Source of the DNA: Spirochaetes bacterium ADurb.Bin133
GTDB taxonomy: Bacteria; Spirochaetota; GWE2-31-10; MWDO01
Length of the DNA stretch: 64,000 nt
NCBI GenBank assembly: GCA_002070605.1
Contig: MWDO01000003.1
Span: 11,853-75,852 of the forward strand
Direction of reading: 5' to 3'
Part shown: positions 1 through 64,000 of the stretch, one piece after another
Layout: each line of letters opens with the position of its first letter
Position numbering within the stretch: the first letter of the stretch is position 1
Notes under the pieces: model-generated
Database searches by the model: none
What the model was told of the DNA's origin: nothing
Seen by the model: the letters and a program-made list of their open reading frames with translations, nothing else
Translations under genes and position numbers: made by a program

Positions 1-2
1 TA

Positions 3-563
3 AATGATATCAGAGCAACAGAGCTGACTAATGAAGGAATTGAACTTGCAAAAAGTTTTGGTCGAGGTATAGGATGTAAGATTGGTTTTGTAGGCTCAAG
101 TACGTGTACGAGGAATATCCAAACCTGCGAAGAAATATTCAATGGGTGCGGCTATGTATTACCAATAAATCATGCTCGAAATGAATTGGAGCTTCCACAA
201 GTAAACAACAAAGAATTAAGCAATAAAACATTTAAAGAATATAACTTTGAGAATACAAGAATTATTTATGCACTAAAAAATAACGGTCTTCCCGGATTTA
301 ATTCATTAGAAAAAGCAAGTAAGATAATGTTTGATTACATGTTTAGCAATGGAAATAAGGAAAACACTGTAGACTTGTTTTGCACTCATGATTTTCAGAT
401 GGCTATTCTCTATGCACATTTATTTGATTTTGGAAAAACAAAAGATGATTTTGCTAAGTATAAATGGCCCATGATGCTTGAAGGAATGATTACTTGGGGA
501 ACCAAAAGTCATTTTTGGTGTTCGTGGAGGGGAGAAATAAAAGAGTTTGTTGATATGTTTTAA
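3..563 (+). CDS. Histidine phosphatase family protein, 5'-truncated by the window edge
   Basis: Frame is open from position 3, upstream of the ORF-track start at 186. It gives LTNEGIELA..G, GSSTCTRNIQT and LFCTHD, matching His_Phos_1 LT.xG..A, SS..R..QT and THx motifs; the RHG motif lies outside the window. Confidence 0.65.
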   Translation, partial: NDIRATELTNEGIELAKSFGRGIGCKIGFVGSSTCTRNIQTCEEIFNGCGYVLPINHARNELELPQVNNKELSNKTFKEYNFENTRIIYALKNNGLPGFNSLEKASKIMFDYMFSNGNKENTVDLFCTHDFQMAILYAHLFDFGKTKDDFAKYKWPMMLEGMITWGTKSHFWCSWRGEIKEFVDMF

Positions 564-597
564 ATTAACTTTATTTTTCGAGTACAGGAAAACAAAT

Positions 598-625
598 GTA
601 TCCGCCAAATTAGCTCCATAGTAGT
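598..625 (+). mobile_element. Probable IS66-family left end (remnant)
   Basis: GTATCCGCCAAATTAGCTCCATAGTAGT recurs at 11661-11688 with 2 mismatches and lies directly upstream of a tnpA-like remnant; IS66 ends start GTAA/GTAT. Confidence 0.5.
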
Positions 626-678
626 CAAGATAAAAATAATTTTTTATACTTCCGTAAATTATTTTGGGAGTTATAAAA

Positions 679-819
679 ATGAAAGAGGAGACGATAAAAT
701 TCTGGCGGGAGCATATAGAAGGGCTTAGTAAGTTCGGATTGAAGCGCAGGGAGTATTGCGCGACTAAAACGTATTGCGGAATTGCGAAGCGTGGAAACGC
801 AAGCCGGCGAACCGTATGA
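679..819 (+). pseudogene. IS66 TnpA (orfA) N-terminal remnant
   Basis: GGGAG RBS, then MKEETIKFWREHIEGLSKFGLKRREYC, matching the IS66 TnpA W..H...w..SGl....yC pattern. Similarity is lost after a GTATTGCG duplication (752-759/771-778). Confidence 0.55.
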
Positions 820-1570
820 TCTAAAAAGTTTTGACGTGGAGTTTAAGGGCGTTGAGTTTTCCTACAAAGACGGCGTTAAGGTTATCGACGGTATAAGCTT
901 TACCGCAAAGCAAAATACGGTTACGGCTTTTGTCGGTCCGTCGGGCTGCGGGAAAACGACGGTTTTACGTTTGATGTCGAGGCTTTATGATTACGACTCC
1001 GGCGAAATTACGATTGACGGAAAGGATATTAAAACGATCGACGCCGATAGCCTCTTTGATAAAATATCGATTGTATTTCAGGACGTGATGCTTTTTAATA
1101 CTTCTGTTTTGGAAAACATTCGCCTCGGCAATCGCAGCGCCGCCGATGAAGAAGTAAAAAAAGCCGCCGAGCTTGCGAACTGTACCGAGTTTATCGAAAA
1201 GCTGCCTGAAAAGTACGATACGTTTATCGGCGAAAACGGCGCAAAACTTTCCGGCGGCGAGCGTCAGCGTATTTCGATCGCCCGAGCTTTTTTGAAAAAC
1301 GCCCCGATAATAATCCTCGACGAAATATCAGCCTCGCTCGATGTGGAAAACGAAATGGCAATTCAGGGAAGCTTAAACAAACTTTTGGAAAACCGTACTG
1401 TTGTAATAATTTCTCACCGCCTAAAGAGCGTTGAAAATGCAGACAAGATAATCGTAATGAACGAAGGAAAAATCGATGCGAAGGGAAGCCATGATGAGTT
1501 ATTAAAAAGCTCGGAGCTGTACCGAACCTTGATTGAAAAGTCGCAAGCGACGGAGAAGTTTGCGTATTAA
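782..1570 (+). pseudogene. ABC transporter fragment: nucleotide-binding domain only of a TMD-NBD exporter
   Basis: Walker A GPSGCGKT, LSGGERQR, IIILDE and H-loop present. Begins at the TMD-NBD linker (GEPYDLKSFDVEFKGVEFSY) with no membrane domain or RBS, fused to the IS66 remnant. Confidence 0.75.
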
Positions 1571-1580
1571 TTAAACCCAC

Positions 1581-1609
1581 TTGCAAATAATCTAAACTTA
1601 TACTATAAT
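1581..1609 (+). promoter_or_regulatory. sigma70 promoter of the R-M operon (probably leaderless)
   Basis: TTGCAA-17 nt-TATAAT; ATG at 1617 is 7 nt after the -10 box and has no SD. Confidence 0.7.
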
Positions 1610-1616
1610 AGCGCGT

Positions 1617-3827
1617 ATGCAAAAAATGGATGTCATAGAAGAAACTGAAGTTATCACAGAAGAAAATTTGTTGGAAAAAACAGAACTTGAATATCGATTT
1701 TTAGATATACCTCAGAACACATTTTTTTCGATTCTTTTTGAAATGAATCGATATTTTGATAAAAGTTTTGTTCAATGGATTCGTGAAAAAAATCTTAAAC
1801 TAACCCAAGATGAAAGAAATGCTTTAAGAAAATATTTTTACTATGGAGATAAAAAGTTTTTGGCTGAAGCTGGAGTAAAAACTTTTCCACAGTATGTAGC
1901 AACGGAAGAAGATAAATGTCAAGTTTTAATTTCTTTTGATACTCGAACAAAAAAATATGACGCAAAAAAAATTATCAAGTCCATTCAAAAAAGATACCAG
2001 CTTTTGCATAGCAAAAATATGCATGATAATAGCGAAGTTTGGCTTAATTGGTATGAACAGAAGCGTGAAAAATTTGCTTACTCGCTTTTTGTTTTTGAAT
2101 ACAGTATGAGCGATTTTATTGCAGATAATTTTTCTATTGATAACATATTAAAAACTATACAAGATTCCTATGCTAGAATAGAAAACTACCGGTATTTTGT
2201 TTTTAAGTTGGAAGGAAAATTATTTAATGAGCAAAATGAAGACGTAACTTGGCAGACGCTTTACAAGGCGAGCCTTTACGCAGAAAATTTTATGCAGGTT
2301 AAAAACTTTGCCCCCTTTAATCAAAATAAGCGAAAAAAGAAAATTAAAAAACTCGCAAGTTTTTTAGAAGAAAGGTTTTCTTTTTCTGATGATAAAATTT
2401 CTGATAATACGATAAATCAAAATGCTGAAAGTCTTGCCGAAGAGTTTTATCAAAACATTTCTACCGGTTATAAGTTTTCCGATTGTTTAATAAGCGAAAC
2501 CCAAAACAATATTTTGCTTATATTTCAAAAAATTACTCTTGATGAAAATCCTATTCCTTGTCCCGCTTGTATGTCAACTATCCAAAACGGAAACTCTTAT
2601 CCTGAGATGTTTATGAAAAGCTATGAGTGTAAAAATCCTCACTGTCCTGAGCGAAGCAAGTCGGGGCGTGGAAAGCGTTTTACAGAATATTCGGCGTATC
2701 GTTACTTTAAGCTTTCACAAAAAAAAGCAGAGGATGAAATCGATCTGGATATTTTAAAAAAGTGGCGTAAAGATGTTTTTGCTGATCGAAATGATATTGA
2801 TACAATGCTTATAAAATTATATAGCTTTTCAGGAGAAACAGTTTGCTTTACAAAAGAAAAAAGTCTTACAGAAAATTATAAACGCAAAATTAGCCTGTAT
2901 AAAAAAAACGCTGAAAAAGAAATTAACCAAAAAGAAAACGCCGGAGACAAAAGCAACAAAAATAAAAACGCCGGAAACCCAAACAACGAAGACCAAAACA
3001 AATCTTTTAGTAGTTTTGAAAGCTTACCTATTTATCAGCTTTTTTATAAAATAAATAAACTTATAAATTTTAAACATGGTTCAAAAAAATTATCAAAGCA
3101 AATTGAAGTTTTCAATCAAAACTCAAAAACAGGACTTGCAGAATTAGCTCCTAATCAAATCGGAAGCGCAATAACTTCGCCGCCTTATTATAACGCGCGG
3201 GAATACTCGACTTGGGAAAACTTGATTTTTTATTTAATCGATATGATGGATAATGCGAAGACTGTTTATAATTCTTTAATTCCGGATGCTTTTTATTTTT
3301 ATAATATTGGAGATATTGTTTCTCAGGATAATATTTATATAAATTCAAACATGTCAAAAAGGCGTTTGCAACTTGGCTTTCTTTCAGCTTTGGTTTTTGA
3401 AATTGCAGGCTTTAATTTGGTCGGTAATATAATTTGGGATAAGGGGGAGGTGCAATCAAAGCGAAATTCCACAACGAATAATTTTCCTCTTTATGTAAAA
3501 TGTATTAATGTTTACGAACATGTTTTGGTTTTCAAAAAAGGACGCTCTAAAGAAATTATAAGTTCAGTGAAAAAAATTACGCCAGTGATTAAAATTAATT
3601 GCAAAGGCGAAAACATTGCTAAGCACACAGCCCCTTATCCGCTTGAGTTGGTGGAGCTACTTAAACCTTATGCAAAGGACTATGCGCTTGATCCGTTTTT
3701 AGGTTCGGGAACAACGCTTCTTTGGTGCAAACAAAATAATTTTAAAGGTGTGGGGTTTGAAATTAACAAAGAATATTTTGAGCTTGCAAAAGAAAATATT
3801 GAAAATTATCAAAGGGAGCTTTTTTAA
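1617..3827 (+). CDS. beta-class N4/N6 DNA methyltransferase with a long N-terminal extension and Zn ribbon
   Basis: TSPPY (motif IV), HTAPYP and DPFLGSGTT (motif I) in the C-terminal ~250 aa; CPAC...CKNPHC in the extension. Confidence 0.85.
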   Translation: MQKMDVIEETEVITEENLLEKTELEYRFLDIPQNTFFSILFEMNRYFDKSFVQWIREKNLKLTQDERNALRKYFYYGDKKFLAEAGVKTFPQYVATEEDKCQVLISFDTRTKKYDAKKIIKSIQKRYQLLHSKNMHDNSEVWLNWYEQKREKFAYSLFVFEYSMSDFIADNFSIDNILKTIQDSYARIENYRYFVFKLEGKLFNEQNEDVTWQTLYKASLYAENFMQVKNFAPFNQNKRKKKIKKLASFLEERFSFSDDKISDNTINQNAESLAEEFYQNISTGYKFSDCLISETQNNILLIFQKITLDENPIPCPACMSTIQNGNSYPEMFMKSYECKNPHCPERSKSGRGKRFTEYSAYRYFKLSQKKAEDEIDLDILKKWRKDVFADRNDIDTMLIKLYSFSGETVCFTKEKSLTENYKRKISLYKKNAEKEINQKENAGDKSNKNKNAGNPNNEDQNKSFSSFESLPIYQLFYKINKLINFKHGSKKLSKQIEVFNQNSKTGLAELAPNQIGSAITSPPYYNAREYSTWENLIFYLIDMMDNAKTVYNSLIPDAFYFYNIGDIVSQDNIYINSNMSKRRLQLGFLSALVFEIAGFNLVGNIIWDKGEVQSKRNSTTNNFPLYVKCINVYEHVLVFKKGRSKEIISSVKKITPVIKINCKGENIAKHTAPYPLELVELLKPYAKDYALDPFLGSGTTLLWCKQNNFKGVGFEINKEYFELAKENIENYQRELF

Positions 3828-3829
3828 CT

Positions 3830-4453
3830 ATGACGGAAATTGAAGAAAAGAAAAAACAAGTTATCGGTTTATATGGCGAGATGCGATTATCAATGGAACT
3901 ACACGAGTTTGGTTGGCAGGTCCACCGGGCTTATATCGATGAAGGTATAGACTTTGTTATTACAAAATATTATTGTCCTAAATGTAAAAAGTACTCAAAC
4001 CAATGGATAAGATACGCAAAATACAATGGCAAAAAAAGAAAATGTGTTACAAATCTTTGTGAGCATTGTCAAAAAACAGAGCTTGCTGTAATTTCTCGTT
4101 ATTTGCAAGTTAAAACTTCCGAAGGTGTTTCTACGAGAAAAACCAATGTTCGTAAATTTAGCTTTCATCCAAAGATTCGTTACAATATGGGAGAGGAAAT
4201 CTTTTATGTGTGGATTGCTGTGTTCGATACTCCTCGTGAAAAGCTTTGTCATTTTTATATTTTAAACACAAAAGAAGTTTCCAAGTTTGATAATATGTCT
4301 TTACCAACCTACCAAATAACAGACAACCAAAAAACCACTCTTACAATAAATGAGTTCGGCGAGGTTTTAAACAAAGGCGCAAACTATGATTACTCCTGCT
4401 TTAACGCCAAGTTTTTTCAAAACTGGAAAGCTCTTGAGATTGAGATGGAGTAG
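3830..4453 (+). CDS. Putative restriction endonuclease, PD-(D/E)XK fold with Zn-ribbon insertion
   Basis: G..GE...D.GIDF....QVKT catalytic pattern with CPKC...CEHC inserted; starts 2 nt after the MTase stop. Confidence 0.65.
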   Translation: MTEIEEKKKQVIGLYGEMRLSMELHEFGWQVHRAYIDEGIDFVITKYYCPKCKKYSNQWIRYAKYNGKKRKCVTNLCEHCQKTELAVISRYLQVKTSEGVSTRKTNVRKFSFHPKIRYNMGEEIFYVWIAVFDTPREKLCHFYILNTKEVSKFDNMSLPTYQITDNQKTTLTINEFGEVLNKGANYDYSCFNAKFFQNWKALEIEME

Positions 4454-4488
4454 GCGTTGGACGATTGGCTCTTTTGAATTAACCGGCA

Positions 4489-5715
4489 TTAAATACAAGA
4501 AACAGGACAATACCACGTCTCTCTGTTGTAAGGGATAAACTCGTCAGCCATGCAGATTATGAGTCCCGGTTTTACATCCTTTTTTAAGCGCTTTAGCGCA
4601 TCAAAGTTCTTATGAGCGTCTGCGGGGTTCTTTGCCTTTTTAATCTCGATAGGGAAAATTGCATCTCCCTCCGCTACGATGAGGTCTATTTCTCTTTTGT
4701 CTATATCGCGATAGTAAAATAAATTCGGCTCTTTACCGGCATTATGATAAGATTTGACTATTTCGCTCACAACATATGTTTCAAAAAATGCGCCGTCCAT
4801 AGCGCCCTTTTCCAAGGTTTCTGCGCTTGGCCACCTCAAAAGATAGGCAGCCAAGCCGGTATCCATAAAATATGCTTTTGCTGTCTTAACAAGACGCTTC
4901 GTAACATTGGAATAGTACGGCTTTAGAATAAAAATAACGCCCGAGCGCTCCAGGATAGACGCCCAGGCTTTGGCTGTAGGCGCCGATATGCCGATAGAAT
5001 TGGCGATGTCGTCGTACTTTAATTGCTGTCCCGTCCGCGCCGCCATATATACAAGAAAATCATAGAACTCATTTAACTTTCCAACTTGCGCAAGGTCTTT
5101 TATATCCCGCTCAATATATGTATTGATATAATCCATGTAGAACCGATCTCTATCCAAATCCGTAGTATGTAGCTTTGGCATACCGCCGCGAAAGATAGCG
5201 GCATAGACTTCATGGACAGTTTTCGCTTTACTGAATTTTTGCCTCTCTCGTATACGTTCGATTCCAGGATGAAAAACGCGAGCCGGTCTCTCTTCTATCT
5301 CGGCTGACGAAAGGGCTGCCATCTCAAATACAGCTACTCTGCCTGCCAAGGATTCCGACACATCCTGCATCATTTTAAATTTCTGCGATCCGGTCAGCCA
5401 AAACATGCCCATATGCGCTTCGCCGTTCAGAGCTTTTTGGTCGACTATCTTTTTTATTTCTAAAAGAACGGACGGAACGCGCTGAAATTCGTCTATCAGT
5501 AAAGGATATCCGTACGTTTCAAAAAAGAGCGCAGGGTCCGTCTCTGCCAAACGGCGGGCATTACCGTCGTCAAATGTTACATAGCGACGCTCAGGCTCCC
5601 GAATATGATGTAACATAGTCGACTTTCCCACCTGACGCATACCGGTAAGCATGACTACCGGATAATACTGAGACGCTTTAAGAATCTGCTCTTCTAAATG
5701 CCTTTTAATGTACAT
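4489..5715 (-). CDS. AAA_14 + DUF4143 ATP-binding protein
   Basis: GMRQVGKS Walker A, LIDEFQ, LTGSQ, YFMDTGL and EIDL...IEIK; start moved to ATG 5715 (GGGAG RBS). Confidence 0.9.
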   Translation of the reverse strand: MYIKRHLEEQILKASQYYPVVMLTGMRQVGKSTMLHHIREPERRYVTFDDGNARRLAETDPALFFETYGYPLLIDEFQRVPSVLLEIKKIVDQKALNGEAHMGMFWLTGSQKFKMMQDVSESLAGRVAVFEMAALSSAEIEERPARVFHPGIERIRERQKFSKAKTVHEVYAAIFRGGMPKLHTTDLDRDRFYMDYINTYIERDIKDLAQVGKLNEFYDFLVYMAARTGQQLKYDDIANSIGISAPTAKAWASILERSGVIFILKPYYSNVTKRLVKTAKAYFMDTGLAAYLLRWPSAETLEKGAMDGAFFETYVVSEIVKSYHNAGKEPNLFYYRDIDKREIDLIVAEGDAIFPIEIKKAKNPADAHKNFDALKRLKKDVKPGLIICMADEFIPYNRETWYCPVSCI

Positions 5716-6149
5716 GAAAACAGTCTCCCTTTGAGAAATATAAACGAGAAATATAAAACCTGACTTTATTTTACTCGAATTTTGATAAAAAAGCAAGACA
5801 TTCTCATTAGAAAACAGACGCAAAGCGCGCTAAGATTTTAAAAGTTTTAGGTATGAAAGAAAACAGTCCGAAAGATAATTGGTTTTATTTGCTTGAAGAG
5901 CTCGAAAACCGAGGCAAACAGGCGGATTTAAAAATAGTGAAAAAGGTTGAATTTTGTCCGTTTTTCGGAATTGGTGTTTTACAAAAAAAATTCTAAATAA
6001 TTCATAAAGACTTTTATCCTCGTTGCATCTGCGCATATATTTTAGTATTTGTTCCGTGCAAATGCAACAATCAATATTGTAAATAAACGTAAAAACAGTC
6101 TTCACATTAAATTTTTATTCTGGTACGCTCAGAAAAAGAGGCAGAGATT

Positions 6150-7133
6150 ATGTATCATTCAAGATGGAAAAAAGATCATTATTCAGCCGGATTTGCGTAT
6201 GGGAATCGACTGCGCGAAAATAATGTAAAGATTGATTTTAAAGAATTTTTAACTGATAAAAAACTTGAATATGGAAAAGAAGCATTGAGTATCTATCAAA
6301 GGTACTACTCTGATATTATTCAAGAAATTCAAGGTTTTGCAGATGGACAAAAAGCCGGTTTTAACGAAGTCTTTTCATTTCTTGTTGGGATGTATGTATT
6401 TACTTATGGTACATATTGTTCTATGTTTGCCATTTCAAATAAAAATGGATTTTATTTTGCAAGAAATAGCGATTTCAAAACTGAAATTGAAAAATTATCA
6501 GATAGCGCATTTTATGCTTTAGACACAGGCTATTCTTTTATTGGAAACACTACCGCAATGATCCAAGTGGAAGACGGGATAAATGAAGAAGGGTTGGCTT
6601 GCGGACTGACCTTTGTATATCCTACAGTAAAAGACAAAGGGTTCAATGCCGGCTTCCTGGTAAGATATATTTTAGAAAAATGTAAGACCGTTGAAGAAGT
6701 CAAAGATTTTTTAGAAAATGTTCCAATCGGGTCTTCACAAAATATTATTGCAATAGATAAAAAAGGAAAGATTTTATCTGCAGAATTAAATTCAAAATGT
6801 AAAAACATAGAAATATGCAAGAACGCATATAAGTCAAATCATTTTATATCAGAAAAATTAAAACCATATCAATACAATGGCGAAGATGATATTTTTTCTC
6901 ACGAAAGATACCAAACTTTAGAAAAACAAAATTTTAATGAATATGTATTAGATGATATATTTGCTTTATTAAGAGGGGATAACGGCTTTATGTGTCAATA
7001 TGATAGAAAAAGAGGTTTTGATACCATTTGGTCATCAGTATACGATATCGGAAATAAGACTATTTATAGATGTGAAGGCAATCCTTGTAGAAAAAAATAC
7101 AAAATAGATGAAAGGTTGGAGTTTAAATGCTAA
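6150..7133 (+). CDS. C45-family (acyl-CoA:6-APA acyltransferase-like) Ntn hydrolase
   Basis: YCS nucleophile followed by FARNSDF; DGINEEGLACG, SNHF and GTIW-like DTIWS. Confidence 0.85.
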   Translation: MYHSRWKKDHYSAGFAYGNRLRENNVKIDFKEFLTDKKLEYGKEALSIYQRYYSDIIQEIQGFADGQKAGFNEVFSFLVGMYVFTYGTYCSMFAISNKNGFYFARNSDFKTEIEKLSDSAFYALDTGYSFIGNTTAMIQVEDGINEEGLACGLTFVYPTVKDKGFNAGFLVRYILEKCKTVEEVKDFLENVPIGSSQNIIAIDKKGKILSAELNSKCKNIEICKNAYKSNHFISEKLKPYQYNGEDDIFSHERYQTLEKQNFNEYVLDDIFALLRGDNGFMCQYDRKRGFDTIWSSVYDIGNKTIYRCEGNPCRKKYKIDERLEFKC

Positions 7134-7171
7134 AAAAAGACAGATTGAAAAACTGGTTGGAAAAAGGTAAT

Positions 7172-7363
7172 CCTATCGGTTTTTTGGAAATTGACACATA
7201 TGGGTCTCATAACCGCCGCCGCGCTCCCCGATGAAAATTCGACGCATATGGAGCTATATGCGCCGCGCGACAATTATCATATAAAAATTGAACGCGCATG
7301 CGTCAATTTTATCTTTAGCGCCATATGTGTCAATTTTGTTTCGTCCCCCAAAAAACCGATAGG
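7172..7363. repeat. MITE-like modular repeat, complete copy
   Basis: Perfect 16-bp terminal inverted repeats CCTATCGGTTTTTTGG (7172-7187) / CCAAAAAACCGATAGG (7348-7363) enclosing four CATATG-type units; near-identical inverted copy at 27460-27676. Confidence 0.9.
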
Positions 7364-7387
7364 GATACATTTACCTTATTATTTTTC

Positions 7388-7436
7388 TTGACTCAGTTAC
7401 AAAGAAGTTGTATTATTTAGTTAGTCTTAGCTAACA
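7388..7436 (+). promoter_or_regulatory. sigma70 promoter plus palindromic operator (TetR-like)
   Basis: TTGACT-17-TATTAT followed by TTAGTTAG-N6-CTAAC; the same operator occurs at 27381-27401. Confidence 0.65.
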
Positions 7437-7458
7437 TAAAGCCAAGGAGATATATACA

Positions 7459-7684
7459 ATGGGAATTATAAAAAAAAATTTTCAGTCATACGTGTAAGCC
7501 GGAGGGCTTTCTTGGAAAAATGATGCTAAACAGAATGAATGCAGGACACGCAAAAATTATCGACGGCATGAAATGTTATGCAATAGAGGAAATCGAAGCG
7601 GCGCTGAGGAATGCAGGCTTTTCAGAGGTTGAATCCGAACATCATCATGCAAAGCCGTGGATTACGGTTTTGGCAAAGAAGTAA
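7459..7684 (+). pseudogene. Class I SAM methyltransferase, frameshifted and internally deleted
   Basis: AAGGAG RBS. After removing one A from a 9-A run it reads MGIIKKIFSHTCKPEGFLGKMMLNRMNAGHAK joined directly to IIDGMKCY...GFSEVESEHHHAKPWITVLAKK*, i.e. the N- and C-termini of a known MTase family without the SAM-binding core. Confidence 0.7.
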
Positions 7685-7713
7685 ATGGGAAAGATGAATA
7701 CGAGGAAACTTTG

Positions 7714-8331
7714 ATGAAAAAAAATACGCTGTTTTGGGATCGCGTTGCCTTCGTCTACGATATTTTTGTGAATGTCATAAATGTAAAAACGCATCGGCAA
7801 TTGCGCCGCGAGATTTGTGATTTAATTGAGCCGTCCGATGTCGTTTTAGAATGCGCATGCGGAACGGGTATGCTCGCGGAAGTCATTGCGCCTCGATGCG
7901 CAAAATTGATAGCGACGGATTTTTCAACAAAGATGTTACAAAAGACAGAGAAAAAATGCAAGCGATTTACAAATACAACATATACGATAGCTAACATACT
8001 AGATTTAAATTTTGAAACCGGCTCGTTCGACACAGTTGTCGCCGGCAACGTCGTTCACCTGCTCCGCGATCCGCGCGAAGCGTTGCAAGAATTAGACCGC
8101 GTGTGCCGTCCGGGCGGAAAAATTATTATACCGACCTATATCAATAAAGATGAAAACAACAAAGAGAATAAATTTGCAAAAATAGCTGGGAAAATCGGGA
8201 CAGGTTTTAAAAATAAATTTACGTTTGATTCATACGAGCGATTTTTTATTGACGCGGGTTACGACGATGCAAAGTTTATTACGGTCGAGGGAAAAATTCC
8301 CTGCTCAATTGCGGTGATAGAGAAAAAGTAA
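7714..8331 (+). CDS. Class I SAM-dependent methyltransferase
   Basis: VLECACGTG, ATDFS and FDTVVAGNVVH motifs; start moved to ATG 7714 (GAGGA RBS). Confidence 0.9.
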   Translation: MKKNTLFWDRVAFVYDIFVNVINVKTHRQLRREICDLIEPSDVVLECACGTGMLAEVIAPRCAKLIATDFSTKMLQKTEKKCKRFTNTTYTIANILDLNFETGSFDTVVAGNVVHLLRDPREALQELDRVCRPGGKIIIPTYINKDENNKENKFAKIAGKIGTGFKNKFTFDSYERFFIDAGYDDAKFITVEGKIPCSIAVIEKK

Positions 8332-8351
8332 AAAAATAAAGGAGTATTGAT

Positions 8352-9185
8352 ATGAAAAAGATTAAAATAGAAAAAAATACCGTTCAGGAAACGCTTATAA
8401 TTCCTCTGTACGGAAGAAAAATGTGTTCCGAGAAATTCCCCAAACTCTATACGGATATTTTTGCAAAGGAATTATGCGATAGGTTGGACTATGATTTTTC
8501 AGAATTAGAAAAAAAGAATAATTCGTTTTTGTATGAATTTGGTTCTCTTGAAGCTGCGATGCGGCAGTTGGATATGATATGGGAGATTAAAGCGTATTTA
8601 AAAAAGCGCCCCAAAGCAACGATTGTCAATCTCGGCTGCGGCTTGGACGAAACAGGAAAAGCCTGCGATAACGGACTGTGTCGTATCGTAAATGTTGATT
8701 TTCCCGACGTCATATCAGCTCGTAAGCAATTAATTACTGAACAGGAACGAGAAAAAAATATTGCCTGCGATTTAAAAGATTATTCGTGGATGGATGAAGT
8801 CGACGGTTCTAACGGAGTTATTTTTTTTGCCGCCGGAGTATTTCATTATTTTAAGATGGACGAAGTAAAGTCTTTGGCGTTAGAACTTTCAAAAAGATAT
8901 TCGGGGGGACGCTTAGTTTTTGACAGCGTAGGCAAGCTCGGTTTAAAACTGATGATGGCAACGGCATTAAAGAACATGGGTATTAACAATGTAGACGGTT
9001 TATTTTACGTAAATAATCCAAAAAAAGAACTAAATTGGTCGGAAAGAATTAAGGTTACTTCAAAAGGCTATATGCTGGGATATTACGATATGAAAAGTCC
9101 GGGTATTCGTTTTTCACATCGCCTGCTTGCAAAAATGGCAGATAAAATAATAAAGATGGCGATAAACAAAATGGAATTTGAATAA
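8352..9185 (+). CDS. LCM/TcmP-like O-methyltransferase
   Basis: VQETLIIPLYGR, IVNLGCGLD, NVDFPDV and FFAAGVFHYF. Confidence 0.9.
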   Translation: MKKIKIEKNTVQETLIIPLYGRKMCSEKFPKLYTDIFAKELCDRLDYDFSELEKKNNSFLYEFGSLEAAMRQLDMIWEIKAYLKKRPKATIVNLGCGLDETGKACDNGLCRIVNVDFPDVISARKQLITEQEREKNIACDLKDYSWMDEVDGSNGVIFFAAGVFHYFKMDEVKSLALELSKRYSGGRLVFDSVGKLGLKLMMATALKNMGINNVDGLFYVNNPKKELNWSERIKVTSKGYMLGYYDMKSPGIRFSHRLLAKMADKIIKMAINKMEFE

Positions 9186-9238
9186 AGGAAAAAAAACCAT
9201 GTTCGATTGCGGCGATAGAGAGACAAGGAGAAAATAAA

Positions 9239-9925
9239 TTGATTATGGGACGAAAAGAAAAAATCCAAAGCGTATATCGTCTTACCGGAAGCAATAAGTT
9301 TTATGACGGCATGATAACTTGTTCTACGCTTTCCGGCAAGATAGTCAGCCGGATAATTTGGAATATGAATGCGGAAGAAAGTTCCGAATATCAGATGCGG
9401 GCGTTATCAGGCATTCCGGAGGATTTTTCAGGCGCATTGTTGGAAGTTCCTGTAGGTACGGGAATTTTAACGGTTCCGATTTATCAAACAATCCCTCATG
9501 CCGACATTACATGCTTGGACTATTCGCCGGATATGATGGCGCAAGCCCGAGAAAAGGCGGAGCGAATAGGTCTTACAAATATTTCTTTCAGGCAGGGGGA
9601 TGTGGGAGCGTTGCCTTTTGAAGACGGCAGTTTCGATATTGTTCTTTCGCTCAACGGTTTTCACGCGTTCCCGGATAAAGAAGCGGCATACCGAGAAACG
9701 TTCCGGGTCTTGAAAAGCGGCGGCGTATTTTGCGGTTGTTTTTATGTGAAAGGTCTTTGCAAACAAACGGATTTTTTTATCCGTTATCTTTATCAACCGC
9801 TAAAATTTTTTACGCCGCCGTATGAGACAATGAACAGCTTGAACATACGCCTTAAAAATATGTATGAACGCGCGGAGTTAAGCAATGTAAAGGGAATCGC
9901 CTGTTTTATGTGTCGTAAAAAATGA
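9239..9925 (+). CDS. Class I SAM-dependent methyltransferase (UbiE/Methyltransf_11-like)
   Basis: LLEVPVGTG, CLDYS, QGDVGALPFEDGSFD and RVLKSGG. Confidence 0.9.
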   Translation: MIMGRKEKIQSVYRLTGSNKFYDGMITCSTLSGKIVSRIIWNMNAEESSEYQMRALSGIPEDFSGALLEVPVGTGILTVPIYQTIPHADITCLDYSPDMMAQAREKAERIGLTNISFRQGDVGALPFEDGSFDIVLSLNGFHAFPDKEAAYRETFRVLKSGGVFCGCFYVKGLCKQTDFFIRYLYQPLKFFTPPYETMNSLNIRLKNMYERAELSNVKGIACFMCRKK

Positions 9926-9944
9926 ATATATTAAGGAAAAAATC

Positions 9945-10679
9945 ATGACGGAAAAAATTGCGCTCAAAGAAAACATCAATTGGGACAAAGCGCGTCTTTT
10001 GCTGGCGATCGGTATTGCGGGGGCTAGCATTAACCTTGCAGGCGACATGCTCATGGGTTGGGGCGCGCGGGACGCAAGTTTGACAGGGGTAGAGGGGTAC
10101 GTTTCTCAGTATCTTACGATAGCTGATTGGAGAATGTTTTGGTCGGCGCTGTTGGGACTGATTGGCGTTCCCGTTAGTCTTGTAGGACATATCGGAATTT
10201 ACAAGCTTATTAAGCCGTATTCTAAAAAATATGCGCGATTGTACGGCGTTGGAATTTTTGGCGGCTTTACGTTCGGCGGCGCCGGCGTTCATGTCTCGTC
10301 CGTCGCTTCTGCCTTTTTTTATAAATATATGACAGCTGCAAGTTCTGAAACGGCTCTTGCAACATCGATACAATTTGTATGCTACTTTTCAGTACCGCTG
10401 TACATCGCGCTTTTGATATGCGTTCTTATACAATCGTATGCTCATATACGAGCGCTTGCGACAGGCTTAACCCCCTATCCCCGTTGGTGTTGGCTCTGTT
10501 CTCTGCCTGTGGGCGCATTGCTTGTTAGCCTTGTTTCTCTCTTCGGAAACTACGCGCTTGTAAATGCAATCATGGTCGGCGTTTTTTCCTTGGGAAATAT
10601 ATGGACGCAAAGTTGGCACTTGATATTGCTGGATAAAGCGAAAGGAGTTTACAACCCCAATGCTCCGTATGATGGATAA
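9945..10679 (+). CDS. Multi-pass membrane protein (DUF6796-like)
   Basis: About 6 hydrophobic segments and an AAGGA RBS; family recognised from GDMLMGW..G and YP(R/K)W motifs. Confidence 0.7.
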   Translation: MTEKIALKENINWDKARLLLAIGIAGASINLAGDMLMGWGARDASLTGVEGYVSQYLTIADWRMFWSALLGLIGVPVSLVGHIGIYKLIKPYSKKYARLYGVGIFGGFTFGGAGVHVSSVASAFFYKYMTAASSETALATSIQFVCYFSVPLYIALLICVLIQSYAHIRALATGLTPYPRWCWLCSLPVGALLVSLVSLFGNYALVNAIMVGVFSLGNIWTQSWHLILLDKAKGVYNPNAPYDG

Positions 10680-10691
10680 AGGAGGGCTTTT

Positions 10692-11606
10692 ATGGCGCTT
10701 AGCAATAAAATTATTATGACCAGTATGCGTTTGCTTTCTTATTTTTTTCCGGATAAGCCTGCGGAGGAAATCTATGCTCATGCAAAAGCGCATAATGAGA
10801 AACAGGTCTTTAAGGTTCCAAAAGATAGAAGAATCGACTATGAAGACTTAAAAATCCACACCAAAATTGGAATTTACCACTGTCTTCGCATGAAAAAGAA
10901 AGGGCAAATACCAAAGCGAGCTACGCTCTATATCTGCGGCGGAGGCGGAGTGTACGACTATTGTCAGCCGCAACTTTTTCTTGCTAAGCAACTTTTAAAT
11001 CGGGTAAATTGTGAAATTTATTACCCATTTTATCCGCCTTCGACAAAGCATCCTATCAAAGAAGCATACCGAATGGTTTTTGAAACGTACAGGCTGATGT
11101 TGAATGAGCATGATCACACAAAAATAGGCGTTGTAGGCGTGTCGTTCGGAGCAACAGCGGCAATGACGATGCTTTCGTGGAACAATTATTACAATGAAAA
11201 CCTTCCCATGCCGTCGCTCACTGTCGGCTTGTCCCCCGGTCATGCGCCGGCAAACTCAGCTGAAAAAGAAATGCTTGAAGCCTATCGGGGTATAGACCCC
11301 ATGATCTCTGTCGATTTGGTCGAGGCATATGGGCGCATACATAAGGGAGGAGAAGATTTAGACGATTGGCTCATTCATACCGCCCACGGCGACTTTCGAA
11401 ATGCAGGAAAAATCTATCTCTATTTTGGTGAAAAAGAAAGCTTGGCTTATGCAGCCCCCATCTACAGAAACTCTTTTGAAAGAGCAGGAGCAGACTATAA
11501 GATTCATATAGAGCCGGATATGCCCCATTGCTATGGAGTAATGCGGATAAATAAAGCTTGCAGAAAGACTTATGATGAGTATGTAAGTCGTATACATAAC
11601 CTTTAA
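10692..11606 (+). CDS. alpha/beta hydrolase (Abhydrolase_3/HSL-like esterase)
   Basis: CGGGG oxyanion-like motif, GVSFG nucleophile elbow, DP(M)IS and C-terminal PHC His. Confidence 0.85.
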   Translation: MALSNKIIMTSMRLLSYFFPDKPAEEIYAHAKAHNEKQVFKVPKDRRIDYEDLKIHTKIGIYHCLRMKKKGQIPKRATLYICGGGGVYDYCQPQLFLAKQLLNRVNCEIYYPFYPPSTKHPIKEAYRMVFETYRLMLNEHDHTKIGVVGVSFGATAAMTMLSWNNYYNENLPMPSLTVGLSPGHAPANSAEKEMLEAYRGIDPMISVDLVEAYGRIHKGGEDLDDWLIHTAHGDFRNAGKIYLYFGEKESLAYAAPIYRNSFERAGADYKIHIEPDMPHCYGVMRINKACRKTYDEYVSRIHNL

Positions 11607-11660
11607 AAAAATGTTTCCTATGCTTGACAACCCTCAAACCAGGCGTTAGATTGAACTAGC

Positions 11661-11688
11661 GTATCCGCCAAATTGGCTCCATAGTTGT
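11661..11688 (+). mobile_element. Second copy of the IS66-like left end
   Basis: 26/28 identical to 598-625, same orientation. Confidence 0.5.
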
Positions 11689-11733
11689 TGGAGATCAAGT
11701 AGAGAATCCGGTATGAAAAAAGGAGAAAAACCG

Positions 11734-12387
11734 ATGTCGAGAAAAGCTACGAATTTTCAAAAAGCCGTTATGAGCAGATTGTTTCGAGGCAGGAGAATTT
11801 TCAATCCGTTGAACGCCAGCTATGTTGACGAACACGTCGCTTCGCTCAGAGAGTGAGTTGCGAATATTTTTTTCTATACGAAAAGCGGAAACACAATTAT
11901 GATCGATGCCGGCTACAACTATGACCGCTTGGAAGAAAAAATGTCGCGGCTCAATCTTAAACCCAAAGACGTCAAGCATATTTTAATCACACATCAAGAC
12001 ACTGACCATATGGGAGCAGTTGAAAGGGACAGCGACCGCTTATTTAAACATGCAACGCTCTATATCGGTGAAATCGAAAACAGATATCTCGCCGGCGAGA
12101 TTCGCAGAAAAGTGTTCCGCGGTCTTTACAAACTGCCCAAAGTCAATACAGACAATGAAAAAGTACTTTTAAAAGACGGGGAGATTTTTTATATCTACGA
12201 TATCAAAATAAAATGTATACTCGTTCCCGGACATACCGGTTACACTTGGGATTTGGATTTCGCATTTAAATATGTTGATAAAGTATGCAAACCTTTATCC
12301 AAGAAATTTTATAATCCTCTTGCTCCATATGACGGATACGATGAGTCCGACGATACGGAAGAAAATGCAAGAAAATATAAGATTTAA
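11734..12387 (+). pseudogene. Metallo-beta-lactamase-fold hydrolase with a nonsense codon and internal deletion
   Basis: AAGGAG RBS and ATG 11734; in-frame TGA at 11854-11856 in RE*VANIFFY. THQDTDH motif intact, but PGHT runs straight into the C-terminal GYT segment, so the xGD motif region is missing. Confidence 0.75.
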
Positions 12388-12431
12388 ATGTTATATTTCT
12401 ATGCAAGAAAAACTAAAATAAGGAAATTTTT

Positions 12432-12902
12432 ATGAAAACGAAAACAATTATTACGTCTTCTAAATTTCATGCCGGCAAGGAAGAAGTATTTTGCAGATTA
12501 CAAAAACTTGAAACATTGCAATACATTGCCGCTCCTTTTGCCCGATTTATTCCTTTAGGCAATAATCAGATTACTGAATGGAAGGAAGGAGCTACGCTTT
12601 CTTTTCAATTACACATTTTTGGTAAAATTTCTTTCGGCGCTCACATAATACGCGTTCTTTCGTTTAATAAAGATTCAGGTATAAACACTCGCGAGTACAA
12701 CAAATATGTTCCTATTTGGAATCATCGAATTTACCTTGAATCTATTGACGAAAATACAACACGCTATACTGATGAAGTAGAAGTCGGCGCCGGTTGGAAA
12801 ACTCCGTTTGTAGCTCTATGGGCAAAAATGTTTTATGCTCATCGACAACGAAAATGGAAAAAGCTTTTGCAAATAGAAACAAACAAGCAAGGAAGCGCAT
12901 GA
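12432..12902 (+). CDS. SRPBCC/START-like hypothetical protein
   Basis: WNHRI.L....TRYTDEV...FY.HRQ..W pattern; AAGGA RBS. Confidence 0.7.
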   Translation: MKTKTIITSSKFHAGKEEVFCRLQKLETLQYIAAPFARFIPLGNNQITEWKEGATLSFQLHIFGKISFGAHIIRVLSFNKDSGINTREYNKYVPIWNHRIYLESIDENTTRYTDEVEVGAGWKTPFVALWAKMFYAHRQRKWKKLLQIETNKQGSA

Positions 12903-13035
12903 AGGAGAAATAAATGAAGATACTAAACGCCGGGAACCGAATAATGAACGCAACTCATGAAACTATGTATTGCCGAAAACGCAGAAATTCTATTACCGGC
13001 GCGCGGCGCTCCGTTCCCAATCAGAGACCTAAAAC

Positions 13036-13139
13036 GCAATATGCGTCGAATTTTTATCGAGGCGCGGCAATTATGTAGCGCATATGTGTCATTTTAATTT
13101 TAACGCCATATGCGTCGAATTTCCCAAAAAACCGGCGGG
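13036..13139. repeat. Modular repeat cluster (partial, one terminal motif)
   Basis: Three reverse CATATG(C/T)GTC units ending in CCAAAAAACCGGCGGG (13124-13139), between convergent genes. Confidence 0.8.
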
Positions 13140-13156
13140 CGCTTCTGCGTCTAATA

Positions 13157-13963
13157 TTAAAGCTGTATCGTATTTCCGGTCCAATTATAAAAAACGTTTG
13201 ATTTTACGATTTTATTTTTTAACGACAGATATTTATCGATTCCTGTACAATGCGACGCGCCGATATGCGTTATATCAAGCTCTTTTAGCGCGTCTATAAC
13301 TTTATCCGTAGTCGCGTCGTCCTCGCCCGAAAGATGATAGCCCCCCAACGCGTAGTCGATTGGCAGGTTAAATTCTGCGCTCGCCGTTTTTACGATATTC
13401 GTTATTCCTCTGTGCGAACAACCGCTAACGATATTTATTTTTCCGCCGTTTTTAATAACTAAAAACTGTTCGTCTGGAAAATTGTCTTCTATAAATTTGT
13501 TTTCTTCATTGAGGATATACATATTTTTAAAATGAGTATCAAAGTTATTATATATTTTTATGTCGGGAATAATAAAAAAATCTTTCGCGATCTCGGCGTT
13601 TTCTTTGATAAAAACTACCCTCTCCCCAATAGCCGATACGTCGAAAGGTATGCCGATATACTCCTTTTTTGATTTATATTTCTTGAAAAGCGCCTCTTTT
13701 TTTATGTAAATCGACGCTTTGTCGTTGCGTTTGACGAATTCCTCGATACCGCCCGTATGATCGTAATGCCCGTGGCTTATAACTAACGCGTCGATTTTGG
13801 AAATATCGATACCCAGAGTTTTAGCGTTATCGGCAAATATTCCCGACCGCCCCGTATCAAATAGTATCTTTAGTTCGTCCGTCTCAATCAGTAATGAAAA
13901 TCCATGCTCGCCAAAAAGATTTTTACCGTAGACTACGTTGTCTATTAATGTCGTTATTTTCAT
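13157..13963 (-). CDS. MBL-fold metallohydrolase (COG1237-type)
   Basis: EHGFS, LFDTG, SHGHYDHTGG, GCSH, GGYH and HCTG. Confidence 0.9.
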   Translation of the reverse strand: MKITTLIDNVVYGKNLFGEHGFSLLIETDELKILFDTGRSGIFADNAKTLGIDISKIDALVISHGHYDHTGGIEEFVKRNDKASIYIKKEALFKKYKSKKEYIGIPFDVSAIGERVVFIKENAEIAKDFFIIPDIKIYNNFDTHFKNMYILNEENKFIEDNFPDEQFLVIKNGGKINIVSGCSHRGITNIVKTASAEFNLPIDYALGGYHLSGEDDATTDKVIDALKELDITHIGASHCTGIDKYLSLKNKIVKSNVFYNWTGNTIQL

Positions 13964-14739
13964 ATTTGTCTCTCGTATAAATATTTTACGACTAACTGAA
14001 CAAAACTTAGCGATATTACGATGAACAATATAATTTTTAAAATTTTTGGCGGCGCGATTTTACTTACTCTGGCGCCAAATTGAGCGGAAATCAACGAACC
14101 GAGGACGACCGGCGCCAACAATATATAGTCGACTTGAAACGATAAAATCTTACCTATCGAGCCGAAAAGCGCGCCGATAAATATTATTCCAAGACTAGTG
14201 CCGATAGTAATTTTTAGAGGAATCTTTAAGATTTTAGTCATAATCGGTATTAATATAAATCCGCCGCCCGCGCCGACTATTCCCGAAATAGCGCCTACCG
14301 CTACCCCCGTGGGTATCAATAGCTTTTTATTCACTACAACGTCAGATAGTTCCTCGTTATCGTTTTGATTGCGCTCCAATAAGAGAAGCGCCAAAGACAA
14401 TAAGATAGTCGCGGCAAATATTATTAGAATAATATCGTTATTTAAATATTTTGAAAAATAAGAGCCTAATAAAGACGAAATTCCCATAGATATACCGACA
14501 TATAGCAATATTTGATAGTGTACAAAACGGTTTTTTCCATGGATAATAAGTCCGGATATTGAAGAAAAAAACGCTTGAACCATCGATAATCCGGCAACCG
14601 ATTTCATCGTTAGCGCGCCTACGTTGAATAGCGGAGGAATATTTAGCATAAGCGGTACAATAACGACCGCGCCGCCCAATCCCAAAAAACCGGATAAAAA
14701 TCCGCCGACTAAACTTATTAAGAATAATGTAATAATCAA
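13960..14739 (-). CDS. TauE/SafE sulfite-exporter family membrane protein
   Basis: Two GFLSGFLGLGG / GAISGIVGAGGG repeats and about 8 TM segments. Confidence 0.9.
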   Translation of the reverse strand: MIITLFLISLVGGFLSGFLGLGGAVVIVPLMLNIPPLFNVGALTMKSVAGLSMVQAFFSSISGLIIHGKNRFVHYQILLYVGISMGISSLLGSYFSKYLNNDIILIIFAATILLSLALLLLERNQNDNEELSDVVVNKKLLIPTGVAVGAISGIVGAGGGFILIPIMTKILKIPLKITIGTSLGIIFIGALFGSIGKILSFQVDYILLAPVVLGSLISAQFGARVSKIAPPKILKIILFIVISLSFVQLVVKYLYERQI

Positions 14740-14761
14740 ATTATTTTCCTACTTTTTTGCG

Positions 14762-14894
14762 CCCGTCGGTTTTTAATTTACTAATTAAAAATATTTTTTC
14801 CATATGCGTCGAATTTTTATTCTTAACATCATATGTGTCGAATTTTCTCCTTAACGTCATATGTGTCATTTTTCTCCTCCAAAAAACTAATGGG
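14762..14894. repeat. MITE-like modular repeat
   Basis: CCCGTCGGTTTTT ... CCAAAAAACTAATGGG ends enclosing three ~28-bp CATATG units; the right end overlaps the radical SAM stop codon. Confidence 0.85.
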
Positions 14895-15837
14895 GCGTCT
14901 TTTTTTTATTCGTTAGCGCAATAAAATTTTTTCCTTCGACCGTTTCAACTTGCGCTTCTTTTTCTTCCAGCAACTTATTGGCAAGCTTCGTCGCCTCGTT
15001 TCTGTTTATTTGTAGCCCGCTCGCTATATCGTCGATCGAACAGGGGCGGCGGCGCAACAGGTTTATTACGTCGAATTTGTCTACGACATTATCGCTCTCA
15101 ATTTTAGGTTGAAATTTATATATAATTTCAACGTCTTTATGTTTAAAAAAAGTTTTATATCTATTCATCTCTTCGGTTGTCGGCGCTTTAGCGTAACTTT
15201 CGGCGGGAGGTCTATCCACGCTGTTCAACTGAACCTTATCGACTCTCATTTTATTGACAATCTGAGCTATAATATCGATTTTGCCGTCGTTCATCGCCGT
15301 ATCTTTCAATAAAAAAACTTCGAGCCATATTTTGTTTTTAAAACCATGACTAAATTCAATCAATCCCTCTATTATTTTCTCGCGCGACAACTGTTTTTCA
15401 GGTCTGTTTACTTTTTGAAAACTATCGTCGTCCCAAAAATCTAGCGAAGGTTTAACCAGATCGGCGTTCTTTATATCGTCGCGTACTTTCTCGTCCCACA
15501 AAAGCGAGCCGTTGGTAAGTATCGCCGCGGGTATATCGGTAACGCTTTTTATAAAATCAATAAGTTCGCCTAACTTCGAATAAAGCGTCGGCTCGCCGGA
15601 ACCGGCGATTGTTATATAATCGATCTTGATATTCTCCTTTAACTTTTCGGTTAATTCGCGCTTAATATCTTCCAGCGGTATATACTCTTTTCTTTCGACG
15701 GTCTTATTGGTAGTTCTTCCAAGTTCGCAATAAACGCAATCAAAACTACAGGTTTTGAAAGGTATAACGTCCGCTCCAAGAGAAAGCCCAAGACGTCTCG
15801 ACGGTACGGGTCCGAATATATATTTGTAATTACTCAT
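14887..15837 (-). CDS. Radical SAM protein (COG0731-like) with a C-terminal HTH-like extension
   Basis: FGPVPSRRLG.SLG, CSFDCVYC, GSGEPTL and LTNGSLL. Confidence 0.9.
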   Translation of the reverse strand: MSNYKYIFGPVPSRRLGLSLGADVIPFKTCSFDCVYCELGRTTNKTVERKEYIPLEDIKRELTEKLKENIKIDYITIAGSGEPTLYSKLGELIDFIKSVTDIPAAILTNGSLLWDEKVRDDIKNADLVKPSLDFWDDDSFQKVNRPEKQLSREKIIEGLIEFSHGFKNKIWLEVFLLKDTAMNDGKIDIIAQIVNKMRVDKVQLNSVDRPPAESYAKAPTTEEMNRYKTFFKHKDVEIIYKFQPKIESDNVVDKFDVINLLRRRPCSIDDIASGLQINRNEATKLANKLLEEKEAQVETVEGKNFIALTNKKKTPH

Positions 15838-15926
15838 TTTTTTTCTTCGCTTTTTTTGCCATATAATATCTTCTGCGCATTTTATATTATTTGACTAAAT
15901 ACGCAAAATTATTTATAGACTCCTTT

Positions 15927-17279
15927 TTATTTTTTTCTTAAAAAAATTATATTTTCTTTTAGCATTGTATCGCATAATACCCCTTTTTCATTTGTCGGAG
16001 AATTTTTGGAGGGCATTCTTTTATTGATTATATTCCTATACAAAATTTTCTCAACATTAAAACCTATTTTTCCCGCTAATTCGCTTATTATCAAATCTGT
16101 TCTCAAAAACACATTCTTTACGGTTCTATTGCCGGTAACTAAAACAAAATATTTGTCTCTTTTTAAATAGTAATACGCATTAATTAGAGTTTTGTTTAAA
16201 TCAATATAAAACGATAAGACGTCTTTTGCTCTTTTATTACAATTATTTTTTATTTGTTCAAGTTGTTGTTTTAACATTGGCGAATAATCGAGCGTCTCGT
16301 CGTCTAAATTAATATTATTTTTTCCGCCCAGTAGATTACCGTCAAGCGAATAAATATTATTATCATTATTCAACCATTGCCACGAAAGTCGCGAAAATTG
16401 ACCATACGCTACGGTAGTTCTTGAATCTCCATAAGGAGGAGAAGTCAATATAAAGTCAACCGACTCTTCGTCTATATTCTGTCTAATTCTCGAATCGCCA
16501 TATATTATCTTAATATTCGTTTTATTTAATTTTACATTACTATAAAATTTAATCATTAAATTAATATTTCTATTGCATACTTTATTATATTCATCAAAAA
16601 CATTTGGATTAAAACTATCATTGATTTTATTTTTGTCTCTATGTAATTTAAATCCGCCGTGATTTGTCAAAGATACTCTTCTTATAACCTCGCTTAGACA
16701 TAAGAGGAAAAAGTTTTTGATATTTTCATTTTCAATATCCGTTATGATTGATTTTAGTTTTGACAAATGCGTAATTACGTCTTTTTTAAACCAAAATTCA
16801 ATATTATGAAATTTTTGATTTTCAAAATTATTATCGCTCCTAAAATACATATTCTCAATTTCATAGAATTTATTCTTTAATAAAACCGGATCAATTGGGG
16901 TAACTTTTACTTTTGCCATAAAACAAGCAAATGGATTCAATTCTATTCCAATCGCTTTTTTTCTATTTAGAAGTAAACATTCGATTAATGTCGTCCCCGA
17001 ACCGGAAAAATTATCCAGAACCACGCTATTTTCGTTCGTAAATACTCTCAATATTTTCCTTGCAAGTTGAGGGATAAATTTTGCCGGATATTGATGAAAA
17101 CCGTGAGAATAGATATTTGGATTAAAATCTTTAAAATCCCATTCGGAATACCAATCTTTAATATCGCTAGCGGTATAATAATTTTCGTCTTCTATATTTT
17201 CATTATACCGCGTATTAACGACGTCAAACAAATTTGCCGAAGAATAATTGATATTCATTTTTTTTAATTCAGCGATCAT
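15927..17279 (-). CDS. alpha-class N4-cytosine DNA methyltransferase (M.MvaI-like)
   Basis: HQYPAKFIP, LDNFSGSGTT (motif I) before TSPPYGDSRTTVAYGQFSRLS (motif IV), and KRMPSKNSPTN. Confidence 0.9.
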   Translation of the reverse strand: MIAELKKMNINYSSANLFDVVNTRYNENIEDENYYTASDIKDWYSEWDFKDFNPNIYSHGFHQYPAKFIPQLARKILRVFTNENSVVLDNFSGSGTTLIECLLLNRKKAIGIELNPFACFMAKVKVTPIDPVLLKNKFYEIENMYFRSDNNFENQKFHNIEFWFKKDVITHLSKLKSIITDIENENIKNFFLLCLSEVIRRVSLTNHGGFKLHRDKNKINDSFNPNVFDEYNKVCNRNINLMIKFYSNVKLNKTNIKIIYGDSRIRQNIDEESVDFILTSPPYGDSRTTVAYGQFSRLSWQWLNNDNNIYSLDGNLLGGKNNINLDDETLDYSPMLKQQLEQIKNNCNKRAKDVLSFYIDLNKTLINAYYYLKRDKYFVLVTGNRTVKNVFLRTDLIISELAGKIGFNVEKILYRNIINKRMPSKNSPTNEKGVLCDTMLKENIIFLRKK

Positions 17280-18068
17280 TTACAGTTCCTCATTTACAAA
17301 ATCGATTATCTCGGAGAGAGGAGAAATAAAATTTTCATTTACCGGTTTTGAAATAAAAGCTTTGTCAAAAAATTTGAACATTCCGCGATGTTGAGGATTA
17401 TTAATTTCATTGTAAAAATTTACAGTGGCAAAACAAACCATTGGCATGTCGTTTGTTTCATAAGAAATGTTATATTTATCTTTGATAGTATTTTCAGAAG
17501 TCGCAATTTCCATTAGCAATTTCCATTTATAAGTTTGCCCCGCTCGTTCTCTTAACGACGTTTTTAACGATAAGATAATACATTTATCTACATCGTCGTT
17601 TTCCTTTTTGGTGTAGATTATTAAATCTGCGTCGGGTTTTTGCGTTTCTCCGTCGACATTTATTGTCGCTAATTTATCAAAGTTTTTGACTTTCGATTTT
17701 TTACTTGTTATAAAAATATTTGGTTTTATATTTCCAATTATTTTATTTTTTAAAAAAATATAAACAATCGAATTTGAAAATACGTTTCCAGCAATAGACT
17801 TTATTGATTGACTAATATCGGTAATTTCGCCTTTAATTTTTCTATCATTTAAAAGTTTTCGAACGTCTTGCTCTGCGCCTTTTAAAATTTCGTATAAATG
17901 ATTAAATACTTCTCTCCAAGAATTTTTAGTAATTCCATTTTTTATTACAAATTCATTAATACCTTTCAATGTAGGTAACATATAATCTGTTTTTTCAATC
18001 TTTACTAGGTCTCTATTTTCTTCTTTGTTCAACTCATAATTCAAAATAACAATCCTTATATCTACCAA
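17280..18068 (-). CDS. Type II restriction endonuclease, BsaWI/CCGG-family
   Basis: PD..D....K-TSLRER motif typical of CC-recognising enzymes; adjacent to the m4C MTase; start uncertain (TTG 18068 or ATG near 17981). Confidence 0.8.
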   Translation of the reverse strand: MVDIRIVILNYELNKEENRDLVKIEKTDYMLPTLKGINEFVIKNGITKNSWREVFNHLYEILKGAEQDVRKLLNDRKIKGEITDISQSIKSIAGNVFSNSIVYIFLKNKIIGNIKPNIFITSKKSKVKNFDKLATINVDGETQKPDADLIIYTKKENDDVDKCIILSLKTSLRERAGQTYKWKLLMEIATSENTIKDKYNISYETNDMPMVCFATVNFYNEINNPQHRGMFKFFDKAFISKPVNENFISPLSEIIDFVNEEL

Positions 18069-19909
18069 ACATTAACATTCTCTTTTATCTTTTGCCAAAT
18101 ATCTTTAATTTCATCGGTTATCTCGCTATCTGTAAACTCAATTACCGAAAGCCCTTTAATCTGCGCTTTTGTAACGGACTTATCGTATCCGATTTTTCCC
18201 AGAAAATCGGCGCCGTACTCTTTTGCAATGGCGATTATATCATTTGCTTTATCAATGTTCAAATCAAATTTATTAACGACTACTCCGGATTTTATACCGA
18301 AGAATTTGATAACGTCGAGAACCCGTTTTAAATCGTGGACTCCCGATACGGTCGGCTCGGTTACGATTACGGCGTAATCCGTTCCGGTTATCGAAGCTAT
18401 TACCGGACAACCGGTCCCCGGAGAGCCGTCTATGATAGAAAGATTTATATTATTTTTCGCCGCAAGTTGATTCTTTTTGTTCCTTATTAAGGTTACAAGT
18501 TTACCGGAGTTCTCTTCGGCGGCGCCGAGTTTCGCATGGCTCATCGGTCCAAAACGGGTATCGGATAAAAACCATTCTCCATTTATAGCGGTCTTAAATT
18601 TGATCGAGCCGGTCGGGCAAACTATAGCGCAGGCGGCGCAACCTTCGCAAGATTTTTTATCTACCATATAAACCGCGCAGCCCTCTTCATAATTTTTGAT
18701 AACGGCGCCGAAACGACATGTCTCGCGGCATCGACCGCAAGAGATACATTTTACGTTATCGATTTGCGCGACCTTGCCGCCTGAAAAAAGTCCCGACTCG
18801 ACGATCCGGGGTTTTAGTATCAAATGAAGGTCGGCGGCGTCCACGTCGCAGTCGGATATGGCGATACTTTTTTCGAGAGCGCAGAAACTTGCGACAATCG
18901 AGGTTTTACCCGTACCCCCTTTGCCGCTTATAACGACTACCTCTTTTTGATTTGGATCGACTTCCATTTTTTCTTTAACTGAACATTCCGCCTTATCGAG
19001 CGCGTCGGCTTTATCTGTTTCAATTTCAGCGCTTCTCGCTTTTTTACCGGTCGTATTATCCTTTTTTGACTGATGAAGAATTTTTTTCGCTATTTCTAAA
19101 AAAACATCGTTATAACGGTCGTTTTCGTCTACTATTAAATCCCCTCTTGAGTAAACTTCCGCTATCAATCGATCGTCGGGAATCTCGGCGATTATATCTA
19201 GCGACTCCTTCGAGCAGTAATCCCTAAGTTCGCTATCCGGATATTCGGCTCTGTTTACCAAAACGACCGGCTCTATTCCAAGTTCGCGACACATATCTAC
19301 CGCCAATTTGAGATCGTTGACCCCAAACGGCGTCGGATCGGTAACGAGTATTGTTAAGTCCGAATCCCTAACCGTTTCGACGACGGGACAAGAGGTCCCG
19401 GGCGGCGAGTCGACGATATTAACTCCTTCGCCGATATTTTTTTTGACGCTCTTTATTAGTCGAGGCGTCATTCCCCCCTCGCCCGTTTCGAGAAGACCGT
19501 AATGAATGTCGATATTTCCGGATTTGCCGCGCCTAACAACCCCTATTTTACGATCTTCTTCGACAATAGCGTCTTTAGGACAAACCAAAGCGCAAGCGCC
19601 GCATATGTGGCAAAGATTCTTAAATATTAATATCCTATCCTTAACCTTTGCCATAGCGTTGTATTTACACGCTTCGACGCATTTGACGCATATGTTGCAT
19701 TTTTCTGCGTCGACTCCGACGGGCGATAATAAATTTATAGTCTCTTCCTTGAGCGTATCGGGCTTTAGAAATAGATGCCCGTTCGGCTCCTCGACGTCGC
19801 AATCGAGATAAGTTACCTGTTTGCCCATTTTTTCGAGGACTCTGGCAATGTTTGTAGAAACAAACGTCTTCCCGGTTCCCCCTTTTCCGCTTGAAATCGC
19901 TATATTCAT
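18062..19909 (-). CDS. Fused tandem MinD-family P-loop ATPase / 2x[4Fe-4S] ferredoxin protein (two COG1149-type units)
   Basis: Two SGKGGTGKT Walker A motifs, two DCDV(E/D) motifs, four CxxCxxCxxxC ferredoxin motifs and two D(S/G)xPGT.CPV motifs in one ORF. Confidence 0.9.
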   Translation of the reverse strand: MNIAISSGKGGTGKTFVSTNIARVLEKMGKQVTYLDCDVEEPNGHLFLKPDTLKEETINLLSPVGVDAEKCNICVKCVEACKYNAMAKVKDRILIFKNLCHICGACALVCPKDAIVEEDRKIGVVRRGKSGNIDIHYGLLETGEGGMTPRLIKSVKKNIGEGVNIVDSPPGTSCPVVETVRDSDLTILVTDPTPFGVNDLKLAVDMCRELGIEPVVLVNRAEYPDSELRDYCSKESLDIIAEIPDDRLIAEVYSRGDLIVDENDRYNDVFLEIAKKILHQSKKDNTTGKKARSAEIETDKADALDKAECSVKEKMEVDPNQKEVVVISGKGGTGKTSIVASFCALEKSIAISDCDVDAADLHLILKPRIVESGLFSGGKVAQIDNVKCISCGRCRETCRFGAVIKNYEEGCAVYMVDKKSCEGCAACAIVCPTGSIKFKTAINGEWFLSDTRFGPMSHAKLGAAEENSGKLVTLIRNKKNQLAAKNNINLSIIDGSPGTGCPVIASITGTDYAVIVTEPTVSGVHDLKRVLDVIKFFGIKSGVVVNKFDLNIDKANDIIAIAKEYGADFLGKIGYDKSVTKAQIKGLSVIEFTDSEITDEIKDIWQKIKENVNVW

Positions 19910-20040
19910 TTTAATTCCTTAATTATCGTTGAATTCTCATCCTCTCCCGATTCTTTTTTTAATCCAATGATTTTTGCTACCGTTTCTCTGAAGAGTTCTT
20001 CCGTAATCCTAAAAATCTGAATTCCGCTAATTTTTTTCAT
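19906..20040 (-). CDS. Possible 44-aa small protein coupled to the ATPase
   Basis: GGAG RBS; MKKISGIQIFRITEELFRETVAKIIGLKKESGEDENSTIIKELK*; its stop overlaps the ATPase ATG (ATGA). Confidence 0.35.
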   Translation of the reverse strand: MKKISGIQIFRITEELFRETVAKIIGLKKESGEDENSTIIKELK

Positions 20041-20120
20041 AAAATTTGCGCTCCTTGCAACTATATTACAAGGTTTAATTATACATTTTTTTCAAATAAA
20101 AATAAAGCGCTTTTTGTAAT

Positions 20121-20287
20121 CCGTCAGTTTTTTTTGCGGGGGACGGGGAAATTGACGTATGCGACGTTAAGAATAAAATTGACACATATGCGTTAGATAA
20201 AAAAAATCGACGCATATAGCGTTAGGAATAAATTGACACATATGCGTCGGCTCTAAATTATTTGTTATCCTCCAAAAAACTGACGGG
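20121..20287. repeat. MITE-like modular repeat
   Basis: CCGTCAGTTTTTT ... CCAAAAAACTGACGGG ends; four tandem ~27-bp AAATTGACACATATGCG units. Confidence 0.9.
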
Positions 20288-20301
20288 ATGCGCGCTTTTT
20301 T

Positions 20302-20667
20302 TTATTTCATTCCGCTATGAGGCTCCGCCGTCGCTTTGTCGGTACTATTGTATTCTCCTTTTTTGAATTTCTCTATAGATTCTCTAACGGTTCCCGACGC
20401 GCCGGTAAATACCTTTATCCCCGCGGCGTTTAATACCTGAAACGCGTTCGGTCCGACGGCGCCGGTAAGCACGGCTTCGCATTTTTTATCCGCTACTAAC
20501 TGCCCCGATTGGATTCCGGCTCCGCCGCCGCTCTGTCCGGCGGGATTATTGATCGCTTCGTAAGACATTAAGTCCGTATCGACTATTATAAAATAGTCGC
20601 ATCTGCCGAATCTGGGATCGACTTTTGATTCCAGATCGCTTCCATAAGACGTTACGCATAATTTCAT
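20302..20667 (-). CDS. NifB/NifX-family FeMo-cofactor-binding domain protein
   Basis: VDPRFGRCDYF, GAGIQSGQ and GAVGPNAF.VL. Confidence 0.9.
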   Translation of the reverse strand: MKLCVTSYGSDLESKVDPRFGRCDYFIIVDTDLMSYEAINNPAGQSGGGAGIQSGQLVADKKCEAVLTGAVGPNAFQVLNAAGIKVFTGASGTVRESIEKFKKGEYNSTDKATAEPHSGMK

Positions 20668-20747
20668 CTTTGACTCCTTTTCTTTGTTTTATCTACATCT
20701 TCATAAAAGACGATTTGCTTCGCCTCTTATTATCTCTTTCGCGTAAT

Positions 20748-20848
20748 CCGTCAGTTTTTTGGGGCGAGGAAATGAATAACGCGGGTCTGTCTCAAAAAAA
20801 TTGACACATATGGAACAAATATTTTCTATTCCTCAAAAAACTGACGGG
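20748..20848. repeat. Short MITE-like repeat
   Basis: CCGTCAGTTTTTTG / CAAAAAACTGACGG inverted ends with one TTGACACATATG core. Confidence 0.85.
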
Positions 20849-20882
20849 GTACTCTTCCGCGTATAGCGCGGTTAATTTTTAA

Positions 20883-21284
20883 TTAATGGCGATGTCCATG
20901 TTTTCCGCCGCCCTCGCATCCGCCGACCTTGTCTAGGCCGTAACCGCGACCTCCTCCGGGAGAACATAACGATTTGCCGCCGGAAAGAGTTCCGGTCAGT
21001 AAGCGCTCTACAATTGCGTCGATTTTCCCGGAAACTCCCATATATTGTTTGATATTATACTGAGTAAAAAGATTTTGAGCGTTTACGCCCATTCCGCCGG
21101 CGACGATACATTCCGCCCCTTTTTCATGGAAAAACTGCGGCAGGTATCCCGGGCTGTGTCCCGGATTGTCAATAACCTCTTTTGAAATTACCTTACCGTC
21201 TTGTATCTCTACAATTGTAAATTGAGGGCATCGTCCAAAATGCGCCGAAACATATTCGCCGTCCGTTGAAATTACCGCTTTCAT
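20883..21284 (-). CDS. NifB/NifX-family protein with Gly/His-rich tail
   Basis: VSAHFGRCPQF, HSPG.LP and AGGMG; tail GGGRGYG...CEGGGKHGHRH; start moved to ATG 21284 (AGGAGA RBS). Confidence 0.9.
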   Translation of the reverse strand: MKAVISTDGEYVSAHFGRCPQFTIVEIQDGKVISKEVIDNPGHSPGYLPQFFHEKGAECIVAGGMGVNAQNLFTQYNIKQYMGVSGKIDAIVERLLTGTLSGGKSLCSPGGGRGYGLDKVGGCEGGGKHGHRH

Positions 21285-21336
21285 AAATTTTCTCCTATCT
21301 CTTAAATTCCGTCGACTAAAGTCTCCGTCTTTTTCA

Positions 21337-21558
21337 TTATTTTTCAATTTTCTCAGAAACATCGTCTACTATATAATATTTCCCTTTCTTGTCTGAAATT
21401 TGCTTTCTTTTAAAGAAGGGTAGTTTATTGATTAGCGTCTTAATAACGCTATTTTCTTTTGAAAGATCGCTTATTACAAAATAACCGACTGCTCCGAGAA
21501 TTCCCGAAATAGCGCTCGCTTTTCCCATGCCAAATCTTAGTCTTTTACGCATACGCAT
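21337..21558 (-). CDS. Small hypothetical protein with one hydrophobic segment
   Basis: AGGAG RBS, in-operon position, 73 aa. Confidence 0.6.
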   Translation of the reverse strand: MRMRKRLRFGMGKASAISGILGAVGYFVISDLSKENSVIKTLINKLPFFKRKQISDKKGKYYIVDDVSEKIEK

Positions 21559-21576
21559 AGTTTTCTCCTATTTTAG

Positions 21577-21604
21577 ACAACGGCGGGCTTCGGCCTACCG
21601 TTGT
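21577..21604. terminator. GC-rich stem-loop within the operon
   Basis: ACAACGGCGGGC-TTCG-GCCTACCGTTGT immediately after the DUF5320 stop. Confidence 0.55.
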
Positions 21605-21611
21605 TTAAAAA

Positions 21612-21932
21612 CTACTCCTGATTTTCGAGTTCTTTGATTCTTTTATTGATGTTTTCAATACTTTGATTCATATATCGAGCTTGATTTTTCAAAACCTCAA
21701 GTTCGTCTTCTTTCGATAACTCGCGATTCATACCGCTCGCTTGATTATATCTAGCCCACCTCGGCAAACCGGTAGCGTTATAGATATTTCTACGACCTCT
21801 ACCCCCTCCAAAAAAACCTCTTCCAACCCCAAAATTAGCGTATCCCGACGTAGCGAAGCCCGAACAAAAGCCTCTCGCTCCCCCGGTCATACTTCCCAGT
21901 CCCATAGGACCCGTTCCGTCTCTTCCAGACAT
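21612..21932 (-). CDS. DUF5320-family Gly/Arg-rich protein
   Basis: M.G.DGTGPMG.G.MTG..RGFC.G, GRGFFGGGRGRR and C-terminal coiled coil (E.E.LK.QA..M...IE.I.KRI.EL). Confidence 0.85.
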   Translation of the reverse strand: MSGRDGTGPMGLGSMTGGARGFCSGFATSGYANFGVGRGFFGGGRGRRNIYNATGLPRWARYNQASGMNRELSKEDELEVLKNQARYMNQSIENINKRIKELENQE

Positions 21933-22044
21933 GATAAACCTCCTTAAAATTGTAAAATTTGAACAGCGAATTTAAGCCCGCCGTTCTATATCAGACGTAT
22001 ATATTCGTCTGATAAAATAGCTCGAACTATTTTTCAATTCTATA

Positions 22045-22059
22045 TGATAATTATTTTCA
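22045..22059. promoter_or_regulatory. Fur box upstream of the DUF5320/NifX operon
   Basis: TGATAAT-T-ATTTTCA, 1 mismatch to the 7-1-7 consensus TGATAAT-N-ATTATCA. Confidence 0.7.
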
Positions 22060-22107
22060 TTTAGGTTTTAAAAATAATGCGCAATTATGTTTAAATAGAC
22101 GTCTAAA

Positions 22108-22587
22108 TTATATTTTTTTTCCCCTTCCATTTTTAACGTAGCAACCTCCGCATAATCCGTGAAATTGTATTATATGATGTTCGATCTTAAAATTCCGCTT
22201 TTTTTCCAACGTTTTTTCTATTTTGGTTATCAATTCTATCTCTTCGTCGATAAAATCGGAGTAATCCTCTATTCTTCCGCAACCATCGCAAACAAAATGA
22301 TGATGATGAGTTTTATTACCGTGATTTTCCGACAATTCGTATCGGGACTTTCCGTCCCCTATCTCCAATTTTACAACAATCCCCAATCTTACCAATATCT
22401 CAAGCGTCCTGTAAACCGTCGTCAGTCCAATTTCGGGATACTCTTTCGACGCTATCGCGTATATCTCTTCGGGACTTAGATGTTCGTCGTTTGATTCAAG
22501 AACTTCAAGGACGGCCTCTCTTCCCGGCGTGCATTTATATCCGCATTGTCTTAATCTATGTCCCCACTGTCCGCAATTTCTCTTCAC
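22108..22587 (-). CDS. fur: Fur-family transcriptional repressor
   Basis: T..R..VL, GLTTVYRTL, HHHHFVCDGC and CGGC. Confidence 0.9.
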   Translation of the reverse strand: MKRNCGQWGHRLRQCGYKCTPGREAVLEVLESNDEHLSPEEIYAIASKEYPEIGLTTVYRTLEILVRLGIVVKLEIGDGKSRYELSENHGNKTHHHHFVCDGCGRIEDYSDFIDEEIELITKIEKTLEKKRNFKIEHHIIQFHGLCGGCYVKNGRGKKI

Positions 22588-22600
22588 ATCTCTACCTAAT

Positions 22601-22649
22601 TGATAATCACTTTCATTTAGAATATAATATAAAGTTTTATGTAAGTCAA
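22601..22649 (-). promoter_or_regulatory. fur promoter with overlapping autoregulatory Fur box
   Basis: Minus-strand TTGACT-17-TATATT; box TGATAATCACTTTCA (22601-22615) shares 18/20 nt with the box at 22045. Confidence 0.7.
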
Positions 22650-22706
22650 GCGTTATTTTTTAAAATTTGCTCCCCGTGTCATTCAAAAAACCGACGTATT
22701 CTATAT

Positions 22707-22735
22707 TTGACAAATTGCTACTTTTTTTGTATATT
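22707..22735 (+). promoter_or_regulatory. ileS sigma70 promoter
   Basis: TTGACA-17-TATATT. Confidence 0.75.
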
Positions 22736-22771
22736 GGCTCAAAAATTAATATTCGCAAATCGAGGTATGGT

Positions 22772-25700
22772 ATGGCTTTTAAGGACGTCGATAAACAGGT
22801 AAATTTCTCAAAACTGGAAGAAGAAGTTTTAAAAATATGGAAAAAGAACAGGTATTTCGAAAAATCTCTCGAAAAAACCAGAAACAACGAGCAGTATGTA
22901 TTTTACGACGGACCTCCGTTTGCTACGGGATTACCGCACTACGGACATATTTTGCCCGGAACTATAAAGGACATAGTCCCAAGGTATCAAACGATGAAAG
23001 GCAAATACGTCGAAAGGAGATGGGGATGGGATTGCCACGGACTTCCCGTTGAAAATTTGATAGAAAAAGATCTGAATCTCAATAGCAAAAAAGAGATACT
23101 GGAATACGGAATAGATAAATTTAACGAAGCGTGCCGCGCCAGCGTTTTGAGATATACAAACGAATGGGAAAAAACTATCGATCGCATGGGGCGATGGGTG
23201 GATTTCAAAAATTCTTACAGAACGATGGACCTCGATTATATGGAGTCTATATGGAACGTTTTTAAGTCGCTCTGGGAGAAGGGGCTTATTTACGAAGGAC
23301 ACAAGATCCTACCGTACTGTCCTAGGTGCGCCACGCCGCTATCGAATTTTGAGACTAATCAGGGCTACAAAGACGTTCAAGACCCGGCTATTACCGTCGC
23401 GTTCAAGATAAAGGGCGAGGAGAATTGTTATATTCTCGCGTGGACGACGACTCCGTGGACGCTCCCTTCAAATATGGGTTTAGCGGTCGGCGAAGATATA
23501 ACATATGTGAAAATCGAAGACGAAGGGCAAAATTATATTTTAGCGGAAGCGCTTCTGTCCAAATATTATAAAAATCCCGATTTGGTAAATATACTAAAAA
23601 GATATACGGGAAAAGAACTCGTCGGAATGAGATACGAGCCGCTTTTTCCATATTTTAAAGACGAGGAGAAAAACGGCGCGTTTAGAATTACGCTTGGTCA
23701 TCACGTATCGACCGAGTCGGGAACCGGAATCGTGCATATAGCTCCGGGATTTGGCGAGGACGACGCCGAGATCGGTAAAAAAGAGGGACTTCCGACGAAA
23801 TGTCCCATCGACGACGAGGCGAAATTTACCGAGGAGATATACGACTACAAAGGAATCGGCGTAAAAAAAGCGGACAAAGAGATAATGAAACGCTTAAAAG
23901 ACGAGAAGAAACTGATAAAACATGAAACATATCAACACTCGTACCCGCACTGCTGGAGATGCGACGAGCCGCTTATCTATAAAGCGGTATCAAGTTGGTT
24001 TGTCGATATTCAGGCGATCAAACAGGATATGATCGACGCCAATAGTAAAATTAACTGGGTTCCCGCGCATATAAAAGACGGAAGATTTGGCAAATGGATC
24101 GAACAAGCGCGGGACTGGGCTATAAGCCGCAACAGATATTGGGGTTGTCCGATACCGGTATGGAAGTGCGAAGAGTGCGGCGAAACGCTTTGCGTCGGAA
24201 GCGTCGAGGAGCTTGAGAAACTTAGCGGCGCAAAGATTAACGACATCCATATACATTTTGTCGATCCTATCAAACTTAAATGTAAAAAATGCGGCTCGTC
24301 TATGAGCCGTATCGAGGAGGTGCTGGACTGCTGGTTTGAGTCGGGAGCGATGCCTTACGCTCAAAATCACTACCCGTTTGAAAATAAAGAAAAATTTGAA
24401 TCGACTTACCCCGCCGACTTTATAGCCGAAGGGCTTGATCAAACGAGGGGCTGGTTTTATACTCTGGTAGTTTTGGGGGCGGGGCTCTTCAAAAAGAACG
24501 CCTTCAAAAACGTCGTAGTCAACGGGCTTGTGTTGGCGGAAGACGGCAGAAAAATGTCTAAAAGATTGAAAAATTACCCGGAAGTCGACTATATTTTCGA
24601 TAAATACGGCGCCGACGCCCTGAGGCTGTATCTTATGAACTCCGCCGCCGTTAAAGCGGGAGAATTGCTCTTTTCTGAAAACGGAGTTTCTGAAGTAGTC
24701 AGAAACTTTCATCTGCCTCTTTGGAACTCCTATTCGTTTTTTGTAACCTACGCTAATATTGATAAATGGACGCCCAAAAATAAAACGGACAATTTTCAGA
24801 ATCCTCTCGATATATGGCTAAACAGCTCCGTCGAGAAGCTCTCTTCAGAAGTCGACGCGGCTTTGTCGGAATACGATTTTCAGAAAGCGATAAAATTTTT
24901 GTATAAATTTATCGACGGATTAACCAATTGGTATATACGAAGATCGAGAAGGCGATTTTGGAAGTCCGAAGACGACAGCGATAAAAACGAGGCGTATTCG
25001 GCTTTGTATAACGCGTTGATGAAATTTACAATCTTATCCGCGCCCATCGCCCCTTTTTTGTCCGATTATATCTATTCGAATTTAAAAAGCGAAGAGGCGC
25101 CGGAGTCCGTCCACCTTTGCGATTACCCCGAAGAGAATCCGGCGATACGGGACAAAGAGTTGGAAGCCGAGATGGATATAGTTCAAATCGCCGTCGAAAT
25201 GGGAAGAAGTCTAAGGTCCAAAATAGGAATAAACCTGCGAAAACCGTTAAACTCGCTATATTGCATCACCAAAAACGAGAACGATATAAGATTGCTTTCC
25301 AAGATGGAGTCTATACTCAAAGAGGAACTCAACGTCAAAAACGTCGTATTCGAACAGGAAGAAGAGAAACTTGTAACTCTTACCTGTAAAGCAAACTTTA
25401 GAGTTTTGGGAAAAAAGGCGGGAAAAGATATGAAAACTCTAGCCGATATTATCTCAAAATTCGGAGCCAAAGAAGCGCGCGATCTAGAGGACGGCAAAGA
25501 TGTAAAAGTTAAAGTCGGAGAGGTAGAATATTCTCTAGCCATAGAAGACGTTCTTGTAGAAAGAAAGGAAAAAGAGGGCTTAACGATACTTAACGAAGGG
25601 TCTCTTACCGTCGCTCTGGATTCGACCTTGACAAAAGAACTTGTCGAGGAAGGAATAGCCCGGGAATTTATCAGGCATATTCAGAATCTTAGAAAGGATA

Positions 25701-25894
25701 AAAACTTGCATGTCGCGGATAGAATAAAAATAACGTATAACGCGCCGGAACATATATGCGCCGCTATTACCTCGTGGGATAAAACCGTCAAAGACGAAAC
25801 GCTCGCCCTCGATATATCGATCGACGGCGCCGCTAAATTCGACGCCAACGTCGACGAAGTAGATATTAAAATAGACTTAGAGAAGGTTTCATAG
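22772..25894 (+). CDS. ileS: Isoleucine--tRNA ligase (type 2)
   Basis: FYDGPPFATGLPHYGH (HIGH), GWDCHGLP, DWAISR.RYWG and KMSKR; start moved to ATG 22772 (GAGG RBS). Confidence 0.97.
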   Translation: MAFKDVDKQVNFSKLEEEVLKIWKKNRYFEKSLEKTRNNEQYVFYDGPPFATGLPHYGHILPGTIKDIVPRYQTMKGKYVERRWGWDCHGLPVENLIEKDLNLNSKKEILEYGIDKFNEACRASVLRYTNEWEKTIDRMGRWVDFKNSYRTMDLDYMESIWNVFKSLWEKGLIYEGHKILPYCPRCATPLSNFETNQGYKDVQDPAITVAFKIKGEENCYILAWTTTPWTLPSNMGLAVGEDITYVKIEDEGQNYILAEALLSKYYKNPDLVNILKRYTGKELVGMRYEPLFPYFKDEEKNGAFRITLGHHVSTESGTGIVHIAPGFGEDDAEIGKKEGLPTKCPIDDEAKFTEEIYDYKGIGVKKADKEIMKRLKDEKKLIKHETYQHSYPHCWRCDEPLIYKAVSSWFVDIQAIKQDMIDANSKINWVPAHIKDGRFGKWIEQARDWAISRNRYWGCPIPVWKCEECGETLCVGSVEELEKLSGAKINDIHIHFVDPIKLKCKKCGSSMSRIEEVLDCWFESGAMPYAQNHYPFENKEKFESTYPADFIAEGLDQTRGWFYTLVVLGAGLFKKNAFKNVVVNGLVLAEDGRKMSKRLKNYPEVDYIFDKYGADALRLYLMNSAAVKAGELLFSENGVSEVVRNFHLPLWNSYSFFVTYANIDKWTPKNKTDNFQNPLDIWLNSSVEKLSSEVDAALSEYDFQKAIKFLYKFIDGLTNWYIRRSRRRFWKSEDDSDKNEAYSALYNALMKFTILSAPIAPFLSDYIYSNLKSEEAPESVHLCDYPEENPAIRDKELEAEMDIVQIAVEMGRSLRSKIGINLRKPLNSLYCITKNENDIRLLSKMESILKEELNVKNVVFEQEEEKLVTLTCKANFRVLGKKAGKDMKTLADIISKFGAKEARDLEDGKDVKVKVGEVEYSLAIEDVLVERKEKEGLTILNEGSLTVALDSTLTKELVEEGIAREFIRHIQNLRKDKNLHVADRIKITYNAPEHICAAITSWDKTVKDETLALDISIDGAAKFDANVDEVDIKIDLEKVS

Positions 25895-25981
25895 CAGTCT
25901 TTTGCGCGACGGCGACAATCCAATTTCAGAATTCGATTGATTTGGCGCTATCTTAAATCAGATTGTTTTCATCTTTTATTT

Positions 25982-27277
25982 TCATCTTTGCGCTTGTCCG
26001 AGCCCGGAATCAAGGAATTCTTCCAATCTTTCGGCGGATAGAGGCTTTGAAAAATAATATCCCTGTATTTCATCGCATCCCAAATTTTTTAAAAAATCAA
26101 CCTGATTTCTTGTTTCAGCTCCCTCGGCTGTAGTACATGCTTTGAAAGCCTTAGCCAATGAAACGACTATTTCAGCTACAGTAGCGTTTTTTCTTTCCAA
26201 GTTAATATTATCTATAATGCTTTTATCTATTTTGATTCTATCAAAAGGAATAGACTCCAACCGATGTAATGATGAATATCCTTTGCCGAAATCATCTATG
26301 GCGACGCTTATTCCCAATTTCTTCAATTTTGATATTTTTTCTATCGTATCCGGTAAATTCTCGGACAGAGCGCCTTCGGTGATTTCCAATTCAATATATT
26401 TCGGATCTACCCCGCTTTCTTTTATAATTTTTACAACGTCGTCTGCAAAATCGTCCCTTTGCAACTGTACAACCGATACGTTTATAGAGAAGCGAAGAGG
26501 CAAAAATCCCTTTGACGCAAGCCTATTGCGCTCTCGGAGCGACTGTTCCAACACCCACTTACCCACATTATGAATTAACCCCGTAGTTTCAAGTATGGGT
26601 ACAAATTTATCGGGTCCCACTTTCCTCCTGTCGTCAGGTTTCAATCTGAGCAAGACCTCAACCCCGGCAATTTTACCCGTATCGCAGCTAATTTGAGGCT
26701 GAAACTCTAGAAAGAATTCTTCTTTTTGCAACGATCTGAAAAGTCTGTTAGTAAGCAATGTGGTTTCGGCAATACGAGTCTTTATTTGTTCGGTATAGAA
26801 AGCGATTTTATTATCGGCAGTTTTGGCTTTATGTACCGCCAAATGAGCGTTTTCCAAAAGCGTATCCGCATCTTTTCCGTCTTCCGGATACAACGCTATA
26901 CCTACGCTGACAGTAACAAATAATGCTTCTATTTCTGTATCGATTAGTAGAGGATCGGAGAAGGAATCGATTACTTTTCTTGCCTGAATTTTTATCTGCT
27001 CATTATTTCCATGTTGGGGTAAAACGATAACAAACTCTCTTTCGCCTGTCCTTGAAATGTAAAGGCAATCCTCAAACAAATCATTGAGTATTTCTGCCGA
27101 TTTTATTATTACTTGCTCCCCGACTGCATGACCGAATGTATTATCAATCATCCAGATATTTTCTATTTCTACGTCTAAAATTGCTATTTTTTCTGTTTCT
27201 TCCATATTACACAGTATTTGCTCAAGGCCTTTTTTTAGCATATTTCTGTTGATAAATTTTGTAGCTTTTTTCGACAT
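25982..27277 (-). CDS. EAL-domain c-di-GMP phosphodiesterase with degenerate GGDEF domain
   Basis: GGDEF replaced by GEREF; E(V)L, INVS, ELEITE, DDFGKGYSS, IKIDKS, AEGAE and QGYYFSKP. Confidence 0.88.
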   Translation of the reverse strand: MSKKATKFINRNMLKKGLEQILCNMEETEKIAILDVEIENIWMIDNTFGHAVGEQVIIKSAEILNDLFEDCLYISRTGEREFVIVLPQHGNNEQIKIQARKVIDSFSDPLLIDTEIEALFVTVSVGIALYPEDGKDADTLLENAHLAVHKAKTADNKIAFYTEQIKTRIAETTLLTNRLFRSLQKEEFFLEFQPQISCDTGKIAGVEVLLRLKPDDRRKVGPDKFVPILETTGLIHNVGKWVLEQSLRERNRLASKGFLPLRFSINVSVVQLQRDDFADDVVKIIKESGVDPKYIELEITEGALSENLPDTIEKISKLKKLGISVAIDDFGKGYSSLHRLESIPFDRIKIDKSIIDNINLERKNATVAEIVVSLAKAFKACTTAEGAETRNQVDFLKNLGCDEIQGYYFSKPLSAERLEEFLDSGLGQAQR

Positions 27278-27380
27278 ACTTCCTTTTCCTTTCTAATCTA
27301 TTTTTTTACCGGTCGCGCAATCTGGTTTTTATAATTTGGTTTTGTTTCCATAAGGCGTTCTCCAAAAATATGCATAAGCA

Positions 27381-27435
27381 TTAGTTAGCCTGATCTAACT
27401 AGTATAGATTTTAATATTAATATTTTTTTTGTCAA
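27381..27435 (-). promoter_or_regulatory. sigma70 promoter plus TAGTTAG-N6-CTAACTA operator
   Basis: Minus-strand TTGACA-16-TAAAAT followed by a 7-6-7 inverted repeat similar to 7417-7436. Confidence 0.6.
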
Positions 27436-27459
27436 GTACTATTAGTTTTTACGCTGTAC

Positions 27460-27786
27460 CCTATCGGTTTTTTGGCGGGCGGAACAAAATTGACACATAT
27501 GATGTTGCGGAGAAAATTCGACGCATGTGGCGCTAAAGATAAAATTGACGCATGCGCGTTCAATTTTTATATGATAATTGCCGCGCGGCGCATATAGCTC
27601 CATATGCGTCGAATTTTCATCGGGGGACGCGGCGGCTATGAGACCCATATGCGTCGATTTTCCAAAAAATCGACGGACGGGGCGCGCGTCTCCGCTAAAT
27701 ACATTATATTAGTATATTCAAAACGGGAATTCCCGTTTTTTTATTAATAGCGTCCCATATGCGTCATTTTCCAAAAAACTGACGGG
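27460..27786. repeat. Composite modular repeat (MITE-like copy, palindrome module and second terminal motif)
   Basis: 27460-27676 is the reverse complement of 7172-7363 with one extra internal unit; then AAAACGGGAATTCCCGTTTT and CCAAAAAACTGACGGG (27771-27786). Confidence 0.9.
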
Positions 27787-27807
27787 CGCGGGTTAGCGCG
27801 TTTTTTC

Positions 27808-27836
27808 TTGACTTATAGCGCTATTAATAGTATTAT
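27808..27836 (+). promoter_or_regulatory. TA operon promoter
   Basis: TTGACT-17-TATTAT. Confidence 0.7.
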
Positions 27837-27864
27837 TAATAATATTATTATTTAAGGCAGGTAG

Positions 27865-28122
27865 ATGAGTATTTTAATAACCGCTAACGATTTAAAAACT
27901 AAAGGGGTATCGGCTTTTAACGACTTTGATAAAGACGATTCTGAGATTATCATAACGGTTAGAGGCAAGAGTAAATATGTCGTTTTACCGATCGAAAAGT
28001 ACAATTACCTTAGAGAATGCGAATTAGATACGGCTATTCGCGAATCTCAAGAAGATATTATTAATAACAGGTACATTATTGAAAGCGTTGAAAACCACAT
28101 AAAACGAATTAATAATGTATAA
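27865..28122 (+). CDS. Phd/YefM-family antitoxin
   Basis: ITANDLKTKG, IITVRGKSKYVVL; overlaps the toxin start. Confidence 0.85.
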   Translation: MSILITANDLKTKGVSAFNDFDKDDSEIIITVRGKSKYVVLPIEKYNYLRECELDTAIRESQEDIINNRYIIESVENHIKRINNV

Positions 28123-28390
28123 AATATTATTTACCGAAACTTATAATAAAAAAGCTGCAAATTTTATTAAAAAACATAAATCGCTGTTAAAACAATATGA
28201 AAAAACATTAAAACTGATGGAAATTGATCCTTTTCATCCATCTTTGAGGTTACACAAACTTGAAGGTAAGTTTCAAGAGGTATATTCCGTTTCCATAAAC
28301 ATATCGTATAGAATTACTATCGAGTTTATTATAAAAGAGAATATTATCATTCCTCTAGACGTTGGAACGCATAGCGAAATATATAAATAA
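28115..28390 (+). CDS. RelE/YoeB-superfamily mRNA interferase toxin
   Basis: DPFHPSLRLHKL.G, YSVSIN.SYRI and DVGTH.EIY. Confidence 0.85.
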   Translation: MYKILFTETYNKKAANFIKKHKSLLKQYEKTLKLMEIDPFHPSLRLHKLEGKFQEVYSVSINISYRITIEFIIKENIIIPLDVGTHSEIYK

Positions 28391-28408
28391 GAAGTTGTGT
28401 TATATTAT

Positions 28409-28470
28409 TATATTCAAAACGGGAATTCCCGTTTTTTTATTAATAGCGCCCCATAGATGTGTCAAATTTA
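28409..28470. repeat. Palindrome module and core unit of the repeat family
   Basis: 28409-28448 is identical (40/40) to 27713-27752; followed by a reverse GACACATCTATG unit. Confidence 0.9.
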
Positions 28471-28530
28471 TACGACAATTGTTTATTTTAAATTTTGACA
28501 TCGCCGTTATATTCTGTTATAAAATATTCA

Positions 28531-29814
28531 ATGAAGATAGAAAATTTTATCGCGCTCAGGTATATTATTCAGAACAGGAAAAACAGGGAGATAGCCTCTT
28601 CCTCCGTCGTCGTATGCGCGGCGATTGCCAGCGCGATAGTTTTTTTTATAGCGGCGGTGTCGATAATGAACGGATACATTCGGGGAAGGATGCAGATTCA
28701 GTTTGAAGTTACGTCGTTTCATCTTGCTTATTTTGATATAAACGAAAAGCGCGACGCCGATTTTATTGTCGATAAATTGAGCGGGGATAAGGAGGTTAAG
28801 AGCGTTTTTATCTATCGCGAAACCAAAGCGTTATTATCGGCTAACGGCGTTAACAGCGGATTGGTTTATTTTAGGGCGGTTCCGAGGGATATTTTCTCCT
28901 ACGACGAGGGGTTTGCGAATTATCTTAGGTTAGAGGGCAAGACTTCCCAAATCGGCGACGACGAGATAGTTCTTTCAAGGAAAACGGCGAGTAAGTTGAA
29001 GGTATCGACGGGGGAGTATATTTACCTGACGGCGATGGCTCTTGAGGATAAGGCTAAGATCAAATTCAAGCGGCTTAAGGTTGCCGATCTGTTTTCTACG
29101 GGATTTATCGAACTCGACGAGCAGATGTCTTATATCAATCTTGAGACTTGCGAGGAGATTTTCGGAAGAGACGTCGACTATTCGGTCGCCGTAAAATTGA
29201 ACGATTATAGAGATACGCTTAGTTTCGCCCGAAATCATAAATTTAACTCGTTTTCTTATCAATCGACGTGGATTGAGGAGAATTTCAACGAATTTACCGC
29301 TTTAAAGTTTGAAAAAAACGTTATAGCGTTTATCGTGCTTTTGGTCGTAATCGTCGCGGCTCTAAACGTCTTGACGGCGATACATATAGCGGTTTTGGAG
29401 AAAATCAAAGACGTGGGGATACTGAAGGCGACGGGCTATTCTCCGAGAAATATTATACTGATTTTTTTGTTGAACGGGTATTATATCGGTTTTATCGGAT
29501 TATTTATCGGCGTTTTTATCGGGCTTTTTGTTATGAGTAATCTCAATGAAATTATTGTCTTTTTCGGATATTTGATAGACTATTATCAAAACTTTATATA
29601 TACTATTTTAAAGAATTTTATCGATATTGCCCGTCCGGAGAATGTAGAAATATTTTCAAAGGATTTTTATCTTGATAAAATATACACGGATATCTCTTTT
29701 TGGGAGATAGCGCTCGTCGGATTTGTCGCGTTGCATTTTTCTCTGATAGCGGCTATTATCCCTTCCGTCAAGGCGGGGCGAGTTAAACCTTACGAGGTAA
29801 TTAGAAATGGTTGA
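28531..29814 (+). CDS. LolC/LolE-family lipoprotein-release ABC permease
   Basis: MacB/FtsX architecture, SIMNG, EK...GILKA.G; start moved to ATG 28531. Confidence 0.85.
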   Translation: MKIENFIALRYIIQNRKNREIASSSVVVCAAIASAIVFFIAAVSIMNGYIRGRMQIQFEVTSFHLAYFDINEKRDADFIVDKLSGDKEVKSVFIYRETKALLSANGVNSGLVYFRAVPRDIFSYDEGFANYLRLEGKTSQIGDDEIVLSRKTASKLKVSTGEYIYLTAMALEDKAKIKFKRLKVADLFSTGFIELDEQMSYINLETCEEIFGRDVDYSVAVKLNDYRDTLSFARNHKFNSFSYQSTWIEENFNEFTALKFEKNVIAFIVLLVVIVAALNVLTAIHIAVLEKIKDVGILKATGYSPRNIILIFLLNGYYIGFIGLFIGVFIGLFVMSNLNEIIVFFGYLIDYYQNFIYTILKNFIDIARPENVEIFSKDFYLDKIYTDISFWEIALVGFVALHFSLIAAIIPSVKAGRVKPYEVIRNG

Positions 29815-30487
29815 AGTAGTTAAAACAAAAAATCTTACTAAAATATACAAAACCGCCGCGGAGAGTCTTTTGATTTTAGATAATATCAATTTTGCGTTGA
29901 ACGAGGGGGAGTCCGCCGCTATAACCGGAGAGAGCGGCTCCGGCAAATCTACGTTTCTGAATATGATCGGCGGACTTGATGCTTCCAGCGGCGGTCAGAC
30001 TTTTATCGACGGCGTAGATATAACGGAGCTCGACGAGTACGAGATGACGGTCTTTAGAAATCTCAAAATAGGATTTATTTTTCAAGCCCACTATCTTTTG
30101 GAAGAATTCAACGCCGTCGAAAACGCTATGATTCCGTTTTTGATGCGCAATTTTAATAAAAAAGAGGCAAGGGCGCGCGCGCTTGAACTTCTGGATTACG
30201 TCGGGCTTAGCGGAAGGATCAATCACTATCCGTCGCAGTTATCCGGCGGCGAGAAGCAGAGGGCGGCGATAGCGAGAGCGTTTATAAATAATCCCAAGTT
30301 GATACTTGCCGACGAACCGACGGGTAATCTCGACGAGAAAAATTCGGGTAAAGTTCTTGAGTTGCTATTTAACATAGCGAAAGAAAAAAAACAGTCTCTT
30401 GTCATAGTAACTCACTCGAAAGCTATCGCCGATCTCGCGGATTACAACTACCGTCTTGAATTTGGCGCTTTGAATAGGATTAGATAA
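29807..30487 (+). CDS. lolD: LolD lipoprotein-release ABC ATPase
   Basis: GESGSGKST, IGFIFQAHYLL, LSGGEKQR and LADEPTGNLD. Confidence 0.88.
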   Translation: MVEVVKTKNLTKIYKTAAESLLILDNINFALNEGESAAITGESGSGKSTFLNMIGGLDASSGGQTFIDGVDITELDEYEMTVFRNLKIGFIFQAHYLLEEFNAVENAMIPFLMRNFNKKEARARALELLDYVGLSGRINHYPSQLSGGEKQRAAIARAFINNPKLILADEPTGNLDEKNSGKVLELLFNIAKEKKQSLVIVTHSKAIADLADYNYRLEFGALNRIR

Positions 30488-30488
30488 A

Positions 30489-30689
30489 ATGGTCGTTTTG
30501 GGATTGCTTAAAGTCGTAGCGATAATCTTTTCGATTTTTTTTATAGCGGCGTTGATAGGTTTTGTGAAAAATATTTTTAACAAAAATTGGGAGAAAAACT
30601 ATTGCATCGGATGTAAGTTTTATCAAACGGACGAATGTATAGGCGACGGATTTAATTGTTTCAGAAAAAAAAGCTTCTATAAAAAGTAA
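30489..30689 (+). CDS. Small membrane protein with Cys-rich C-terminus
   Basis: Starts 1 nt after the lolD stop; one TM segment, then CIGC...C....C. Confidence 0.5.
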   Translation: MVVLGLLKVVAIIFSIFFIAALIGFVKNIFNKNWEKNYCIGCKFYQTDECIGDGFNCFRKKSFYKK

Positions 30690-30803
30690 AACAAAAATAA
30701 AAAAATAGATCATAAATTGGTAAATATTTGAAATTCATATAACAATAAACTAAATATTATGATACATTTGCGGTATAAACATATCTCAAAAAAAGGAACT
30801 GTA

Positions 30804-33800
30804 ATGGCTTCGTTGAAAAAGGTTTGGTTGAAAAAGATTTGGATGAAAAAGATTTGGATATTACTTTTTGCTCTCGTCTCTGCAAACGCGCTTTATTCCG
30901 ACGTTTTCGAGGAGGTCGTAAGTAAGATTAAAGATAAGTCCTTGCTGGAGCAGATACTCTATCTTGACAAATACGTCGAAGAGGGCTCGGACGTCAGATT
31001 TTTTATATTGAAAGCTAAGAATGAGATCAAAAGCGGGGATTTTATAGGAGCCGCCAAAACTTCTCTTTTAGCTCGGGAGCGTTTTGGCGATAGTTCCGAG
31101 ATTCTCAATCTTCTGGGATTAAGTTATTTTTACCTGAACGATTATGAAAAATCGTTTCGCTGTTTTAATAAATCTCTCGCTATCGATAATGAAGATAATT
31201 TTGCTAAAGGTTATCTCTCCATAATCGATCCCTATACAAAGCCGTCGTATAAAAATATTGAGAATACCGAGTCGATCGATATAGCGGGATTATTGGAAGA
31301 ATTTAACGCTAAATACGACCCGGCCGATCTGAAGAATAGCTACGTCTATCTGTTGAATGAAAAAGAGGTAGAGATTATCGATTCCGGCAGATTCAACTAC
31401 GTCGTCCATTGCGTCGTGAAAATTCTTTCAAACGACGGAGTCGGGATGTTTCGAGATTTCTCCTACTCTTACAACTCTTACGAATACAAAGCCGACGTTT
31501 TGCGAGCCGGCTCTTATTCGACGGAGCTTGAATTTAAAAGCATAAATCCAAAAAATATCGTGAATATAGACAAAAACTCTTCGTCGGAGAATTCTTTTTA
31601 TTCAAATAGAAAATATGTCGCGTTTCCTTTTCCCGATTTACAAAGCGGCAGTTTGCTGGAGTTTAAGATTAAATTCAGTTCGACGGGAAAAACGTTATCG
31701 CCTAAGTTGTTCGATCAATATCTGTTTTCGTCGTCGGTTCCGGTTTCTACCGCTCGATATAAGATAACTTACCCCGGCTATTTGAAGCCGAACATTCGCG
31801 TTATAGGCGGCGACGTTTTGAGAAGCGAGTCGACCGACGGCGAAAAAATTTCGGAGGTATTCGAGTATTCATATCCGCCGGTTTTTAATCTCGCTTACGA
31901 ATCGGTTTCAATTTACGACGTATCTCCTCAGGTTTTAGTCGGATTCTACGATTCGTGGGACGAGGTGTCGCTGTGGTATAACGGCATTTTTGAAAGAGCG
32001 GTAAGCGCTAAAGACGGCGATCTGGACGAGGCTCTGCTTAAAGAATTGGCGATATACGAGCCGGATAAGTTGAAAACCGTTGAAAAAATTTATCAATACG
32101 TTCAAAAAAATATCCGATACGTCGCGCTCGAATTGGGCGAAGGCGCTATGGTTCCGCATACGCCAAAAGAGATATATAAGAACAAATTCGGCGATTGCAA
32201 AGACCAAGCGGTTTTTATGGCTTACATTCTAAACCTTTTTGGAATAGACGCCAAACCGGCGCTGATCTCTACGATCGATAACGGCCGCGTTAACGAGGAA
32301 ATTCCTTCGCCATACTACTTCAATCACGTGATCGTCTATATTCCCGTTCAAAACGGCATATCGTCGGAAATATTCTGCGACACGACAAGTTCGGTAACTC
32401 AGTTTCTCAATCTCCCCTCCGTCGATCAAGGGGTAAGGGGTTTGGTCGTCGATAAGAGCGGCGCCGGATTTTTTGCGACGACTCCCGTTATAGCTCCCGA
32501 ACAAAACCGCATTGTCGAGATTTATAAGGCGGCTCTTAATCTAAGCGGTTCGGGGGAGATATTTTATAGCGAAACGTTTTCGGGGAGTTATTCCGAAATT
32601 CTCAGATATTCGTTTATTAATAGAAGCGAAAAAGAGATAGAAGGCTATCTGCTGGATATTCAAAAGAAAAATTTCCCCCAACTAAAGCCCCAAAATTTTT
32701 CTTTAAAAGGCGCTAAAGAGCAGTCCGGACCTATAGAGGCTTCTTACAGCGCGTTTGAAAAGAATCTCGCTTCAGTTTTCTACGACGGCAGGTTAAAGAT
32801 AAAATATACCGTCGGCAATTTAGCCGGCTTTTTAAACCTGCCGGAAAAATCAAATTTTGATCATAGGCGCGATTTTTTGAGTTCTTATTATAAAATGATT
32901 GAATATAAAGCGCCCGAGAATTACGATATAATAGAAGGGGAGGTCAGAAATTTTTCAAGAGAAAACAAATATGTCTATCTCGATTTTAAAGTTGACAAAA
33001 AAGAGGTTAATACTTTAACTTTTGAATTTGAACTTAAATTTAAAAAGAGAACTATACCTAAAGAGGATTTGCCGGAACTTCATAAGACGCTAAACGAATT
33101 TACTTCCGCTACGACGTTTGAGCTAACTTTGGCAAATACCAAGGATTTTGATCATATCGGATTTTACGAATCGTTAGTAAAAGATTACGAGCTGAAAGAG
33201 GCGTATGAGAATTATATAAGAAAAATGATCGAATTAAGAAATTATGATAAGGCGATGGAGGTCTCCAATAGAGCTATATCAAAATTCAAGGATCATATCA
33301 ACTTTTATCTTATCAAATCTTCTATCCAATTTGACAGAGGAGATAACAAAGGCGCTGAAAATACCTTATTAGCGGCTCTTTCTGTTGATTCAAAAAATGT
33401 TGAAATATACTATTATTTAATCGATTTGTATAAAAAGAGCTCGAACGATATGAAACTTGAGAAAATTTTGTTGGAAATCAATGAAAAAATCCCCAATAAT
33501 CCGGCTTTTATCGGAGAAACGACCTCTTTTTATAACCGAATCGGCGAGTATCAAAAAGCGGTTGATTTTATCAAATCGGCGATAGAAAAAGATAAAAATA
33601 ATTCCAACTACTACTCGGATCTCGGCTACTCTTACTCTCTTATGCGGAATTTTAGCGAAGCCGAACGGGCTTTTTTGAAGTCGATAGAGTTGGATAAAAA
33701 AAATCATCCGGCTCTTAATAATTTGGCGTGGCTTTATTGCGAGAATAACGTCTTTATTAAAGAGGCGATCGGCTATTCGATCAAGGCTTGCGAATTATCG

Positions 33801-33977
33801 CCGCTGAACGACGCCTATCTTGACACTTTGGCGGAGGCGTATTATCTTGATAAACAGTACGATAAAGCGATAGAGACGATTAATAAAGCGATAAAGATAA
33901 ATCCTAACTATACTTATCTTACTCAACAACTTGAGAAGATCAAGAAAGCCCGCGAAGAGATGGAGAAGAATAAGTAG
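30804..33977 (+). CDS. Exported DUF3857 + transglutaminase-like + TPR protein
   Basis: Signal peptide, N-terminal TPRs, GSLLEF (DUF3857), IRYVA, GDCKD, FNHVI, DTT and C-terminal TPRs; start moved to ATG 30804. Confidence 0.88.
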   Translation: MASLKKVWLKKIWMKKIWILLFALVSANALYSDVFEEVVSKIKDKSLLEQILYLDKYVEEGSDVRFFILKAKNEIKSGDFIGAAKTSLLARERFGDSSEILNLLGLSYFYLNDYEKSFRCFNKSLAIDNEDNFAKGYLSIIDPYTKPSYKNIENTESIDIAGLLEEFNAKYDPADLKNSYVYLLNEKEVEIIDSGRFNYVVHCVVKILSNDGVGMFRDFSYSYNSYEYKADVLRAGSYSTELEFKSINPKNIVNIDKNSSSENSFYSNRKYVAFPFPDLQSGSLLEFKIKFSSTGKTLSPKLFDQYLFSSSVPVSTARYKITYPGYLKPNIRVIGGDVLRSESTDGEKISEVFEYSYPPVFNLAYESVSIYDVSPQVLVGFYDSWDEVSLWYNGIFERAVSAKDGDLDEALLKELAIYEPDKLKTVEKIYQYVQKNIRYVALELGEGAMVPHTPKEIYKNKFGDCKDQAVFMAYILNLFGIDAKPALISTIDNGRVNEEIPSPYYFNHVIVYIPVQNGISSEIFCDTTSSVTQFLNLPSVDQGVRGLVVDKSGAGFFATTPVIAPEQNRIVEIYKAALNLSGSGEIFYSETFSGSYSEILRYSFINRSEKEIEGYLLDIQKKNFPQLKPQNFSLKGAKEQSGPIEASYSAFEKNLASVFYDGRLKIKYTVGNLAGFLNLPEKSNFDHRRDFLSSYYKMIEYKAPENYDIIEGEVRNFSRENKYVYLDFKVDKKEVNTLTFEFELKFKKRTIPKEDLPELHKTLNEFTSATTFELTLANTKDFDHIGFYESLVKDYELKEAYENYIRKMIELRNYDKAMEVSNRAISKFKDHINFYLIKSSIQFDRGDNKGAENTLLAALSVDSKNVEIYYYLIDLYKKSSNDMKLEKILLEINEKIPNNPAFIGETTSFYNRIGEYQKAVDFIKSAIEKDKNNSNYYSDLGYSYSLMRNFSEAERAFLKSIELDKKNHPALNNLAWLYCENNVFIKEAIGYSIKACELSPLNDAYLDTLAEAYYLDKQYDKAIETINKAIKINPNYTYLTQQLEKIKKAREEMEKNK

Positions 33978-34077
33978 AAACAGCTTAATCCGAGTTTATA
34001 AAGATTGATTTTTTTTAAATTTAATCATATAATCCGGTAAAAAATTTTATGTATATTTTAATCTTGGAGGATTATAA

Positions 34078-36762
34078 ATGAGCAATAAGTATGTCTATTT
34101 TTTTGGCGATAAAAAGACGGAGGGCGACGGCAGTATGAGAGAACTGCTTGGAGGCAAAGGCGCCGGGCTCGCCGCGATGACAAAAATAGGTTTGCCGGTG
34201 CCGGCGGGATTTACGATAACTACCGAAGTATGCGATCTGTATTACAAAAACGGTAAAGCGTATCCGGACGGGTTGGATAAACAGGTAGACGAGTGTATCG
34301 AAAAACTGGAGAGATCGATCGGTAAAAAACTTGGAGATCGCGACGATCCGTTATTAGTATCGGTAAGATCCGGCGCGGTTGTATCGATGCCCGGTATGAT
34401 GGAGACGATACTGAATCTCGGGTTGACCGACGAATCTGTGGAGGGGCTTGCCAAAAAAACCGGCAATAAAAGATTTGCTCTCGACGCTTACAGAAGATTT
34501 ATAATGATGTACGGCTCGACGGCGATGGGAATCAACCGGGAGAAATTTGATCGTATATTCGACGCCGTTAAAAATGAAAAGACGAGAAAACGATTAAATA
34601 TTTCCGCCGATAAAAAAGTTAACGACACCGACGTCGACGATAACGAATTAGGCGAGGTAGTTAAACTTTTTAAAGAACTTTATAAAAAAGAGATTGGCAA
34701 AGATTTTCCGCAAGATCCAAAAGAGCAACTTTGGGGCTCCATTTCGGCGGTCTTTAATTCGTGGATGGCTGAAAAAGCGGTAACTTACAGAAGAGTCGAG
34801 AATATAAAGGGCGTCGTCGGGACCGCCGTTAACGTTATGCAGATGGTTTTTGGGAACAAAGGGGATACGAGCGGAACGGGAGTCTGTTTTACAAGAGACC
34901 CCAATACCGGCGAGAACATTTTTTACGGAGATTATTTGATAAACGCTCAAGGGGAGGACGTCGTCGCCGGAATAAGAACCCCGATAAAACTATCGGATTT
35001 TGAAAAAGCCGACAAAAAGGCTTACGATCAGCTGGTAGGGGTGCGAAAAACGCTTGAAGAGAACTACAAAGATATGCAGGATCTTGAATTTACCGTTGAA
35101 GAGGGCAAGCTCTATATGTTGCAATGCAGGACGGGGAAAAGATCGCCGTTTGCCGCTTTTAAGATTGCGACGGATATGGTAGAGGAGGGGTTGATTACAA
35201 AGAACGACGCTATCAGAAGGATCAAAGATAGAGATATAGAGGGGATATTTTACCCGATAATCGATCCTTCTCAAAAAGACGAGTTAAAAAAGAAGTACCT
35301 GGTAAACGGTATCGGAGCGGTGCCGGGAGCGGCTACCGGTATAGTAGTCTTCAACGCTAAAGACGCCGAGGATAGAGCCGCCGAAGGTAATAAAGTAATA
35401 TTAGTTAGAAAAGAGACCAGTCCCGAGGACGTAGGCGGAATGCACGCGGCGGCGGGCATACTGACCGCAACGGGCGGTAAAACGTCTCACGCCGCCGTAG
35501 TCGCAAGGGGCTGGGGGAAATGCTGTATAGTCGGATGCGAGAGTTTAAATATTGACTATAAAAAGGGAGAGTTCAGCGTCGGCGACGTAGTCGTAAGAGC
35601 GGGGGATAGTATAACGCTTGACGGTACTTCCGGCGACGTGTATATCGGAGAATTAAAACTCAAAACGTCTGAACTGCCCGATTCGTATCAAAAAATAATG
35701 AAATGGGCTGATGAGATAAAAAAAATCAAGGTAAGAACAAACGCCGACACCCCTTACGACGCTAAGAAAGCGATTGAATTGGGAGCGGAAGGGATAGGAC
35801 TTTGCAGAACGGAACATATGTTCTTTGATACGGAAGAGAGAAGATTGGCGATTCAGGAGATGATTGTTGCAAATAAAGTCGAGGATAGAGTAAAAGCGTT
35901 AAATAAACTTTTACCTTTTCAAAGAGAAGATTTTGTCGGTATATTCAGAGAGATGAACGGCAAACCGGTTACGGTAAGACTAATCGATCCGCCCCTGCAC
36001 GAGTTTGTTCCTCACGACGAATCGAAACAGAGAGAGTTGGCGGCTAAAATCGGCGTGAAATATGAGACCGTTAAACAGAGGGTAGATCAACTCCATGAAG
36101 CCAATCCGATGTTGGGACATAGAGGATGCAGGTTGGCAATAACCTATCCTGAAATATTAGATATGCAGGTTAGAGCTATTATAGAGGCGGCTTGTAAATG
36201 CAAGAAAGACGGGATAGACGTTAAGCCGGAGATTATGGTTCCGTTGATTATCGACTACAAAGAGTTTGGATTGATTGAAGAGAGAATCAGAAAATTATCC
36301 GACGAAATTATTAAACAGAACGGAGCCTCGGTAACGTATATGGTAGGAACTATGCTTGAAGTTCCGAGAGCCGCTCTTCTTGCCGATAAAATTGCCGAAA
36401 GGGCGGAGTTTTTCTCATTCGGCACAAACGATCTTACGCAGATGACAATGGGAATATCGAGAGACGACGCCGGAAAATTTTTACCGGATTACGTAGACGA
36501 AAGGAAGACCGGAATATTTATGAACGATCCTTTTCAGTCGTTGGATACGGAGGGCGTCGGGGAGTTAGTAAAGATTGCCGCCGAGAGAGGCCGAAAATCC
36601 AGACCTAACTTGAAACTTGGCATATGCGGAGAGCACGGCGGAGATATCGCCAGCGTGAAGTTTTGCGCGAGCGTAGGGCTTGATTACGTTTCATGTTCGC
36701 CTTTTAGAGTTCCGATAGCGAGATTAGCGGCGGCTCAATATGAAGCTGAAAAAAAATCGTGA
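34078..36762 (+). CDS. ppdK: Pyruvate, phosphate dikinase
   Basis: LLGGKGAGL, SVRSGA..SMPGMM, GGKTSHAAVVARG, GIGLCRTEHMF and SFGTNDLTQ. Confidence 0.98.
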   Translation: MSNKYVYFFGDKKTEGDGSMRELLGGKGAGLAAMTKIGLPVPAGFTITTEVCDLYYKNGKAYPDGLDKQVDECIEKLERSIGKKLGDRDDPLLVSVRSGAVVSMPGMMETILNLGLTDESVEGLAKKTGNKRFALDAYRRFIMMYGSTAMGINREKFDRIFDAVKNEKTRKRLNISADKKVNDTDVDDNELGEVVKLFKELYKKEIGKDFPQDPKEQLWGSISAVFNSWMAEKAVTYRRVENIKGVVGTAVNVMQMVFGNKGDTSGTGVCFTRDPNTGENIFYGDYLINAQGEDVVAGIRTPIKLSDFEKADKKAYDQLVGVRKTLEENYKDMQDLEFTVEEGKLYMLQCRTGKRSPFAAFKIATDMVEEGLITKNDAIRRIKDRDIEGIFYPIIDPSQKDELKKKYLVNGIGAVPGAATGIVVFNAKDAEDRAAEGNKVILVRKETSPEDVGGMHAAAGILTATGGKTSHAAVVARGWGKCCIVGCESLNIDYKKGEFSVGDVVVRAGDSITLDGTSGDVYIGELKLKTSELPDSYQKIMKWADEIKKIKVRTNADTPYDAKKAIELGAEGIGLCRTEHMFFDTEERRLAIQEMIVANKVEDRVKALNKLLPFQREDFVGIFREMNGKPVTVRLIDPPLHEFVPHDESKQRELAAKIGVKYETVKQRVDQLHEANPMLGHRGCRLAITYPEILDMQVRAIIEAACKCKKDGIDVKPEIMVPLIIDYKEFGLIEERIRKLSDEIIKQNGASVTYMVGTMLEVPRAALLADKIAERAEFFSFGTNDLTQMTMGISRDDAGKFLPDYVDERKTGIFMNDPFQSLDTEGVGELVKIAAERGRKSRPNLKLGICGEHGGDIASVKFCASVGLDYVSCSPFRVPIARLAAAQYEAEKKS

Positions 36763-36810
36763 TAAATTTAATTGAAAGTTAGAGAAATACCGAGATTTCT
36801 ATTAGTATGT

Positions 36811-36848
36811 TAATATAACGACGGCGAAGGACCGCCGTTGTTATATTA
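36811..36848. terminator. Intrinsic terminator-like hairpin after ppdK
   Basis: TAATATAACGACGGCG / CGCCGTTGTTATATTA 16-bp stem. Confidence 0.65.
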
Positions 36849-36931
36849 ATTAAAAAAAATTATTTTTTTGTTTAAAAGTATTTACTTTCTTAAAAAAATA
36901 AACTACAATAACATTGTTTTAAGAGGAAAAG

Positions 36932-37468
36932 ATGGGACAAGAAGAAGTAATTGTAATAAAAGATTCGCTAAGAATATATCTGGAAAAAGATAGCGACGAC
37001 GCTTCTATGTTAACAATGAATCTAAAGGGGTTCCTTGATACTTATAATTCCGCCGATTTTCAAAGAGAGGTCAATAAGGTTATTGAAAGCGGATTTATTA
37101 AAATACTGTTTAACTGTAGCGAGTTAAATTATGTTTCTTCGACGGGAATAGGGGCTTTTACGGCGTTTTTGAAGACGTTAAAGCAGAAAAATGGAGATCT
37201 TGTTCTTTTATATCTACAACCGAAGGTGTTTGAGGTTTTTCAGCTTTTAGGTTTCTCCAAATTTTTTAATATTTCTTCAAATTTAGAAGAAGCCAGAAAG
37301 AGTTTGAGCGGCAAAAAGGAAGAAATTTCCAAAAGCGTTTTTCCTAAAATATTTAAGTGTCCGATATGTAAGAAAAATCTTAAAGCGGTAAAATCGGGAA
37401 GATTTAGATGTTCCGAATGTAAGACAATATTAAACGTCGACGAAGAAGGTCGCGTATATTTTGGCTAA
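36932..37468 (+). CDS. STAS anti-anti-sigma factor with C-terminal Zn ribbon (spirochaete type)
   Basis: GFLDTYN, YVSSTGIG (phospho-Ser motif), CPIC...CSEC. Confidence 0.9.
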   Translation: MGQEEVIVIKDSLRIYLEKDSDDASMLTMNLKGFLDTYNSADFQREVNKVIESGFIKILFNCSELNYVSSTGIGAFTAFLKTLKQKNGDLVLLYLQPKVFEVFQLLGFSKFFNISSNLEEARKSLSGKKEEISKSVFPKIFKCPICKKNLKAVKSGRFRCSECKTILNVDEEGRVYFG

Positions 37469-37499
37469 CCGGTAATCTTAGGTTTTTCGCGAACGTCGG

Positions 37500-38366
37500 A
37501 TGAAAAGTTATCAATCGTATTCTAAAATAAATCTGTTTCTAAACGTAACCGGAAGGTATAAGAGCGGTTATCACTCTATAAAGAGTCTATTTTGCCGCGC
37601 TACGTTGTCGGATAGCATATCCTATTCTCTAAACGATACAAATAAAATCAAAATTATAGACAAAAAAAATATATTGCCGGAGAATAATCTTTTAAAAACG
37701 GCGGCAGATAAAATTATTTCGAGTTTGAACGGTAGAATTCCTTTTGGCATAGATTTTACAGTCGAGAAAAAAATACCTATAGGCGGCGGGCTTGGCGGCG
37801 GCTCTTCTAACGCCGCTTCCGTTTTAAAAATTTTAAATAAAGAGTGGCGGCTAAATTTCGGGGTTGAAAAATTAAAAAAAATCGCGCGACAAATCGGAGC
37901 GGACGTCCCCTTTTTTATCGAGGGGGGGACGCAAAAAGTTTTCGGCGTCGGGGAGATAGTCAAATCAATAAAAACGGGAATTCCCGTTTTTTATTTAATT
38001 CTGGTTTTCCCGGAAATTCAGGTATCCACTCCCGCCGCTTATAAATTGATTGACGACAATAATATGGCTTGCGAATCTTACGAAGAACGAAAAATGTTTA
38101 AAAAATTAATCGAAGGGTACCGCTCTAACGATTACAAAAAAATAATTTCTAATGTTTATAATAAATTTGAATATCCCGTATTTGCTCAAAACAAAATATT
38201 ATCTGATATAAAAAACGACGTTCTTGACAGCGGAGCCGACGCGTCGGTTATGTCTGGATCCGGCTCGACGATAATCGGCATATACGAGACTTATGAAAAA
38301 AGAAAAACGGGAATCGAGCGTTTACAATCTTACGGATATAACGTCGAGCCGGTAGAAATATTTTAG
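37500..38366 (+). CDS. ispE: 4-diphosphocytidyl-2-C-methyl-D-erythritol kinase
   Basis: KINLFL, GYHSI, KKIPIGGGLGGGSSNAA, GADVPFF and MSGSGST. Confidence 0.95.
   Translation: MKSYQSYSKINLFLNVTGRYKSGYHSIKSLFCRATLSDSISYSLNDTNKIKIIDKKNILPENNLLKTAADKIISSLNGRIPFGIDFTVEKKIPIGGGLGGGSSNAASVLKILNKEWRLNFGVEKLKKIARQIGADVPFFIEGGTQKVFGVGEIVKSIKTGIPVFYLILVFPEIQVSTPAAYKLIDDNNMACESYEERKMFKKLIEGYRSNDYKKIISNVYNKFEYPVFAQNKILSDIKNDVLDSGADASVMSGSGSTIIGIYETYEKRKTGIERLQSYGYNVEPVEIF
37970..37991. repeat. Repeat-family palindrome inside ispE
   Basis: AAAAACGGGAATTCCCGTTTTT (22-bp perfect palindrome) encoding KTGIPVF. Confidence 0.85.
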
Positions 38367-38384
38367 AAAAATTGGACGCATATG

Positions 38385-38760
38385 CGTCAAAAAAAACAAC
38401 AACATATGCGTTAAAAAAACAAATTGACACATATGGAGCTGTAGGCCGCGCCCTGATAAAACCGGGAATTCCCGTTTTGAATATATTAAAATACTAACAC
38501 CCTCTTCATACCGGGACCTTATCGGGCTCGCGTCGCTCCCCGACGAATAATTTGACACATATGGAGCTATACGCGCGGGACGCGAAATCGAGGGTTCAGT
38601 TCTACACATACCGCCGCGGCTACTCCCCGATAAAAATTTGACACATATGAGCTACATAACTGCCGCGCCGCTCCCCCAATAGAATTTGACACATATGGAG
38701 CTATACGCCGCGCGACTATTGAACCATTGATTTTCCCTCGTATACGCGCGGGGCGCGATA
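38385..38760. repeat. Large modular repeat cluster between ispE and parC
   Basis: About six TTGACACATATG units with GC-rich GGAGCTA..GCCGCGCCGCTCCCCGA linkers and a palindrome module at ~38461. Confidence 0.9.
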
Positions 38761-38849
38761 AAATTTATTTAATTTTTGACAAATTTATAAATAATTAGTA
38801 TATGTAGGGTATTAACGTTGGATAACCCAAATGGGAGGGGGATGCGGAT

Positions 38850-40742
38850 ATGTCTTTTGTTAAAAATATGATTAGCCGGAATTTTATCGAATTTGCCTCT
38901 TACGTCATTAAGGACAGGGCTATTCCGGATATAAGCGACGGCTTGAAGCCCGCGCAGAGGAGAATATTTCATTCGTTAAATGAAATGGACGACGGTAAGT
39001 TCAACAAGGTCGCTAACGTTATCGGCAATACTATGAAGTATCATCCTCACGGGGACGCCTCTATCTCCTCGGCTCTTATAGTCCTTGCGAATAAAGAGTA
39101 TTTCATTGAAAAACAGGGAAACTTCGGCAATATTTATACCGGCGACGAGGCTTCGGCGGCGAGATATATAGAGTGCCGGTTAACTTCGTTAGCCAAGGAG
39201 ACTATGTTTAACGACGAGTTGACCGAGTATGTCGATAGTTACGACGGAAGAAACAAGGAGCCGGTCTCGCTTCCTACTAAAATTCCGGTTCTTTTATTAT
39301 CTGGAACCGAGGGGATCGCCGTAGGAATGTCCACAAAAATATTATCTCACAATTTCAACGAGTTGTTGAAAGCTCAGATTGCGATCTTAAACAACCAAGA
39401 GTTTGAAATATATCCCGATTTTTTTCAGGGGGGGATAATGGACGTTTCAGAGTATGCTAACGGAAACGGTAAGGTTAAAATAAGAGCTTTAATAGAGAAA
39501 CCAAACGATAAAACTCTAATTATTAAAGAAATTCCTTACTGTACTACGACCGAATCGCTTATAGAGTCAATTGATAACGCTTCGAAAAAGGGTAAAATAA
39601 AGATCAGTTCAATAAACGATTTTACTACGGAAAAAGTAGAGATCGAGATAAAGGTATCAAGAGGCGAAAATTCGACGGACGTAGAAAAGCTTTTATACGC
39701 ATATACGGACTGCGAAGTAAGCGTTAGTTTGAATTGCATAGTTATAAAAGACGGCAGACCTCATGAATGCGGGGTTAGCGATTTATTAAGATATAATACT
39801 GAAAAACTCGTCGTAGACTTAAAAAGAGAGCTTGAAATTGAGAAGGACAAGCTAACCGAGAAATTAAACGATTTGACTTTGGAGATGATATTTATTGAGA
39901 ATAGAATATATAAAAAGATAGAAGAGATAGCGGTTTACGACGAGATTATCTCTACCATTACTAAAGAGTTAAATAAACATAAAAAATTATTTATTAGGGA
40001 ACTTAAAACCGAAGACGTCGAACGGCTTCTTGAAATAAAGATTAGGAGAATATCAAGATTTGACATAGAGAATCACAAAAAAAATATGGACGATATAGTT
40101 CGCCGGTTAGACTTGGTTAAAGAAAGACTTAAAGACGTAGTAAAATACGCGATCGAATATATTGATAATTTGATAAAGAAATACGGCGGCGCTTATCGCC
40201 GGAAAACGAAGATAAGGAAAATTAAAACTCTATCGGCAAGCGAGATAGTTCAGCCCGACGTAAAAGTTTATTGGGACAAAAAAACGGGGTTTTTGGGAAC
40301 CGACGTAAAGAGCGACGAGCGATTTACGGCGTCGCCGATCGATAAATTCCTTGTAATATCTAAGGATTGTTCTTATAAAGTCGTTTCTATAGATAGTAAG
40401 ACGTTTATTGACACAAAGGTAGAATATTTAGCTAAATACGACGATAACGTTACCTTTTCTCTTATATATACCGATCCGGAATCTAAAATTTCTTACGCAA
40501 AAAAATTTAAAATAACGAAATATTTAACCAATAAAGTTTATAATTTAGCTTTTTGCGAAAAGGGAAGAGTCGACTATTTAAGCGTAAATCCTAAGGATAA
40601 GGTAGTAATAGAATATGTTAAGAAGCCCAGACAAAAAATAAACAGCGAGATTTTTTCCTTTTCCGAAGTCGAAATAAAGTCGTCGTCGGCAAAAGGAGTA
40701 AGAGTCTCTACAAAAGAGTTGAAGAAAGTTACAAAAAAATAG
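38850..40742 (+). CDS. parC: DNA topoisomerase IV subunit A (short spirochaete type)
   Basis: DRAIP...DGLKP.QRR, YHPHGD and AARY(IE) catalytic Tyr; 630 aa with no GyrA-box. Confidence 0.88.
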   Translation: MSFVKNMISRNFIEFASYVIKDRAIPDISDGLKPAQRRIFHSLNEMDDGKFNKVANVIGNTMKYHPHGDASISSALIVLANKEYFIEKQGNFGNIYTGDEASAARYIECRLTSLAKETMFNDELTEYVDSYDGRNKEPVSLPTKIPVLLLSGTEGIAVGMSTKILSHNFNELLKAQIAILNNQEFEIYPDFFQGGIMDVSEYANGNGKVKIRALIEKPNDKTLIIKEIPYCTTTESLIESIDNASKKGKIKISSINDFTTEKVEIEIKVSRGENSTDVEKLLYAYTDCEVSVSLNCIVIKDGRPHECGVSDLLRYNTEKLVVDLKRELEIEKDKLTEKLNDLTLEMIFIENRIYKKIEEIAVYDEIISTITKELNKHKKLFIRELKTEDVERLLEIKIRRISRFDIENHKKNMDDIVRRLDLVKERLKDVVKYAIEYIDNLIKKYGGAYRRKTKIRKIKTLSASEIVQPDVKVYWDKKTGFLGTDVKSDERFTASPIDKFLVISKDCSYKVVSIDSKTFIDTKVEYLAKYDDNVTFSLIYTDPESKISYAKKFKITKYLTNKVYNLAFCEKGRVDYLSVNPKDKVVIEYVKKPRQKINSEIFSFSEVEIKSSSAKGVRVSTKELKKVTKK

Positions 40743-40747
40743 ATAGT

Positions 40748-42052
40748 ATGATAAAAAATATCGACGACGCTTACGATTATATATATTCGTTTATTAATCT
40801 CGAAAATAAAATTGAGAAGAAATATCTGAATAAAGAGTATTCTTTGGACAATATTAAAAATATTATCCGATATTTCAATATTGATACCGAATCGTTTAAG
40901 ATATACCATATAGCCGGAACAAAAGGGAAGGGGAGCGTAGCGTATTTTATTTCGCAATTTTTATACTATTCCGGACAGGATTGCGCTTCGTTTTTGTCGC
41001 CTCATTTGATAAAACCGAACGAAAGGATATTGTTTAACCTGAAAGCTATTGGCGACGAAGAGTTAATTGATTTATGCTCGGAAGTTAAGGATAAATTATT
41101 ACGATCAAATTTTATGCCTACTACTTTTGAACTGTTTTTTCTTATTTTTCTTTTGTATTCGAAAAAGAAGGGCGCTAAGCGTCTTGTCGTTGAGACGGGA
41201 CTCGGTGGGCGGCTCGACGCGACAAACGTTTTGAAATCTAAAGTTTCGGTTATTACCCCTATAGGTTACGATCATACAAATATATTGGGAGATACCATAG
41301 CCGAAATCGCCGAAGAAAAAGCCGAAATAATCAAGAATGATTCTATAACCGTCGTTTCAAACCAGTATTACAGATGCAAGGAGGTATTCAGAAGAAAAGC
41401 GAAAGAAAAATGCGCTAAAGTTTATTTCTTAGACGATTATTTTGATTTAATAAACGCGACGCCTACAAATTTTGGATTGAACTGCGATTTTAAGTTTAAT
41501 AGAAATAGATATAACGGTATTAACTTCAACTTTTTTGGAGAACATCAAATATATAATTTTTTTACGGCGTTTTTGTCGGTTTTTTTATATGAAACAAAGG
41601 TAATAAATCTTCTAAACGACGACATGATATCTAAGTTTAACCTGTTTAGAGGTAGAATTGAGGTAATATCAAGGCACCCTTTGATCGTCGTCGACGTATC
41701 GCATAATAAGGAGTCTGCGCGAAGTTTGGTCGACGCGCTAAAACTGCATTTTAGAGATATAAAGTGGGTTGTTATATCGGGAATCGCTACGGACAAGGAT
41801 TATAAGAGATATTATAAAACGTTATCAGAAATAGCGGATAAATTTATAATAACAAGTTTATCAGAATATAAGAAATCAGACCCGAAAATAATTTTTAATT
41901 ATGCAAAAAAAATAAATAAAAACAGCCTCTTTATTGAAGATCAAGAAAGCGCGTTCGAATATGCGCTGAAGAACGCCGATATAATATTGGCAACCGGATC
42001 GTTTTACTTAGTCGGTCCTTTCATAGAATATTATGAAAAAAGAATATTATGA
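40748..42052 (+). CDS. folC: Folylpolyglutamate/dihydrofolate synthase
   Basis: HIAGTKGKGS, SPHL...ERI, ETGLGGRLDATN, DH...LG and TGSFYL. Confidence 0.93.
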   Translation: MIKNIDDAYDYIYSFINLENKIEKKYLNKEYSLDNIKNIIRYFNIDTESFKIYHIAGTKGKGSVAYFISQFLYYSGQDCASFLSPHLIKPNERILFNLKAIGDEELIDLCSEVKDKLLRSNFMPTTFELFFLIFLLYSKKKGAKRLVVETGLGGRLDATNVLKSKVSVITPIGYDHTNILGDTIAEIAEEKAEIIKNDSITVVSNQYYRCKEVFRRKAKEKCAKVYFLDDYFDLINATPTNFGLNCDFKFNRNRYNGINFNFFGEHQIYNFFTAFLSVFLYETKVINLLNDDMISKFNLFRGRIEVISRHPLIVVDVSHNKESARSLVDALKLHFRDIKWVVISGIATDKDYKRYYKTLSEIADKFIITSLSEYKKSDPKIIFNYAKKINKNSLFIEDQESAFEYALKNADIILATGSFYLVGPFIEYYEKRIL

Positions 42053-42058
42053 AAAAAA

Positions 42059-42481
42059 TTAATAAATAGGTTTTTTATATATATCGAAGTTTAGTATTTT
42101 AAATCGGTTGTTTTCTTTAACAAAGGTCAATTCGATTTCGCCGGGACCTTTATCAAATTTGACTTGATATCTCGCTTTTACGAAAAAACCTCCGGTTATG
42201 CCAAAACTGCTTCCCGAGTAGAAATAGGTGTTTTCATATTCTTTTATCAAACCAAGTTCCGCGTCGATCCATTTTCTTAGTTTATTTAAACGAACTCGAT
42301 CTACTTTTTTTTTGTAAGTTTCAGACGCGTTATTCCAGAAAAAATCCCAATTATTACAAGATAACTCCTTCAAAACGTTGTCTGAAAAAAGTTTTGCCGA
42401 CGATAGACTTGGAAAAGAACAAGAAGAGAAGAGCATAATAACGAGGCAGTATGCAATAGAAATAGTAAGTTTTTTAAACAT
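42059..42481 (-). CDS. Putative lipoprotein (DUF3887/DUF4019-like)
   Basis: Spirochaete-type lipobox MLFSSC; Y.VKF......ELTF pattern; start moved to ATG 42481. Confidence 0.6.
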   Translation of the reverse strand: MFKKLTISIAYCLVIMLFSSCSFPSLSSAKLFSDNVLKELSCNNWDFFWNNASETYKKKVDRVRLNKLRKWIDAELGLIKEYENTYFYSGSSFGITGGFFVKARYQVKFDKGPGEIELTFVKENNRFKILNFDIYKKPIY

Positions 42482-42544
42482 ATAATACAAACGATAACAT
42501 TTGCCGCAGAAAAAAAACAAAATTATTACTAAATTTTACAATCG

Positions 42545-42618
42545 AGGAGAAAAAAAAGGGGAGAGAAAAAAGGGAATAAAGAGAAAAAAGAGAAAAAAAG
42601 CGCCGGAATAACCGACGC
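42545..42618 (-). terminator. Intrinsic terminator with long pyrimidine tail
   Basis: Minus-strand GCGTCGG-TTATT-CCGGCGC followed by a T/C-only tract. Confidence 0.5.
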
Positions 42619-42626
42619 CCATAATT

Positions 42627-43391
42627 TTATTTAACTATATACCAAACCATATCAAAACCGACTTTGCTCTGATAGCAGAATATCTTCGTAGCGGCGTCGG
42701 ACGGACCGGAAATGGAAGCTAAGGAGTTGTAATATCGCGTAAACTCGTCGAAATCCTTAATAGCGTATTGATAATGAAGTCCAATCGTAAAACTGATAAA
42801 ATTGAGTTCGAGACCTAACCTAAAGTGCATACCGGGTCTAAATAGGAAGTTTTTAAATCCCGCGTAATTGCTCTTCCACTCTTCTACTTTCAAAAATTCG
42901 TCGGGGTAAAAACTGAAATTAAATAATATTCCGGTCATTAGATAAGGCTGTATAAAAAACGGCGCGCGGATCCCCGCGTTTAAAGATAGACCTAAATCAA
43001 TACGTCCGTTATAAGAGCCGTCGAACGGTAAAAAAGCAAGATCCGCGTCGGCAATAAGCATATGGTACATAAATCTGAATTTTACTCCGTATTCAAGTCC
43101 CGCAAGTATATTTGCCGTTATTATAGCGGATTGCATTCCAACGTCTAAGGATTTTAGAGCGTCTTTTTGTTCGTCGGTTAAGCCCGGATAGTTATAATCT
43201 TCGCCTTTATTAATAGCTTCATACATTTTCGCCGATTCTATTAATCCGAGCATATTTGGAGTTTGAACGGAAAAACCAATGCCGAATTTAAATCCTAACA
43301 ACATTCTTTTAAGATCAATATTGGATTTGGCAAATGTAGAAAATGTCAATAACAATAATAACATAACCAATAAAAATTTCTTTCTCTTCAT
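42627..43391 (-). CDS. Putative small outer-membrane beta-barrel protein
   Basis: Signal peptide, alternating hydrophobic strands (GFKFGIGF, GVKFRF, GLELNF, GLHYQY) and aromatic C-terminus. Confidence 0.55.
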   Translation of the reverse strand: MKRKKFLLVMLLLLLTFSTFAKSNIDLKRMLLGFKFGIGFSVQTPNMLGLIESAKMYEAINKGEDYNYPGLTDEQKDALKSLDVGMQSAIITANILAGLEYGVKFRFMYHMLIADADLAFLPFDGSYNGRIDLGLSLNAGIRAPFFIQPYLMTGILFNFSFYPDEFLKVEEWKSNYAGFKNFLFRPGMHFRLGLELNFISFTIGLHYQYAIKDFDEFTRYYNSLASISGPSDAATKIFCYQSKVGFDMVWYIVK

Positions 43392-43552
43392 AAAAGTCCT
43401 CCTAAAATAACTACTCTAGCGCCTTATATGCCGTAAGTAAACCTAAAACATTAATTATAACGCTAAAAAAAATAATAACAAATATTTTACTAATTAATTG
43501 GAAATATTTATAAACTGTATAAATATTCATACCCATTTACGGTAAGTATAGT

Positions 43553-44194
43553 TTAAAAAATAGCATTAATCAAGTTATTAATGACGTTTAAAATCATTTC
43601 TTTCCTTTTCTCGTCGGCAACGACGGTTTTATTTACAGCGTCTCCGGTCGTATCTATAGTTATAACGTCGTCGCCGTTAAGAATAGTTCGGTCGTTTTGT
43701 AAAAGAGAACTAAATCTGAGCGTCTGATTTTGAATATTAGACGACGCTACCGTTCCGTTTACGATGTCCTTTACGTTAACCGTCCCGCTTATTTGAATAC
43801 TACTTATTTTATTGTTTAAATAAATCTGTTTTTGAGCTGTTATTCCTAGATTTTCTCCATTAACGGCTACAACTCTGCCTTGAAGTTCAGTTTTTATTTT
43901 TAAATCGTCGTTTTCGCTCGAATTTTTATTATCGCTCGTATCTCCGGTTGGTAAGAAATTCAATAGAGCCGAATATTCTCCCCCCTTGATATTTATTGAA
44001 AAATTTTTAACGGATTTGACCCCTGATTTGTAAACTAAAGAGCTGTTTTCATTAACCAATATTAAGACAGAATCGCCTATCGAGTAATTTATTTTGGAAT
44101 TGTAAATATTAGCGTAGTTATCGTTCCACAACGTTTCGGGATAAAAAAAAACGCAAAAACTTAAGAAACCTAATACTAAAAATTTTTTTTTCAT
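43553..44194 (-). CDS. FlgH (flagellar L-ring)-like exported protein
   Basis: TLW...IY......IGD.VLILV.E, RVVAV..ENL.I...KQI.LN....IQISG.V...DI..GTV.S. Confidence 0.65.
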   Translation of the reverse strand: MKKKFLVLGFLSFCVFFYPETLWNDNYANIYNSKINYSIGDSVLILVNENSSLVYKSGVKSVKNFSINIKGGEYSALLNFLPTGDTSDNKNSSENDDLKIKTELQGRVVAVNGENLGITAQKQIYLNNKISSIQISGTVNVKDIVNGTVASSNIQNQTLRFSSLLQNDRTILNGDDVITIDTTGDAVNKTVVADEKRKEMILNVINNLINAIF

Positions 44195-44265
44195 ATTACT
44201 TCCGTTTACTGTGATTACTAAATTATCGGAATATTTATAAAAAAATAGAATTATATGAACTGTTT

Positions 44266-44430
44266 TTTTAGTATATTCAAAACGGGAATTCCCGTTTTGA
44301 ATATACTAAAACACTAAAGCGTTCTTCATACTGGGACCTTATCGGAGCTCGCGTCGCTCCCCGATGTAATTTGACACATATGGAGCTGCATACGTCGCGC
44401 CGCTCCCTGAGAGAATTTGACACATCTATG
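44266..44430. repeat. Repeat cluster with a perfect 46-bp palindrome
   Basis: TTTTAGTATATTCAAAACGGGAA|TTCCCGTTTTGAATATACTAAAA (44266-44311), linker and two core units. Confidence 0.92.
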
Positions 44431-44804
44431 CCGAGAAAATATTGCTAGCCGGCGGGCATGGTTATATAATGAAAACAGAAATTCTTGAAAAAATGATAGA
44501 AGCGATAAGGATCGTATTTAACGGCGGTATATATGTCAGCGAAAATATTAAAGACCGGCTGTTAATTAAAAAATATTCTCAAAAAACCGGTTTAATAAAA
44601 AATGTTGAAGATACGCTGTCTCAAAGAGAATACGAAATTTTTAAATACGTCGGCGCGGGTTATTCCCCAAGCGAAATATCCAATCTTTTGAATTTATCCG
44701 TCTCGAGCGTAAATACTTACAAAAAAAGAATTCAAGATAAACTAAATATAAACGATTCTTGCGAGCTTAAAAAATACGCTATTAAATATTTTAAAAGTTT
44801 GTGA
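44421..44804 (+). pseudogene. NarL/FixJ-family response regulator lacking most of the receiver domain
   Basis: IYAEKILLAGGHGYIMK (end of REC) plus LSQREYEI...LSVSSVNTYKKRI (LuxR HTH); in-frame TGA at 44418 inside the repeat. Confidence 0.75.
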
Positions 44805-44817
44805 AACAATAGTTTTT

Positions 44818-44890
44818 AATTTTGACGCATAGACGCCGCGCCCCGATGAATAAATTGACACATATGGAGTAACATACTCGCCGCGAATTA
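44818..44890. repeat. Repeat cluster
   Basis: Two TTGAC(A/G)CAT units with CCGCGCCCCGATGAATAAA linker. Confidence 0.8.
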
Positions 44891-44896
44891 ATTTTA

Positions 44897-45151
44897 TTAT
44901 TTATACGCATCTTTTCTAAAAACAACTCTTGATACTACTACTTTTTTTTCTTTTTCTTCAATGTAAAATAATATTCGATAATTCCCAGATCTTAATCTAT
45001 ATTCATTATCTCTATCTACTAATTTTTTAACATTCTGATTTCGAGGATTTTCTTTTAGAGTTTCAATATTTTTCAAAATGACCGAATAAAAAGGTTCATT
45101 AATATCTTCTAAATCTTTAACAGCGCTTTTTTTCAACGCAATATTATACAA
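44897..45151 (-). CDS. RelE/ParE-family toxin
   Basis: KSAVKDL, L..NPR...KKL, YRLRSGNYRILF and R.DAY. Confidence 0.88.
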   Translation of the reverse strand: MYNIALKKSAVKDLEDINEPFYSVILKNIETLKENPRNQNVKKLVDRDNEYRLRSGNYRILFYIEEKEKKVVVSRVVFRKDAYK

Positions 45152-45338
45152 TTTTTTTTAACCTTTTATAGTCGTCAAAATTAACTTCATCTTCGTCTAT
45201 TGTTTTTTTAATTAATTCTGAATCTATCTTATCTTCAATTATTTCTATCAGTTTAAGAAAATCATTATAATCAATTATTACTTTCGTTTTATTCCCCTGA
45301 TCGTCGACTATATATTCTCTTGTTAATGATAAATTCAT
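45144..45338 (-). CDS. Cognate antitoxin (RelB-like, 64 aa)
   Basis: YIVDDQG.KT.VII....F..L.E..ED; acidic; overlaps the toxin start. Confidence 0.8.
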   Translation of the reverse strand: MNLSLTREYIVDDQGNKTKVIIDYNDFLKLIEIIEDKIDSELIKKTIDEDEVNFDDYKRLKKIV

Positions 45339-45370
45339 AATTTTTCCCTTACGCGCTTAATATTATTATT

Positions 45371-45399
45371 AATTTAATATTTTTAAACAAAAATATCAA
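45371..45399 (-). promoter_or_regulatory. TA operon promoter
   Basis: Minus-strand TTGATA-17-TAAATT. Confidence 0.55.
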
Positions 45400-45419
45400 T
45401 AAAATTTACTCCAAAAATG

Positions 45420-45590
45420 GTAATTCGTTAGTTTTTTGAGAATTTAAAACATCTGTCCCATATTCGCCGCGCCGCTCCCCCGATAGAAATTTGACACATA
45501 TGTGTCAAAATAAAATTCGACACATATGGGTATCCACCGACCCCTCGATTTCGCATCCCGCGGCGCGTAGTCGAGGGTTTGAAATACGTC
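45420..45590. repeat. Repeat cluster with degenerate terminal motif
   Basis: GTAATTCGTTAGTTTTTTGA (compare GTAATCCGTCAGTTTTTTGG at 20743); perfect palindrome TTTGACACATATGTGTCAAA at 45490-45509. Confidence 0.85.
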
Positions 45591-45635
45591 TACTGAATCG
45601 TATTTATCCATGGTACAGATTTAATTTATTTACCT

Positions 45636-45948
45636 TTAAAATTTTTTCAAAATATTATCATAATCTGCATGAGAACCTATCCAAAACCAAATGATTTCAT
45701 CTTTATTTGCAAAAACGCCTAAGGCTCTCCACCCTATGCCAACTCTAATAGAATATTGTTTTTCCGGCTTTATAATTTGAGACGGCTTCTTCAGCCATAC
45801 TTTCTAATATGTCTTGAGACTCTATAAATAAATTATCTCATTTTAATTCCGACTCAATCTCATCAAGTATCTGTTGAGCCAATAGATTTTGAATTGAATC
45901 GGGCAAATTAGAACTTTTTTTAAAAGCTTTTTCTAATAATTTTGTCAT
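45636..45948 (-). pseudogene. Inactivated type II TA pair (antitoxin with nonsense codon plus C-terminal half of a RelE-like toxin)
   Basis: MTKLLEKAFKKSSNLPDSIQNLLAQQILDEIESELK*DNLF..SQDILESMAEEA....AGKT (TGA at 45840-45838); in another frame YSIRVGIGWRALG...IIWFWIGSHADYD* with no toxin N-terminus; absent from the ORF track. Confidence 0.8.
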
Positions 45949-46056
45949 TATTACCGCCTATCGTCTAATAAATTTAAACAATTAAGACAAATTTGTCAAT
46001 AATTATTTAATCGTAAAATAGCCGCATGTCATTCAAAAAAACAAAGATTATCGTTG

Positions 46057-46304
46057 ACTTTTACCATAGATGTCAAAAAATAAATTTGACACATATGGAT
46101 CTGCATAGTCGCCGCGCCGCTCCCCGATGAAAATTGACACATATGCGCCGCTTCCTGATAAAAGCGGGAATTCCCGTTTTGAATATACTAAAACACTAAA
46201 GCGCCCTTCATGCCAAGACCTTATCGGGACTTGCGGCGCTCCCTGATATAAAATGACACATATGTGTTAAAATTCCTATCGCCCTAAAAAACCTATAGAG
46301 GTAC
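46057..46304. repeat. Repeat cluster with palindrome module and degenerate terminal motif
   Basis: Three core units, GCGGGAATTCCCGTTTTGAATATACTAAAAC and CTAAAAAACCTATAGAGGTAC (46284-46304). Confidence 0.88.
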
Positions 46305-46323
46305 GATTCAAGAATATTTTTAT

Positions 46324-46352
46324 TTGACTTTATTAATACCAATATGTATATT
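46324..46352 (+). promoter_or_regulatory. TA operon promoter
   Basis: TTGACT-17-TATATT. Confidence 0.7.
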
Positions 46353-46378
46353 ATGTATAAGTTTGAGGAGGATTAATT

Positions 46379-46606
46379 ATGAATAATTATTTAGATAGAA
46401 TTGAAACAAATCCAAATATCATGCTTGGTAAACCAATAATAAAAGGAACAAGAATTACTGTTGAATTGATTATAAAAAAATTATCAGAAGGTATGTCTTA
46501 TGACGATATTAAAAAAGCTTATCCTATTTTAAAAGACGAAGATATTTTTGCAGTTTTATCTTACTCCTACGAGGTTATTTCTAAGGAGGAGATGCTTGCT
46601 ATATAA
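46379..46606 (+). CDS. DUF433 antitoxin
   Basis: RIETNPNIMLGKPIIKGTRITVE.I...YP.L..EDI.A.L.Y. Confidence 0.92.
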   Translation: MNNYLDRIETNPNIMLGKPIIKGTRITVELIIKKLSEGMSYDDIKKAYPILKDEDIFAVLSYSYEVISKEEMLAI

Positions 46607-46946
46607 AATTGTAGCGGATGAAAGCGTTGACTACAGAATTATAAAAAAACTGACAAAAACTGGAAACCAAGTTATATCTATTCATGAAAAGTATTCCGGA
46701 ATAACCGATAAGGAAGTAATCAAAATAGCGATAGAAAATAATGCAATAATAATAACCGAAGATAAAGATTTTGGCGAATTGGTATTCTCGCATAAAGAAA
46801 AATCAACAGGAGTAATATTATTAAGATATACTGCGATAGATTATGATAAAATTTCGCAAGTAGCGCTAAATGTTATTGAAAATTACAATTTATATAATAA
46901 ATTTTGCGTTCTTACGATAAATAAAATAAGAATAAGAGAAATATAA
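46596..46946 (+). CDS. DUF5615 PIN-like toxin (VapC45-like)
   Basis: ADESV, ITD.EVI..A, IITEDKDFG.L and GVILLR; start moved to TTG 46596 after AAGGAGGA. Confidence 0.88.
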   Translation: MLYKIVADESVDYRIIKKLTKTGNQVISIHEKYSGITDKEVIKIAIENNAIIITEDKDFGELVFSHKEKSTGVILLRYTAIDYDKISQVALNVIENYNLYNKFCVLTINKIRIREI

Positions 46947-47059
46947 ATATTATTTAATCTTTTTTAAGGTTGTAAATATTTTAGAATAGACGCCTATACA
47001 TATCGCTTATTGTCAACATATCTGGCGAGGGAAACTCGAGAACTATTATATCGAGAGTT

Positions 47060-47425
47060 ACAGCCCCGATGAATAAATTGACACATATGATACCGACAAA
47101 CATCGGGGTGCGCTCTACTGTTTTAAAAATTTGGCACATATGGAGCCGCATAACCGCCACGCCGCTTCCCGATGGAAATTCGACGCATATGAAGCTACAT
47201 GCGCCGCTATGCCCCCCGACGAATAATTTGACACATACGGAGCTATACTCGTCGCGCTCCCCGATAGAAATTTGACGTATATGGGGTGTTTTGTTCTTAA
47301 CGGCGCAAGCCCCGATATGAGCATATTTAGTATTTTAGTATATTCAAAACGGGAATTCCCGCTTTTATCGGGGCGCGACAATTGTCGCATAGAAATTGAC
47401 ACATATGGAGCTACATGCGTCGCTA
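47060..47425. repeat. Large repeat cluster
   Basis: Six core units at ~45-50 bp period and a palindrome module (47327-47372) inverted relative to 46150-46200. Confidence 0.9.
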
Positions 47426-47427
47426 AA

Positions 47428-48813
47428 TTAGAACTGATAGCCGCCCGAAATAAATACGTTCATAGATAGCGCGTCTACGGTTTGAATATTAACTGTATTG
47501 CCGATAATTTGAGCTTTACCTCTTCCTCCGGACGCCACTATGCCCAGGTTTACGCAGAGGTCCGACGTGGCGAATCCAAACGTCAAACTGCCTCCAAACA
47601 TATGGACATGGTCTTTCTTATTTCGGTCGCCTTCGTTAATGACCTGAGTATTGGAAAAGTTGGTAAAAAATCCCACTCTTAACGGGAAATTCGGAGTAAT
47701 ATACCATTCGTATCCGATAGCTACGTTGCCGATTATATTAAGTTTTTCGCTGTTTCCCAGAAGAACTTCATCGTGTTTTTTTGTGGTAGAGTTGTATTGA
47801 TATCGGATAACCTGTTGAGAAGCGTTGAAGTGTTGTATAGGGATGTAAAGGTATCCGTCTAGACTTAAAAGCATCGATTTGCTGATGAAAACGCATATTC
47901 CCAGCGCTTGTTTGATATAAAGAGGTCTAAATAGGCCGTTTTCGGCAATATTTAGTACTTTAAGCGTATTATTAACTACGTTGTCTTGATCAACCGCCAG
48001 TACCCAAGAGTCGGTGGTCTGATCGAGGTATTTTAGTTTATAGCTCGACGTCGATTGATAAGTATTAATGTTTACTATATCGAACGGGGTAGAAATCGAA
48101 TAGCCGATTGAGAGTTTATCTATCGGCATAAACTGAAGTCCCAGTTGAAAATTCAAACCGATAATTCTTTCGTTTTTATAGATACTTCCGTCTTGAAAGA
48201 AGTCGAGCGCTTTGGTATTCATTTTATAAATTGTTTGAGAAATAAGTTTCTTATCGCGATATCTTATAAAAGCGTTGAACCCCAGAGATACCTTTTTATG
48301 CAACAAAAAAGCGAAAGAGGGTCCGGCTTCGTAAACCATATCCGTAAAGTTAAAATTAACGTTTAAATTAGTAGGTCTTACTCCTAAATTTCCGTAGTTA
48401 TTTAGGATTGTCGCGTTGTCCCTTTGATCGTAAAATTCGCTGTCGGCGCTTGTTACCGTTATAGCGAACGTAAAATGCTTTTGTCTCTGTATAAACCCAA
48501 AAAAGTTCGGTATAAAAGAAAAAGAATATCTGAGGTAATCGAAATAGTCTCCGCCGGACTTTGGAAAAACGTCGTGATAATACAGCATTTTAAACTGTAT
48601 AGCGTTGACCGACAATGAAAAGTACTTCGAAGAGGAGTAGGCTAATCCCGCCGGGTTGTAGAAAGCGCCTTCCGGTCCGTCCGCTATAGCCGTATAAGCT
48701 CCGGCTAGTCCCGCCGCTCTATCTCCGACAAATAAATTTATATAGTGATTCTCGTCCGCCGAAACGTTAAATAGTAATAAAAGCGATATCGAGATTAAAA
48801 CTACTCTTCTCAT
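47428..48813 (-). CDS. FadL/OmpP1-like outer-membrane beta-barrel
   Basis: Signal peptide, GDRAAGLAGAY.A...FYNPAGL plug motif, alternating strands and C-terminal GGYQF. Confidence 0.8.
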   Translation of the reverse strand: MRRVVLISISLLLLFNVSADENHYINLFVGDRAAGLAGAYTAIADGPEGAFYNPAGLAYSSSKYFSLSVNAIQFKMLYYHDVFPKSGGDYFDYLRYSFSFIPNFFGFIQRQKHFTFAITVTSADSEFYDQRDNATILNNYGNLGVRPTNLNVNFNFTDMVYEAGPSFAFLLHKKVSLGFNAFIRYRDKKLISQTIYKMNTKALDFFQDGSIYKNERIIGLNFQLGLQFMPIDKLSIGYSISTPFDIVNINTYQSTSSYKLKYLDQTTDSWVLAVDQDNVVNNTLKVLNIAENGLFRPLYIKQALGICVFISKSMLLSLDGYLYIPIQHFNASQQVIRYQYNSTTKKHDEVLLGNSEKLNIIGNVAIGYEWYITPNFPLRVGFFTNFSNTQVINEGDRNKKDHVHMFGGSLTFGFATSDLCVNLGIVASGGRGKAQIIGNTVNIQTVDALSMNVFISGGYQF

Positions 48814-49643
48814 TTTTTCTCCTCCCCGCCGCTTTTAACCAAAGATTTAAATTTTAGGAAATTTTCAGAATCGCTTAGTTTGTCTATGTTGGGAATAATA
48901 TGCTCCTCCATTCTCTTTACTCTCTCCTCGATTTTTGGGTGAGTAGCGTCGAGATTTTCCAGCGCTTTTACGTCCGGATAGTTCGACAGCGCCGAAAGAT
49001 AGTCGATATAATCTCTCGCATTAATATTCAAACTTTGAAGAAGATCGAGAGCGTATCTGTCCGCTTCAAATTCATCTTCGTTATCCAGACCTTTAACAAA
49101 CAGCTCCTCCTCAATTTGATCGGATATCTGATTTGCTATATTGGTAATAACCTGTCTAGGACCGGCAATAACTCTAGCCAACATCTCGAAGAAGTTATAT
49201 CTGACCTCTACCTTAACCCTTTTTAATATATGCTTTTTATTGATATGCCCCAATTCGTGAGCAAGAACGCCTAATAGAGCCGATTGATTATCTATGCTGT
49301 TAATAGCGCCCTTAGAGATCAATATATACCCGCCGGGAAGCGAATAAGCGTTTATCTGATCGGTATTTAATATTGCAAAAAAGTACTCGATCTCTTGTCT
49401 CTCCGTATACAGGGCTAACGATTTGCCGAGTTTGTTTAAGTAAGACGTCGCTTCCTCATTCTTTAGAACGCCGTATTTTCCGGCGATCTTAGCAAAAGCC
49501 GCTCTTCCTACCTCTTTCTCTTTCTCCGCGATTTCGAGTTGCTTTTCAACCTCGTTTTCGCGTTTTATCTCCTCCATACTTTTGCAACTTACGAGCAAAA
49601 TTAACAAAATTGAAAGCGCCAACGCAATTTTTAGAATTCTCAT
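48810..49643 (-). CDS. M48 metalloprotease lipoprotein (BepA-like)
   Basis: LLVSC lipobox, INAYSLPGG, LAHELGH, EFEAD and THP. Confidence 0.9.
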   Translation of the reverse strand: MRILKIALALSILLILLVSCKSMEEIKRENEVEKQLEIAEKEKEVGRAAFAKIAGKYGVLKNEEATSYLNKLGKSLALYTERQEIEYFFAILNTDQINAYSLPGGYILISKGAINSIDNQSALLGVLAHELGHINKKHILKRVKVEVRYNFFEMLARVIAGPRQVITNIANQISDQIEEELFVKGLDNEDEFEADRYALDLLQSLNINARDYIDYLSALSNYPDVKALENLDATHPKIEERVKRMEEHIIPNIDKLSDSENFLKFKSLVKSGGEEKK

Positions 49644-49829
49644 ATACTCCCTCTACTCCCTCGACGTATTGCACAAATTTTTTAACCTATGGTAGCATTA
49701 TAAATATTTTATACCTTATTGTAAATAAAAAAGTACAAATATTTAGCTTTTTAAATTTTAAACTTTAAATTAAACAAAAAAGATCGCCTTCAGACAGACG
49801 ACCTTTATTAAACAATCTTTTATATTTAA

Positions 49830-50324
49830 CTAGAAGTTTATAAACTCCGCCTCTGAAAACGCCACTAACTCCTCTTCCGTAAAACTAAACGTATTCTCAA
49901 CCCACTTGATGGATTCAAAATCGTAGTCGCTGAAAGATAAATTCTCTCTATCCCTGACGCTCTCGCTTGAAAGCCCTCTTACCGCCGCTGCGCTTGACGT
50001 AAAGTTGCTGGCTCTTTTTCTTATCTCTACGGAAGACAAATCGGCTTTACTATCGGCGACGCTGCTAACCTTGACCCCGGGCTCTTCGCCCAAAAACATA
50101 TTCTTGACGTATCCCGAAACGCCGTTTATCTTTATAAAACTCCAATCCCCTTTGATCTCGATAACTTCCACTTTATCGTTATGGTTTAACGCTCCGATTT
50201 TTGTTGAAGACATATTTGCTTCTTGAAAATATGGACAAATTCTTGCTTTTACAAACGCTTCCTTCGCAAAACCAAAAGAAGCTACCAAGAACAGAGATAT
50301 AATTACAACAAATCTTTTATTCAT
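49830..50324 (-). CDS. Exported SH3b-domain protein
   Basis: Signal peptide, KVEVIE..GDW..I.....SGYV, SAAAVRGL; start moved to ATG 50324 (GGAGG RBS). Confidence 0.8.
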   Translation of the reverse strand: MNKRFVVIISLFLVASFGFAKEAFVKARICPYFQEANMSSTKIGALNHNDKVEVIEIKGDWSFIKINGVSGYVKNMFLGEEPGVKVSSVADSKADLSSVEIRKRASNFTSSAAAVRGLSSESVRDRENLSFSDYDFESIKWVENTFSFTEEELVAFSEAEFINF

Positions 50325-50548
50325 AAAACTTCCTCCTTTTATCTTTATATAAAGTATATTATAACACAAAAAAAAAAAAAAACACTATTTAATTAATAAA
50401 TATTTCTTTTTGCGCATTATTTTTTTTAAAATAGTTAGCGCAAAAGCGCGTTGTTATAATTATATATAAAGTGTAAAATGTATTGAGTATTAAGCGGTTT
50501 TTCATATAAACTATACAGTATTATATTCAAGCGCATAGGAGTTGATAT

Positions 50549-51535
50549 ATGGATTCTCAGGTTAAAGAGATACATTCAAAAGTTGAAAGAGAGGCTCCGA
50601 CGATAGAATCGGTCATGTCCGAGTTGAAAAAACGTATTGTCGGGCAGGAAGAGATGTTGCAGGGGTTGCTTATCGGGCTGTTGGCTAAAGGTCATATATT
50701 AGTCGAGGGGGTTCCGGGGCTTGCAAAAACGTTGACCGTTAAGACTTTGTCCGAGGTATTAGATATAGATTTTAAAAGAATTCAATTTACTCCGGATTTA
50801 TTGCCGTCGGATATTGTCGGCACGCTGATATATAACCAAAAAATCGGCGAATTTGAGCCCAAAAAAGGTCCCGTTTTTACCAACTTTGTTTTGGCGGACG
50901 AGATAAACCGCGCTCCGGCTAAAGTTCAGGCGGCTCTGCTCGAGGCGATGCAGGAGAAGCAGGTAACTATCGGAGAACGCGGTTATAAATTGGACGAACC
51001 GTTTTTGGTTATGGCTACGCAAAATCCTATCGAGCAGGAGGGGACTTACAATCTCCCCGAAGCGCAAATAGACAGGTTTATGTTAAAAATCAAAGTCGGC
51101 TATCCAAAAAAGGAAGAGGAGAAGATCATACTCGACAGAATGATTAGTCAGGAAGAGATAAAAGTATCAAAAGTATTATCGCGGGATAAGATTGTCGAAT
51201 TGACAAATTTATCCGACGAGATATATATCAGCGATAGGATTAAAAATTATATAGTAGACATCGTGCACTCCACAAGAGAGCCGGAGGGGTATAATTTAAA
51301 AATTAAGTCTTTTATAGATTACGGCGCGTCCCCCAGAGCTAGTATATTTTTAGCGCGGGCGGCTAAAGCTAACGCTTTATTGTCGGGAAGGGGATTTGTT
51401 ACGGCGGACGATATTAAGTCGGTAAGTTTCTCCGTTTTAAGACACAGGATTATTTTGAGTTATGAAGCGGAAGCCGAAGGGGTTGCGTCGGAAGATATTA
51501 TAACGCAAATTTTTAATACTATAATGGTTCCTTAA
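50549..51535 (+). CDS. moxR: MoxR-family AAA+ ATPase
   Basis: GHILVEGVPGLAKT, RIQFTPDLLPSD, DEINR, ATQNP, DRF and GASPR. Confidence 0.95.
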   Translation: MDSQVKEIHSKVEREAPTIESVMSELKKRIVGQEEMLQGLLIGLLAKGHILVEGVPGLAKTLTVKTLSEVLDIDFKRIQFTPDLLPSDIVGTLIYNQKIGEFEPKKGPVFTNFVLADEINRAPAKVQAALLEAMQEKQVTIGERGYKLDEPFLVMATQNPIEQEGTYNLPEAQIDRFMLKIKVGYPKKEEEKIILDRMISQEEIKVSKVLSRDKIVELTNLSDEIYISDRIKNYIVDIVHSTREPEGYNLKIKSFIDYGASPRASIFLARAAKANALLSGRGFVTADDIKSVSFSVLRHRIILSYEAEAEGVASEDIITQIFNTIMVP

Positions 51536-51548
51536 TAAAAGGTAAGTC

Positions 51549-52439
51549 ATGAAAGAAGAAGAGAAGATTCCGTTAGAACTGCTGAAAAAAATCAAAAAAA
51601 TTGAGATCCGCTCGCGTCTTGTAGTCAACGAAGCGATGAGCGGCGGATATAACTCTGTATTTCGCGGATACGGAATGGAATTTCAGGAGGTCAGAGAGTA
51701 CTCTATAGGCGACGATTTTAGAAGAATCGATTGGAACGTTACCGCCAGGCATAACAACCTCTATATAAAAACCTTTAAAGAAGAGCGCCAGCTAAACGTT
51801 ATGTTACTATTGGATATCTCCGGATCTTTGGGATTTGGTTCAAAATCTTCCACTAAACATGATAAAATGGTAGAGACTTCGGCGATCTTGGCGTTAACGG
51901 CTATGGACAATCAAGATAAGATCGGAGCTGTTTTTTTTACCGATAAGGTTGAGAAAGTTATTATTCCCACCAAAAATAAAAATACTATACTGCGGCTTCT
52001 GAGGGAGATACTGTTTATAAAGCCGCAGTCTAACGGAACGGATATAAATAACGCGATTGATTTTGCCGTTGAGAATATGAAAAGAAGAGGCGTTATATTT
52101 ATTCTGTCCGATTTCTTGGCGGAGGTAAGTTTTAAAAAGATTTTTATCGCCTCTAAAAAACACGATATTATTCCGGTAGTTTTGACCGACGAATTTGAAG
52201 AATATCCGATAAATCTCGGGCTTGTCGATATGGTCGATAACGAGAGCGGCGAGTTGATGTTGGTAGATACTTCGTCCGAGAGTTATAAAAAATTTGTCGA
52301 AGAGAGAAAAGCTCGGAAAGCGAAATTCTTTTTAGAGTTGAAAAAACTCAATATCGAGCCGCTTATTATCGATACCGGCGCGGACGTCGAGCTTCCGATA
52401 ATGAGATATTTTGAGAAAAGAAGAAAAAAAATCAGATAG
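51549..52439 (+). CDS. DUF58 (VWA-like) protein
   Basis: G.GMEF.EVREY..GDD.R.IDWNVTAR and EEER. Confidence 0.93.
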   Translation: MKEEEKIPLELLKKIKKIEIRSRLVVNEAMSGGYNSVFRGYGMEFQEVREYSIGDDFRRIDWNVTARHNNLYIKTFKEERQLNVMLLLDISGSLGFGSKSSTKHDKMVETSAILALTAMDNQDKIGAVFFTDKVEKVIIPTKNKNTILRLLREILFIKPQSNGTDINNAIDFAVENMKRRGVIFILSDFLAEVSFKKIFIASKKHDIIPVVLTDEFEEYPINLGLVDMVDNESGELMLVDTSSESYKKFVEERKARKAKFFLELKKLNIEPLIIDTGADVELPIMRYFEKRRKKIR

Positions 52440-52450
52440 GGTAGAATATA

Positions 52451-53428
52451 ATGAGAAAATATCCGGCGGCTTTGTTACTTTTTTTATCCTTATTTCGGCT
52501 TTTTTCCGACTCAAGCGACGATATAATCTCTGAAATAACAAAGAGCTCTATTAAAATAGGCGAAAAAGCCGTAATAACGACGAAATTATCCGGAATGAAG
52601 GATATGAAGATACTTTGGCAGGATTTATCCAAATCCGAAGCGGATATCGAAGTATTGTCGACAAAAGATTCCTATATTAAAGATTATCTGAATTTAGAGA
52701 TAGTTTTTACCTCTTTCAAACCGAAAGAGTATGTCGATCTATATTTTACTATTCCGATGGTAGACCCCGCCGGCGAATCTTTTTATCTTGAGACGAAGAA
52801 ATATTCTATTTCGGTTAACGGCGTATTATCCCCGACGGATTTGGAGGCGGCGAAGAGTATTCAAGACCCTTCAAAGATTGAACTTAAGCCCGAAAAAGGA
52901 CAGGAGAAATTTAGTTTTAATTTTCGACCTTACGCGGCCGTTATCGTTACTATACTAATAGCGCTCGCGTGCGCCGCCGTTATTTTTTATCTCCTTTATA
53001 ACTATTTTATTAAAAAGAAGTTTAAGGAGGTTAAAAAAGCCGATATTTCTCCTTACGAGAGATTTTTAGCGAGTATGAATATGATAGTATTTGAGCCGGA
53101 TGAAGATAGAAAAGAGTCCGAATATAAACTCTCGGTTTTATCGGAGTCGCTAAAGGAGTTGATATTTGGCGAGTTTATGATTAGCGCCCCGTCCGAGACG
53201 ACGAGGGAGCTGATTCGCGCGCTAAAATTGAATAATTTTGACGAAGACGTAACTTTTATTATTAACAAGCTTTTTACCGAGATGGATATGATAAAATTTG
53301 CCAAAGCGCCTTACGACTTTGACAGACTGCATTTTTTTTACGAAAAAATAAAAGAACTCGGCGGGAGAATTCATGAACTTTATAAATACCAAAATATCGA
53401 GAAAAAAGAGGACGGGGCGAATAAATGA
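52451..53428 (+). CDS. Bat-operon membrane-anchored protein
   Basis: Signal peptide, Ig-like region, one TM segment, TTRE...KFAK helical tail; operon position. Confidence 0.7.
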   Translation: MRKYPAALLLFLSLFRLFSDSSDDIISEITKSSIKIGEKAVITTKLSGMKDMKILWQDLSKSEADIEVLSTKDSYIKDYLNLEIVFTSFKPKEYVDLYFTIPMVDPAGESFYLETKKYSISVNGVLSPTDLEAAKSIQDPSKIELKPEKGQEKFSFNFRPYAAVIVTILIALACAAVIFYLLYNYFIKKKFKEVKKADISPYERFLASMNMIVFEPDEDRKESEYKLSVLSESLKELIFGEFMISAPSETTRELIRALKLNNFDEDVTFIINKLFTEMDMIKFAKAPYDFDRLHFFYEKIKELGGRIHELYKYQNIEKKEDGANK

Positions 53429-54375
53429 GAATATATCGGCTTGATAATCCTTACGGACTGCTGTTTCTATTAATTCCTTTACTGTGTCTCGCCGTCGTAA
53501 TACTATCTCGATTTTTTTTTAAAAAAGGCGCCCTCGTCTCCGCTATTTACGGATACAAGAACTTCCGGTCTTTAAAGATATACGGATATTTTGTATCGTT
53601 ATCTTTGATATTGTTAGGTATGTCGTTGATAGCGTTTAGTCTTTCCAAGCCTCAATTTGGAATAAAAAAGGAAAAAATTATTACGGAAGGCATCGATATT
53701 ATGATCGCTTTAGACGTATCGGGGAGTATGACGACTTCGGATTTTTTTTCATACAGCAGGATCGAAGGGGCTAAAAACATACTGCAGAAATTTGTCGCTA
53801 AACGCAAAGGGGATCGCATAGGGCTCGTTACTTTCGCGGAGAGCTCTTTTCTAAAATGTCCCGCTACCGTTAACTTCGATCTTTTAACGAAAGTTATAGG
53901 GAAAATATTTATCGATCCGAATAAACAGAGCTCCACCTCCATCGGTATCGGGCTGGCGAGCGCTATAAACAGGCTTCTACAGATGAAGGATAACGCTAAT
54001 CCCGATTCGAAGATAGCGATCCTTGTTACCGACGGAATTAACAACTCCGGCGAGATTAGTCCGGAGGCGGCTACGGAGATAGCTCTGCAAACGGGGATAA
54101 AAGTATATACCGTAGGAATCGGCGAATCTAACGAAGTGGACGTTAAACTTCTTGGCGATATAGCGAATAGAACTAAAGGGAAGTTTTTTCACGCGAAAAA
54201 TGCCGGCGAACTCGGACCTATTTTTGACGAAATAGATAAAATAGAAAAACGTAAAATTGAAACTTTGGAGTTTGTAAGATATAAAGACGTCGGTTACAAA
54301 TACGCTCTGGCGGGGATAATAATAATGATATCCGGACTTTTATTTAACGGACTATTTTTTAAGAGGTTAGGCTGA
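53425..54375 (+). CDS. batA: BatA VWA-domain protein
   Basis: IMIALDVSGSM MIDAS, RIGLV.F, T.IG.GL, LVTDG.NN.G and terminal TM. Confidence 0.9.
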   Translation: MRIYRLDNPYGLLFLLIPLLCLAVVILSRFFFKKGALVSAIYGYKNFRSLKIYGYFVSLSLILLGMSLIAFSLSKPQFGIKKEKIITEGIDIMIALDVSGSMTTSDFFSYSRIEGAKNILQKFVAKRKGDRIGLVTFAESSFLKCPATVNFDLLTKVIGKIFIDPNKQSSTSIGIGLASAINRLLQMKDNANPDSKIAILVTDGINNSGEISPEAATEIALQTGIKVYTVGIGESNEVDVKLLGDIANRTKGKFFHAKNAGELGPIFDEIDKIEKRKIETLEFVRYKDVGYKYALAGIIIMISGLLFNGLFFKRLG

Positions 54376-54377
54376 AA

Positions 54378-56135
54378 ATGTTTGAGAATAAGTATTTTTT
54401 CTGGTTATTTTTAGCGATTCCGGTTATATCTCTAATATTTATAGCGGATATTCTGCTTTTAAGGAAAAAATCAAAGTTGTTAGCCGGTAAAAACGTAGCG
54501 AGTATCATACCTTTCTATACGGAAGGTCAAAAATGGCTGCGGCTGATATTCTACGTTTTGGGTTTTGCCCTGGCGGTTCTGGCTTTGGCGAGACCGAGAT
54601 GGGGAGTCGAGACCATAGAGACGGAGGTTAAGGGGAGGGACATTCTTCTGATACTGGACGTTTCGTATTCGATGGCGGCAAACGACGTCGTTCCGTCGCG
54701 GTTGGACTCGGCTAAAAGGTATATCGTCGAACTTCTTGAAATGGAGACCGGCGATAGGATAGGGCTATCCGTATTTAGCGGAGCTTACGAACTTGTGTCG
54801 CCTATTACCCACGACTATGCGGCGATCAATTTTTTTACAGAGTCTCTCTATCCGGGGATGCTCGGCAAAGGGGGGACTAATATCGGCGACGCGATAATTA
54901 ACGGTATAGACTCTTTCGACGATACCGAACCCCGCAATAAAATGATAGTTCTTATTACCGACGGCGAAGATATCGAAGGACCTTATTATCAGATGTTGAA
55001 AAAGGCTAAAGAATCGAAGATCAAAGTTTTTACGGTGGGCGTCGGGACAAAGAGCGGCGAGCCCATTCCGATAAGAAACGCCAAAGGGGAGATCGAGTCT
55101 TACGTAAAAGATGAAAATAATAGACATGTTATCAGCAAACTTGACGAAAGACGGTTGATTGAGATAGCCGAGTCGTCGGGAGGCGCTTATCTGAAGACGT
55201 CGAATAAAAAAGGGGAGTTAAGGAAGTTTATTGAATCGATCTCTTCGGTCGAATCGGAGGAGTTGGAAGAGTTGAAATATGAACAAAAAAAAGAGAGATA
55301 CGATATATTCTTAATTCCGGCGTTGATATTTTTCGCTATAGGATTTATCCTTGATCAAGGGAGAATGATAAGATCGTCAAAAAACAGACTTAGCTGGCTT
55401 TTGGGTAAAAACAGCTTGATAACGATATTTGTTTTGTTAATGTTGCTCGGTTCTAACTATTTATCGTTTTCTCAAACCGATCCGAGCGACGACGTTTCCG
55501 GTAAAAATACCAACGAGATGAGAGATAATAAAAGCGCTTTTGGAGATCCAAACGGCGGTTTCTGGGGAAACAGAAAGTTTAAGAAAGGGGATTTCAACAA
55601 AGCGCTTGAGAAATATGCGTCGGCGATCAATCATCTTCGCGAAAACCAGCTGGCGAAGCTATACTACAATATAGGAAATACCTATATGAAATTGAACGAT
55701 CATAAAAACGCCGCGCAATATTTTGAAACCGCCGGCTCTTTTGCAAAAGAGGACTCGGTCAAATCAAAAATATTTTATAATATGGGGCTTGTAGCTTTTA
55801 AAAATAACGATTTTGCAAGCGCTAAAAATTTATTTAAAGAATCTATAAAACTCAACGAATTAGACGACGACGCGCGGTATAACTACCAGATAGCCGAGTT
55901 GATGGATGAAAAAACAAAAAAGGATAATAAACAGGATAATCAAGAACAAAAGGATAATAAACAATCAGAGGAAAAGAAGGACGAAAATCAAGATCAAAAT
56001 AGAGAAGAAGAAAAATTATCTAAGGAAGATATTGAGAAACTTCTAAAATCGCTCGATGATAAAGAAAAAAGCGAAAATAGAGATAAAACTTTGAAAGAAC
56101 AAAAAAATATTAATCGGAGAGGTAAATATTGGTAA
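54378..56135 (+). CDS. batB: BatB-BatC fusion (VWA + TPR + low-complexity tail)
   Basis: LARPRWG, LDVSYSM.A.DV.PSRL, ITDGED; then TM, TPRs (YNIGN, YNMG) and a Q/D/K/N-rich tail ending in W. Confidence 0.85.
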   Translation: MFENKYFFWLFLAIPVISLIFIADILLLRKKSKLLAGKNVASIIPFYTEGQKWLRLIFYVLGFALAVLALARPRWGVETIETEVKGRDILLILDVSYSMAANDVVPSRLDSAKRYIVELLEMETGDRIGLSVFSGAYELVSPITHDYAAINFFTESLYPGMLGKGGTNIGDAIINGIDSFDDTEPRNKMIVLITDGEDIEGPYYQMLKKAKESKIKVFTVGVGTKSGEPIPIRNAKGEIESYVKDENNRHVISKLDERRLIEIAESSGGAYLKTSNKKGELRKFIESISSVESEELEELKYEQKKERYDIFLIPALIFFAIGFILDQGRMIRSSKNRLSWLLGKNSLITIFVLLMLLGSNYLSFSQTDPSDDVSGKNTNEMRDNKSAFGDPNGGFWGNRKFKKGDFNKALEKYASAINHLRENQLAKLYYNIGNTYMKLNDHKNAAQYFETAGSFAKEDSVKSKIFYNMGLVAFKNNDFASAKNLFKESIKLNELDDDARYNYQIAELMDEKTKKDNKQDNQEQKDNKQSEEKKDENQDQNREEEKLSKEDIEKLLKSLDDKEKSENRDKTLKEQKNINRRGKYW

Positions 56136-57958
56136 ACAGAGCGTTTTTCACGACATTATTACTGCTTCTCTTATATCCAGTTTTTTCTCAAAATATCGAG
56201 GTTAAAATCTATTCTAACAAAGACGCCGTCGCAGTAGGGGAGTTGTTTAAAGTATCGGTCGAAGCGACGGGCGCAAACAGATTTGATTTTGCGGAGAAAC
56301 CTCAATTCGATCCTTCGATCATTCAGATCCGAAGCGAACAGTTTATGAACGTTAGTATGGTTAACGGCTCTTTTACCTCCTCCTTTACGCTCTCTTTTTA
56401 CTTGAAAGGTACGGCGGCGGGGGACTATACGCTGGGACCGTTTATGGTCAAAATTAAAAACAGCGTTTATACTACAAACGAGATCAAAATTAGCGTATCG
56501 GACGCCGGCGACGAGACGGGGTCGAACGGTCGCAACGGCTCAAACTCCGGTCAAACCAATAGAGCCGAGGATACTTCCAAATATAAATCTTCGAGCGACG
56601 TTAATAAAAATTATCTTTTAAAGCTGGATATACCCAAAAATACGTTTTATCGGGAAGAGCCGTTTGTCGTAAGCGTTAATCTTTATATTAGAGCTCAACT
56701 GCAAACTATATCTTACGAACCTCTAAAATTTCCCCCGTCCGCCTGGATAGAAAAGATGGAGGGCAAAGACAACTATAAAGGAAGAACGGTCGTCGGTAGA
56801 ATAGAGTACGAGCAGTATGAAATAGAAAAAAAGAGAGTATATATATCTAAAGAGGGGGAGTATGAAATTCCTCCGGTAGTTTACAATTTTCACGGACTAT
56901 CCGGCAGTAGTTTTTTTTACTATTCGGAAGCGATGTCCATTAAGACGGATCCTGTGAAAATTGTCGTTAAGCCGCTTCCGACGGAAAATAAGCCGACGAA
57001 TTTCAACGGAGCTATAGGAGATTTTGTTTATGAAGTCGACGTCGATCCGTTGAATTTAAAAGTAAAAGAGCTCTCTACTCTTAAAATCGTCGTATCCGGC
57101 GAAGGTAATTTTCACAATCTAAAAGATATCAATTATAATATTTCGGGCGACGTCGACGTGTTTTCTTCAAAAAATAATGTTGAAACTCTTAGAGACGGCA
57201 GGAAAACAAAAAAATGGGAGATACTTCTTTCGCCTAACAAACCGGGCGTTCAAACTATAACGGTAGGCGATTTTTCTTTTTTCAATCCCAAAACTAGCGG
57301 TTATTCGACGCTAAAAGGTAAAAAAATTACTTTAAGGGTAGATCCTAGCGATAAAGAGAGGGAAGAGTCCCGTATAGTAAGATCGGAAGAACAAAGTAAA
57401 AACGGTTTGTCAAACGACGTCGATATTAGCGGTATAAAAGATATATCGTATATCAAAACCGGTATCGGCAATACTTCAAAGCTGTTATCTTACGATTTTA
57501 TAATCAAAACGGTAATCTATTCATATTTGATTTTGATTTTATCTATAACGGTTTTTATCGTCGGTAAATATTTAATATTTAATAAGAACAAAAATCTGGC
57601 GGAGATCAATAAAAAGAACGCTTATAAAGTTTTTTTAAGAAATATTAATAAACTGCATTCAAGGGTAAAAAGCGAGAAACAGACGGTTTTGATAGATAAT
57701 TTGTATAAAATTCTCGAAAGATATTTTATATCAAAATTTAATATCGATTCGGTCGAATTTACCGCCAAAGGAATAAAGGACAAACTCAGCGGGTATCTGG
57801 AAGAGAGTCAAATTAACGAGTTGAAAGATATTATACTTAGTTTTGATATGGCTAGATTTGGCGGTTTTGGGAGTGAAAAAAACGATATTATTGATAAGAT
57901 AGCGGAGATAAAAAAGATTATAGCCGCCGTGGAGACGGAGAAAAAAAATGAAAGCTAA
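56129..57958 (+). CDS. batD: BatD family protein
   Basis: Repeated Ig-like domains, VKPLP...P.NF.GA.G.F, G.GN, and C-terminal TM plus ..ARF. Confidence 0.88.
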   Translation: MVNRAFFTTLLLLLLYPVFSQNIEVKIYSNKDAVAVGELFKVSVEATGANRFDFAEKPQFDPSIIQIRSEQFMNVSMVNGSFTSSFTLSFYLKGTAAGDYTLGPFMVKIKNSVYTTNEIKISVSDAGDETGSNGRNGSNSGQTNRAEDTSKYKSSSDVNKNYLLKLDIPKNTFYREEPFVVSVNLYIRAQLQTISYEPLKFPPSAWIEKMEGKDNYKGRTVVGRIEYEQYEIEKKRVYISKEGEYEIPPVVYNFHGLSGSSFFYYSEAMSIKTDPVKIVVKPLPTENKPTNFNGAIGDFVYEVDVDPLNLKVKELSTLKIVVSGEGNFHNLKDINYNISGDVDVFSSKNNVETLRDGRKTKKWEILLSPNKPGVQTITVGDFSFFNPKTSGYSTLKGKKITLRVDPSDKEREESRIVRSEEQSKNGLSNDVDISGIKDISYIKTGIGNTSKLLSYDFIIKTVIYSYLILILSITVFIVGKYLIFNKNKNLAEINKKNAYKVFLRNINKLHSRVKSEKQTVLIDNLYKILERYFISKFNIDSVEFTAKGIKDKLSGYLEESQINELKDIILSFDMARFGGFGSEKNDIIDKIAEIKKIIAAVETEKKNES

Positions 57959-58703
57959 AACTGCTCTTATAACCTTCTTAATTGTTTTATTATTGCCGCT
58001 TAGTTTGTTCTCCTCCGAAGAGGTAAACGCGCTATTCAACTACGCTCTTCAACATTATAATAATAAAGAGTATGAAAAAGCTCTCGATTATTTTTTGAAA
58101 ATAAGAAACGATAATAAAATCGATAATTTTGAAATAAATTTTAATATCGGTTCGTGCTATTTTAAATTAGATAGATACGGCGAATCAAGATTCTATTTTG
58201 AAAGAGGACTTCTCTATAATCCCTTTGATAACGATCTTAATTTTAATTTAAAGGTTTTATACAATATTTTATTAAAAAATCCAAAATCCGGCGAACAGGA
58301 GATAATGAACCAAAGAATTATATTCTTTTTACCAAAAATGGTTCTTTTTTCTCTATTTCTAGTTTTATTAATAGTCGTAGTCGTTTTTATGGTTTTATTC
58401 GTTACAATCGAACGCTTTAGAAAAACTTTTTTGGTCTTATTAATAGGCTTTTTTATTTTTTTGGTTATGATTACGTCGTTAATATTTGTCCAAAACTACG
58501 AATATAATAAAAAAGTATTTGTCGTAACGGATAAAACGGCAAACGTATATCTCAACCCTACCGACAACAATTCATTAATGATGTCAATATCGGTCGGGTC
58601 AAAAGGGAGAGTAATAAACGACATAGGCGATTATATCAAGATAAATACCCCCGACGGATCGTCCGGGTGGATCAGAAAAGACAAGGTTATATCGAATAAA
58701 TAG
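57948..58703 (+). CDS. batE: BatE (TPR + TM + SH3) protein
   Basis: TPRs (FNIG.CY), two TM segments and KI..PDG..GWI. Confidence 0.85.
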   Translation: MKAKTALITFLIVLLLPLSLFSSEEVNALFNYALQHYNNKEYEKALDYFLKIRNDNKIDNFEINFNIGSCYFKLDRYGESRFYFERGLLYNPFDNDLNFNLKVLYNILLKNPKSGEQEIMNQRIIFFLPKMVLFSLFLVLLIVVVVFMVLFVTIERFRKTFLVLLIGFFIFLVMITSLIFVQNYEYNKKVFVVTDKTANVYLNPTDNNSLMMSISVGSKGRVINDIGDYIKINTPDGSSGWIRKDKVISNK

Positions 58704-58754
58704 TCTTTTTATAGTCTCTTTATAGTCTCTTTATAACTCTTTATAGGCAAGCGC

Positions 58755-58805
58755 TCCGCGTCGAATCGATCAAAAATAGAAATTTGATTAAAAATTCGAC
58801 GCGGA
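58755..58805. terminator. Inverted repeat between convergent batE and PilZ genes, containing repeat-family AAATTCGACGC
   Basis: TCCGCGTCGAAT / ATTCGACGCGGA 12-bp stem. Confidence 0.5.
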
Positions 58806-58815
58806 CAGGTTTGCG

Positions 58816-59556
58816 TTATCTGGACTCTTGTTTGCCGACTTTTTGTAGAAGCTTAACGTAGTCTCTTATAATATGTCGGTCTTTTTTGGTAATCTTTTCG
58901 AATTTGATTCCGTAACCCTTCGGATATTTGGTTTTATCGTTATTTATCCATCGGATCTCAGAAAAACAGTTAATAGTCTTGTCATCAATGATAAGCGTCA
59001 TCTGAACCAACTCTCCGACGCTGTATTCGTCGTCCAAGTCGCTTTTTAGAAAAACTCCCGTTTGAGAAATATCGTAAGTTTCGTACTCTTTGCCTTCTAT
59101 GATAACTTTTAAGTCCTGAATAAATCTTTTGGATTGCTCCCACCATCTAACTCTGGGGTTGAAATAAGGGGTGCGTATCTCTTTTGATATAAAATATCCG
59201 ATTGGTATTAAAAATAAAACGTTGACAATTGTCGCAAATGAAAAATGAATTTTAAAATCGCTTCCAAATAAACTTAATATTACCATTCCGATAGAGTGTA
59301 CCAAGAAGTAGTACCACGCCCACAATCTTACTTTGAATAAACCGTAAGATAAGGGTAAGGCGGATAACCAAAATATAATGTTTAGTATTATAATGACGTT
59401 GCCTTGCGACGCCAAAGCCAACAAGGTTTTGAAATTATGCATTGGAGAGTTTGTAGTATTTAGGTAAATTACCGAAATCAAATTCCCGATAGGGTTCAAT
59501 AGATAGATCAAAGCAAAAATTTCAATTAACAACGGTTTCTGTTTATATCCTTTCAT
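58816..59556 (-). CDS. Membrane protein with C-terminal PilZ domain
   Basis: About 4 TM segments, then R.....KRF, DISQTG and G.GIKF. Confidence 0.8.
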   Translation of the reverse strand: MKGYKQKPLLIEIFALIYLLNPIGNLISVIYLNTTNSPMHNFKTLLALASQGNVIIILNIIFWLSALPLSYGLFKVRLWAWYYFLVHSIGMVILSLFGSDFKIHFSFATIVNVLFLIPIGYFISKEIRTPYFNPRVRWWEQSKRFIQDLKVIIEGKEYETYDISQTGVFLKSDLDDEYSVGELVQMTLIIDDKTINCFSEIRWINNDKTKYPKGYGIKFEKITKKDRHIIRDYVKLLQKVGKQESR

Positions 59557-59838
59557 ATTCCTCGCCTTTTATAAAAATATTTTTTTTTATTATAAATAAT
59601 GATTATAAAATTTGCAATAATTTTCTAAATAATAATAAAAAAAATATTTAATTATCTTTTTTATAAAAATTATTGGATTTTTTATAAAAAATATTATAAG
59701 ATGGCTCGAGTAAAAAATTTAGTATCGTTGATGCTAATAAAAATGATCTTTTTTATAAAAAAAGGTTTTATACAAAATAAAACCGATTAATTAAAGAGAT
59801 GAGCGTCGCTTGTCTTTATAATTTAGGAGGCAAATAAT

Positions 59839-60072
59839 ATGGTATTCACTCAATGCGACAGTTGCGGTAAAACTTTTGCCGTAAATAATCATACGGCCGA
59901 TCCGAATATTTTTTACGTTCAAAATATGGATTTTTGCGGCGATTGTTATGAAGAGTACGGTAAAAATTTAAGGGCGGAGTTGAGAAAATCAGGAAACGAT
60001 ATGAAGATTTATCTACCTAAGTCTCATGAAGTAGCCAAAGCTATGTGCTCCGGCGGAAAAAAGAAAAGGTAA
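59839..60072 (+). CDS. Small CxxC..CxxC (Zn-binding) hypothetical protein
   Basis: Strong AGGAGG RBS; CDSC...CGDC. Confidence 0.7.
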   Translation: MVFTQCDSCGKTFAVNNHTADPNIFYVQNMDFCGDCYEEYGKNLRAELRKSGNDMKIYLPKSHEVAKAMCSGGKKKR

Positions 60073-60231
60073 TATTCGGATTTTAATTAAATTTTCTAAT
60101 TCAAAAGACTGCGCGACGATAGAAATCTTGCAGTCTTTTTTTTTGTATTTACTATTATCTGAAAATATTTCTTTATAAATTTGCGTATGAATGATATATT
60201 TCATTAAAATCTGATATATGCGGGATCAAAA

Positions 60232-61782
60232 ATGAAAAAAATAGAAATAATGGATACTACTCTTCGCGACGGCGAACAGATGCAAAACGTTTCATACACG
60301 GCGGACGAGAAATTAACGATAGCTCAGATATTATTGCAGGAGGTAAAGGTCGATAGACTCGAGATTACTTCGGCGAGAGCTAGCGAGGGCGAGAAAGTTA
60401 TGGTTAGAAAGATAACCGATTGGGCTGAGAATTTCGGATTTATCAAGTCGCTGGAGATATTAAGTTTTGTAGATAAAGAAAAATCTGTCGATTGGGCTAA
60501 ATCCGTCGGAATCAAAAGGATCAACTTGCTTACAAAGGGGTCTCGAAAGCATTGCGAAAAGCAACTTGGCAAGAGTCTGAGCGAACATCTCGCCGATATA
60601 GAAGAGACCGTCGATTACGCCGTAAAAAACGATATTGAGGTTAATATATATTTGGAAGATTTTTCAAGCGGAATTTTAAACTCGCCCGATTATCTTTTTG
60701 AAATGGTAGACCGCATAGTAAAAATTCCCGTTATTAGAATAATGCTTCCCGATACTCTTGGGATGTTAGAACCGTTTACGGTCTATGAAAAAGTGAAACT
60801 TATGGCAGACAGATACCCGGGCGTCAAATTTGATTATCACCCTCACAACGATTACGGATTGGGGACGGCTAACGCCCTTGCCGCCGCCAGAGCGGGAATC
60901 TCCGGATTGCATACTACCGTCAACGGTCTTGGAGAGAGGGCGGGCAACTCCTCTCTCGACGAAGTAGTGGTCGGTTTAAAAGATCTGTATAACATTGAGA
61001 CAAATATCGACGAAACGAAATTATACAAAGTATCCAAATTCGTCGAGATGTTTTCAGGACAGAGATTAGCGAGCAACAAGCCGATTTACGGCTCGAACGT
61101 TTTTACTCAGACGGCGGGAATTCACGCGGACGGCGATAAAAAAGGGGACCTTTATGCGAACAAGCTTATACCGGAGAGATTTGGAAGAACCAGAGAGTAC
61201 GCTTTGGGTAAACTGGCGGGAAAGGCGAACCTCGATATTAATTTGAAAAAATTAGGAATAGAGCTTGACGCGGAAAAGAAAAAAATCTTATTAAATAAAA
61301 TTGTCGAATTGGGGGATAAAAAAGAGAGCATAACTCTGGAGGATCTTCCCTATCTGATAAGCGATATTTTTGAAGTTAGAGACAAACTGCCGTTTAAATT
61401 AGTAAATTGCGTAGTTAATACGACCTATCAATTTAAGCCGTTTTCCGCCGTAAAATGCTCTTATAACGGTAAAACTATGGAAGCATACTCGTACGGCGAC
61501 GGCGGTTACGACGCGTTTATGAATAGTTTGAAGCAAATTTTGCAAACATTCGGAATAGAAATTCCAAAACTATCGGACTATATCGTTACTATACCCCCCG
61601 GCGGTAAAACCGACGCTCTCGTACAAACGACGATCTATTGGGAACCGCGGGATAAAGAGAGCCGAAAAACTATAGTAACTAAAGGCATAAATTCGGATCA
61701 AATTATGGCGGCTATTGAAGCGACGATTCGTATGGTTAACATTATATTAACTATGAAAACCGACAATAATTCTCATCAATAG
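60232..61782 (+). CDS. cimA: (R)-citramalate synthase (Leptospira/Bacteroides type)
   Basis: MDTTLRDGEQ, EK..IA..LL.E.KVDR.E..SAR.S.GE, HPHND, GERAGN and YIVTIPPGGKTDALV regulatory domain. Confidence 0.85.
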   Translation: MKKIEIMDTTLRDGEQMQNVSYTADEKLTIAQILLQEVKVDRLEITSARASEGEKVMVRKITDWAENFGFIKSLEILSFVDKEKSVDWAKSVGIKRINLLTKGSRKHCEKQLGKSLSEHLADIEETVDYAVKNDIEVNIYLEDFSSGILNSPDYLFEMVDRIVKIPVIRIMLPDTLGMLEPFTVYEKVKLMADRYPGVKFDYHPHNDYGLGTANALAAARAGISGLHTTVNGLGERAGNSSLDEVVVGLKDLYNIETNIDETKLYKVSKFVEMFSGQRLASNKPIYGSNVFTQTAGIHADGDKKGDLYANKLIPERFGRTREYALGKLAGKANLDINLKKLGIELDAEKKKILLNKIVELGDKKESITLEDLPYLISDIFEVRDKLPFKLVNCVVNTTYQFKPFSAVKCSYNGKTMEAYSYGDGGYDAFMNSLKQILQTFGIEIPKLSDYIVTIPPGGKTDALVQTTIYWEPRDKESRKTIVTKGINSDQIMAAIEATIRMVNIILTMKTDNNSHQ

Positions 61783-61820
61783 AGAGCGTATAGGAAGCCA
61801 AAGACAAAACTTTCTGAGCA

Positions 61821-61849
61821 TGGATTGTCGCATTGCTCCTCGCAATGAC
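61821..61849 (-). repeat. Eroded REP-like element of the GTCATTGCGAGGAGC...GCAATC type (different family)
   Basis: Reverse complement GTCATTGCGAGGAGCAATGCGACAATCCA at the 3' boundary of the GH5 gene. Confidence 0.5.
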
Positions 61850-61853
61850 TAAG

Positions 61854-63542
61854 CTAAGGCTTGTCTATTTTAACCTCGTCAATCCATAATTCAAGATTCA
61901 ACATATCGGAAAACTCACTGACGAACTCAAGCGTCTCGATTTTTCTCCAGTCAAATTTTCCTTTCGGATCGAACCATTTATCTTTCCACGCGCCCGATTC
62001 CTCCATCGAGCTGAAGGGGATAAATACTTCATGCCACTTGTTGTCAGCGGGAATATGGCTGTTATCAATTTTATAACTCATCCGCCACGGGATTTCACCA
62101 TACGGGTTTCTGAGGCGAACTTGAAGTTGTAAATTTGACTCTTTCGTTTTTGCCCAAAAGCTGATGCCGTAACCGGCGTCTCGATATTGCGCGAAGTTCA
62201 TCATTCGGGAAAAATTGAACATACAAGAGCTGTATCGTTTTAGACCGGAAATCTTTATCGCATATTTCCCCGAGTAGACTTCTTCCGTGTTATAAAAAGC
62301 GATGCTTCCGCGATCTACATAAACATTTGCGCTTGCAATCTTCGCCGCATAGTCATCGTAAATCACGAGTGTTTGCGGAATGTCGAATGATACGTTGTTT
62401 TGTATATGAGGATTTTTAAATCTGAGCGCGTTCAATTTTTCCGGATCGAGATCACTGAAACCGAGCGTTTGATCCATCTGTTGAAATATGCCGAATCTGC
62501 CGAACACATCCCACAGCGACCACATAATCCCGCCTTGTTCCAAGTGGGTTGTAACGAGTTCAAGCCATCTGTTTTGATCAGCATTTTTACTGTATGGTCT
62601 GTACACGCCGAGTTCTCCGCAAAAAACAAGGATATCATTTTCTTTTGCAAAGGCAATCGCCGCATCAAGTTGTTCTTTAACAAACTCAGGCGTTCCTTTC
62701 GTCTTATATTCCGCAACAGCGCCTTCAATCCATGTTCCCTTGAGCGACTTCGGAACCGCCGGAATCGTGCCTGCACTTGGCGGAAACGGAACGTTTGCAA
62801 GCCCCTCTAATGTCGGAGCTCCCCAGTTTGCTCCTTGGTGGGTAAAAACAAACGGCTCGTAAAAATGAAATGTGTATATCAGTTTTTTGTCTTGATACAC
62901 GGGAAGTTTCAGCATAGCATCAAGCGAATTATAACCGGAGCCGCCAATGATAATATATCGGTTCGGGTCGATTGCGCGAATCGTTTTCACAACACGTTCT
63001 TGAATTTCTTGCCATGTTTTAAAATCAAGCTCGATATCAGGGGCAAGTCCGTGCGGTTCATTGAGTACTTCAAAAATAATGTAGTCGGAACAGTGTTTGT
63101 ATCGCTTTGCAAGTTGTGTCCATAGCGGATGTAAAATATATTCAACTTCGGGTAATGTCGGGTAGACAGGATGATAACTGTGGTTGTCGATAATGAGAAA
63201 CATTTCCAGCTCTTCCGCCCAACCGACAATTTCGTCGATAAAGCCAAGCAAAACAGGATCGAGAGCGTAGTTGTTATTTTTGTCCACCATATCGCGCATT
63301 TTTATCGGGAGGCGAATCGCTTCTACGCCCATTTTTTTCAGTATGGCAAAATCGTTTTTGTCGTATTGTCGGAACTGTATATGCTGGACTGACGATTGTT
63401 CCAACCACACCGAAATGTTTACCGCTCGAGTAAACAGCTGTCGCGAGGTAGACGCTGTTTGAGAAGAGAGTGGTTGATGTATACACGAAAAGAGCATTAT
63501 ACATAACATACAGAAAATGTCGAAGCAAAGTTTTTTTATCAT
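61854..63542 (-). CDS. GH5 endoglucanase lipoprotein with C-terminal CBM11/CIA30-like domain
   Basis: Lipobox LFSC, AIRLP, IDNH, FEVLNEP (acid/base), FHFYEP, CGELG (nucleophile); WHEV.IP.S and IDEV. Confidence 0.9.
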   Translation of the reverse strand: MIKKLCFDIFCMLCIMLFSCIHQPLSSQTASTSRQLFTRAVNISVWLEQSSVQHIQFRQYDKNDFAILKKMGVEAIRLPIKMRDMVDKNNNYALDPVLLGFIDEIVGWAEELEMFLIIDNHSYHPVYPTLPEVEYILHPLWTQLAKRYKHCSDYIIFEVLNEPHGLAPDIELDFKTWQEIQERVVKTIRAIDPNRYIIIGGSGYNSLDAMLKLPVYQDKKLIYTFHFYEPFVFTHQGANWGAPTLEGLANVPFPPSAGTIPAVPKSLKGTWIEGAVAEYKTKGTPEFVKEQLDAAIAFAKENDILVFCGELGVYRPYSKNADQNRWLELVTTHLEQGGIMWSLWDVFGRFGIFQQMDQTLGFSDLDPEKLNALRFKNPHIQNNVSFDIPQTLVIYDDYAAKIASANVYVDRGSIAFYNTEEVYSGKYAIKISGLKRYSSCMFNFSRMMNFAQYRDAGYGISFWAKTKESNLQLQVRLRNPYGEIPWRMSYKIDNSHIPADNKWHEVFIPFSSMEESGAWKDKWFDPKGKFDWRKIETLEFVSEFSDMLNLELWIDEVKIDKP

Positions 63543-63586
63543 AGTTTATTTCCTCCACGCATTCAATGATTAAGCGCATAAAACGT

Positions 63587-64000
63587 TTATAACTCGAAAG
63601 AGATTTTTATAGAAAATCCTTTTTTGCAATCGATAACGTATTCGCCTTCAAGTTGATTTATAAGGCTTTTTATTAATTGAAACCCTAGAGTTTTGCCGTC
63701 GTCAATATTAAAATCTTTTGGCAATCCGGGACCGTCGTCGCCGTAAGTCAGTTCAAATTTGATCATATCGTCGCTCTCTAATTTAATAAAAATGTTGCCT
63801 TTTTTGGTTTTTTGAAAAGCGTGTTTCAAAGAATTAGTCAACAATTCGTTAAGCAGAAGTCCGATAGGCGCCATAGCGTTGACGTCAAATTGTATGTTTT
63901 TTAGATCTAAATTAATTTTAACCGCTTTATTTAGGTCGTAATGATACAATAATAAGTTTGATAAATCGGTTATATACTCGGAGAGATCGATATTTGCCAA
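63587..64000 (-). CDS. Sensor histidine kinase C-terminal HATPase domain (HisKA_2/HWE type), 5'-truncated by the window edge
   Basis: PIGLLLNELLTNSLKHAF, YGDDGPG and TLG..LI..L..QL.G. Confidence 0.9.
   Translation of the reverse strand: MANIDLSEYITDLSNLLLYHYDLNKAVKINLDLKNIQFDVNAMAPIGLLLNELLTNSLKHAFQKTKKGNIFIKLESDDMIKFELTYGDDGPGLPKDFNIDDGKTLGFQLIKSLINQLEGEYVIDCKKGFSIKISFEL

Follow-up and report, generated by a model that had tools for sequence, protein, structure and literature searches.

For TnGBS/ISLre2 elements and the ISKra4 group, insertion sites are known to lie a constant distance upstream of sigma-A -35 boxes (PMC3942029). The reported distance between the insertion and the -35 box is 15–17 bp, with a peak at 16 (PMC3942029). 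Elements of the p-MULT type have inverted repeats (IRs) that measure 18–39 bp and carry a C at the terminus, together with 8–9-bp direct repeats; elements with symmetric IRs, such as ISLbu1, occur in both orientations (PMC3942029). The IRs listed in Table S1 of that work include those of ISBco5 (...GAAAAACTTGACACATAC), ISLre2 (...GAAAACTTGACAGATAC), and TnGBS2 (...CCCAAAAATTCAGACACATAC) (PMC3942029). The targeting signal reported for the ISKra4 group is weaker. Promoter-upstream insertion is already known for TnGBS/ISLre2; in the uncultured spirochaete studied here, it probably takes the form of a miniature element.

The stretch of DNA analyzed (64,000 nt; hereafter, the window) belongs to an uncultured Spirochaetota bacterium of anaerobic digesters, whereas the hosts in the 2014 survey of TnGBS/ISLre2-type elements were Firmicutes, Fusobacteria, and Synergistetes. 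The repeat shares with TnGBS/ISLre2 the length and pattern of the IRs (A-tract, (T)TGAC, 2–3 nt, (A/T)TAC, and terminal C), a 9-bp (sometimes 8-bp) target duplication and, probably, a constant spacing between the insertion and the -35 downstream of it in sigma-70/sigma-A promoters; with ISLbu1, it shares symmetric IRs and insertions in both orientations. Its terminal inverted repeats (TIRs) and internal boxes resemble the ISLre2/TnGBS IRs, and the internal box AAATTGACACATATG has TTGACACATA in common with the tips of those IRs. Unlike TnGBS/ISLre2, the element is non-coding (1.1 Mb of related contigs yielded neither an autonomous copy nor a partner transposase gene of the ISLre2 type), and the interior of its copies contains IR-like boxes in tandem as well as GC-rich units. 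The distance from tip to -35 is approximately 20 nt, compared with 15–17 nt in TnGBS/ISLre2; ISLre2 copies of L. reuteri measured with the same ruler gave 16–17 nt, and the register therefore differs by approximately 4 bp. The ISKra4 group (p-MULT 4) is also similar in its promoter-upstream insertion, 9-bp direct repeats, and IRs that are symmetric and almost perfect, with promoters at either end, but its Table S1 IRs (e.g., ...CAACTAGTGGCTACGCCC and ...TTTTATGCACCC; PMC3942029) are unlike the TIR found here.

Anatomy and copies of the element

The repeat is a small, non-coding, non-autonomous transposable element (MITE) of 74–476 bp; among its 69 unique complete copies, the modal length is approximately 100 bp. 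The 16-nt motif is the outer part of its 22–26-bp TIR (consensus, CCCCAAAAAACYGACGG(A/G)(T/A)TAC). A target-site duplication matching at ≥8 of 9 positions was found in 17 of 68 copies at offset 4/4 and in none in the shifted control; its register was sharply defined, and its length is 9 bp (sometimes 8 bp). The 24 nt between motif and -35 are the 4-nt TIR tip ((A/T)TAC), the 8–9-bp target-site duplication, and 11–12 nt of host DNA. Because the duplication begins 4 nt past the motif, neither the -35 nor the -10 belongs to the element, which brings no promoter; the promoters are host DNA beyond the duplication. The TIR tip ends near position -56, leaving approximately 20 nt before the -35, and, because the TIRs are nearly symmetrical, either end may face a promoter.

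The motif was enriched in the window, with 18 matches (≤3 mismatches) compared with 3.5 expected. A complete copy of approximately 200 bp is located at 7167..7368 (left TIR, GTAATCCTATCGGTTTTTTGG; right TIR, CCAAAAAACCGATAGGGATAC); its interior, with boxes and 48-nt GC-rich units, matches 27514-27636 in inverted orientation at 94% identity, and the copy was fixed in 9 of 9 public contigs of that locus. The right terminus (13124-13139, +) of a copy or fragment at 13030..13143 faces the 3′ end of a gene (13157-13963, -), with no promoter after the terminus. The copy at 14758..14898 (termini 14777-14762, -, and 14879-14894, +) has a phased promoter on neither side, a gene start (14739) being just 22 nt off, and another copy occupies 20116..20291 (termini 20135-20120, -, and 20272-20287, +). 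A composite array (27456..27790) between the GGDEF/EAL gene (-) and a Phd/YafQ pair (+) has outward termini at 27475-27460 (-), 27662-27677 (+), and 27771-27786 (+). Decayed elements were found at 45420..45530 (terminus 45439-45424, -; boxes at 45493-45528) and, as an array, at 46069..46304 (right terminus 46284-46299, +). Three arrays consist of internal modules of the same family: 38370..38715, upstream of parC, with boxes AAATTGACACATATGG, GC-rich 48-nt units, and a GGGAATTCCCG hairpin but without a recognisable outer TIR; 44260..44435, with the hairpin module and boxes; and 47060..47420, with six boxes and the hairpin module, the latter two having no outer TIR.

The 110-bp copy at 20743..20852 (GTAATCCGTCAG...CTGACGGGGTAC) lies inside an operon, between two co-oriented NifB/X-like genes, and is flanked by an 8-bp duplication (20735-20742, TCTTTCGC; 20853-20860, TCTTCCGC); there is a promoter past neither end. 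It is absent from another strain (empty site at locus L037; 96.7% identity across the junction), which proves the GTAA...GTAC boundaries, the 8-bp duplication, and the mobility of this copy. An empty site, for which the original prediction had suggested comparison with relatives, was found for this copy but for no phased insertion.

Register between termini and promoters

In 5 of the 14 termini of the window, TTGA began exactly 24 nt past the motif (background, 0.0069 per position; binomial P = 3e-8). The promoters referred to throughout are sequence predictions. At all five loci of the original prediction, including the one with a 21-nt spacer, motif, -35, and -10 were as described. Terminus 7348-7363 (+) is followed after 24 nt by TTGACT at 7388 and, 17 nt further, by TATTAT; the two boxes form a predicted promoter of the sigma-70 type (7388..7416, +) for the methyltransferase operon, 19–20 nt from the TIR tip and in host DNA outside the element. 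Terminus 27475-27460 (-; tip GTAC) is separated by 24 nt from TTGACA at 27435, with TAAAAT after 16 nt (predicted promoter of the GGDEF/EAL gene, 27408..27435, -). The decayed terminus 45439-45424 (-; TCAAAAAACTAACGAA, 12/16, tip TTAC) is 24 nt from TTGATA at 45399, with TAAATT after 17 nt (predicted promoter 45371..45399, -, of an antitoxin/ParE-type pair running from 45338 down to 44897), and terminus 46284-46299 (+; CTAAAAAACCTATAGA, 13/16, tip GGTAC) is 24 nt from TTGACT at 46324, with TATATT after 17 nt (predicted promoter of a DUF433/PIN-like pair, 46324..46352, +). The spacer is 21 nt at terminus 27771-27786 (+; GC-rich tip), where TTGACT at 27808 and, after 17 nt, TATTAT form the predicted promoter of the Phd/YafQ toxin-antitoxin pair (27808..27836, +). 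A sixth terminus, 20135-20120 (-; tip TTAC), has TTGAAA at 24 nt, with a properly spaced -10 absent or ambiguous.

Outside the window, 139 nonredundant termini were sampled at 110 loci in metagenome contigs of this organism and its relatives, with gene orientation assigned by a crude longest-ORF rule. The distribution of motif-to--35 distances in these contigs peaked at 24 nt, in agreement with the register originally predicted: TTGAC was found at the 24-nt spacer in 10 termini (compared with 0.28 per position; Poisson P = 7e-13) and TTG in 26 (compared with 2.8 per position; P = 6e-17), and TTGA starts likewise peaked there. Promoter scores of ≥9/12 were found in 66 of 95 gene-facing termini. 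Spacers of 21–26 nt accounted for 38 of these 66 promoters and a spacer of exactly 24 nt for 16 (4, 7, 8, 16, 2, and 1 at 21, 22, 23, 24, 25, and 26 nt, respectively), so that the distribution had an abrupt upper edge at 24 nt and a tail down to 21 nt; only approximately 20 cases were scattered over spacers of 28–92 nt. The 40 termini facing gene 3′ ends showed no promoter peak. A -10 matching at ≥5/6 positions accompanied 48% of phased TTGs and 12% of other TTGs (P = 2.5e-11), and phased TTGs are parts of whole promoters. Approximately 40% of gene-facing ends were phased; because approximately 60% were unphased, targeting would be a preference and not a rule. As first noted in the window, the spacers were mutually unrelated except for TAC at +2 to +4 (C at +4 in 87 of 142 ends), and the columns past +4 held no information.

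Copies with intact duplications are recent insertions. A good promoter at a spacer of 23–25 nt was found on one side only in approximately 11 of approximately 22 such copies; at locus L086, for example, the duplication AAAATAGCC is followed by 11 nt, TTGACA, 17 nt, and TATTAT.

Probable targeted insertion and alternative explanations

The ends of the MITE lie at a fixed distance upstream of promoters, most likely through insertion there; taken as a whole (a MITE, a trans-acting TnGBS/ISLre2-type transposase, and a promoter-upstream target preference), we regard this explanation as probable. That insertion is positioned relative to the promoter, one of the two possibilities originally raised, is supported by the TIRs and their resemblance to TnGBS/ISLre2, by the 8–9-bp duplications, by -35 and -10 boxes in host DNA, and by the promoters that stand on just one side of roughly half of the copies whose duplications are intact. 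The MITE would be moved in trans by a transposase, which most likely belongs with the prokaryotic Mutator-like enzymes of TnGBS/ISLre2; because no such transposase was found in the related contigs, this family assignment rests on DNA features. The enzyme would cut the target with a 9-bp (sometimes 8-bp) stagger and would prefer sites that lie a constant distance upstream of the -35 hexamer in sigma-70-type promoters already in place. It may be guided by RNA polymerase or sigma bound at the promoter, the mechanism put forward for TnGBS, and not by DNA sequence alone. The promoters are probably older than the insertions, an order that we infer from the intact duplications because no phased insertion has a known empty site. 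Ty3 and the Dictyostelium TRE, eukaryotic retroelements that target Pol III initiation complexes, likewise insert at a fixed distance from the site of transcription initiation; this analogy, used by the TnGBS authors, is functional only, the enzymes and polymerase being unrelated.

Selection could also set the spacing if the TIR end were a phased cis-regulatory site (a class-I-type activator site, as the original prediction proposed alternatively, or a distal UP-like or bent A-tract), either through retention of expression-raising insertions or through evolution of promoters at the optimal distance beside the element. Class I sites and UP elements (e.g., CRP at -61.5/-71.5; alpha C-terminal domain contacts) likewise combine a conserved sequence and A-tract with fixed positions of approximately -60 to -76; the motif would span approximately -76 to -61, its A6 tract falling near -70, and would be reachable by the alpha C-terminal domain. 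The phasing of approximately 40% of gene-facing ends is also compatible with such a site, and a putative expression effect could coexist with targeted insertion. As the source of the spacing, however, it is unlikely. Unlike class I sites and UP elements, the MITE end has no alternative helical registers (no secondary peaks at ±10–11 bp, one helical turn, among the metagenome termini), and a distribution that stops abruptly at 24 nt and trails off toward 21 nt does not fit either. Termini are common without a promoter, before gene 3′ ends and inside the operon (20743-20852), which also speaks against the portable expression module originally envisaged. Where the 8–9-bp duplications are still intact, complete promoters close to consensus are already present at the register, and there was therefore little time for de novo promoter evolution. 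We know of no candidate protein that binds the TIR end. Transposition geometry explains the spacing, and a documented transposase-driven mechanism yields the same pattern with similar IRs (PMC3942029). Purifying selection on random insertions would remove those less than approximately 20 nt from the -35, because they ruin the promoter or UP element, and survivors would accumulate at that limit. This would agree with the constraint imposed by compact intergenic regions and with a register located just where the UP-element zone has its upstream edge. It is nevertheless very improbable: it predicts a sharp lower limit and a long far tail, the opposite of the spacer counts, and enrichment confined to one base position is too strong for such an effect.

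Neisseria Correia elements and IS with outward -35 boxes supply the promoter or -35 themselves and, like the MITE, are found beside gene starts, Correia elements and IS ends both being small intergenic repeats with TIRs. An outward promoter carried by the MITE would place its true end past the -10, with the 24-nt spacer as a fast-evolving internal segment; several spacers do end in a T-run before TTGACT (e.g., 7380-7393 and 27800-27813). We give this extremely little chance and regard it as already contradicted by the duplication, which leaves the whole adjoining promoter outside, and by the empty site, whose alignment sets the boundary at GTAC; the uninformative columns beyond +4 and the promoterless ends facing gene 3′ ends also argue against it. 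There is virtually no prospect that the repeats are attC-like recombination sites and the region a chromosomal integron or cassette array, with genes as passenger cassettes carrying their own promoters. The small toxin-antitoxin modules at 44.9–47 kb are each set apart by repeat arrays, as in such an array, but both repeat orientations are present, the window has no integrase gene, and TIRs with 8–9-bp duplications denote transposition and not site-specific recombination; MITE anatomy already contradicts it. Repeat arrays also flank housekeeping genes such as IleRS, ParC, IspE, and Fur; the window is no cassette array. The neighbors had been taken for acquired passenger genes, a view not supported here: the genes adjoining the repeats are ordinary chromosomal genes (the GGDEF/EAL gene and the methyltransferase operon) together with toxin-antitoxin pairs.

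Spacing between repeat termini and predicted promoters

The original prediction held that a 16-nt repeat motif lies exactly 24 nt upstream of the -35 box of several promoters in the window, and every one of its coordinates was correct on re-check. The motif (CCAAAAAACYGAYRGG) had 18 matches in the window at three or fewer mismatches, compared with 3.5 expected. A TTGA began exactly 24 nt beyond the motif end at 5 of the 14 window termini (background 0.0069 per position; binomial P = 3e-8), and in four of these five cases a -10 box followed at 16-17 nt; in the fifth (terminus 20135-20120, minus strand) the hexamer was TTGAAA and the -10 was ambiguous. The additional case with a 21-nt gap, at 27771-27786, was also as claimed.

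Scanning for the internal box of the repeat together with its terminus retrieved at least 110 metagenome loci, whereas the GTDB representative set gave only 12 scattered single chance matches. The window and the listed metagenome loci together supplied 262 termini. We kept the 177 whose upstream 60 nt included a box and whose downstream side lacked one; 139-142 of these 177 were nonredundant. When termini were aligned on the motif end, conservation was confined to positions +2 to +4 (TAC). The distance histogram proposed with the original prediction, run on the window and the listed metagenome termini, showed a sharp excess at 24 nt: TTGAC occurred 10 times at this spacer (mean elsewhere, 0.28; Poisson P = 7e-13), TTGA 17 times (mean elsewhere, 1.1; P = 6e-15), and TTG 26 times (mean elsewhere, 2.8; P = 6e-17). 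We scored promoters as matches to TTGACA plus TATAAT, 16-18 nt apart, with a threshold of at least 9/12. Such promoters were present at 66 of the 95 termini facing a gene start, and in 38 of the 66 the -35 stood at a spacer of 21-26 nt (4, 7, 8, 16, 2, and 1 cases at 21, 22, 23, 24, 25, and 26 nt, respectively). Among the 40 termini facing a gene 3′ end, there were 10 promoter-like sites, and these formed no peak. A TTG at the phased position was accompanied by a -10 of 5/6 or better in 48% of cases, compared with 12% for TTGs elsewhere (P = 2.5e-11); thus, the phased feature is a complete promoter. The spacing is real and highly nonrandom.

Structure and mobility of the repeat

The window and metagenome loci contained 69 unique complete copies with paired inverted termini, 74-476 bp long (mode approximately 100 bp). 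The full terminal inverted repeat (TIR), GTA(A/T)(T/C)CYGTCRGTTTTTTGGGG...CCCCAAAAAACYGACRG(G/A)(T/A)TAC, is approximately 22-26 bp long, and 87 of 142 ends have C at the tip; the 16-nt motif is the outer part of the TIR minus its final 4 nt. Directly beyond the 4-nt TIR tips there was a 9-bp (sometimes 8-bp) direct repeat, matching at 8 or more of 9 positions in 17 of 68 copies. A scan of all registers was maximal at offsets 4/4 and dropped at 10 bp, and the shifted control gave 0 copies.

The metagenome contig L037, from another strain, lacks the window copy 20743-20852. Its empty site reads ...ATCTCTTCCGCGTATAGCG..., and the filled site reads ...ATCTCTTTCGC / GTAATCC...GGGGTAC / TCTTCCGCGTATAGCG..., which proves the boundaries of the element, its 8-bp duplication, and the recent mobility of this copy. 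As in miniature noncoding transposons (MITEs), presence at a site is thus polymorphic, copies are under approximately 600 bp with TIRs and no notable ORF inside, and copy number is high (approximately 14 termini in the 64-kb window, besides the 110 or more metagenome loci). The TIRs, the duplications, and the empty site therefore identify the repeat as a MITE family. The 24 nt of the original prediction begin with the 4-nt TIR tip, continue through the 8-9-nt duplication, and end in 11-12 nt of host DNA. This places the predicted -35 approximately 20 nt downstream of the tip, and the promoter outside the MITE, in host DNA.

Copy 20743-20852, which lies between two co-oriented NifB/X-like genes, has no promoter; in a relative with 94% IleRS identity, the corresponding genes are separated by 15 nt only. 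Because neither this copy nor the termini facing gene 3′ ends have a promoter, the MITE does not carry one of its own. Approximately 22 unique copies had intact duplications and therefore represent recent insertions, and approximately 11 of them had a near-consensus promoter at a spacer of 23-25 nt on exactly one side (for example, in metagenome contig L086, duplication AAAATAGCC, 11 nt, TTGACA, 17 nt, TATTAT). A 9-bp duplication would probably decay sooner than a full promoter could arise, which makes targeted insertion the simplest interpretation, with the promoter most likely older than the insertion. We infer this order from the intact duplications because the comparison with relatives, proposed at the outset as a check, found an empty site for the nonphased copy 20743-20852 and for no phased copy. 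That site was the sole one among the retrieved loci; the EAL/TA and AAT/methyltransferase loci, which hold phased copies, were identical across all public contigs, and in relatives at 94% and 76% IleRS identity synteny was lost and no empty sites of phased copies were found.

TIR tips either read (A/T/G)TAC or were GC-rich (NCGC-like). Ends with a spacer of exactly 24 nt mostly had TAC tips, and several ends at 21-23 nt had GC-rich tips. One spacer seen in two strains (L073 and L074) differed by 1 nt (25 vs. 26 nt). The 21-25-nt spread may come partly from tip type and small indels.

Relation to promoter-targeting transposons

Prokaryotic Mutator-like elements have inverted repeats (IRs) of 18-39 bp ending in C and direct repeats of 8-9 bp (Guerillot et al. 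2014, PMC3942029). Among them, a fixed insertion distance of 15-17 bp (peak 16) upstream of the -35 of sigma-A promoters characterizes the TnGBS ICEs, the ISLre2 family (p-MULT 3), and the ISKra4 group (p-MULT 4); elements with symmetric IRs occur in either orientation, and the authors proposed that the transposase touches the RNA polymerase initiation complex (PMC3942029). No spirochaete was among the hosts in that 2014 family survey (PMC3942029). The MITE resembles this family in IR length (approximately 22-26 bp, against 18-39 bp in the family), in its terminal cytosine, and in its direct repeats of 8 or 9 bp (PMC3942029). Compared by eye, its TIR (CCCCAAAAAACTGACGGATTAC / ...CCGACGGGATAC) is also built like the right IRs of ISBco5 (...GAAAAACTTGACACATAC), ISAot1 (...GGAAAACTTGACACATAC), ISLre2 (...GAAAACTTGACAGATAC), ISAmo1 (...CAAAAACTTGACGCGGTC), and TnGBS2 (...CCCAAAAATTCAGACACATAC) (Table S1 of PMC3942029): an A-tract, (T)TGAC, 2-3 variable nucleotides, and (A/T)TAC. 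The internal box of the MITE, AAATTGACACATATG, has the 10-mer TTGACACATA in common with the right IR tips of ISBco5 and ISAot1.

For calibration, we applied the same ruler to three authentic copies of ISLre2 carried by L. reuteri plasmids; two of the three had 9-bp duplications and a -35 at 16-17 nt from the tip. The distance from MITE tip to -35 was likewise fixed but modal at 20 nt (range 17-22), compared with 16-17 nt measured for ISLre2 and 15-17 (peak 16) published for TnGBS/ISLre2. The 20 nt of the MITE is therefore a real shift of approximately 4 bp. An IS66 identity, suggested by two IS66 features, an IR beginning GTAA and an 8-bp duplication, was abandoned when comparison showed that the IRs agree with those of ISLre2 and TnGBS. 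No description of an ISLre2-derived MITE was found in the literature searched.

The spacing is best explained as target-site choice by a TnGBS/ISLre2-like transposition system acting on the MITE. Of the two readings offered by the original prediction, insertion positioned relative to the promoter was thus right in substance, given the phasing and the TIR and duplication anatomy. The other, in which the motif is an activator site making the repeat a portable expression module for passenger genes, is not supported: against a class-I activator site or UP-like module stand the same termini found inside an operon or facing gene 3′ ends (40 of 139), and the lack of peaks at ±10-11 bp. An inserted MITE end may nevertheless affect a neighboring promoter incidentally, as a putative side effect. 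Nor is the -35 a degenerate box of the repeat arrays, as the phased TTGACs have proper -10s and lie beyond the duplication. An integron or gene-cassette array was rejected as well, since the repeats occur in both orientations with housekeeping genes between arrays, the window has no integrase gene, and the TIRs and duplications point to transposition.

We consider it improbable, though worth stating, that a MITE transposase of divergent or unrelated lineage reads promoters approximately 4 bp further upstream than TnGBS/ISLre2, and/or that the host has co-opted the phase-locked TIR end, which includes an A6 tract around -70, to serve promoters as a common upstream module; with such co-option, a single repeat family would modulate from dozens to hundreds of this spirochaete's promoters. 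Under target-site choice by a TnGBS/ISLre2-like system, promoter-upstream targeting itself is already known, and what varies here is the MITE form, the new phylum, and the 4-bp register shift. Such targeting is rare in bacterial transposons, so far being known from TnGBS/ISLre2 and the ISKra4 group, and the shift relative to ISLre2 offers a way to study how the transposase gauges how far it is from the promoter complex. With approximately 40% of gene-facing ends marking a predicted promoter, a high-copy MITE flags predicted sigma-70-type promoters to base-pair resolution in an unculturable organism. Such arrays should not be annotated as regulatory sites, integron cassettes, or "expression modules."

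Associated elements and genomic setting

No autonomous copy that would encode the expected partner, a p-MULT 3 (UPF0236/ISLre2-type) DDE transposase with the promoter-targeting signature motif, was found among the retrieved loci: TIR pairs 0.7-4 kb apart held host genes only, and the ORFs adjoining TIRs were host genes. With the ISLre2 transposase as query, tblastn matched nothing in the retrieved loci (1.1 Mb), and searching viral contigs for the TIR yielded a single match, in a phage gene, attributable to chance. Metagenome contig L115 has a 377-aa IS630-family transposase between MITE-type ends (NF033545, 156 bits). It belongs to an IS of approximately 1.23 kb (L115 2088-3320, also L137-L149; all outside the window), and in many copies it is split into 183 + 194 aa. 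This IS was ruled out as the partner of the MITE, since it has its own inner TIRs (CTCCCTTCCAAGCG...CACTTGGAAGGGAG), with a duplicated TA on either side, and is thus a nested, separate element. It occurred repeatedly at the central TA of CATATG, mostly within MITE boxes, and occupied that position in the boxes of at least six different MITE copies; thus, one transposon targets the motif of another. Three MITE right ends beside copies of this IS keep their promoters, at spacers of 24, 25, and 21 nt.

Arrays of the approximately 17-bp box (AAAWTYGACRCATATGG) occupy many intergenic regions of the window, where the core GACRCATATG had 55 matches at one or no mismatch. Boxes are spaced 26-29 bp or approximately 48 bp apart, with GC-rich sequence between them and at times a GGGAATTCCCG hairpin module. 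Full-palindrome boxes (for example, TTGACACATATGTGTCAA) lie at 7193-7206, 20181-20194, 20235-20248, 38375-38388, 45493-45506, and 46255-46268, and resemble two ISLre2-type IR tips joined end to end. Arrays of palindromic boxes and GC-rich 48-nt units may provide additional sites for transposase binding or may have been left behind by nested or tandem insertions. The hairpin module AAAACGGGAATTCCCGTTTT (27720-27748, 28416-28444, 37971-37999, 38459-38487, 44279-44307, 46161-46189, and 47346-47374) has A and T runs on its flanks, like a bidirectional terminator, and occurs both alone 3′ of genes and within larger arrays. Such hairpins may belong to long MITE variants or constitute a repeat family in their own right.

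The window is chromosomal DNA of 38% GC with ordinary genes, including those for IleRS (22772-25894), Fur, ParC, a Mur ligase, IspE, a GGDEF/EAL protein, PPDK, and ABC transporters, together with a BsaWI-like restriction-modification pair and several toxin-antitoxin pairs. Neither an integrase nor a transposase gene was found within its 64 kb, and no known RNA family matched at Rfam gathering thresholds. Proteins identical to those of the window occur in anaerobic-digester and activated-sludge metagenomes and in MAGs labeled Spirochaetota by NCBI (GCA_022704815.1). Squeezed between array fragments at 44442-44804 is a LuxR/GerE-type ORF with a TTG start and only the C-terminal DNA-binding domain, possibly a response regulator in truncated form. 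The decayed remnant of a toxin-antitoxin system (45600-45950) has a promoter, TTGACA at 45999-45994 (minus strand), and, in agreement with the original prediction, no MITE terminus lies upstream of it. The predicted IleRS promoter (TTGACA, 17 nt, TATATT) is preceded, at a distance of just 8 nt, by a sequence resembling a terminus (TCAAAAAACCGACGTA, 22683-22698), which has no box close by and could be a remnant or a chance match. Three metagenome contigs (L018, L019, and L021) end 240-300 nt upstream of the EAL gene, and two others (L161 and L162) likewise end inside MITE arrays. Evidently, MITE repeats fragment short-read assemblies of this lineage, and metagenome assemblies break in intergenic regions because the arrays are located there.

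Follow-up and report, generated by a model that had tools for sequence, protein, structure and literature searches.

The window, a stretch of 64,000 nucleotides (64 kb) of spirochaete DNA, includes a divergent fur/ileS region, a YafQ/HigB-like toxin ORF, the GHMP kinase gene ispE and a divergent flgH/luxR-type region, and carries clusters of short repeats built from a small set of modules. The constituent motifs occur far above chance, which bears out the modular clusters reported in a preliminary description of this DNA. The core GACRCATATG is present in 34 exact copies (0.03 expected), all intergenic except one at 19685. The longer unit AAATTSGACRCATATG occurs 25 times with up to two mismatches (0.14 expected), the end motif CCRTCRGTTTTTTGG 12 times at the same tolerance (0.6 expected), and the palindrome AAAACGGGAATTCCCGTTTT seven times with up to three mismatches (0.05 expected). 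The elements and fragments are as follows, the "parent" being the ORF-bearing element described below.

7167..7368, no strand assigned: E1, a palindromic MITE of 202 bp with ends GTAAT-CCTATCGGTTTTTTGG and CCAAAAAACCGATAGG-GATAC and three inward-pointing core units.
13036..13143, minus strand: E2, a one-ended fragment with three minus-strand core units and right end CCCAAAAAACCGGCGG-GCGCT; it has no left end.
14758..14898, minus strand: E3, whose outer termini are of GC type (GCGC-CCGTCGGTTTTTAAT and CCAAAAAACTAATGG-GGCGT), with three 28-bp units between them.
20116..20291, plus strand: E4, a MITE of 176 bp comprising left arm, remnant of the parent leader (TAAATTATTTGTTAT) and right end.
20743..20852, plus strand: E5, a MITE of 110 bp (GTAATCCGTCAG...CTGACGGGGTAC) with one core unit, equivalent to the parent minus leader and ORF.
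22676..22698, minus strand: eroded end-motif trace in the fur/ileS divergent intergenic region.
27455..27681, no strand assigned: E6, a palindromic MITE, the inverted counterpart of E1 with one more 28-bp unit.
27704..27790, minus strand: E7, a palindrome module, one core unit and right end CCAAAAAACTGACGG-GCGCG.
28400..28470, no strand assigned: palindrome module with a degenerate core (family D5), directly 3' of the YafQ/HigB-like toxin ORF.
37971..37999, no strand assigned: palindrome-module copy (family D4) within the ispE coding sequence, in frame (KTGIPVFYL).
38369..38760, plus strand: array without inverted ends; full palindrome GACGCATATGCGTC, then four more exact cores at ~48-bp GC-rich spacing.
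44263..44433, plus strand: perfect 46-bp palindrome, shared linker and two units in the flgH/luxR-type divergent region (families D3 and D8).
44818..44890, plus strand: lone GC-linker unit downstream of the LuxR-type gene (family D1).
45420..45560, plus strand: degenerate left end GTAAT-TCGTTAGTTTTTTGA, full palindrome TTTGACACATATGTGTCAAA, another unit and a CCCTCGATTT hairpin module.
46057..46303, plus strand: three units, palindrome module, shared linker and degenerate right end (CCTAAAAAACCTATAG-AGGTA).
47060..47425, plus strand: the largest array, with three exact and three 1-mismatch cores at ~45-50 bp spacing.
58755..58812, no strand assigned: eroded trace (AAAAATTCGACGCGG).

Several structural claims of the preliminary description hold at this finer resolution. 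The copy of AAAACGGGAATTCCCGTTTT at 44266-44311 is a perfect 46-bp palindrome, as claimed; the linker following the palindrome, previously noted at 38482, 44312 and 46194, forms family D3 and is common to 38459-38562, 44279-44382 and 46161-46264; and the copies described as 7172-7363 and 27460-27676, whose full extents are 7167-7368 and 27455-27681, are inverted relative to each other, one of them having exactly one 28-bp unit more than the other. The eroded traces at 22676-22698 and ~58755 are both visible in the sequence. The inverted end, on the other hand, reaches 5 nt further outward than the motif first described (GTAAT/GTATC/GTACC), and an additional end-motif pair lies at 45420 and 46303. 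A wider data set adds a linker module with the palindrome GCGACAATTGTCGC and a third class of core spacing (36-39 bp) to the two recognized before, which there measure 26-28 and 45-48 bp. The classes differ in steps of about one helical turn; since the linkers within each class are related, common descent rather than helical phasing may account for these ~10-bp steps.

Individual copies differ in how complete they are. E1 folds into a single long hairpin (z = -9.3) and has a perfect 16-nt inverted match between the end motifs at both ends, with no target duplication visible at its flanks; E6 is supported by an inverted match (I1) of 123 nt at 94% complementarity. The left arm of E4 has four core units, three of them exact or with 1 mismatch and the fourth degenerate (GACGTATGCG), and E3 is possibly flanked by CTTTTTT. 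Beyond its cores, the array at 38369..38760 holds a palindrome module with the shared linker and a CCCTCGATTT hairpin module, and that at 47060..47425 holds a palindrome module in inverted orientation and a GCGACAATTGTCGC module.

Related metagenomic contigs (894 kb) contain a further 772 exact cores outside the window and about 80 inverted-end pairs of 80-250 bp. The end consensus, GTAWY-CCGTCRGTTTTTTGG(GG), spans 20-24 bp and is found at both ends; its outermost positions are G (0.70), T (0.68) and A (0.71), then A or T, with GTAAT and GTATC commonest. Direct repeats flank 34 of 79 inverted-end pairs among the metagenome copies, compared with 1.2 +/- 1.0 after shuffling. Where the ends are intact, most copies have 8-9 bp repeats on either side: among 30 elements with GTA...TAC termini, and tolerating up to one mismatch, 13 have a 9-bp and 8 an 8-bp duplication, where ~0.5 would arise by chance. 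Within the window, E4 is flanked by the 9-bp GCGCTTTTT (20107-20115 and 20292-20300) and E5 by an 8-bp duplication (TCTTTCGC / TCTTCCGC). E5 is missing from a sister strain (98.9% identical), whose contig L064 has the 8-bp target only once; a second contig, L167, likewise lacks E5 and has a single target copy, and overall the locus is empty on 12 contigs and filled on 7.

The window elements insert with 8-9 bp target duplications, and one insertion at least is present in some and absent from other strains that are ~99% identical. Unit number also differs between strains, by 88 bp and 53 bp, and is altered by deletion or duplication between direct core repeats. The clusters are MITEs (miniature inverted-repeat transposable elements) together with decayed or rearranged MITE fragments: small, non-coding and multicopy (13 clusters in the window), with terminal inverted repeats, a duplication of fixed length and an empty site. 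They share with Correia/NEMIS, MITEAba12 and Nezha the 80-250 bp size, terminal inverted repeats, fixed-length duplication, intergenic position, high copy number and derivation from a longer element through internal deletion. Unlike typical MITEs, their interior is a variable array of 10-bp cores joined by interchangeable linkers, two left arms make up many of the copies, and the longer element encodes no recognizable transposase. The empty site, the duplications and the 772 outside cores all support mobility, and with it the earlier proposal of a lineage-specific non-autonomous element, putatively mobilized in trans.

The mosaic organization also recalls repeats of a different kind, REP/BIME-like REPINs that a RAYT (Y1/HUH) transposase, encoded in single copy, would mobilize and whose main role would be as hairpins of RNA or DNA, such as terminators or mRNA stabilizers. 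The long hairpin of E1, tandem full palindromes in a related MAG and short palindromes GACRCATATGYGTC in 152 of 630 distinct contexts (about 76 sites, since contexts were counted over both strands) would suit such an origin. We nevertheless disfavour it as very improbable, because 20-bp inverted ends and 8-9 bp duplications are foreign to the Y1 mechanism; this part of the preliminary analogy is unsupported. Moreover, no RAYT was seen, the clusters have no Rfam match, and the direct arrays fold no better than shuffled sequence (z = -1.5 for 38369..38760 and -1.2 for 47060..47425). Pneumococcal BOX, enterobacterial BIMEs and Neisseria dRS3/NIME arrays share the module mosaic, with a variable number of internal units between terminal modules, but not sequence; the present family, moreover, has documented target duplications, an empty site and a parent that bears an ORF. 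Matches to an Rfam family or a literature motif being absent, we reject membership in BOX or BIME and regard the likeness as architectural only. This agrees with the earlier statement that the sequence matches no recognized family of this kind, as neither a described MITE/REP family nor a literature match was found.

Beyond the view taken in the preliminary description, the family has an ORF-bearing parent encoding a predicted TraY-like DNA-binding protein rather than a transposase. A multicopy segment of 650-720 bp adjoins the end motif in related contigs, and a metagenome scan delimits a parent element of 700-890 bp with ends identical to those of the MITEs. Its order is inverted end, one to five core units (AAWTT-GACRCATATG), a conserved ~110-bp leader, a 171-aa ORF and right inverted end; neither ORF nor parent is present in the window. 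The MITE junction ACAAATATTT|TCTATTCC-CCAAAAAAC corresponds to parent sequence on both sides of leader plus ORF. All ORF copies have a core ~115-125 bp upstream of the ATG, which is kept also in a lineage with a 74% identical protein and without MITE arrays; the leader contains no sigma-70-like promoter above chance. Many copies of the ORF are found in the same MAG accession series as the window's exact PPDK protein, and on that shared occurrence the parent cassette is assigned to the same uncultured spirochaete genome as the window.

At least 28 full-length copies of the ORF, which is restricted to Spirochaetota, occur in the 894 kb without a single stop codon. Pairwise dN/dS has a median of 0.11 at a dS of 0.47 and is ~0.13 between orthologous copies of two strains, ratios that indicate strong purifying selection. 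A gene that was simply a passenger would not be expected to show such selection in all its copies. Target duplications flank just 1-2 of 9 ORF-bearing copies and copies at different loci have diverged by 7-14%, so the mobility of these copies themselves is old or unproven. With its ORF between inverted ends and without a transposase, the parent resembles mobile insertion cassettes (MICs; MIC231 of Bacillus cereus is one) and other non-autonomous carriers of passenger genes (TIMEs, tISs), in which IS-type ends likewise surround a non-transposase gene and mobilization in trans is presumed. It differs from MICs in that the same passenger gene occurs in dozens of diverged copies, all under purifying selection, and is preceded by motif arrays that also fill the MITEs.

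The 171-aa protein is predicted to be a single-chain tandem ribbon-helix-helix DNA-binding protein of TraY type. A remote homologue (P0134) matches Pfam RHH_3 at 24.4 bits (cut-off 21.6) over two stretches, and an AlphaFold2 model (pLDDT 70) shows beta-alpha-alpha twice; an earlier model from a shallow alignment was poor. The best PDB matches found with Foldseek are three TraY chains of the F relaxosome (probability 0.98), followed by VirC2, at weak E-values (0.1). F TraY, a single-chain ribbon-helix-helix pseudo-dimer, occupies a series of sites in direct and inverted orientation (PMC12117103). With F-plasmid TraY and Ti-plasmid VirC2 the protein would share its fold and the arrangement of short direct or inverted sites beside a DNA end or processing site; it differs in having no detectable sequence similarity to them and an extra C-terminal helical region of ~50 residues. 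No 171-aa ORF locus has a relaxase, oriT or plasmid context, and the protein is unmatched in plasmid and phage collections. A TraY or relaxosome accessory role was rejected, the loci being without relaxase or plasmid context.

The search for a mobilizing enzyme covered the window and its relatives. Among scanned window ORFs of at least 90 aa there are no transposase or integrase Pfam matches, in line with the earlier statement that the window has no transposase; ORFs between ~51.5 and 58.7 kb were assessed through Pfam hits already computed for a syntenic contig. Some 760 kb of non-redundant related DNA contains no transposase, no inverted-end pair enclosing a transposase-sized gene, and no multicopy coding segment besides the 171-aa ORF. 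A motif screen of 1.1 Mb of related DNA, which samples the genome in part, returned no IS66 TnpC signature, a weak negative. The sampled DNA holds no autonomous relative encoding a transposase, nor was an IS with matching ends identified; the same-ended parent codes solely for the ribbon-helix-helix protein.

Features of the ends suggest where such an enzyme might belong. Target duplications of IS66 elements range from 8 to 9 bp in the ISfinder table, and IS256, ISL3, IS1 and ISAs1, further families with 8-9 bp duplications, are possible alternatives. IS66 inverted repeats of 20-30 bp begin with GTAA and accompany 8-bp duplications (PMC11946415, PMC12898284). The elements described here share a GTAA-type start and an 8-9 bp duplication, which point to the IS66 family, although only as a lead. 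The likeness to IS66 and the ISBst12 group extends to the 20-30 bp length of the inverted repeats; in contrast to these, GTAA is followed by TCCGTCAG rather than GCG, and TnpA, TnpB and TnpC were not found in sampled DNA.

We propose, with a probability of roughly 0.7, that a single transposable-element family of an uncultured anaerobic-digester Spirochaetota bacterium gave rise to the clusters, whether as copies, as derivatives by internal deletion or as fragments left by decay or recombination. In this reading E4 and E5 are the parent cassette minus leader and ORF, and E1 and E6 are two left arms meeting at a head-to-head junction. The repeated unit is most likely the binding site of the 171-aa protein, with the core motif as the putative site. 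The promoter-proximal core could then serve as the operator for the protein, and arrays beside the element end might load a train of it, by analogy with TraY at oriT. Cutting and joining would be carried out by a DDE-type transposase acting in trans; judged by the GTAA-type ends and the duplication length of 8-9 bp, the IS66/ISBst12 family fits best. As accessory modules, the palindrome AAAACGGGAATTCCCGTTTT and the GC-rich linkers would travel with the units.

The 171-aa protein could instead be the mobility or maintenance factor itself, marking the ends and bringing in a nuclease, a recombinase or the replication-repair machinery of the host. In that case the cassette would represent a novel type of element in its autonomous form, and the MITEs would depend on the protein it encodes. 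It is, after all, the only ORF within the inverted ends and the sole multicopy coding sequence in ~760 kb, its full-length copies are stop-free and conserved at dN/dS ~0.11 despite a dS of 0.47, as if each needed its own product, and arrays of putative sites adjoin the element end as TraY and VirC2 sites adjoin a nick site. The failure to find a transposase in sampled DNA would be explained as well. We consider this unlikely: the predicted fold has no catalytic domain, whereas 8-9 bp duplications imply a dedicated enzyme making staggered cuts; the ORF-bearing copies look old and fixed, the recent movers being MITEs; and no repeats surround the remote homologues, which are ordinary single-copy genes.

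Less probable still is that the repeats are dispersed binding sites for paralogous DNA-binding proteins, serving a regulon or nucleoid organization, with clusters retained by the host to regulate or insulate neighbouring genes and mobility only incidental. Selection on orthologous ORF copies at fixed loci, cores that are almost wholly intergenic and spaced in discrete classes, a promoter-proximal core conserved across lineages and the frequency of clusters in divergent promoter regions would all suit such a role. Insertion polymorphism and target duplications, however, show selfish spread; clusters decay (the traces at 22676 and 58755) and vary between close strains; and many lie at 3' ends of genes. 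The transposable-element reading remains the one we favour.

The arrays between 38 and 47 kb mostly lack inverted ends, so some of them may have arisen by local duplication rather than insertion. With respect to neighbouring genes, many clusters lie at 3' ends, and divergent promoter regions often hold them, for example at 27.3-27.9 kb and 44.2-44.4 kb. In the one copy within ispE, alignment of the product with E. coli IspE indicates that the palindrome site adds only 2 residues.

Our counts place the repeat clusters noticed in the preliminary description far above chance expectation. Within the window we counted 25 copies of the unit AAATTSGACRCATATG at two mismatches or fewer (0.14 expected), 34 exact copies of the invariant core GACRCATATG (0.03 expected), 12 of the end motif CCRTCRGTTTTTTGG (0.6 expected), and seven of the palindrome AAAACGGGAATTCCCGTTTT (0.05 expected). 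With a single exception at 19685, the core copies are intergenic. A repeat finder returned matching families, including the post-palindrome linker common to 38459, 44279, and 46161 that had been described as shared by three sites. The one-unit difference noted earlier between two clusters is exact: the end-bounded elements at 7167–7368 (E1) and 27455–27681 (E6), which lie in opposite orientation, differ by precisely one 28-bp unit, and each is a pair of left arms with a head-to-head junction. Rfam and tRNA scans of the window found no family or tRNA, and a literature search with the repeat motifs found nothing relevant. We dropped a structured-RNA reading, as the direct arrays at 38.4 and 47.1 kb fold no better than shuffled sequence. 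Integron attC, CRISPR, and iteron readings were rejected on anatomy, because the clusters are scattered among housekeeping genes, their inter-unit linkers are mutually related, and the associated genes are absent.

The family extends beyond the window and has moved. A scan of metagenome contigs for a core unit followed by the end motif identified 112 loci (894 kb in total, about 700 kb non-redundant) that hold 772 exact cores, or about 0.9 per kb. One of these loci, from a sister strain (L064) with 98.9% identity over window positions 19782–27527, lacks exactly the element at 20743–20852 (E5). The empty site reads ...TTATTATC-TCTTCCGC-GTATAG..., whereas the filled site reads TCTTTCGC-[GTAATCCGTCAG...CTGACGGGGTAC]-TCTTCCGC, an 8-bp target duplication; the empty haplotype is present on 12 contigs and the filled haplotype on 7. 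Direct repeats flank 34 of 79 non-redundant inverted-end pairs, compared with 1.2 ± 1.0 in controls with shuffled flanks on the left and right. When ends are anchored on the outer GTA...TAC, 21 of 30 elements carry duplications with at most one mismatch (9 bp in 13, 8 bp in 8, against a chance level of about 0.5), and no other length was found among these 30. As the duplications lie outside GTA...TAC, the full inverted end is approximately GTAWY-CCGTCRGTTTTTTGG(GG). The element at 20116–20291 (E4) has GCGCTTTTT at both flanks. Close strains also differ in unit number at shared sites, by 88 bp (two units) and by 53 bp, each difference having core repeats as its bounds, which supports the unit expansion or contraction proposed earlier.

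Comparison of all loci against each other revealed a multicopy segment of 650–720 bp, with 86–93% identity, that always adjoins an end motif. It belongs to a parent element spanning 700–890 bp from one inverted-end motif to the other, with the following order of parts:

Left inverted end
1–5 core units, frequently closing in a full palindrome, for example TTGACGCATATGTGTCAA
Conserved leader, about 110 bp long, that includes a ribosome-binding site
ORF of 171 amino acids
Spacer of 15–25 bp
Right inverted end

E5 is this parent minus the leader and ORF, and its junction, ...ACAAATATTT|TCTATTCC-CCAAAAAAC, consists of the parent sequences that border the two. E4 retains part of the leader, TAAATTATTTGT. 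When the conserved leader was scanned for promoters, nothing rose above chance. Collectively, these data show a MITE family specific to this lineage, for which target duplications, an empty site, unit-number variation, and an ORF-bearing parent are documented, and they support and extend the earlier proposal of a lineage-specific non-autonomous element.

The window derives from a chromosome, has about 38% G+C, and carries housekeeping genes including ileS, ppdK, parC/gyrA-like, ispE, and fur. The 171-aa ORF is absent from it and from up to 10 kb on either side; the ORF does belong to the window's organism. A PPDK protein identical to that of the window is encoded on contigs from anaerobic-digester and sludge metagenomes and in several MAGs labelled 'Spirochaetota bacterium', and the NCBI accession series that hold this exact PPDK (HQF77507, HOS55568, HPK61750, HOF01562) hold many copies of the ORF too; between HQF76871 and HQF79081, for instance, the ORF carries 11 or more PLO40_ locus tags. 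The window's counterpart appears to lie on DAONXL010000001.1 of GCA_035413805.1. Many ORF copies end at contig edges, as expected if assemblies break at the repeat. Some pairs of ORF-bearing elements share one flank only (L151 and the 4362 copy of L162; L124 and L076), which suggests rearrangement by recombination between copies in different strains.

The ORF is kept by purifying selection. Stop codons are absent from at least 28 full-length copies, and 20 of these, each exactly 513 nt, have a median pairwise dN/dS of 0.11 (mean dS 0.47). Between strains, orthologous copies that share their flanks show 11 synonymous versus 6 non-synonymous and 6 versus 3 differences (dN/dS about 0.13). Just one or two of nine ORF-bearing copies retain a target duplication; this rarity, together with the selection, indicates that ORF-bearing elements are old, mostly fixed, and individually maintained. 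The recently mobile fraction is the MITEs.

Relatives of the 171-aa protein are confined to Spirochaetota, with about 150 clusters at 74–100% identity and a handful of remote homologues at 20–42%. The protein has no sequence match in Pfam, NCBIfam, or the PDB, and nothing similar was found in plasmid and phage collections. One remote homologue exceeds the Pfam cut-off for RHH_3 over two matched stretches, and others give weak RHH_3, RHH_5, and RHH_7 matches in the N-terminus and middle. AlphaFold2 run on a shallow alignment gave an unusable model (pLDDT 43); once the remote homologues were added, the model reached pLDDT 70 and pTM 0.66. It contains two beta-alpha-alpha motifs (strands 5–13 and 72–80) and a C-terminal helical region, a predicted tandem ribbon-helix-helix (RHH) fold. 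Among PDB structures, the model is closest to the three TraY chains in the relaxosome of the F plasmid, with a probability of 0.98, a target TM-score of 0.64, and an E-value of about 0.1; VirC2 and DndE come next. TraY of F is a monomer that holds a whole RHH dimer fold, and three such monomers line up in a train on direct and inverted sites and bend the DNA (PMC12117103). Given the RHH_3 matches, the model, and the TraY structural matches, the 171-aa protein very probably binds DNA, and no part of it looks like a catalytic domain.

Several observations connect this protein with the core motif. In all ORF copies a core unit lies at a fixed position about 115–125 bp upstream of the ATG, and the same holds in a lineage whose protein is 74% identical, where the inverted ends are degenerate and nearby MITE arrays are absent. 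More distant homologues are single genes in surroundings without such repeats. The simplest reading is that the core would serve as both operator and array site of the 171-aa protein, and the MITEs would then have spread its putative sites through intergenic regions. Where neighboring cores share a strand, their spacing is 26–28, 36–39, or 45–48 bp, three classes separated by steps of about one helical turn; every class has its own related linker, and ancestry could explain the roughly 10-bp steps equally as well as helical phasing. Full palindromes GACRCATATGYGTC make up 152 of 630 distinct contexts, about a quarter, with palindromes counted on both strands. The core is packaged differently in the related digester MAG Spirochaetes bacterium Go_SlDig_bin_318 (JAGOCL01), as intergenic tandem full palindromes TTAGACRCATATGYGTCT preceded by TTTTTGG (L024 1–120, L038 660–780). 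A scan of reference genomes with CATATGYGTC-N(8-38)-CATATGYGTC, an unspecific pattern, returned mostly chance hits among the matches listed, and the sole lead among these was this Spirochaetes MAG with its tandem full palindromes. The scan also hit a regular array of about 94-bp period in MWCQ01000044.1 of Firmicutes bacterium ADurb.Bin193 (L023, 2004–2716), which contains the two-core pattern ten times and has the look of a tandem or CRISPR-like repeat unrelated to the family.

One further reading, to which we give a probability of roughly one in four, takes the cassette as a novel kind of selfish or domesticated element with a single gene, that for a TraY-like single-chain RHH protein. This protein would bind the GACRCATATG arrays dispersed between genes by the element and its MITE derivatives (about one core per kb) and would be needed copy by copy for mobilization, retention, or control of neighboring genes. 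The RHH protein may then be the functional heart of the element, not its cargo. If true, this would be a transposon-borne DNA-binding protein with a transposon-dispersed network of sites, rather than a passenger in an ordinary MITE family.

The absence of a transposase from the window, reported previously, holds among the scanned ORFs, none of which has a transposase or integrase domain; those at 51.5–58.7 kb were judged from precomputed hits on a syntenic contig. Apart from the 171-aa ORF, no coding segment is present in multiple copies across the roughly 760 kb of related DNA, counted without redundancy. A search for an autonomous element among inverted-end pairs 1–5 kb apart gave a sole case, which holds an ordinary membrane-protein gene. 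Inverted ends of 20 bp, together with a staggered duplication of 8–9 bp, point to a DDE-type enzyme, which would act in trans. Target duplications in the IS66 family range up to 8–9 bp in the ISfinder table. Ends that begin with GTAA, in combination with 8-bp duplications, are a published hallmark of the IS66 family and its ISBst12 group (PMC11946415, PMC12898284). A screen of 1.1 Mb for IS66 TnpC motifs gave no match, and we treat an IS66 affinity as a lead only.

MITE families are common, and their parents normally encode a transposase. The clusters share with MITEs their inverted ends, fixed target duplication, empty site, small size, and high copy number, but the transposase-encoding parent is missing here. 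The parent fits the definition of a mobile insertion cassette, except that one 'passenger' is conserved in dozens of copies and is accompanied by site arrays of its own. Of the analogues previously offered, BOX, BIME, and NIME remain apt in architecture only, and a REP/RAYT mechanism is disfavored by the target duplications. What sets this family apart is that its sole element-encoded protein is a predicted TraY/VirC2-type DNA-binding protein, intact in dozens of diverged copies, and that its putative recognition motif occupies the derived MITEs as well as many stretches between genes. Should the protein bind the core, the family would clearly exemplify, in bacteria, a mobile element that disperses a regulator family together with its sites. 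Alternatively, the protein may be an end-marking accessory on which a separate enzyme depends. The analysis also provides concrete repeat and paralogue annotation for poorly known digester spirochaetes and accounts for MAG assembly breaks at their cassette and MITE loci.

Inside ispE, at 37971–37999, the palindrome module recurs in frame as a 29-nt copy, 20 nt of it exact, that encodes KTGIPVFYL; there are just two extra residues relative to E. coli IspE, so this is no simple insertion, and capture from the gene, gene conversion, and a tolerated micro-insertion are candidate origins. At 45420–46303, two degenerate ends, GTAAT-TCGTTAGTTTTTTGA on the left and CCTAAAAAACCTATAG-AGGTA on the right, stand 884 bp apart, a distance that matches an ORF-bearing cassette, and enclose only broken toxin-antitoxin fragments. 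A search between these end motifs found no trace of a degraded 171-aa ORF; the pair may mark a cassette that carries other cargo, or its ends may come from fragments with no relation to each other.

Toxin-antitoxin modules at 27866–28390 and 44897–46946 lie between repeat clusters:

28115–28390, YafQ/HigB-like toxin
44897–45338, minus strand, RelE/ParE-like toxin-antitoxin pair, assigned by eye
45838–45948, broken antitoxin fragment
46379–46946, upstream 75-aa ORF (DUF433-like, by eye) and DUF5615

The region at 44.8–47.4 kb looks like a small toxin-antitoxin island with interspersed MITE arrays.

Strains also differ outside the repeat family. At 20006/20007 the window lacks 1,069 bp present in the sister haplotype (L064 7575–8643; compare L167 2128–3333) and with them most of the coding sequence for a polyferredoxin-type membrane protein of 401 aa, of which only a 44-aa remnant is called in the window; this deletion co-occurs with the filled E5 site on the contigs seen. 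Between ppdK and the STAS gene, a 44-bp hairpin at 36805–36848 (TTAATATAACGACGGCGAAGGACCGCCGTTGTTATATTAA) is missing from the contig of another strain (L003). This indel is bounded by the direct repeat TATTA and is unrelated in sequence to the main repeat family, and L003 diverges into different DNA beyond window position 37548. The window also carries two N6/N4 DNA methyltransferase genes, one adjoining a BsaWI-like restriction endonuclease gene (1617–3827, 15927–17279, 17280–18068); the repeat core includes CATATG.

What the first reader, a model, noticed from the sequence alone, without database searches (positions are those of the whole stretch)
27713..28448. Phd/RelE TA module bracketed by an exact 40-bp direct repeat centred on a palindrome
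Seen: TATATTCAAAACGGGAATTCCCGTTTTTTTATTAATAGCG is identical at 27713-27752 and 28409-28448, flanking promoter, antitoxin and toxin. This is the footprint expected if a ~700-bp circle integrated at, or can excise through, this site. The perfect identity suggests a recent event. Inference: the palindrome may be the recombination site of the system.
Basis: partly seen in the sequence, partly recalled or inferred. Interest (0 to 1): 0.62.

Follow-up and report, generated by a model that had tools for sequence, protein, structure and literature searches.

The report
Toxin-antitoxin cassette between genome-wide palindrome repeats
The exact 40-bp repeat around this toxin-antitoxin pair is real, but it is two sister copies of a terminator-like palindrome present about 100 times in this uncultured digester spirochaete. 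The gene pair has changed position between related species next to such repeats, most likely by ordinary recombination rather than through a dedicated integration site.

Summary
Observation confirmed. The 40-mer is exact at 27713-27752 and 28409-28448, and extends to 56 nt with 2 mismatches. It brackets a promoter, a Phd-like antitoxin and a YafQ/RelE-like toxin.

Interpretation partly supported. The palindrome is not private to this locus. Its core, AAAACGGGAATTCCCGTTTT, occurs 32 times exactly and 121 times with up to 3 mismatches in the 2.99-Mb genome. The family is abundant in the congener and absent from 18 other genomes of the family and order. It forms part of a modular MITE/BOX-like repeat system.

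At least 14 toxin-antitoxin loci lie within 450 nt of a copy, and several are bracketed the same way. In the congener the orthologous module (89% nt identity) sits at a different locus, again between two copies, while its lolC/E site holds one copy and no module. A conspecific strain (98.9% identity) has neither module nor palindrome there.

Variation breakpoints lie 10-100 nt from the palindrome, not at a fixed base. Bracketing repeats range from 40 to 333 bp, module orientation varies, and no integron integrase, RAYT or dif-like site is present.

Best reading: a repeat-bounded cassette moved by recombination between dispersed repeats, which also act as terminators. Interest is modest.

The parts
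25982..27277 (-). GGDEF-EAL gene, the left neighbour, divergent from the TA module
   Evidence: Pfam EAL E=6e-65 and GGDEF E=2.4e-24. It has no DNA match in congener G001.
27457..27682 (.). Copy of the genome's modular MITE-like repeat. It is built of 'M3' units (CATATG(C/T)GTCAATTTT...) between ends of the type CCC..CGGTTTTTTGG / CCAAAAAA.CGACGG.
   Evidence: Sequence. Internal repeats D2, D13, I2 and I8. The M3 motif occurs at least 558 times in the genome, often as 47-nt tandem arrays.
27704..27759 (+). Repeat copy 1 (R1). It consists of a left arm TTATATTAGTATATTC, a palindrome core at 27720-27739, then TTTATTAATAGCGT and CCCATA. The exact 40-mer is 27713-27752.
   Evidence: It scores as a + strand terminator-like hairpin, with an 8-bp stem, 4-nt loop and T-rich tail. 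RNA fold energy is -15.2 kcal/mol, z=-3.0.
27754..27791 (+). M3 head plus end module (CCCATATGCGTCATTTTCCAAAAAACTGACGGGCGCGG). Together with R1 it forms an ~88-nt composite that recurs elsewhere, including upstream of a ParE cassette on contig C6.
   Evidence: The 89-nt query matched C6:2508-2603 (79%) and C42:6973-7060 (80%) over nearly its full length. Direct repeat D4.
27808..27850 (+). TA promoter (TTGACT-17-TATTAT, 27808-27836) overlapping AT-rich palindromes (GCGCTATTAATAGTATTATTAATAATATTA) that probably form the operator
   Evidence: D5, I5. The 12-mer GCGCTATTAATA occurs only 3 times in the genome. Two of these are here: 27818-27829 on the + strand and 28438-28449 on the - strand.
27865..28122 (+). 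Antitoxin, 85 aa, Phd/YefM family
   Evidence: TIGR01552 scored 21.6 bits against a cut-off of 20.8. Pfam PF02604 gave E=3e-5, below the gathering score.
28115..28390 (+). Toxin, 91 aa, RelE superfamily (YafQ/YoeB/RelE-like). Its start overlaps the end of the antitoxin gene by 8 nt.
   Evidence: PF15738 YafQ E=4.6e-6; TIGR00053, TIGR02116 and TIGR02385 all scored below their cut-offs. Weak PDB matches to the Helicobacter HP0894 protein (1z8m), two chains deposited as 'Uncharacterized protein, Toxin' (4ls4, 4ltt) and YoeB (7v6w).
28400..28455 (+). Repeat copy 2 (R2), starting 10 nt after the toxin stop codon. The palindrome core is at 28416-28435 and the exact 40-mer at 28409-28448. It probably terminates the TA operon and insulates lolC/E.
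28450..28486 (+). Variant M3 unit (CCCATAGATGTGTCAAATTTATA) followed by the half-site CGACAATTG. High-identity homology to the conspecific strain and to G001 starts at about 28478.
   Evidence: Sequence comparison.
28531..29814 (+). LolC/E-type FtsX permease, the right neighbour. The ATG at 28531 corresponds to the 427-aa gene call.
   Evidence: PF02687 E=2e-13. Gene calls on public contigs.

Best explanation
The 40-bp (56-bp) direct repeat is a pair of sister copies of a genus-specific dispersed palindromic repeat, called M1 here. M1 has a left arm ..TTAGTATATTC and a core AAAACGGGAATTCCCGTTTT. It occurs about 100 times in the genome and is one module of a mosaic MITE/BOX-like repeat family.

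Shown:
- Each copy can fold into an 8-bp-stem hairpin followed by a T-run. Copy 2 lies 10 nt after the toxin stop codon.
- The Phd-RelE-like module, with its own promoter and the repeat that follows it, is a discrete cassette. It occupies different loci in two congeners and is absent from this site in a conspecific strain.
- Many other TA modules in both species are bracketed by M1 copies.
- Adjacent copies are more alike than distant ones.

Inferred:
- Cassettes are gained, lost and relocated by recombination between dispersed repeat copies. This is homology-driven, with some illegitimate events, and could proceed through a looped-out circle or incoming DNA pairing at a resident copy. Such an event duplicates the repeat and yields the bracket.
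- Local gene conversion may keep the 40 nt identical.
- The repeats also act as transcription terminators and insulators, so a TA operon is tolerated between unrelated genes.
- The addictive TA would penalise loss through repeat-repeat deletion.

No dedicated integrase or att site is involved.
For: - The family is real and genus-restricted. The core occurs 32 times exactly, 105 times with up to 2 mismatches and 121 times with up to 3. The pattern with the TATTC flank occurs 102 times in the own genome and 40 times in congener G001. It is absent from 18 other genomes of the family and order, and the reversed control pattern gave 0.
- R1 and R2 are reciprocal nearest neighbours: 8 mismatches in 64 nt, against 17-18 for the next best copy. 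They belong to a 4-copy subvariant, CCGTTTTTTTATTAATA.
- Adjacent direct pairs across the genome are more alike than non-adjacent pairs. Mean distance is 22 against 35 mismatches in 84 nt, and none of 20,000 resamples reached the observed mean.
- The bracketing recurs in the own genome: ParE on C6 (spacing 699 nt); DUF5615+DUF433, ParE and PIN_2 on C45; antitoxin+ParE on C54; ParE-like on C61; ParE/RelB on C3; and HipA inside a 333-bp exact direct repeat on C6. HicAB and HepT are adjacent to a copy.
- ParE loci lie within 450 nt of M1 in 4 of 12 cases, against a 6.4% background (p=0.005).
- In the congener the TA block is 88.9% identical, the same as flanking housekeeping DNA (86-88%). It sits in a TA islet upstream of the oxidoreductase gene, with M1 after each of three modules. 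A second G001 locus holds M1, then ParE with an RHH antitoxin, then M1. At the same site the own genome has a different insert plus a ~45-nt stretch matching inside the G001 toxin ORF, which I read as a relic.
- G001 lolC/E has one M1 and no TA.
- Both copies score as + strand terminators.
- Of 15 sampled G001 M1 sites with a mappable flank, only 3 had both flanks mapping in the own genome. This suggests M1 often borders variable DNA, but there was no control.
Against: - No excision product, empty site with a single 40-mer, or circle junction was observed. All conspecific TA-bearing contigs are identical at the junctions, so the locus looks stable.
- Homology-driven exchange is inferred from variable repeat lengths and scattered breakpoints. 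It is not demonstrated.
- 40-56 bp is near the lower limit for efficient RecA recombination (own knowledge).
- The greater similarity of adjacent copies could come from gene conversion alone.
- The left-flank history is unresolved. The EAL gene is absent from G001, and scpB, which neighbours lolC/E in G001, is elsewhere in the own genome.
- Terminator function rests on a consensus scan only. Across the family, oriented copies are not tied to gene 3' ends: 44 face away from the upstream gene and 29 face into it.
Confidence: 0.5

Rival explanations
1. The palindrome is a site-specific recombination site, and the ~700-bp TA unit integrates and excises as a circle through it. A trans-acting tyrosine recombinase would catalyse this, either XerC/D or the XerA-like protein on contig C69. 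The system would be analogous to integron cassettes or Acinetobacter dif modules.
For: - Exact direct repeat centred on a perfect palindrome that can be read as 11-6-11 (ATTCAAAACGG GAATTC CCGTTTTGAAT).
- The M1-TA-M1 architecture recurs in two species.
- The G001 islet has gene(s)+M1 units all in one orientation.
- Family members share the left arm and core but have many different right flanks, as expected if exchange occurs at the core.
- The genome encodes two Xer-like recombinases and a 372-aa XerA/'integron integrase'-like protein just under its cut-off (214.7 against 220 bits).
Against: - No IntI. TIGR02249 scored 198 bits against a cut-off of 265, and HMM positions 180-230 are not matched by either stretch (the recombinase has about 8 residues where the model has about 50).
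- No M1 lies near any recombinase gene.
- M1 has no GTTRRRY/RYYYAAC boxes and no bulged bases. It does not resemble the candidate chromosomal dif site at C68:4838.
- Cassettes carry their own promoters and lie in either orientation relative to M1.
- Bracketing repeats vary from 40 to 333 bp.
- Interspecies and interstrain breakpoints lie 10-100 nt from the core rather than at a fixed base.
- One bracketed TA was lost by a deletion ending inside the toxin gene.
- M1 also flanks ordinary genes, and bare cores lie inside 21 real genes.
Confidence: 0.15
2. The bracket has nothing to do with TA mobility. Copies of a mobile palindrome/MITE family inserted independently, or hopped locally, into the permissive spacers on both sides of a resident TA module. 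The 40-nt identity reflects recent transposition or local gene conversion.
For: - The family shows recent bursts. Several unlinked copies are identical or within 2 mismatches over 64 nt.
- About half of the sampled G001 sites with a mappable flank have no orthologous M1 in the own genome (8 of 15).
- MITE-type modules fill the EAL-TA spacer.
- M1 copies lie in promoter regions as often as after genes.
Against: - R1 and R2 belong to a 4-copy subvariant and are each other's closest relatives, which is unlikely for two independent insertions.
- The TA block itself is at non-orthologous loci in the two species while keeping an M1 with a similar right flank (TTTTTTcTTAATAGaGC) downstream.
- The enrichment of TA modules next to M1 needs an extra assumption of target preference or selection.
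Confidence: 0.2
3. The repeats are primarily functional transcription terminators and insulators. They are retained by selection around TA operons to prevent read-through into or out of an autoregulated addiction module. Sequence identity is maintained by concerted evolution, and the relocation of TA modules is unrelated.
For: - Both copies meet the hairpin-plus-T-run criterion on the TA strand, and R2 starts 10 nt after the stop codon.
- The full palindromic form is a very stable hairpin, -27 kcal/mol with z=-10, flanked by A and T runs, so it could act in both directions.
- An operator-like 11-12-mer from the TA promoter recurs, inverted, in both repeat flanks.
Against: - Across the family, oriented copies are not preferentially downstream of genes.
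- Selection for termination does not explain identical 40-64-nt sequences at about 100 loci restricted to one genus.
- It does not explain why M1 marks synteny breaks.
- No transcript data were available.
Confidence: 0.1

Closest known systems
REP/BIME mosaics and modular MITE-like repeats (BOX elements of Streptococcus pneumoniae, Correia elements of Neisseria), as reviewed in PMC3184786
   Same: Short extragenic palindromes and modular units occur in about 100 to several hundred copies. They are restricted to one lineage and mix in mosaic combinations. They can form stem-loops that may terminate transcription, and they sit at variable regions and rearrangement breakpoints.
   Different: No RAYT (REP-associated Y1 transposase) is present; the only Y1_Tnp hit is a domain inside a 1132-aa restriction-modification-type protein. 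The core is a perfect AT-flanked palindrome containing GAATTC. There is a marked association with TA modules. The family itself is undescribed.
Acinetobacter dif (pdif) modules: accessory genes, often TA pairs, bounded by XerC/D sites on plasmids (PMC6449649, PMC13141974)
   Same: Small modules without their own recombinase, frequently TA systems, are bounded by copies of a short palindromic site and shuffled between locations.
   Different: pdif sites resemble the chromosomal dif site and alternate in orientation. M1 does not resemble the candidate dif site, its flanking copies are direct, the modules are chromosomal, and breakpoints are not at a fixed position.
Integron gene cassettes, including the TA cassettes of chromosomal superintegrons (own knowledge: Vibrio superintegrons; Treponema denticola integron)
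   Same: Arrays of small gene units are each followed by an imperfectly conserved palindromic repeat, and TA pairs are common cargo. The G001 islet looks like such an array.
   Different: There is no intI, no attC signature (R''/R' boxes, extrahelical bases) and no common Pc promoter. Cassettes carry their own promoters and lie in either orientation. The repeats are dispersed over at least 50 contigs rather than forming one array.
Passenger DNA mobilised between two miniature elements, such as Tn3-derived TIMEs generating mosaic non-autonomous transposons (PMC4133298), mobile insertion cassettes and MITE-bounded integron mobilisation units
   Same: A short cargo lies between two copies of a non-autonomous repeat of the same subfamily.
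   Different: The two copies are direct rather than inverted, and the right-hand copy lacks the end module. No target-site duplication or cognate transposase was identified.

Membership tests
Integron gene cassette / attC | An integron integrase (IntI, with the IntI-specific extra domain) is encoded in the genome or adjacent to the array | tested here: not met
   The best TIGR02249 match is C69:9681-10799, at 198.5 bits against a cut-off of 265. HMM positions 180-230 are not matched by either stretch. The best model overall is XerA-like NF040815, at 214.7 against 220 bits. No M1 copy is on that contig.
Integron gene cassette / attC | attC architecture: R''(RYYYAAC)-L''...L'-R'(GTTRRRY), an imperfect palindrome with extrahelical bases | tested here: not met
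   The sequence was read directly. The palindrome is a perfect 20-nt unit, up to 42-52 nt in some copies, with no GTTRRRY or RYYYAAC boxes and no bulges (fold).
Integron gene cassette / attC | Mostly promoterless cassettes in one orientation relative to the site | tested here: not met
   The TA module has its own TTGACT-17-TATTAT promoter. TA modules on C45 and in L094 lie antisense to the M1 left-arm orientation.
dif / pdif module (Xer-dependent) | A 28-bp site with 11-bp XerC and XerD arms resembling the host chromosomal dif site | tested here: not met
   M1 can be parsed as 11-6-11, but its arms (ATTCAAAACGG) are unlike the dif-like candidates found in the genome (C68:4838 GATAATATATATTATGTAAAAT; C8:11893).
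dif / pdif module (Xer-dependent) | Flanking sites in alternating (inverted) orientation | tested here: inconclusive
   The flanks make R1 and R2 direct repeats. The core itself is a perfect palindrome, so the orientation of a hypothetical core site is undefined.
MITE | Short, non-coding, multi-copy element with terminal inverted repeats | tested here: met
   92 copies carry conserved arms. 11 are full palindromes, TTAGTATATTC-core-GAATATACTAA. The family is genus-restricted.
MITE | Target-site duplications and presence/absence polymorphism at orthologous sites | tested here: inconclusive
   Of 15 sampled G001 M1 sites with a mappable flank, 7 have an M1 at the orthologous place in the own genome and 8 do not. 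Target-site duplications were not resolved.
REP/BIME with RAYT | A cognate REP-associated Y1 transposase gene flanked by the repeats | tested here: not met
   The only PF01797 hit is a domain inside a 1132-aa restriction-modification-type ORF (C2:34334-37732).
Rho-independent terminator | GC-containing stem-loop followed by a U-run, placed after a gene | tested here: met
   Both copies pass the consensus scan, with an 8-bp stem, 4 GC pairs, a 4-nt loop and the tail TTTATTAATA. R2 starts 10 nt after the toxin stop codon. Function was not tested, and across the family placement is not tied to gene ends.
Type II TA, Phd/YefM antitoxin with RelE-superfamily toxin | Profile matches to both families and the antitoxin-first overlapping two-gene operon | tested here: met
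   The antitoxin passes TIGR01552 (21.6 against 20.8 bits). The toxin matches YafQ, YoeB and RelE models only below their cut-offs (E about 1e-5), with weak PDB hits to 1z8m, 4ls4 and 7v6w. The genes overlap by 8 nt. Toxicity was not tested.

The most novel reading that the evidence does not exclude
The M1 palindrome may be the recombination site of an integrase-free, genus-wide cassette-exchange system. A host tyrosine recombinase (XerC/D or the XerA/'integron-integrase'-like protein on contig C69) would act on the 11-6-11 palindrome ATTCAAAACGG-GAATTC-CCGTTTTGAAT. It would capture and shuffle small operons, chiefly toxin-antitoxin pairs, around the chromosome. This would be a chromosomal spirochaete analogue of Acinetobacter dif modules, with a site that doubles as a bidirectional terminator.
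Probability: 0.12. Interest if true: 0.7.

Novelty: new member of a known kind. Interest (0 to 1): 0.33.

Why it matters
If the best reading holds, this locus is a clear small example of how dispersed terminator-like palindromes organise the accessory genome of an uncultured anaerobic-digester spirochaete. TA modules sit as insulated cassettes between repeat copies, and they are reshuffled at those repeats between species and strains. That helps in annotating these MAGs, because contig breaks, synteny breaks and TA islets coincide with the repeats. It also gives a concrete substrate (R1-TA-R2, 0.75 kb) for testing whether short dispersed repeats alone suffice for cassette exchange. The result does not reveal a new mechanism. 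The repeat family is undescribed, but it is of a familiar kind.

Tried and rejected
- TA-toxin scan of metagenome contigs: one distant relative only, with no M1.
- Viral-contig scan for M1: 0 hits.
- Searching the genome of the TA-less conspecific strain through its locus handle: not held.
- Integron hypothesis: rejected on the integrase, attC and orientation tests.
- RAYT/REP hypothesis: rejected.
- dif/pdif hypothesis: rejected on site similarity.
- Rfam: no family match in 27250-28650. Only two chance-level hits appeared.
- 'Pure terminator' reading of the family: weakened, because oriented copies are not tied to gene 3' ends.
- Gene caller: my first crude caller placed many copies 'inside' ORFs. 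Those ORFs were short spurious frames over repeats, and they were removed.
- Reconstructing the full history of the EAL-lolC/E spacer: abandoned, because three different states (window, conspecific strain, G001) share only the lolC/E-proximal ~50 nt.
Full report
**Observation.** The 40-mer TATATTCAAAACGGGAATTCCCGTTTTTTTATTAATAGCG is present exactly twice in the window, at 27713-27752 and 28409-28448. No match appeared in 100 shuffles. The direct repeat extends to 56 nt (27704-27759 and 28400-28455) with two mismatches and a spacing of 696 nt.

Between the copies lie:
- a sigma-70-like promoter, TTGACT-17-TATTAT, at 27808-27836;
- an 85-aa antitoxin at 27865-28122, which passes TIGR01552 phd_fam at 21.6 against 20.8 bits (Pfam PhdYeFM E=3e-5);
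- a 91-aa toxin at 28115-28390 that overlaps the antitoxin gene by 8 nt. It matches YafQ, YoeB and RelE models at E about 1e-5, below their cut-offs, and has weak PDB matches to 1z8m, 4ls4 and 7v6w.

The neighbours are a GGDEF-EAL gene on the minus strand and lolC/E-lolD. The toxin look-up found 22 public contigs with the identical protein; of the ten contexts shown, those that reach the neighbours have the same ileS-EAL-TA-lolCE arrangement. These come from at least ten metagenomes or MAGs, and both 40-mers are intact in the contigs whose junction was printed. The structure is therefore real and stable within this strain lineage.

**The repeat is not private to the locus.** In the window's own assembly (2.99 Mb, 103 contigs, 37% GC) the palindrome core AAAACGGGAATTCCCGTTTT occurs 32 times exactly, 105 times with up to 2 mismatches and 121 times with up to 3. 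CGGGAATTCCCG occurs 85 times against 0.04 expected.
- 92 copies carry a conserved arm: TTAGTATATTC on one side, or on both sides in 11 fully palindromic copies that fold at -27 kcal/mol.
- The remaining bare cores include 21 inside long, evidently real ORFs.
- The family is restricted to the genus. There are 102 pattern matches in this genome and 40 in the same-genus genome G001. None were found in 18 other genomes of the family and order, and none for the reversed control pattern.
- The organism is an uncultured 'Spirochaetes bacterium' from anaerobic digesters.

I call this element M1. About half of the oriented copies belong to a longer conserved composite: GATAAGGTCCCGGyATGAAGG..TTTAGTATTTTAGTATATTC, then the core, then TATCGGGGCGCGACAATTGTCGC, then TTGACACATATG units. 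The TTGACACATATG 'M3' units occur at least 558 times, often as 47-nt tandem arrays, and the CGACAATTGTCG palindrome is matched 254 times over both strands, so about 127 sites. M1 is therefore one module of a mosaic MITE/BOX-like repeat system. This agrees with notes from earlier agents on other windows of this genome, which I treated as leads only.

**Anatomy of this locus.** The 587-nt EAL-TA spacer consists of the following, in order:
1. a MITE-type copy at 27457-27682;
2. 21 nt of other sequence;
3. R1 (M1 plus TTTATTAATAGCGT);
4. an M3 head with an end module at 27754-27791.

R1 together with that M3 head and end module forms an ~88-nt composite that recurs nearly full-length at C6:2508-2603 and at C42:6973-7060. 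The C6 copy lies directly upstream of a ParE cassette. R2 starts 10 nt after the toxin stop codon and is followed by a variant M3 unit and CGACAATTG.

Both copies score as + strand terminator-like hairpins, with an 8-bp stem, 4 GC pairs, a 4-nt loop and a T-rich tail.

The part of the 40-mer to the right of the palindrome (TATTAATAGCG) is an inverted copy of the operator-like motif in the TA promoter. GCGCTATTAATA occurs only three times in the genome, and two of those are at this locus. The subvariant CCGTTTTTTTATTAATA has only four copies: R1, R2 and two on contig C55. R1 and R2 are reciprocal nearest neighbours, with 8 mismatches in 64 nt against 17-18 for the next best copy. Perfect identity is not special in this family, however. 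Several unlinked copies are identical over 64 nt.

**Recurrence.** Other pairs of M1 copies bracket TA modules in the own genome:
- C6:1870/2569, spacing 699 nt, ParE plus a small antitoxin;
- C45:12855/13738, DUF5615 PIN-like plus DUF433;
- C45:13738/15357, ParE and PIN_2;
- C54:4226/5206, antitoxin plus ParE;
- C61:13732/14867, ParE-like;
- window 44279/46161/47346, ParE/RelB and DUF5615;
- C6:25768-26100 and 28150-28482, a 333-bp exact direct repeat around a HipA module.

HicAB and HepT also lie next to copies. ParE loci are within 450 nt of M1 in 4 of 12 cases, against 6.4% of all genes (p=0.005).

Ordinary genes are bracketed too, including GNAT, histidine kinase, RNase T and PLD genes. 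Oriented copies have no consistent relation to gene ends: 44 face away from the upstream gene and 29 face into it. Adjacent direct pairs are significantly more alike than non-adjacent pairs. Mean distance is 22 against 35 mismatches in 84 nt, and none of 20,000 resamples reached that value.

**Comparative evidence.**
1. *Congener G001, lolC/E site.* Housekeeping flanks are 86-88% identical in nucleotide sequence. The lolC/E locus (L015) has one M1 copy, 37/37 identical to the left arm and core, and no TA. Its upstream gene is scpB rather than EAL. In the own genome the scpB cluster lies on contig C12.
2. *Congener G001, TA module.* The module exists in G001 at 88.9% identity, and the match covers exactly window 27790-28390. 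It lies upstream of an aldehyde-ferredoxin-oxidoreductase gene, inside a TA islet arranged as [48 aa+PIN]-M1-[70 aa]-[79+82 aa, weakly HigB-like]-M1-[this TA]-M1. All M1 copies there share one orientation. The downstream copy has a right flank like ours, TTTTTTcTTAATAGaGC. In the own genome that oxidoreductase gene is preceded by a lipoprotein gene, with no M1 and no TA.
3. *Conspecific strain.* It is 98.9% identical over 6.5 kb (L061-L064, for example GCA_035425405.1). It has neither TA nor palindrome upstream of lolC/E. Instead it has the end of a high-copy IS-like element followed by two M3 units. High-identity homology resumes at about 28478, roughly 30 nt to the right of the 40-mer.
4. 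*A second G001 locus (L094).* This holds M1, then ParE with an RHH antitoxin on the opposite strand, then M1, between two conserved genes. At the same site the own genome has a different insert plus a ~45-nt stretch matching inside the G001 toxin ORF, which I read as a relic, and no M1. Under that reading the loss was not a precise excision.
5. *Sampled G001 M1 sites.* Homology to the own genome ends 10-100 nt from the core, or inside it, without a fixed position. Only 3 of 15 mappable sites had both flanks mapping. Seven of 15 have an orthologous M1. No random-site control was run.

**Mechanism.** Three things are shown:
- The TA block is a discrete unit that occupies different loci in two congeners.
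- It has repeat copies at its borders in both species.
- Its divergence equals the genome average, which indicates vertical descent plus relocation within the genome.

Recombination between dispersed repeat copies is inferred as the cause of the relocation and of the bracketing duplication. I favour homology-driven or illegitimate exchange over a dedicated site-specific system for these reasons:
- bracketing repeats range from 40 to 333 bp;
- breakpoints are scattered;
- module orientation relative to M1 varies;
- cassettes carry their own promoters;
- no IntI or RAYT is present, and M1 does not resemble a dif site.

The hairpin-plus-T-run structure makes termination and insulation a plausible second role. 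From established knowledge of chromosomal TA cassettes, loss of the module by repeat-repeat deletion would be counter-selected by the toxin.

The site-specific reading is not excluded. The core can be parsed as 11-6-11, the left arm and core combine with many right flanks, and a XerA/'integron-integrase'-like recombinase exists on C69.

**Comparison and novelty.**
- The closest known kinds are REP/BIME and modular MITE-like repeats (PMC3184786).
- In behaviour it resembles Acinetobacter dif modules (PMC6449649, PMC13141974), integron TA cassettes, and passenger DNA mobilised between two miniature elements (PMC4133298).
- The defining features of integrons, pdif modules and RAYT-REP systems were tested and not met.
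- The repeat family is undescribed, but the phenomenon is a new member of a known kind.
- Interest is modest at 0.33.
- The most novel reading still open is an integrase-free, Xer-like cassette-exchange system. I give it a probability of about 0.12.

Noticed in passing
own genome contig C6:25768-26100 and 28150-28482 (outside the window): A 333-bp exact direct repeat containing an M1 copy brackets a 2.4-kb unit that encodes a HipA-like toxin kinase (PF07804, E=1.6e-39). This is a larger analogue of the finding. It could also be an assembly duplication.
   Followed up: partly
window 37971-37990 (ispE) and 20 further sites in the own genome: The bare 20-nt palindrome core, without arms, lies inside long, evidently real ORFs 21 times, for example in a 289-aa IspE-like ORF where it encodes KTGIPVF. 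Chance expectation is essentially zero. Whether these are in-frame insertions was not examined.
   Followed up: partly
L061:1-235; own genome C39:1-993 and the ends of at least 30 contigs: A high-copy IS-like element breaks the assembly at many contig ends. The 3' end of its transposase gene is visible at C39:1-383 and looked DDE/rve-like by eye; it was not scanned. Its terminus abuts M3 units (…TTACCTTAGCAT|CATATG…), which suggests the IS targets these repeats.
   Followed up: no
own genome, e.g. C13:23647-24204, C26:37582-38025, C66:12390-12894: Tandem arrays of a 47-nt unit (CATATGTGTCAATTTTyCwTCGGGGAGCGGCGCGGCGCATATAGCTC). The motif CATATG[CT]GTC[AG]A[AT]TTT occurs 558 times in 3 Mb.
   Followed up: partly
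own genome C2:34334-37732 (-): A 1132-aa protein that read like a type IIG restriction-modification enzyme by eye (not scanned) carries an internal Y1_Tnp (HUH transposase-like) domain (PF01797, E=5.5e-14). It is the only Y1 domain in the genome.
   Followed up: no
own genome C69:9681-10799 (+): A 372-aa tyrosine recombinase with a ~100-aa N-terminal extension scores just under the cut-off of NF040815 (XerA / 'integron integrase', 214.7 against 220 bits). It scores well above the genome's XerC/D homologues on the IntI model, but no stretch matches IntI model positions 180-230. No M1 copy is on that contig.
   Followed up: partly
window 27818-27829 (+), 27742-27752 and 28438-28449 (-): The operator-like motif of the TA promoter, (G)CGCTATTAATA, recurs inverted in the right flank of both repeat copies. 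The 12-mer occurs only 3 times in the genome. These may be extra antitoxin binding sites, or a trace of how the repeat variant arose.
   Followed up: partly
L074:2622-2665 (congener G001, upstream of its TA copy): A perfect 44-nt palindrome, CATAGCCAATAGAACCCGAATTAATTCGGGTTCTATTGGCTATG, occupies the position where the window has an M3 end module. Several different palindromes therefore occupy the M1-to-TA junction.
   Followed up: no
L082-L101 (20 loci around G001 M1 copies): In 12 of 15 G001 M1 sites with a mappable flank, only one flank has a homologue in the own genome. This suggests M1 commonly borders species-specific DNA. No random-site control was run.
   Followed up: partly
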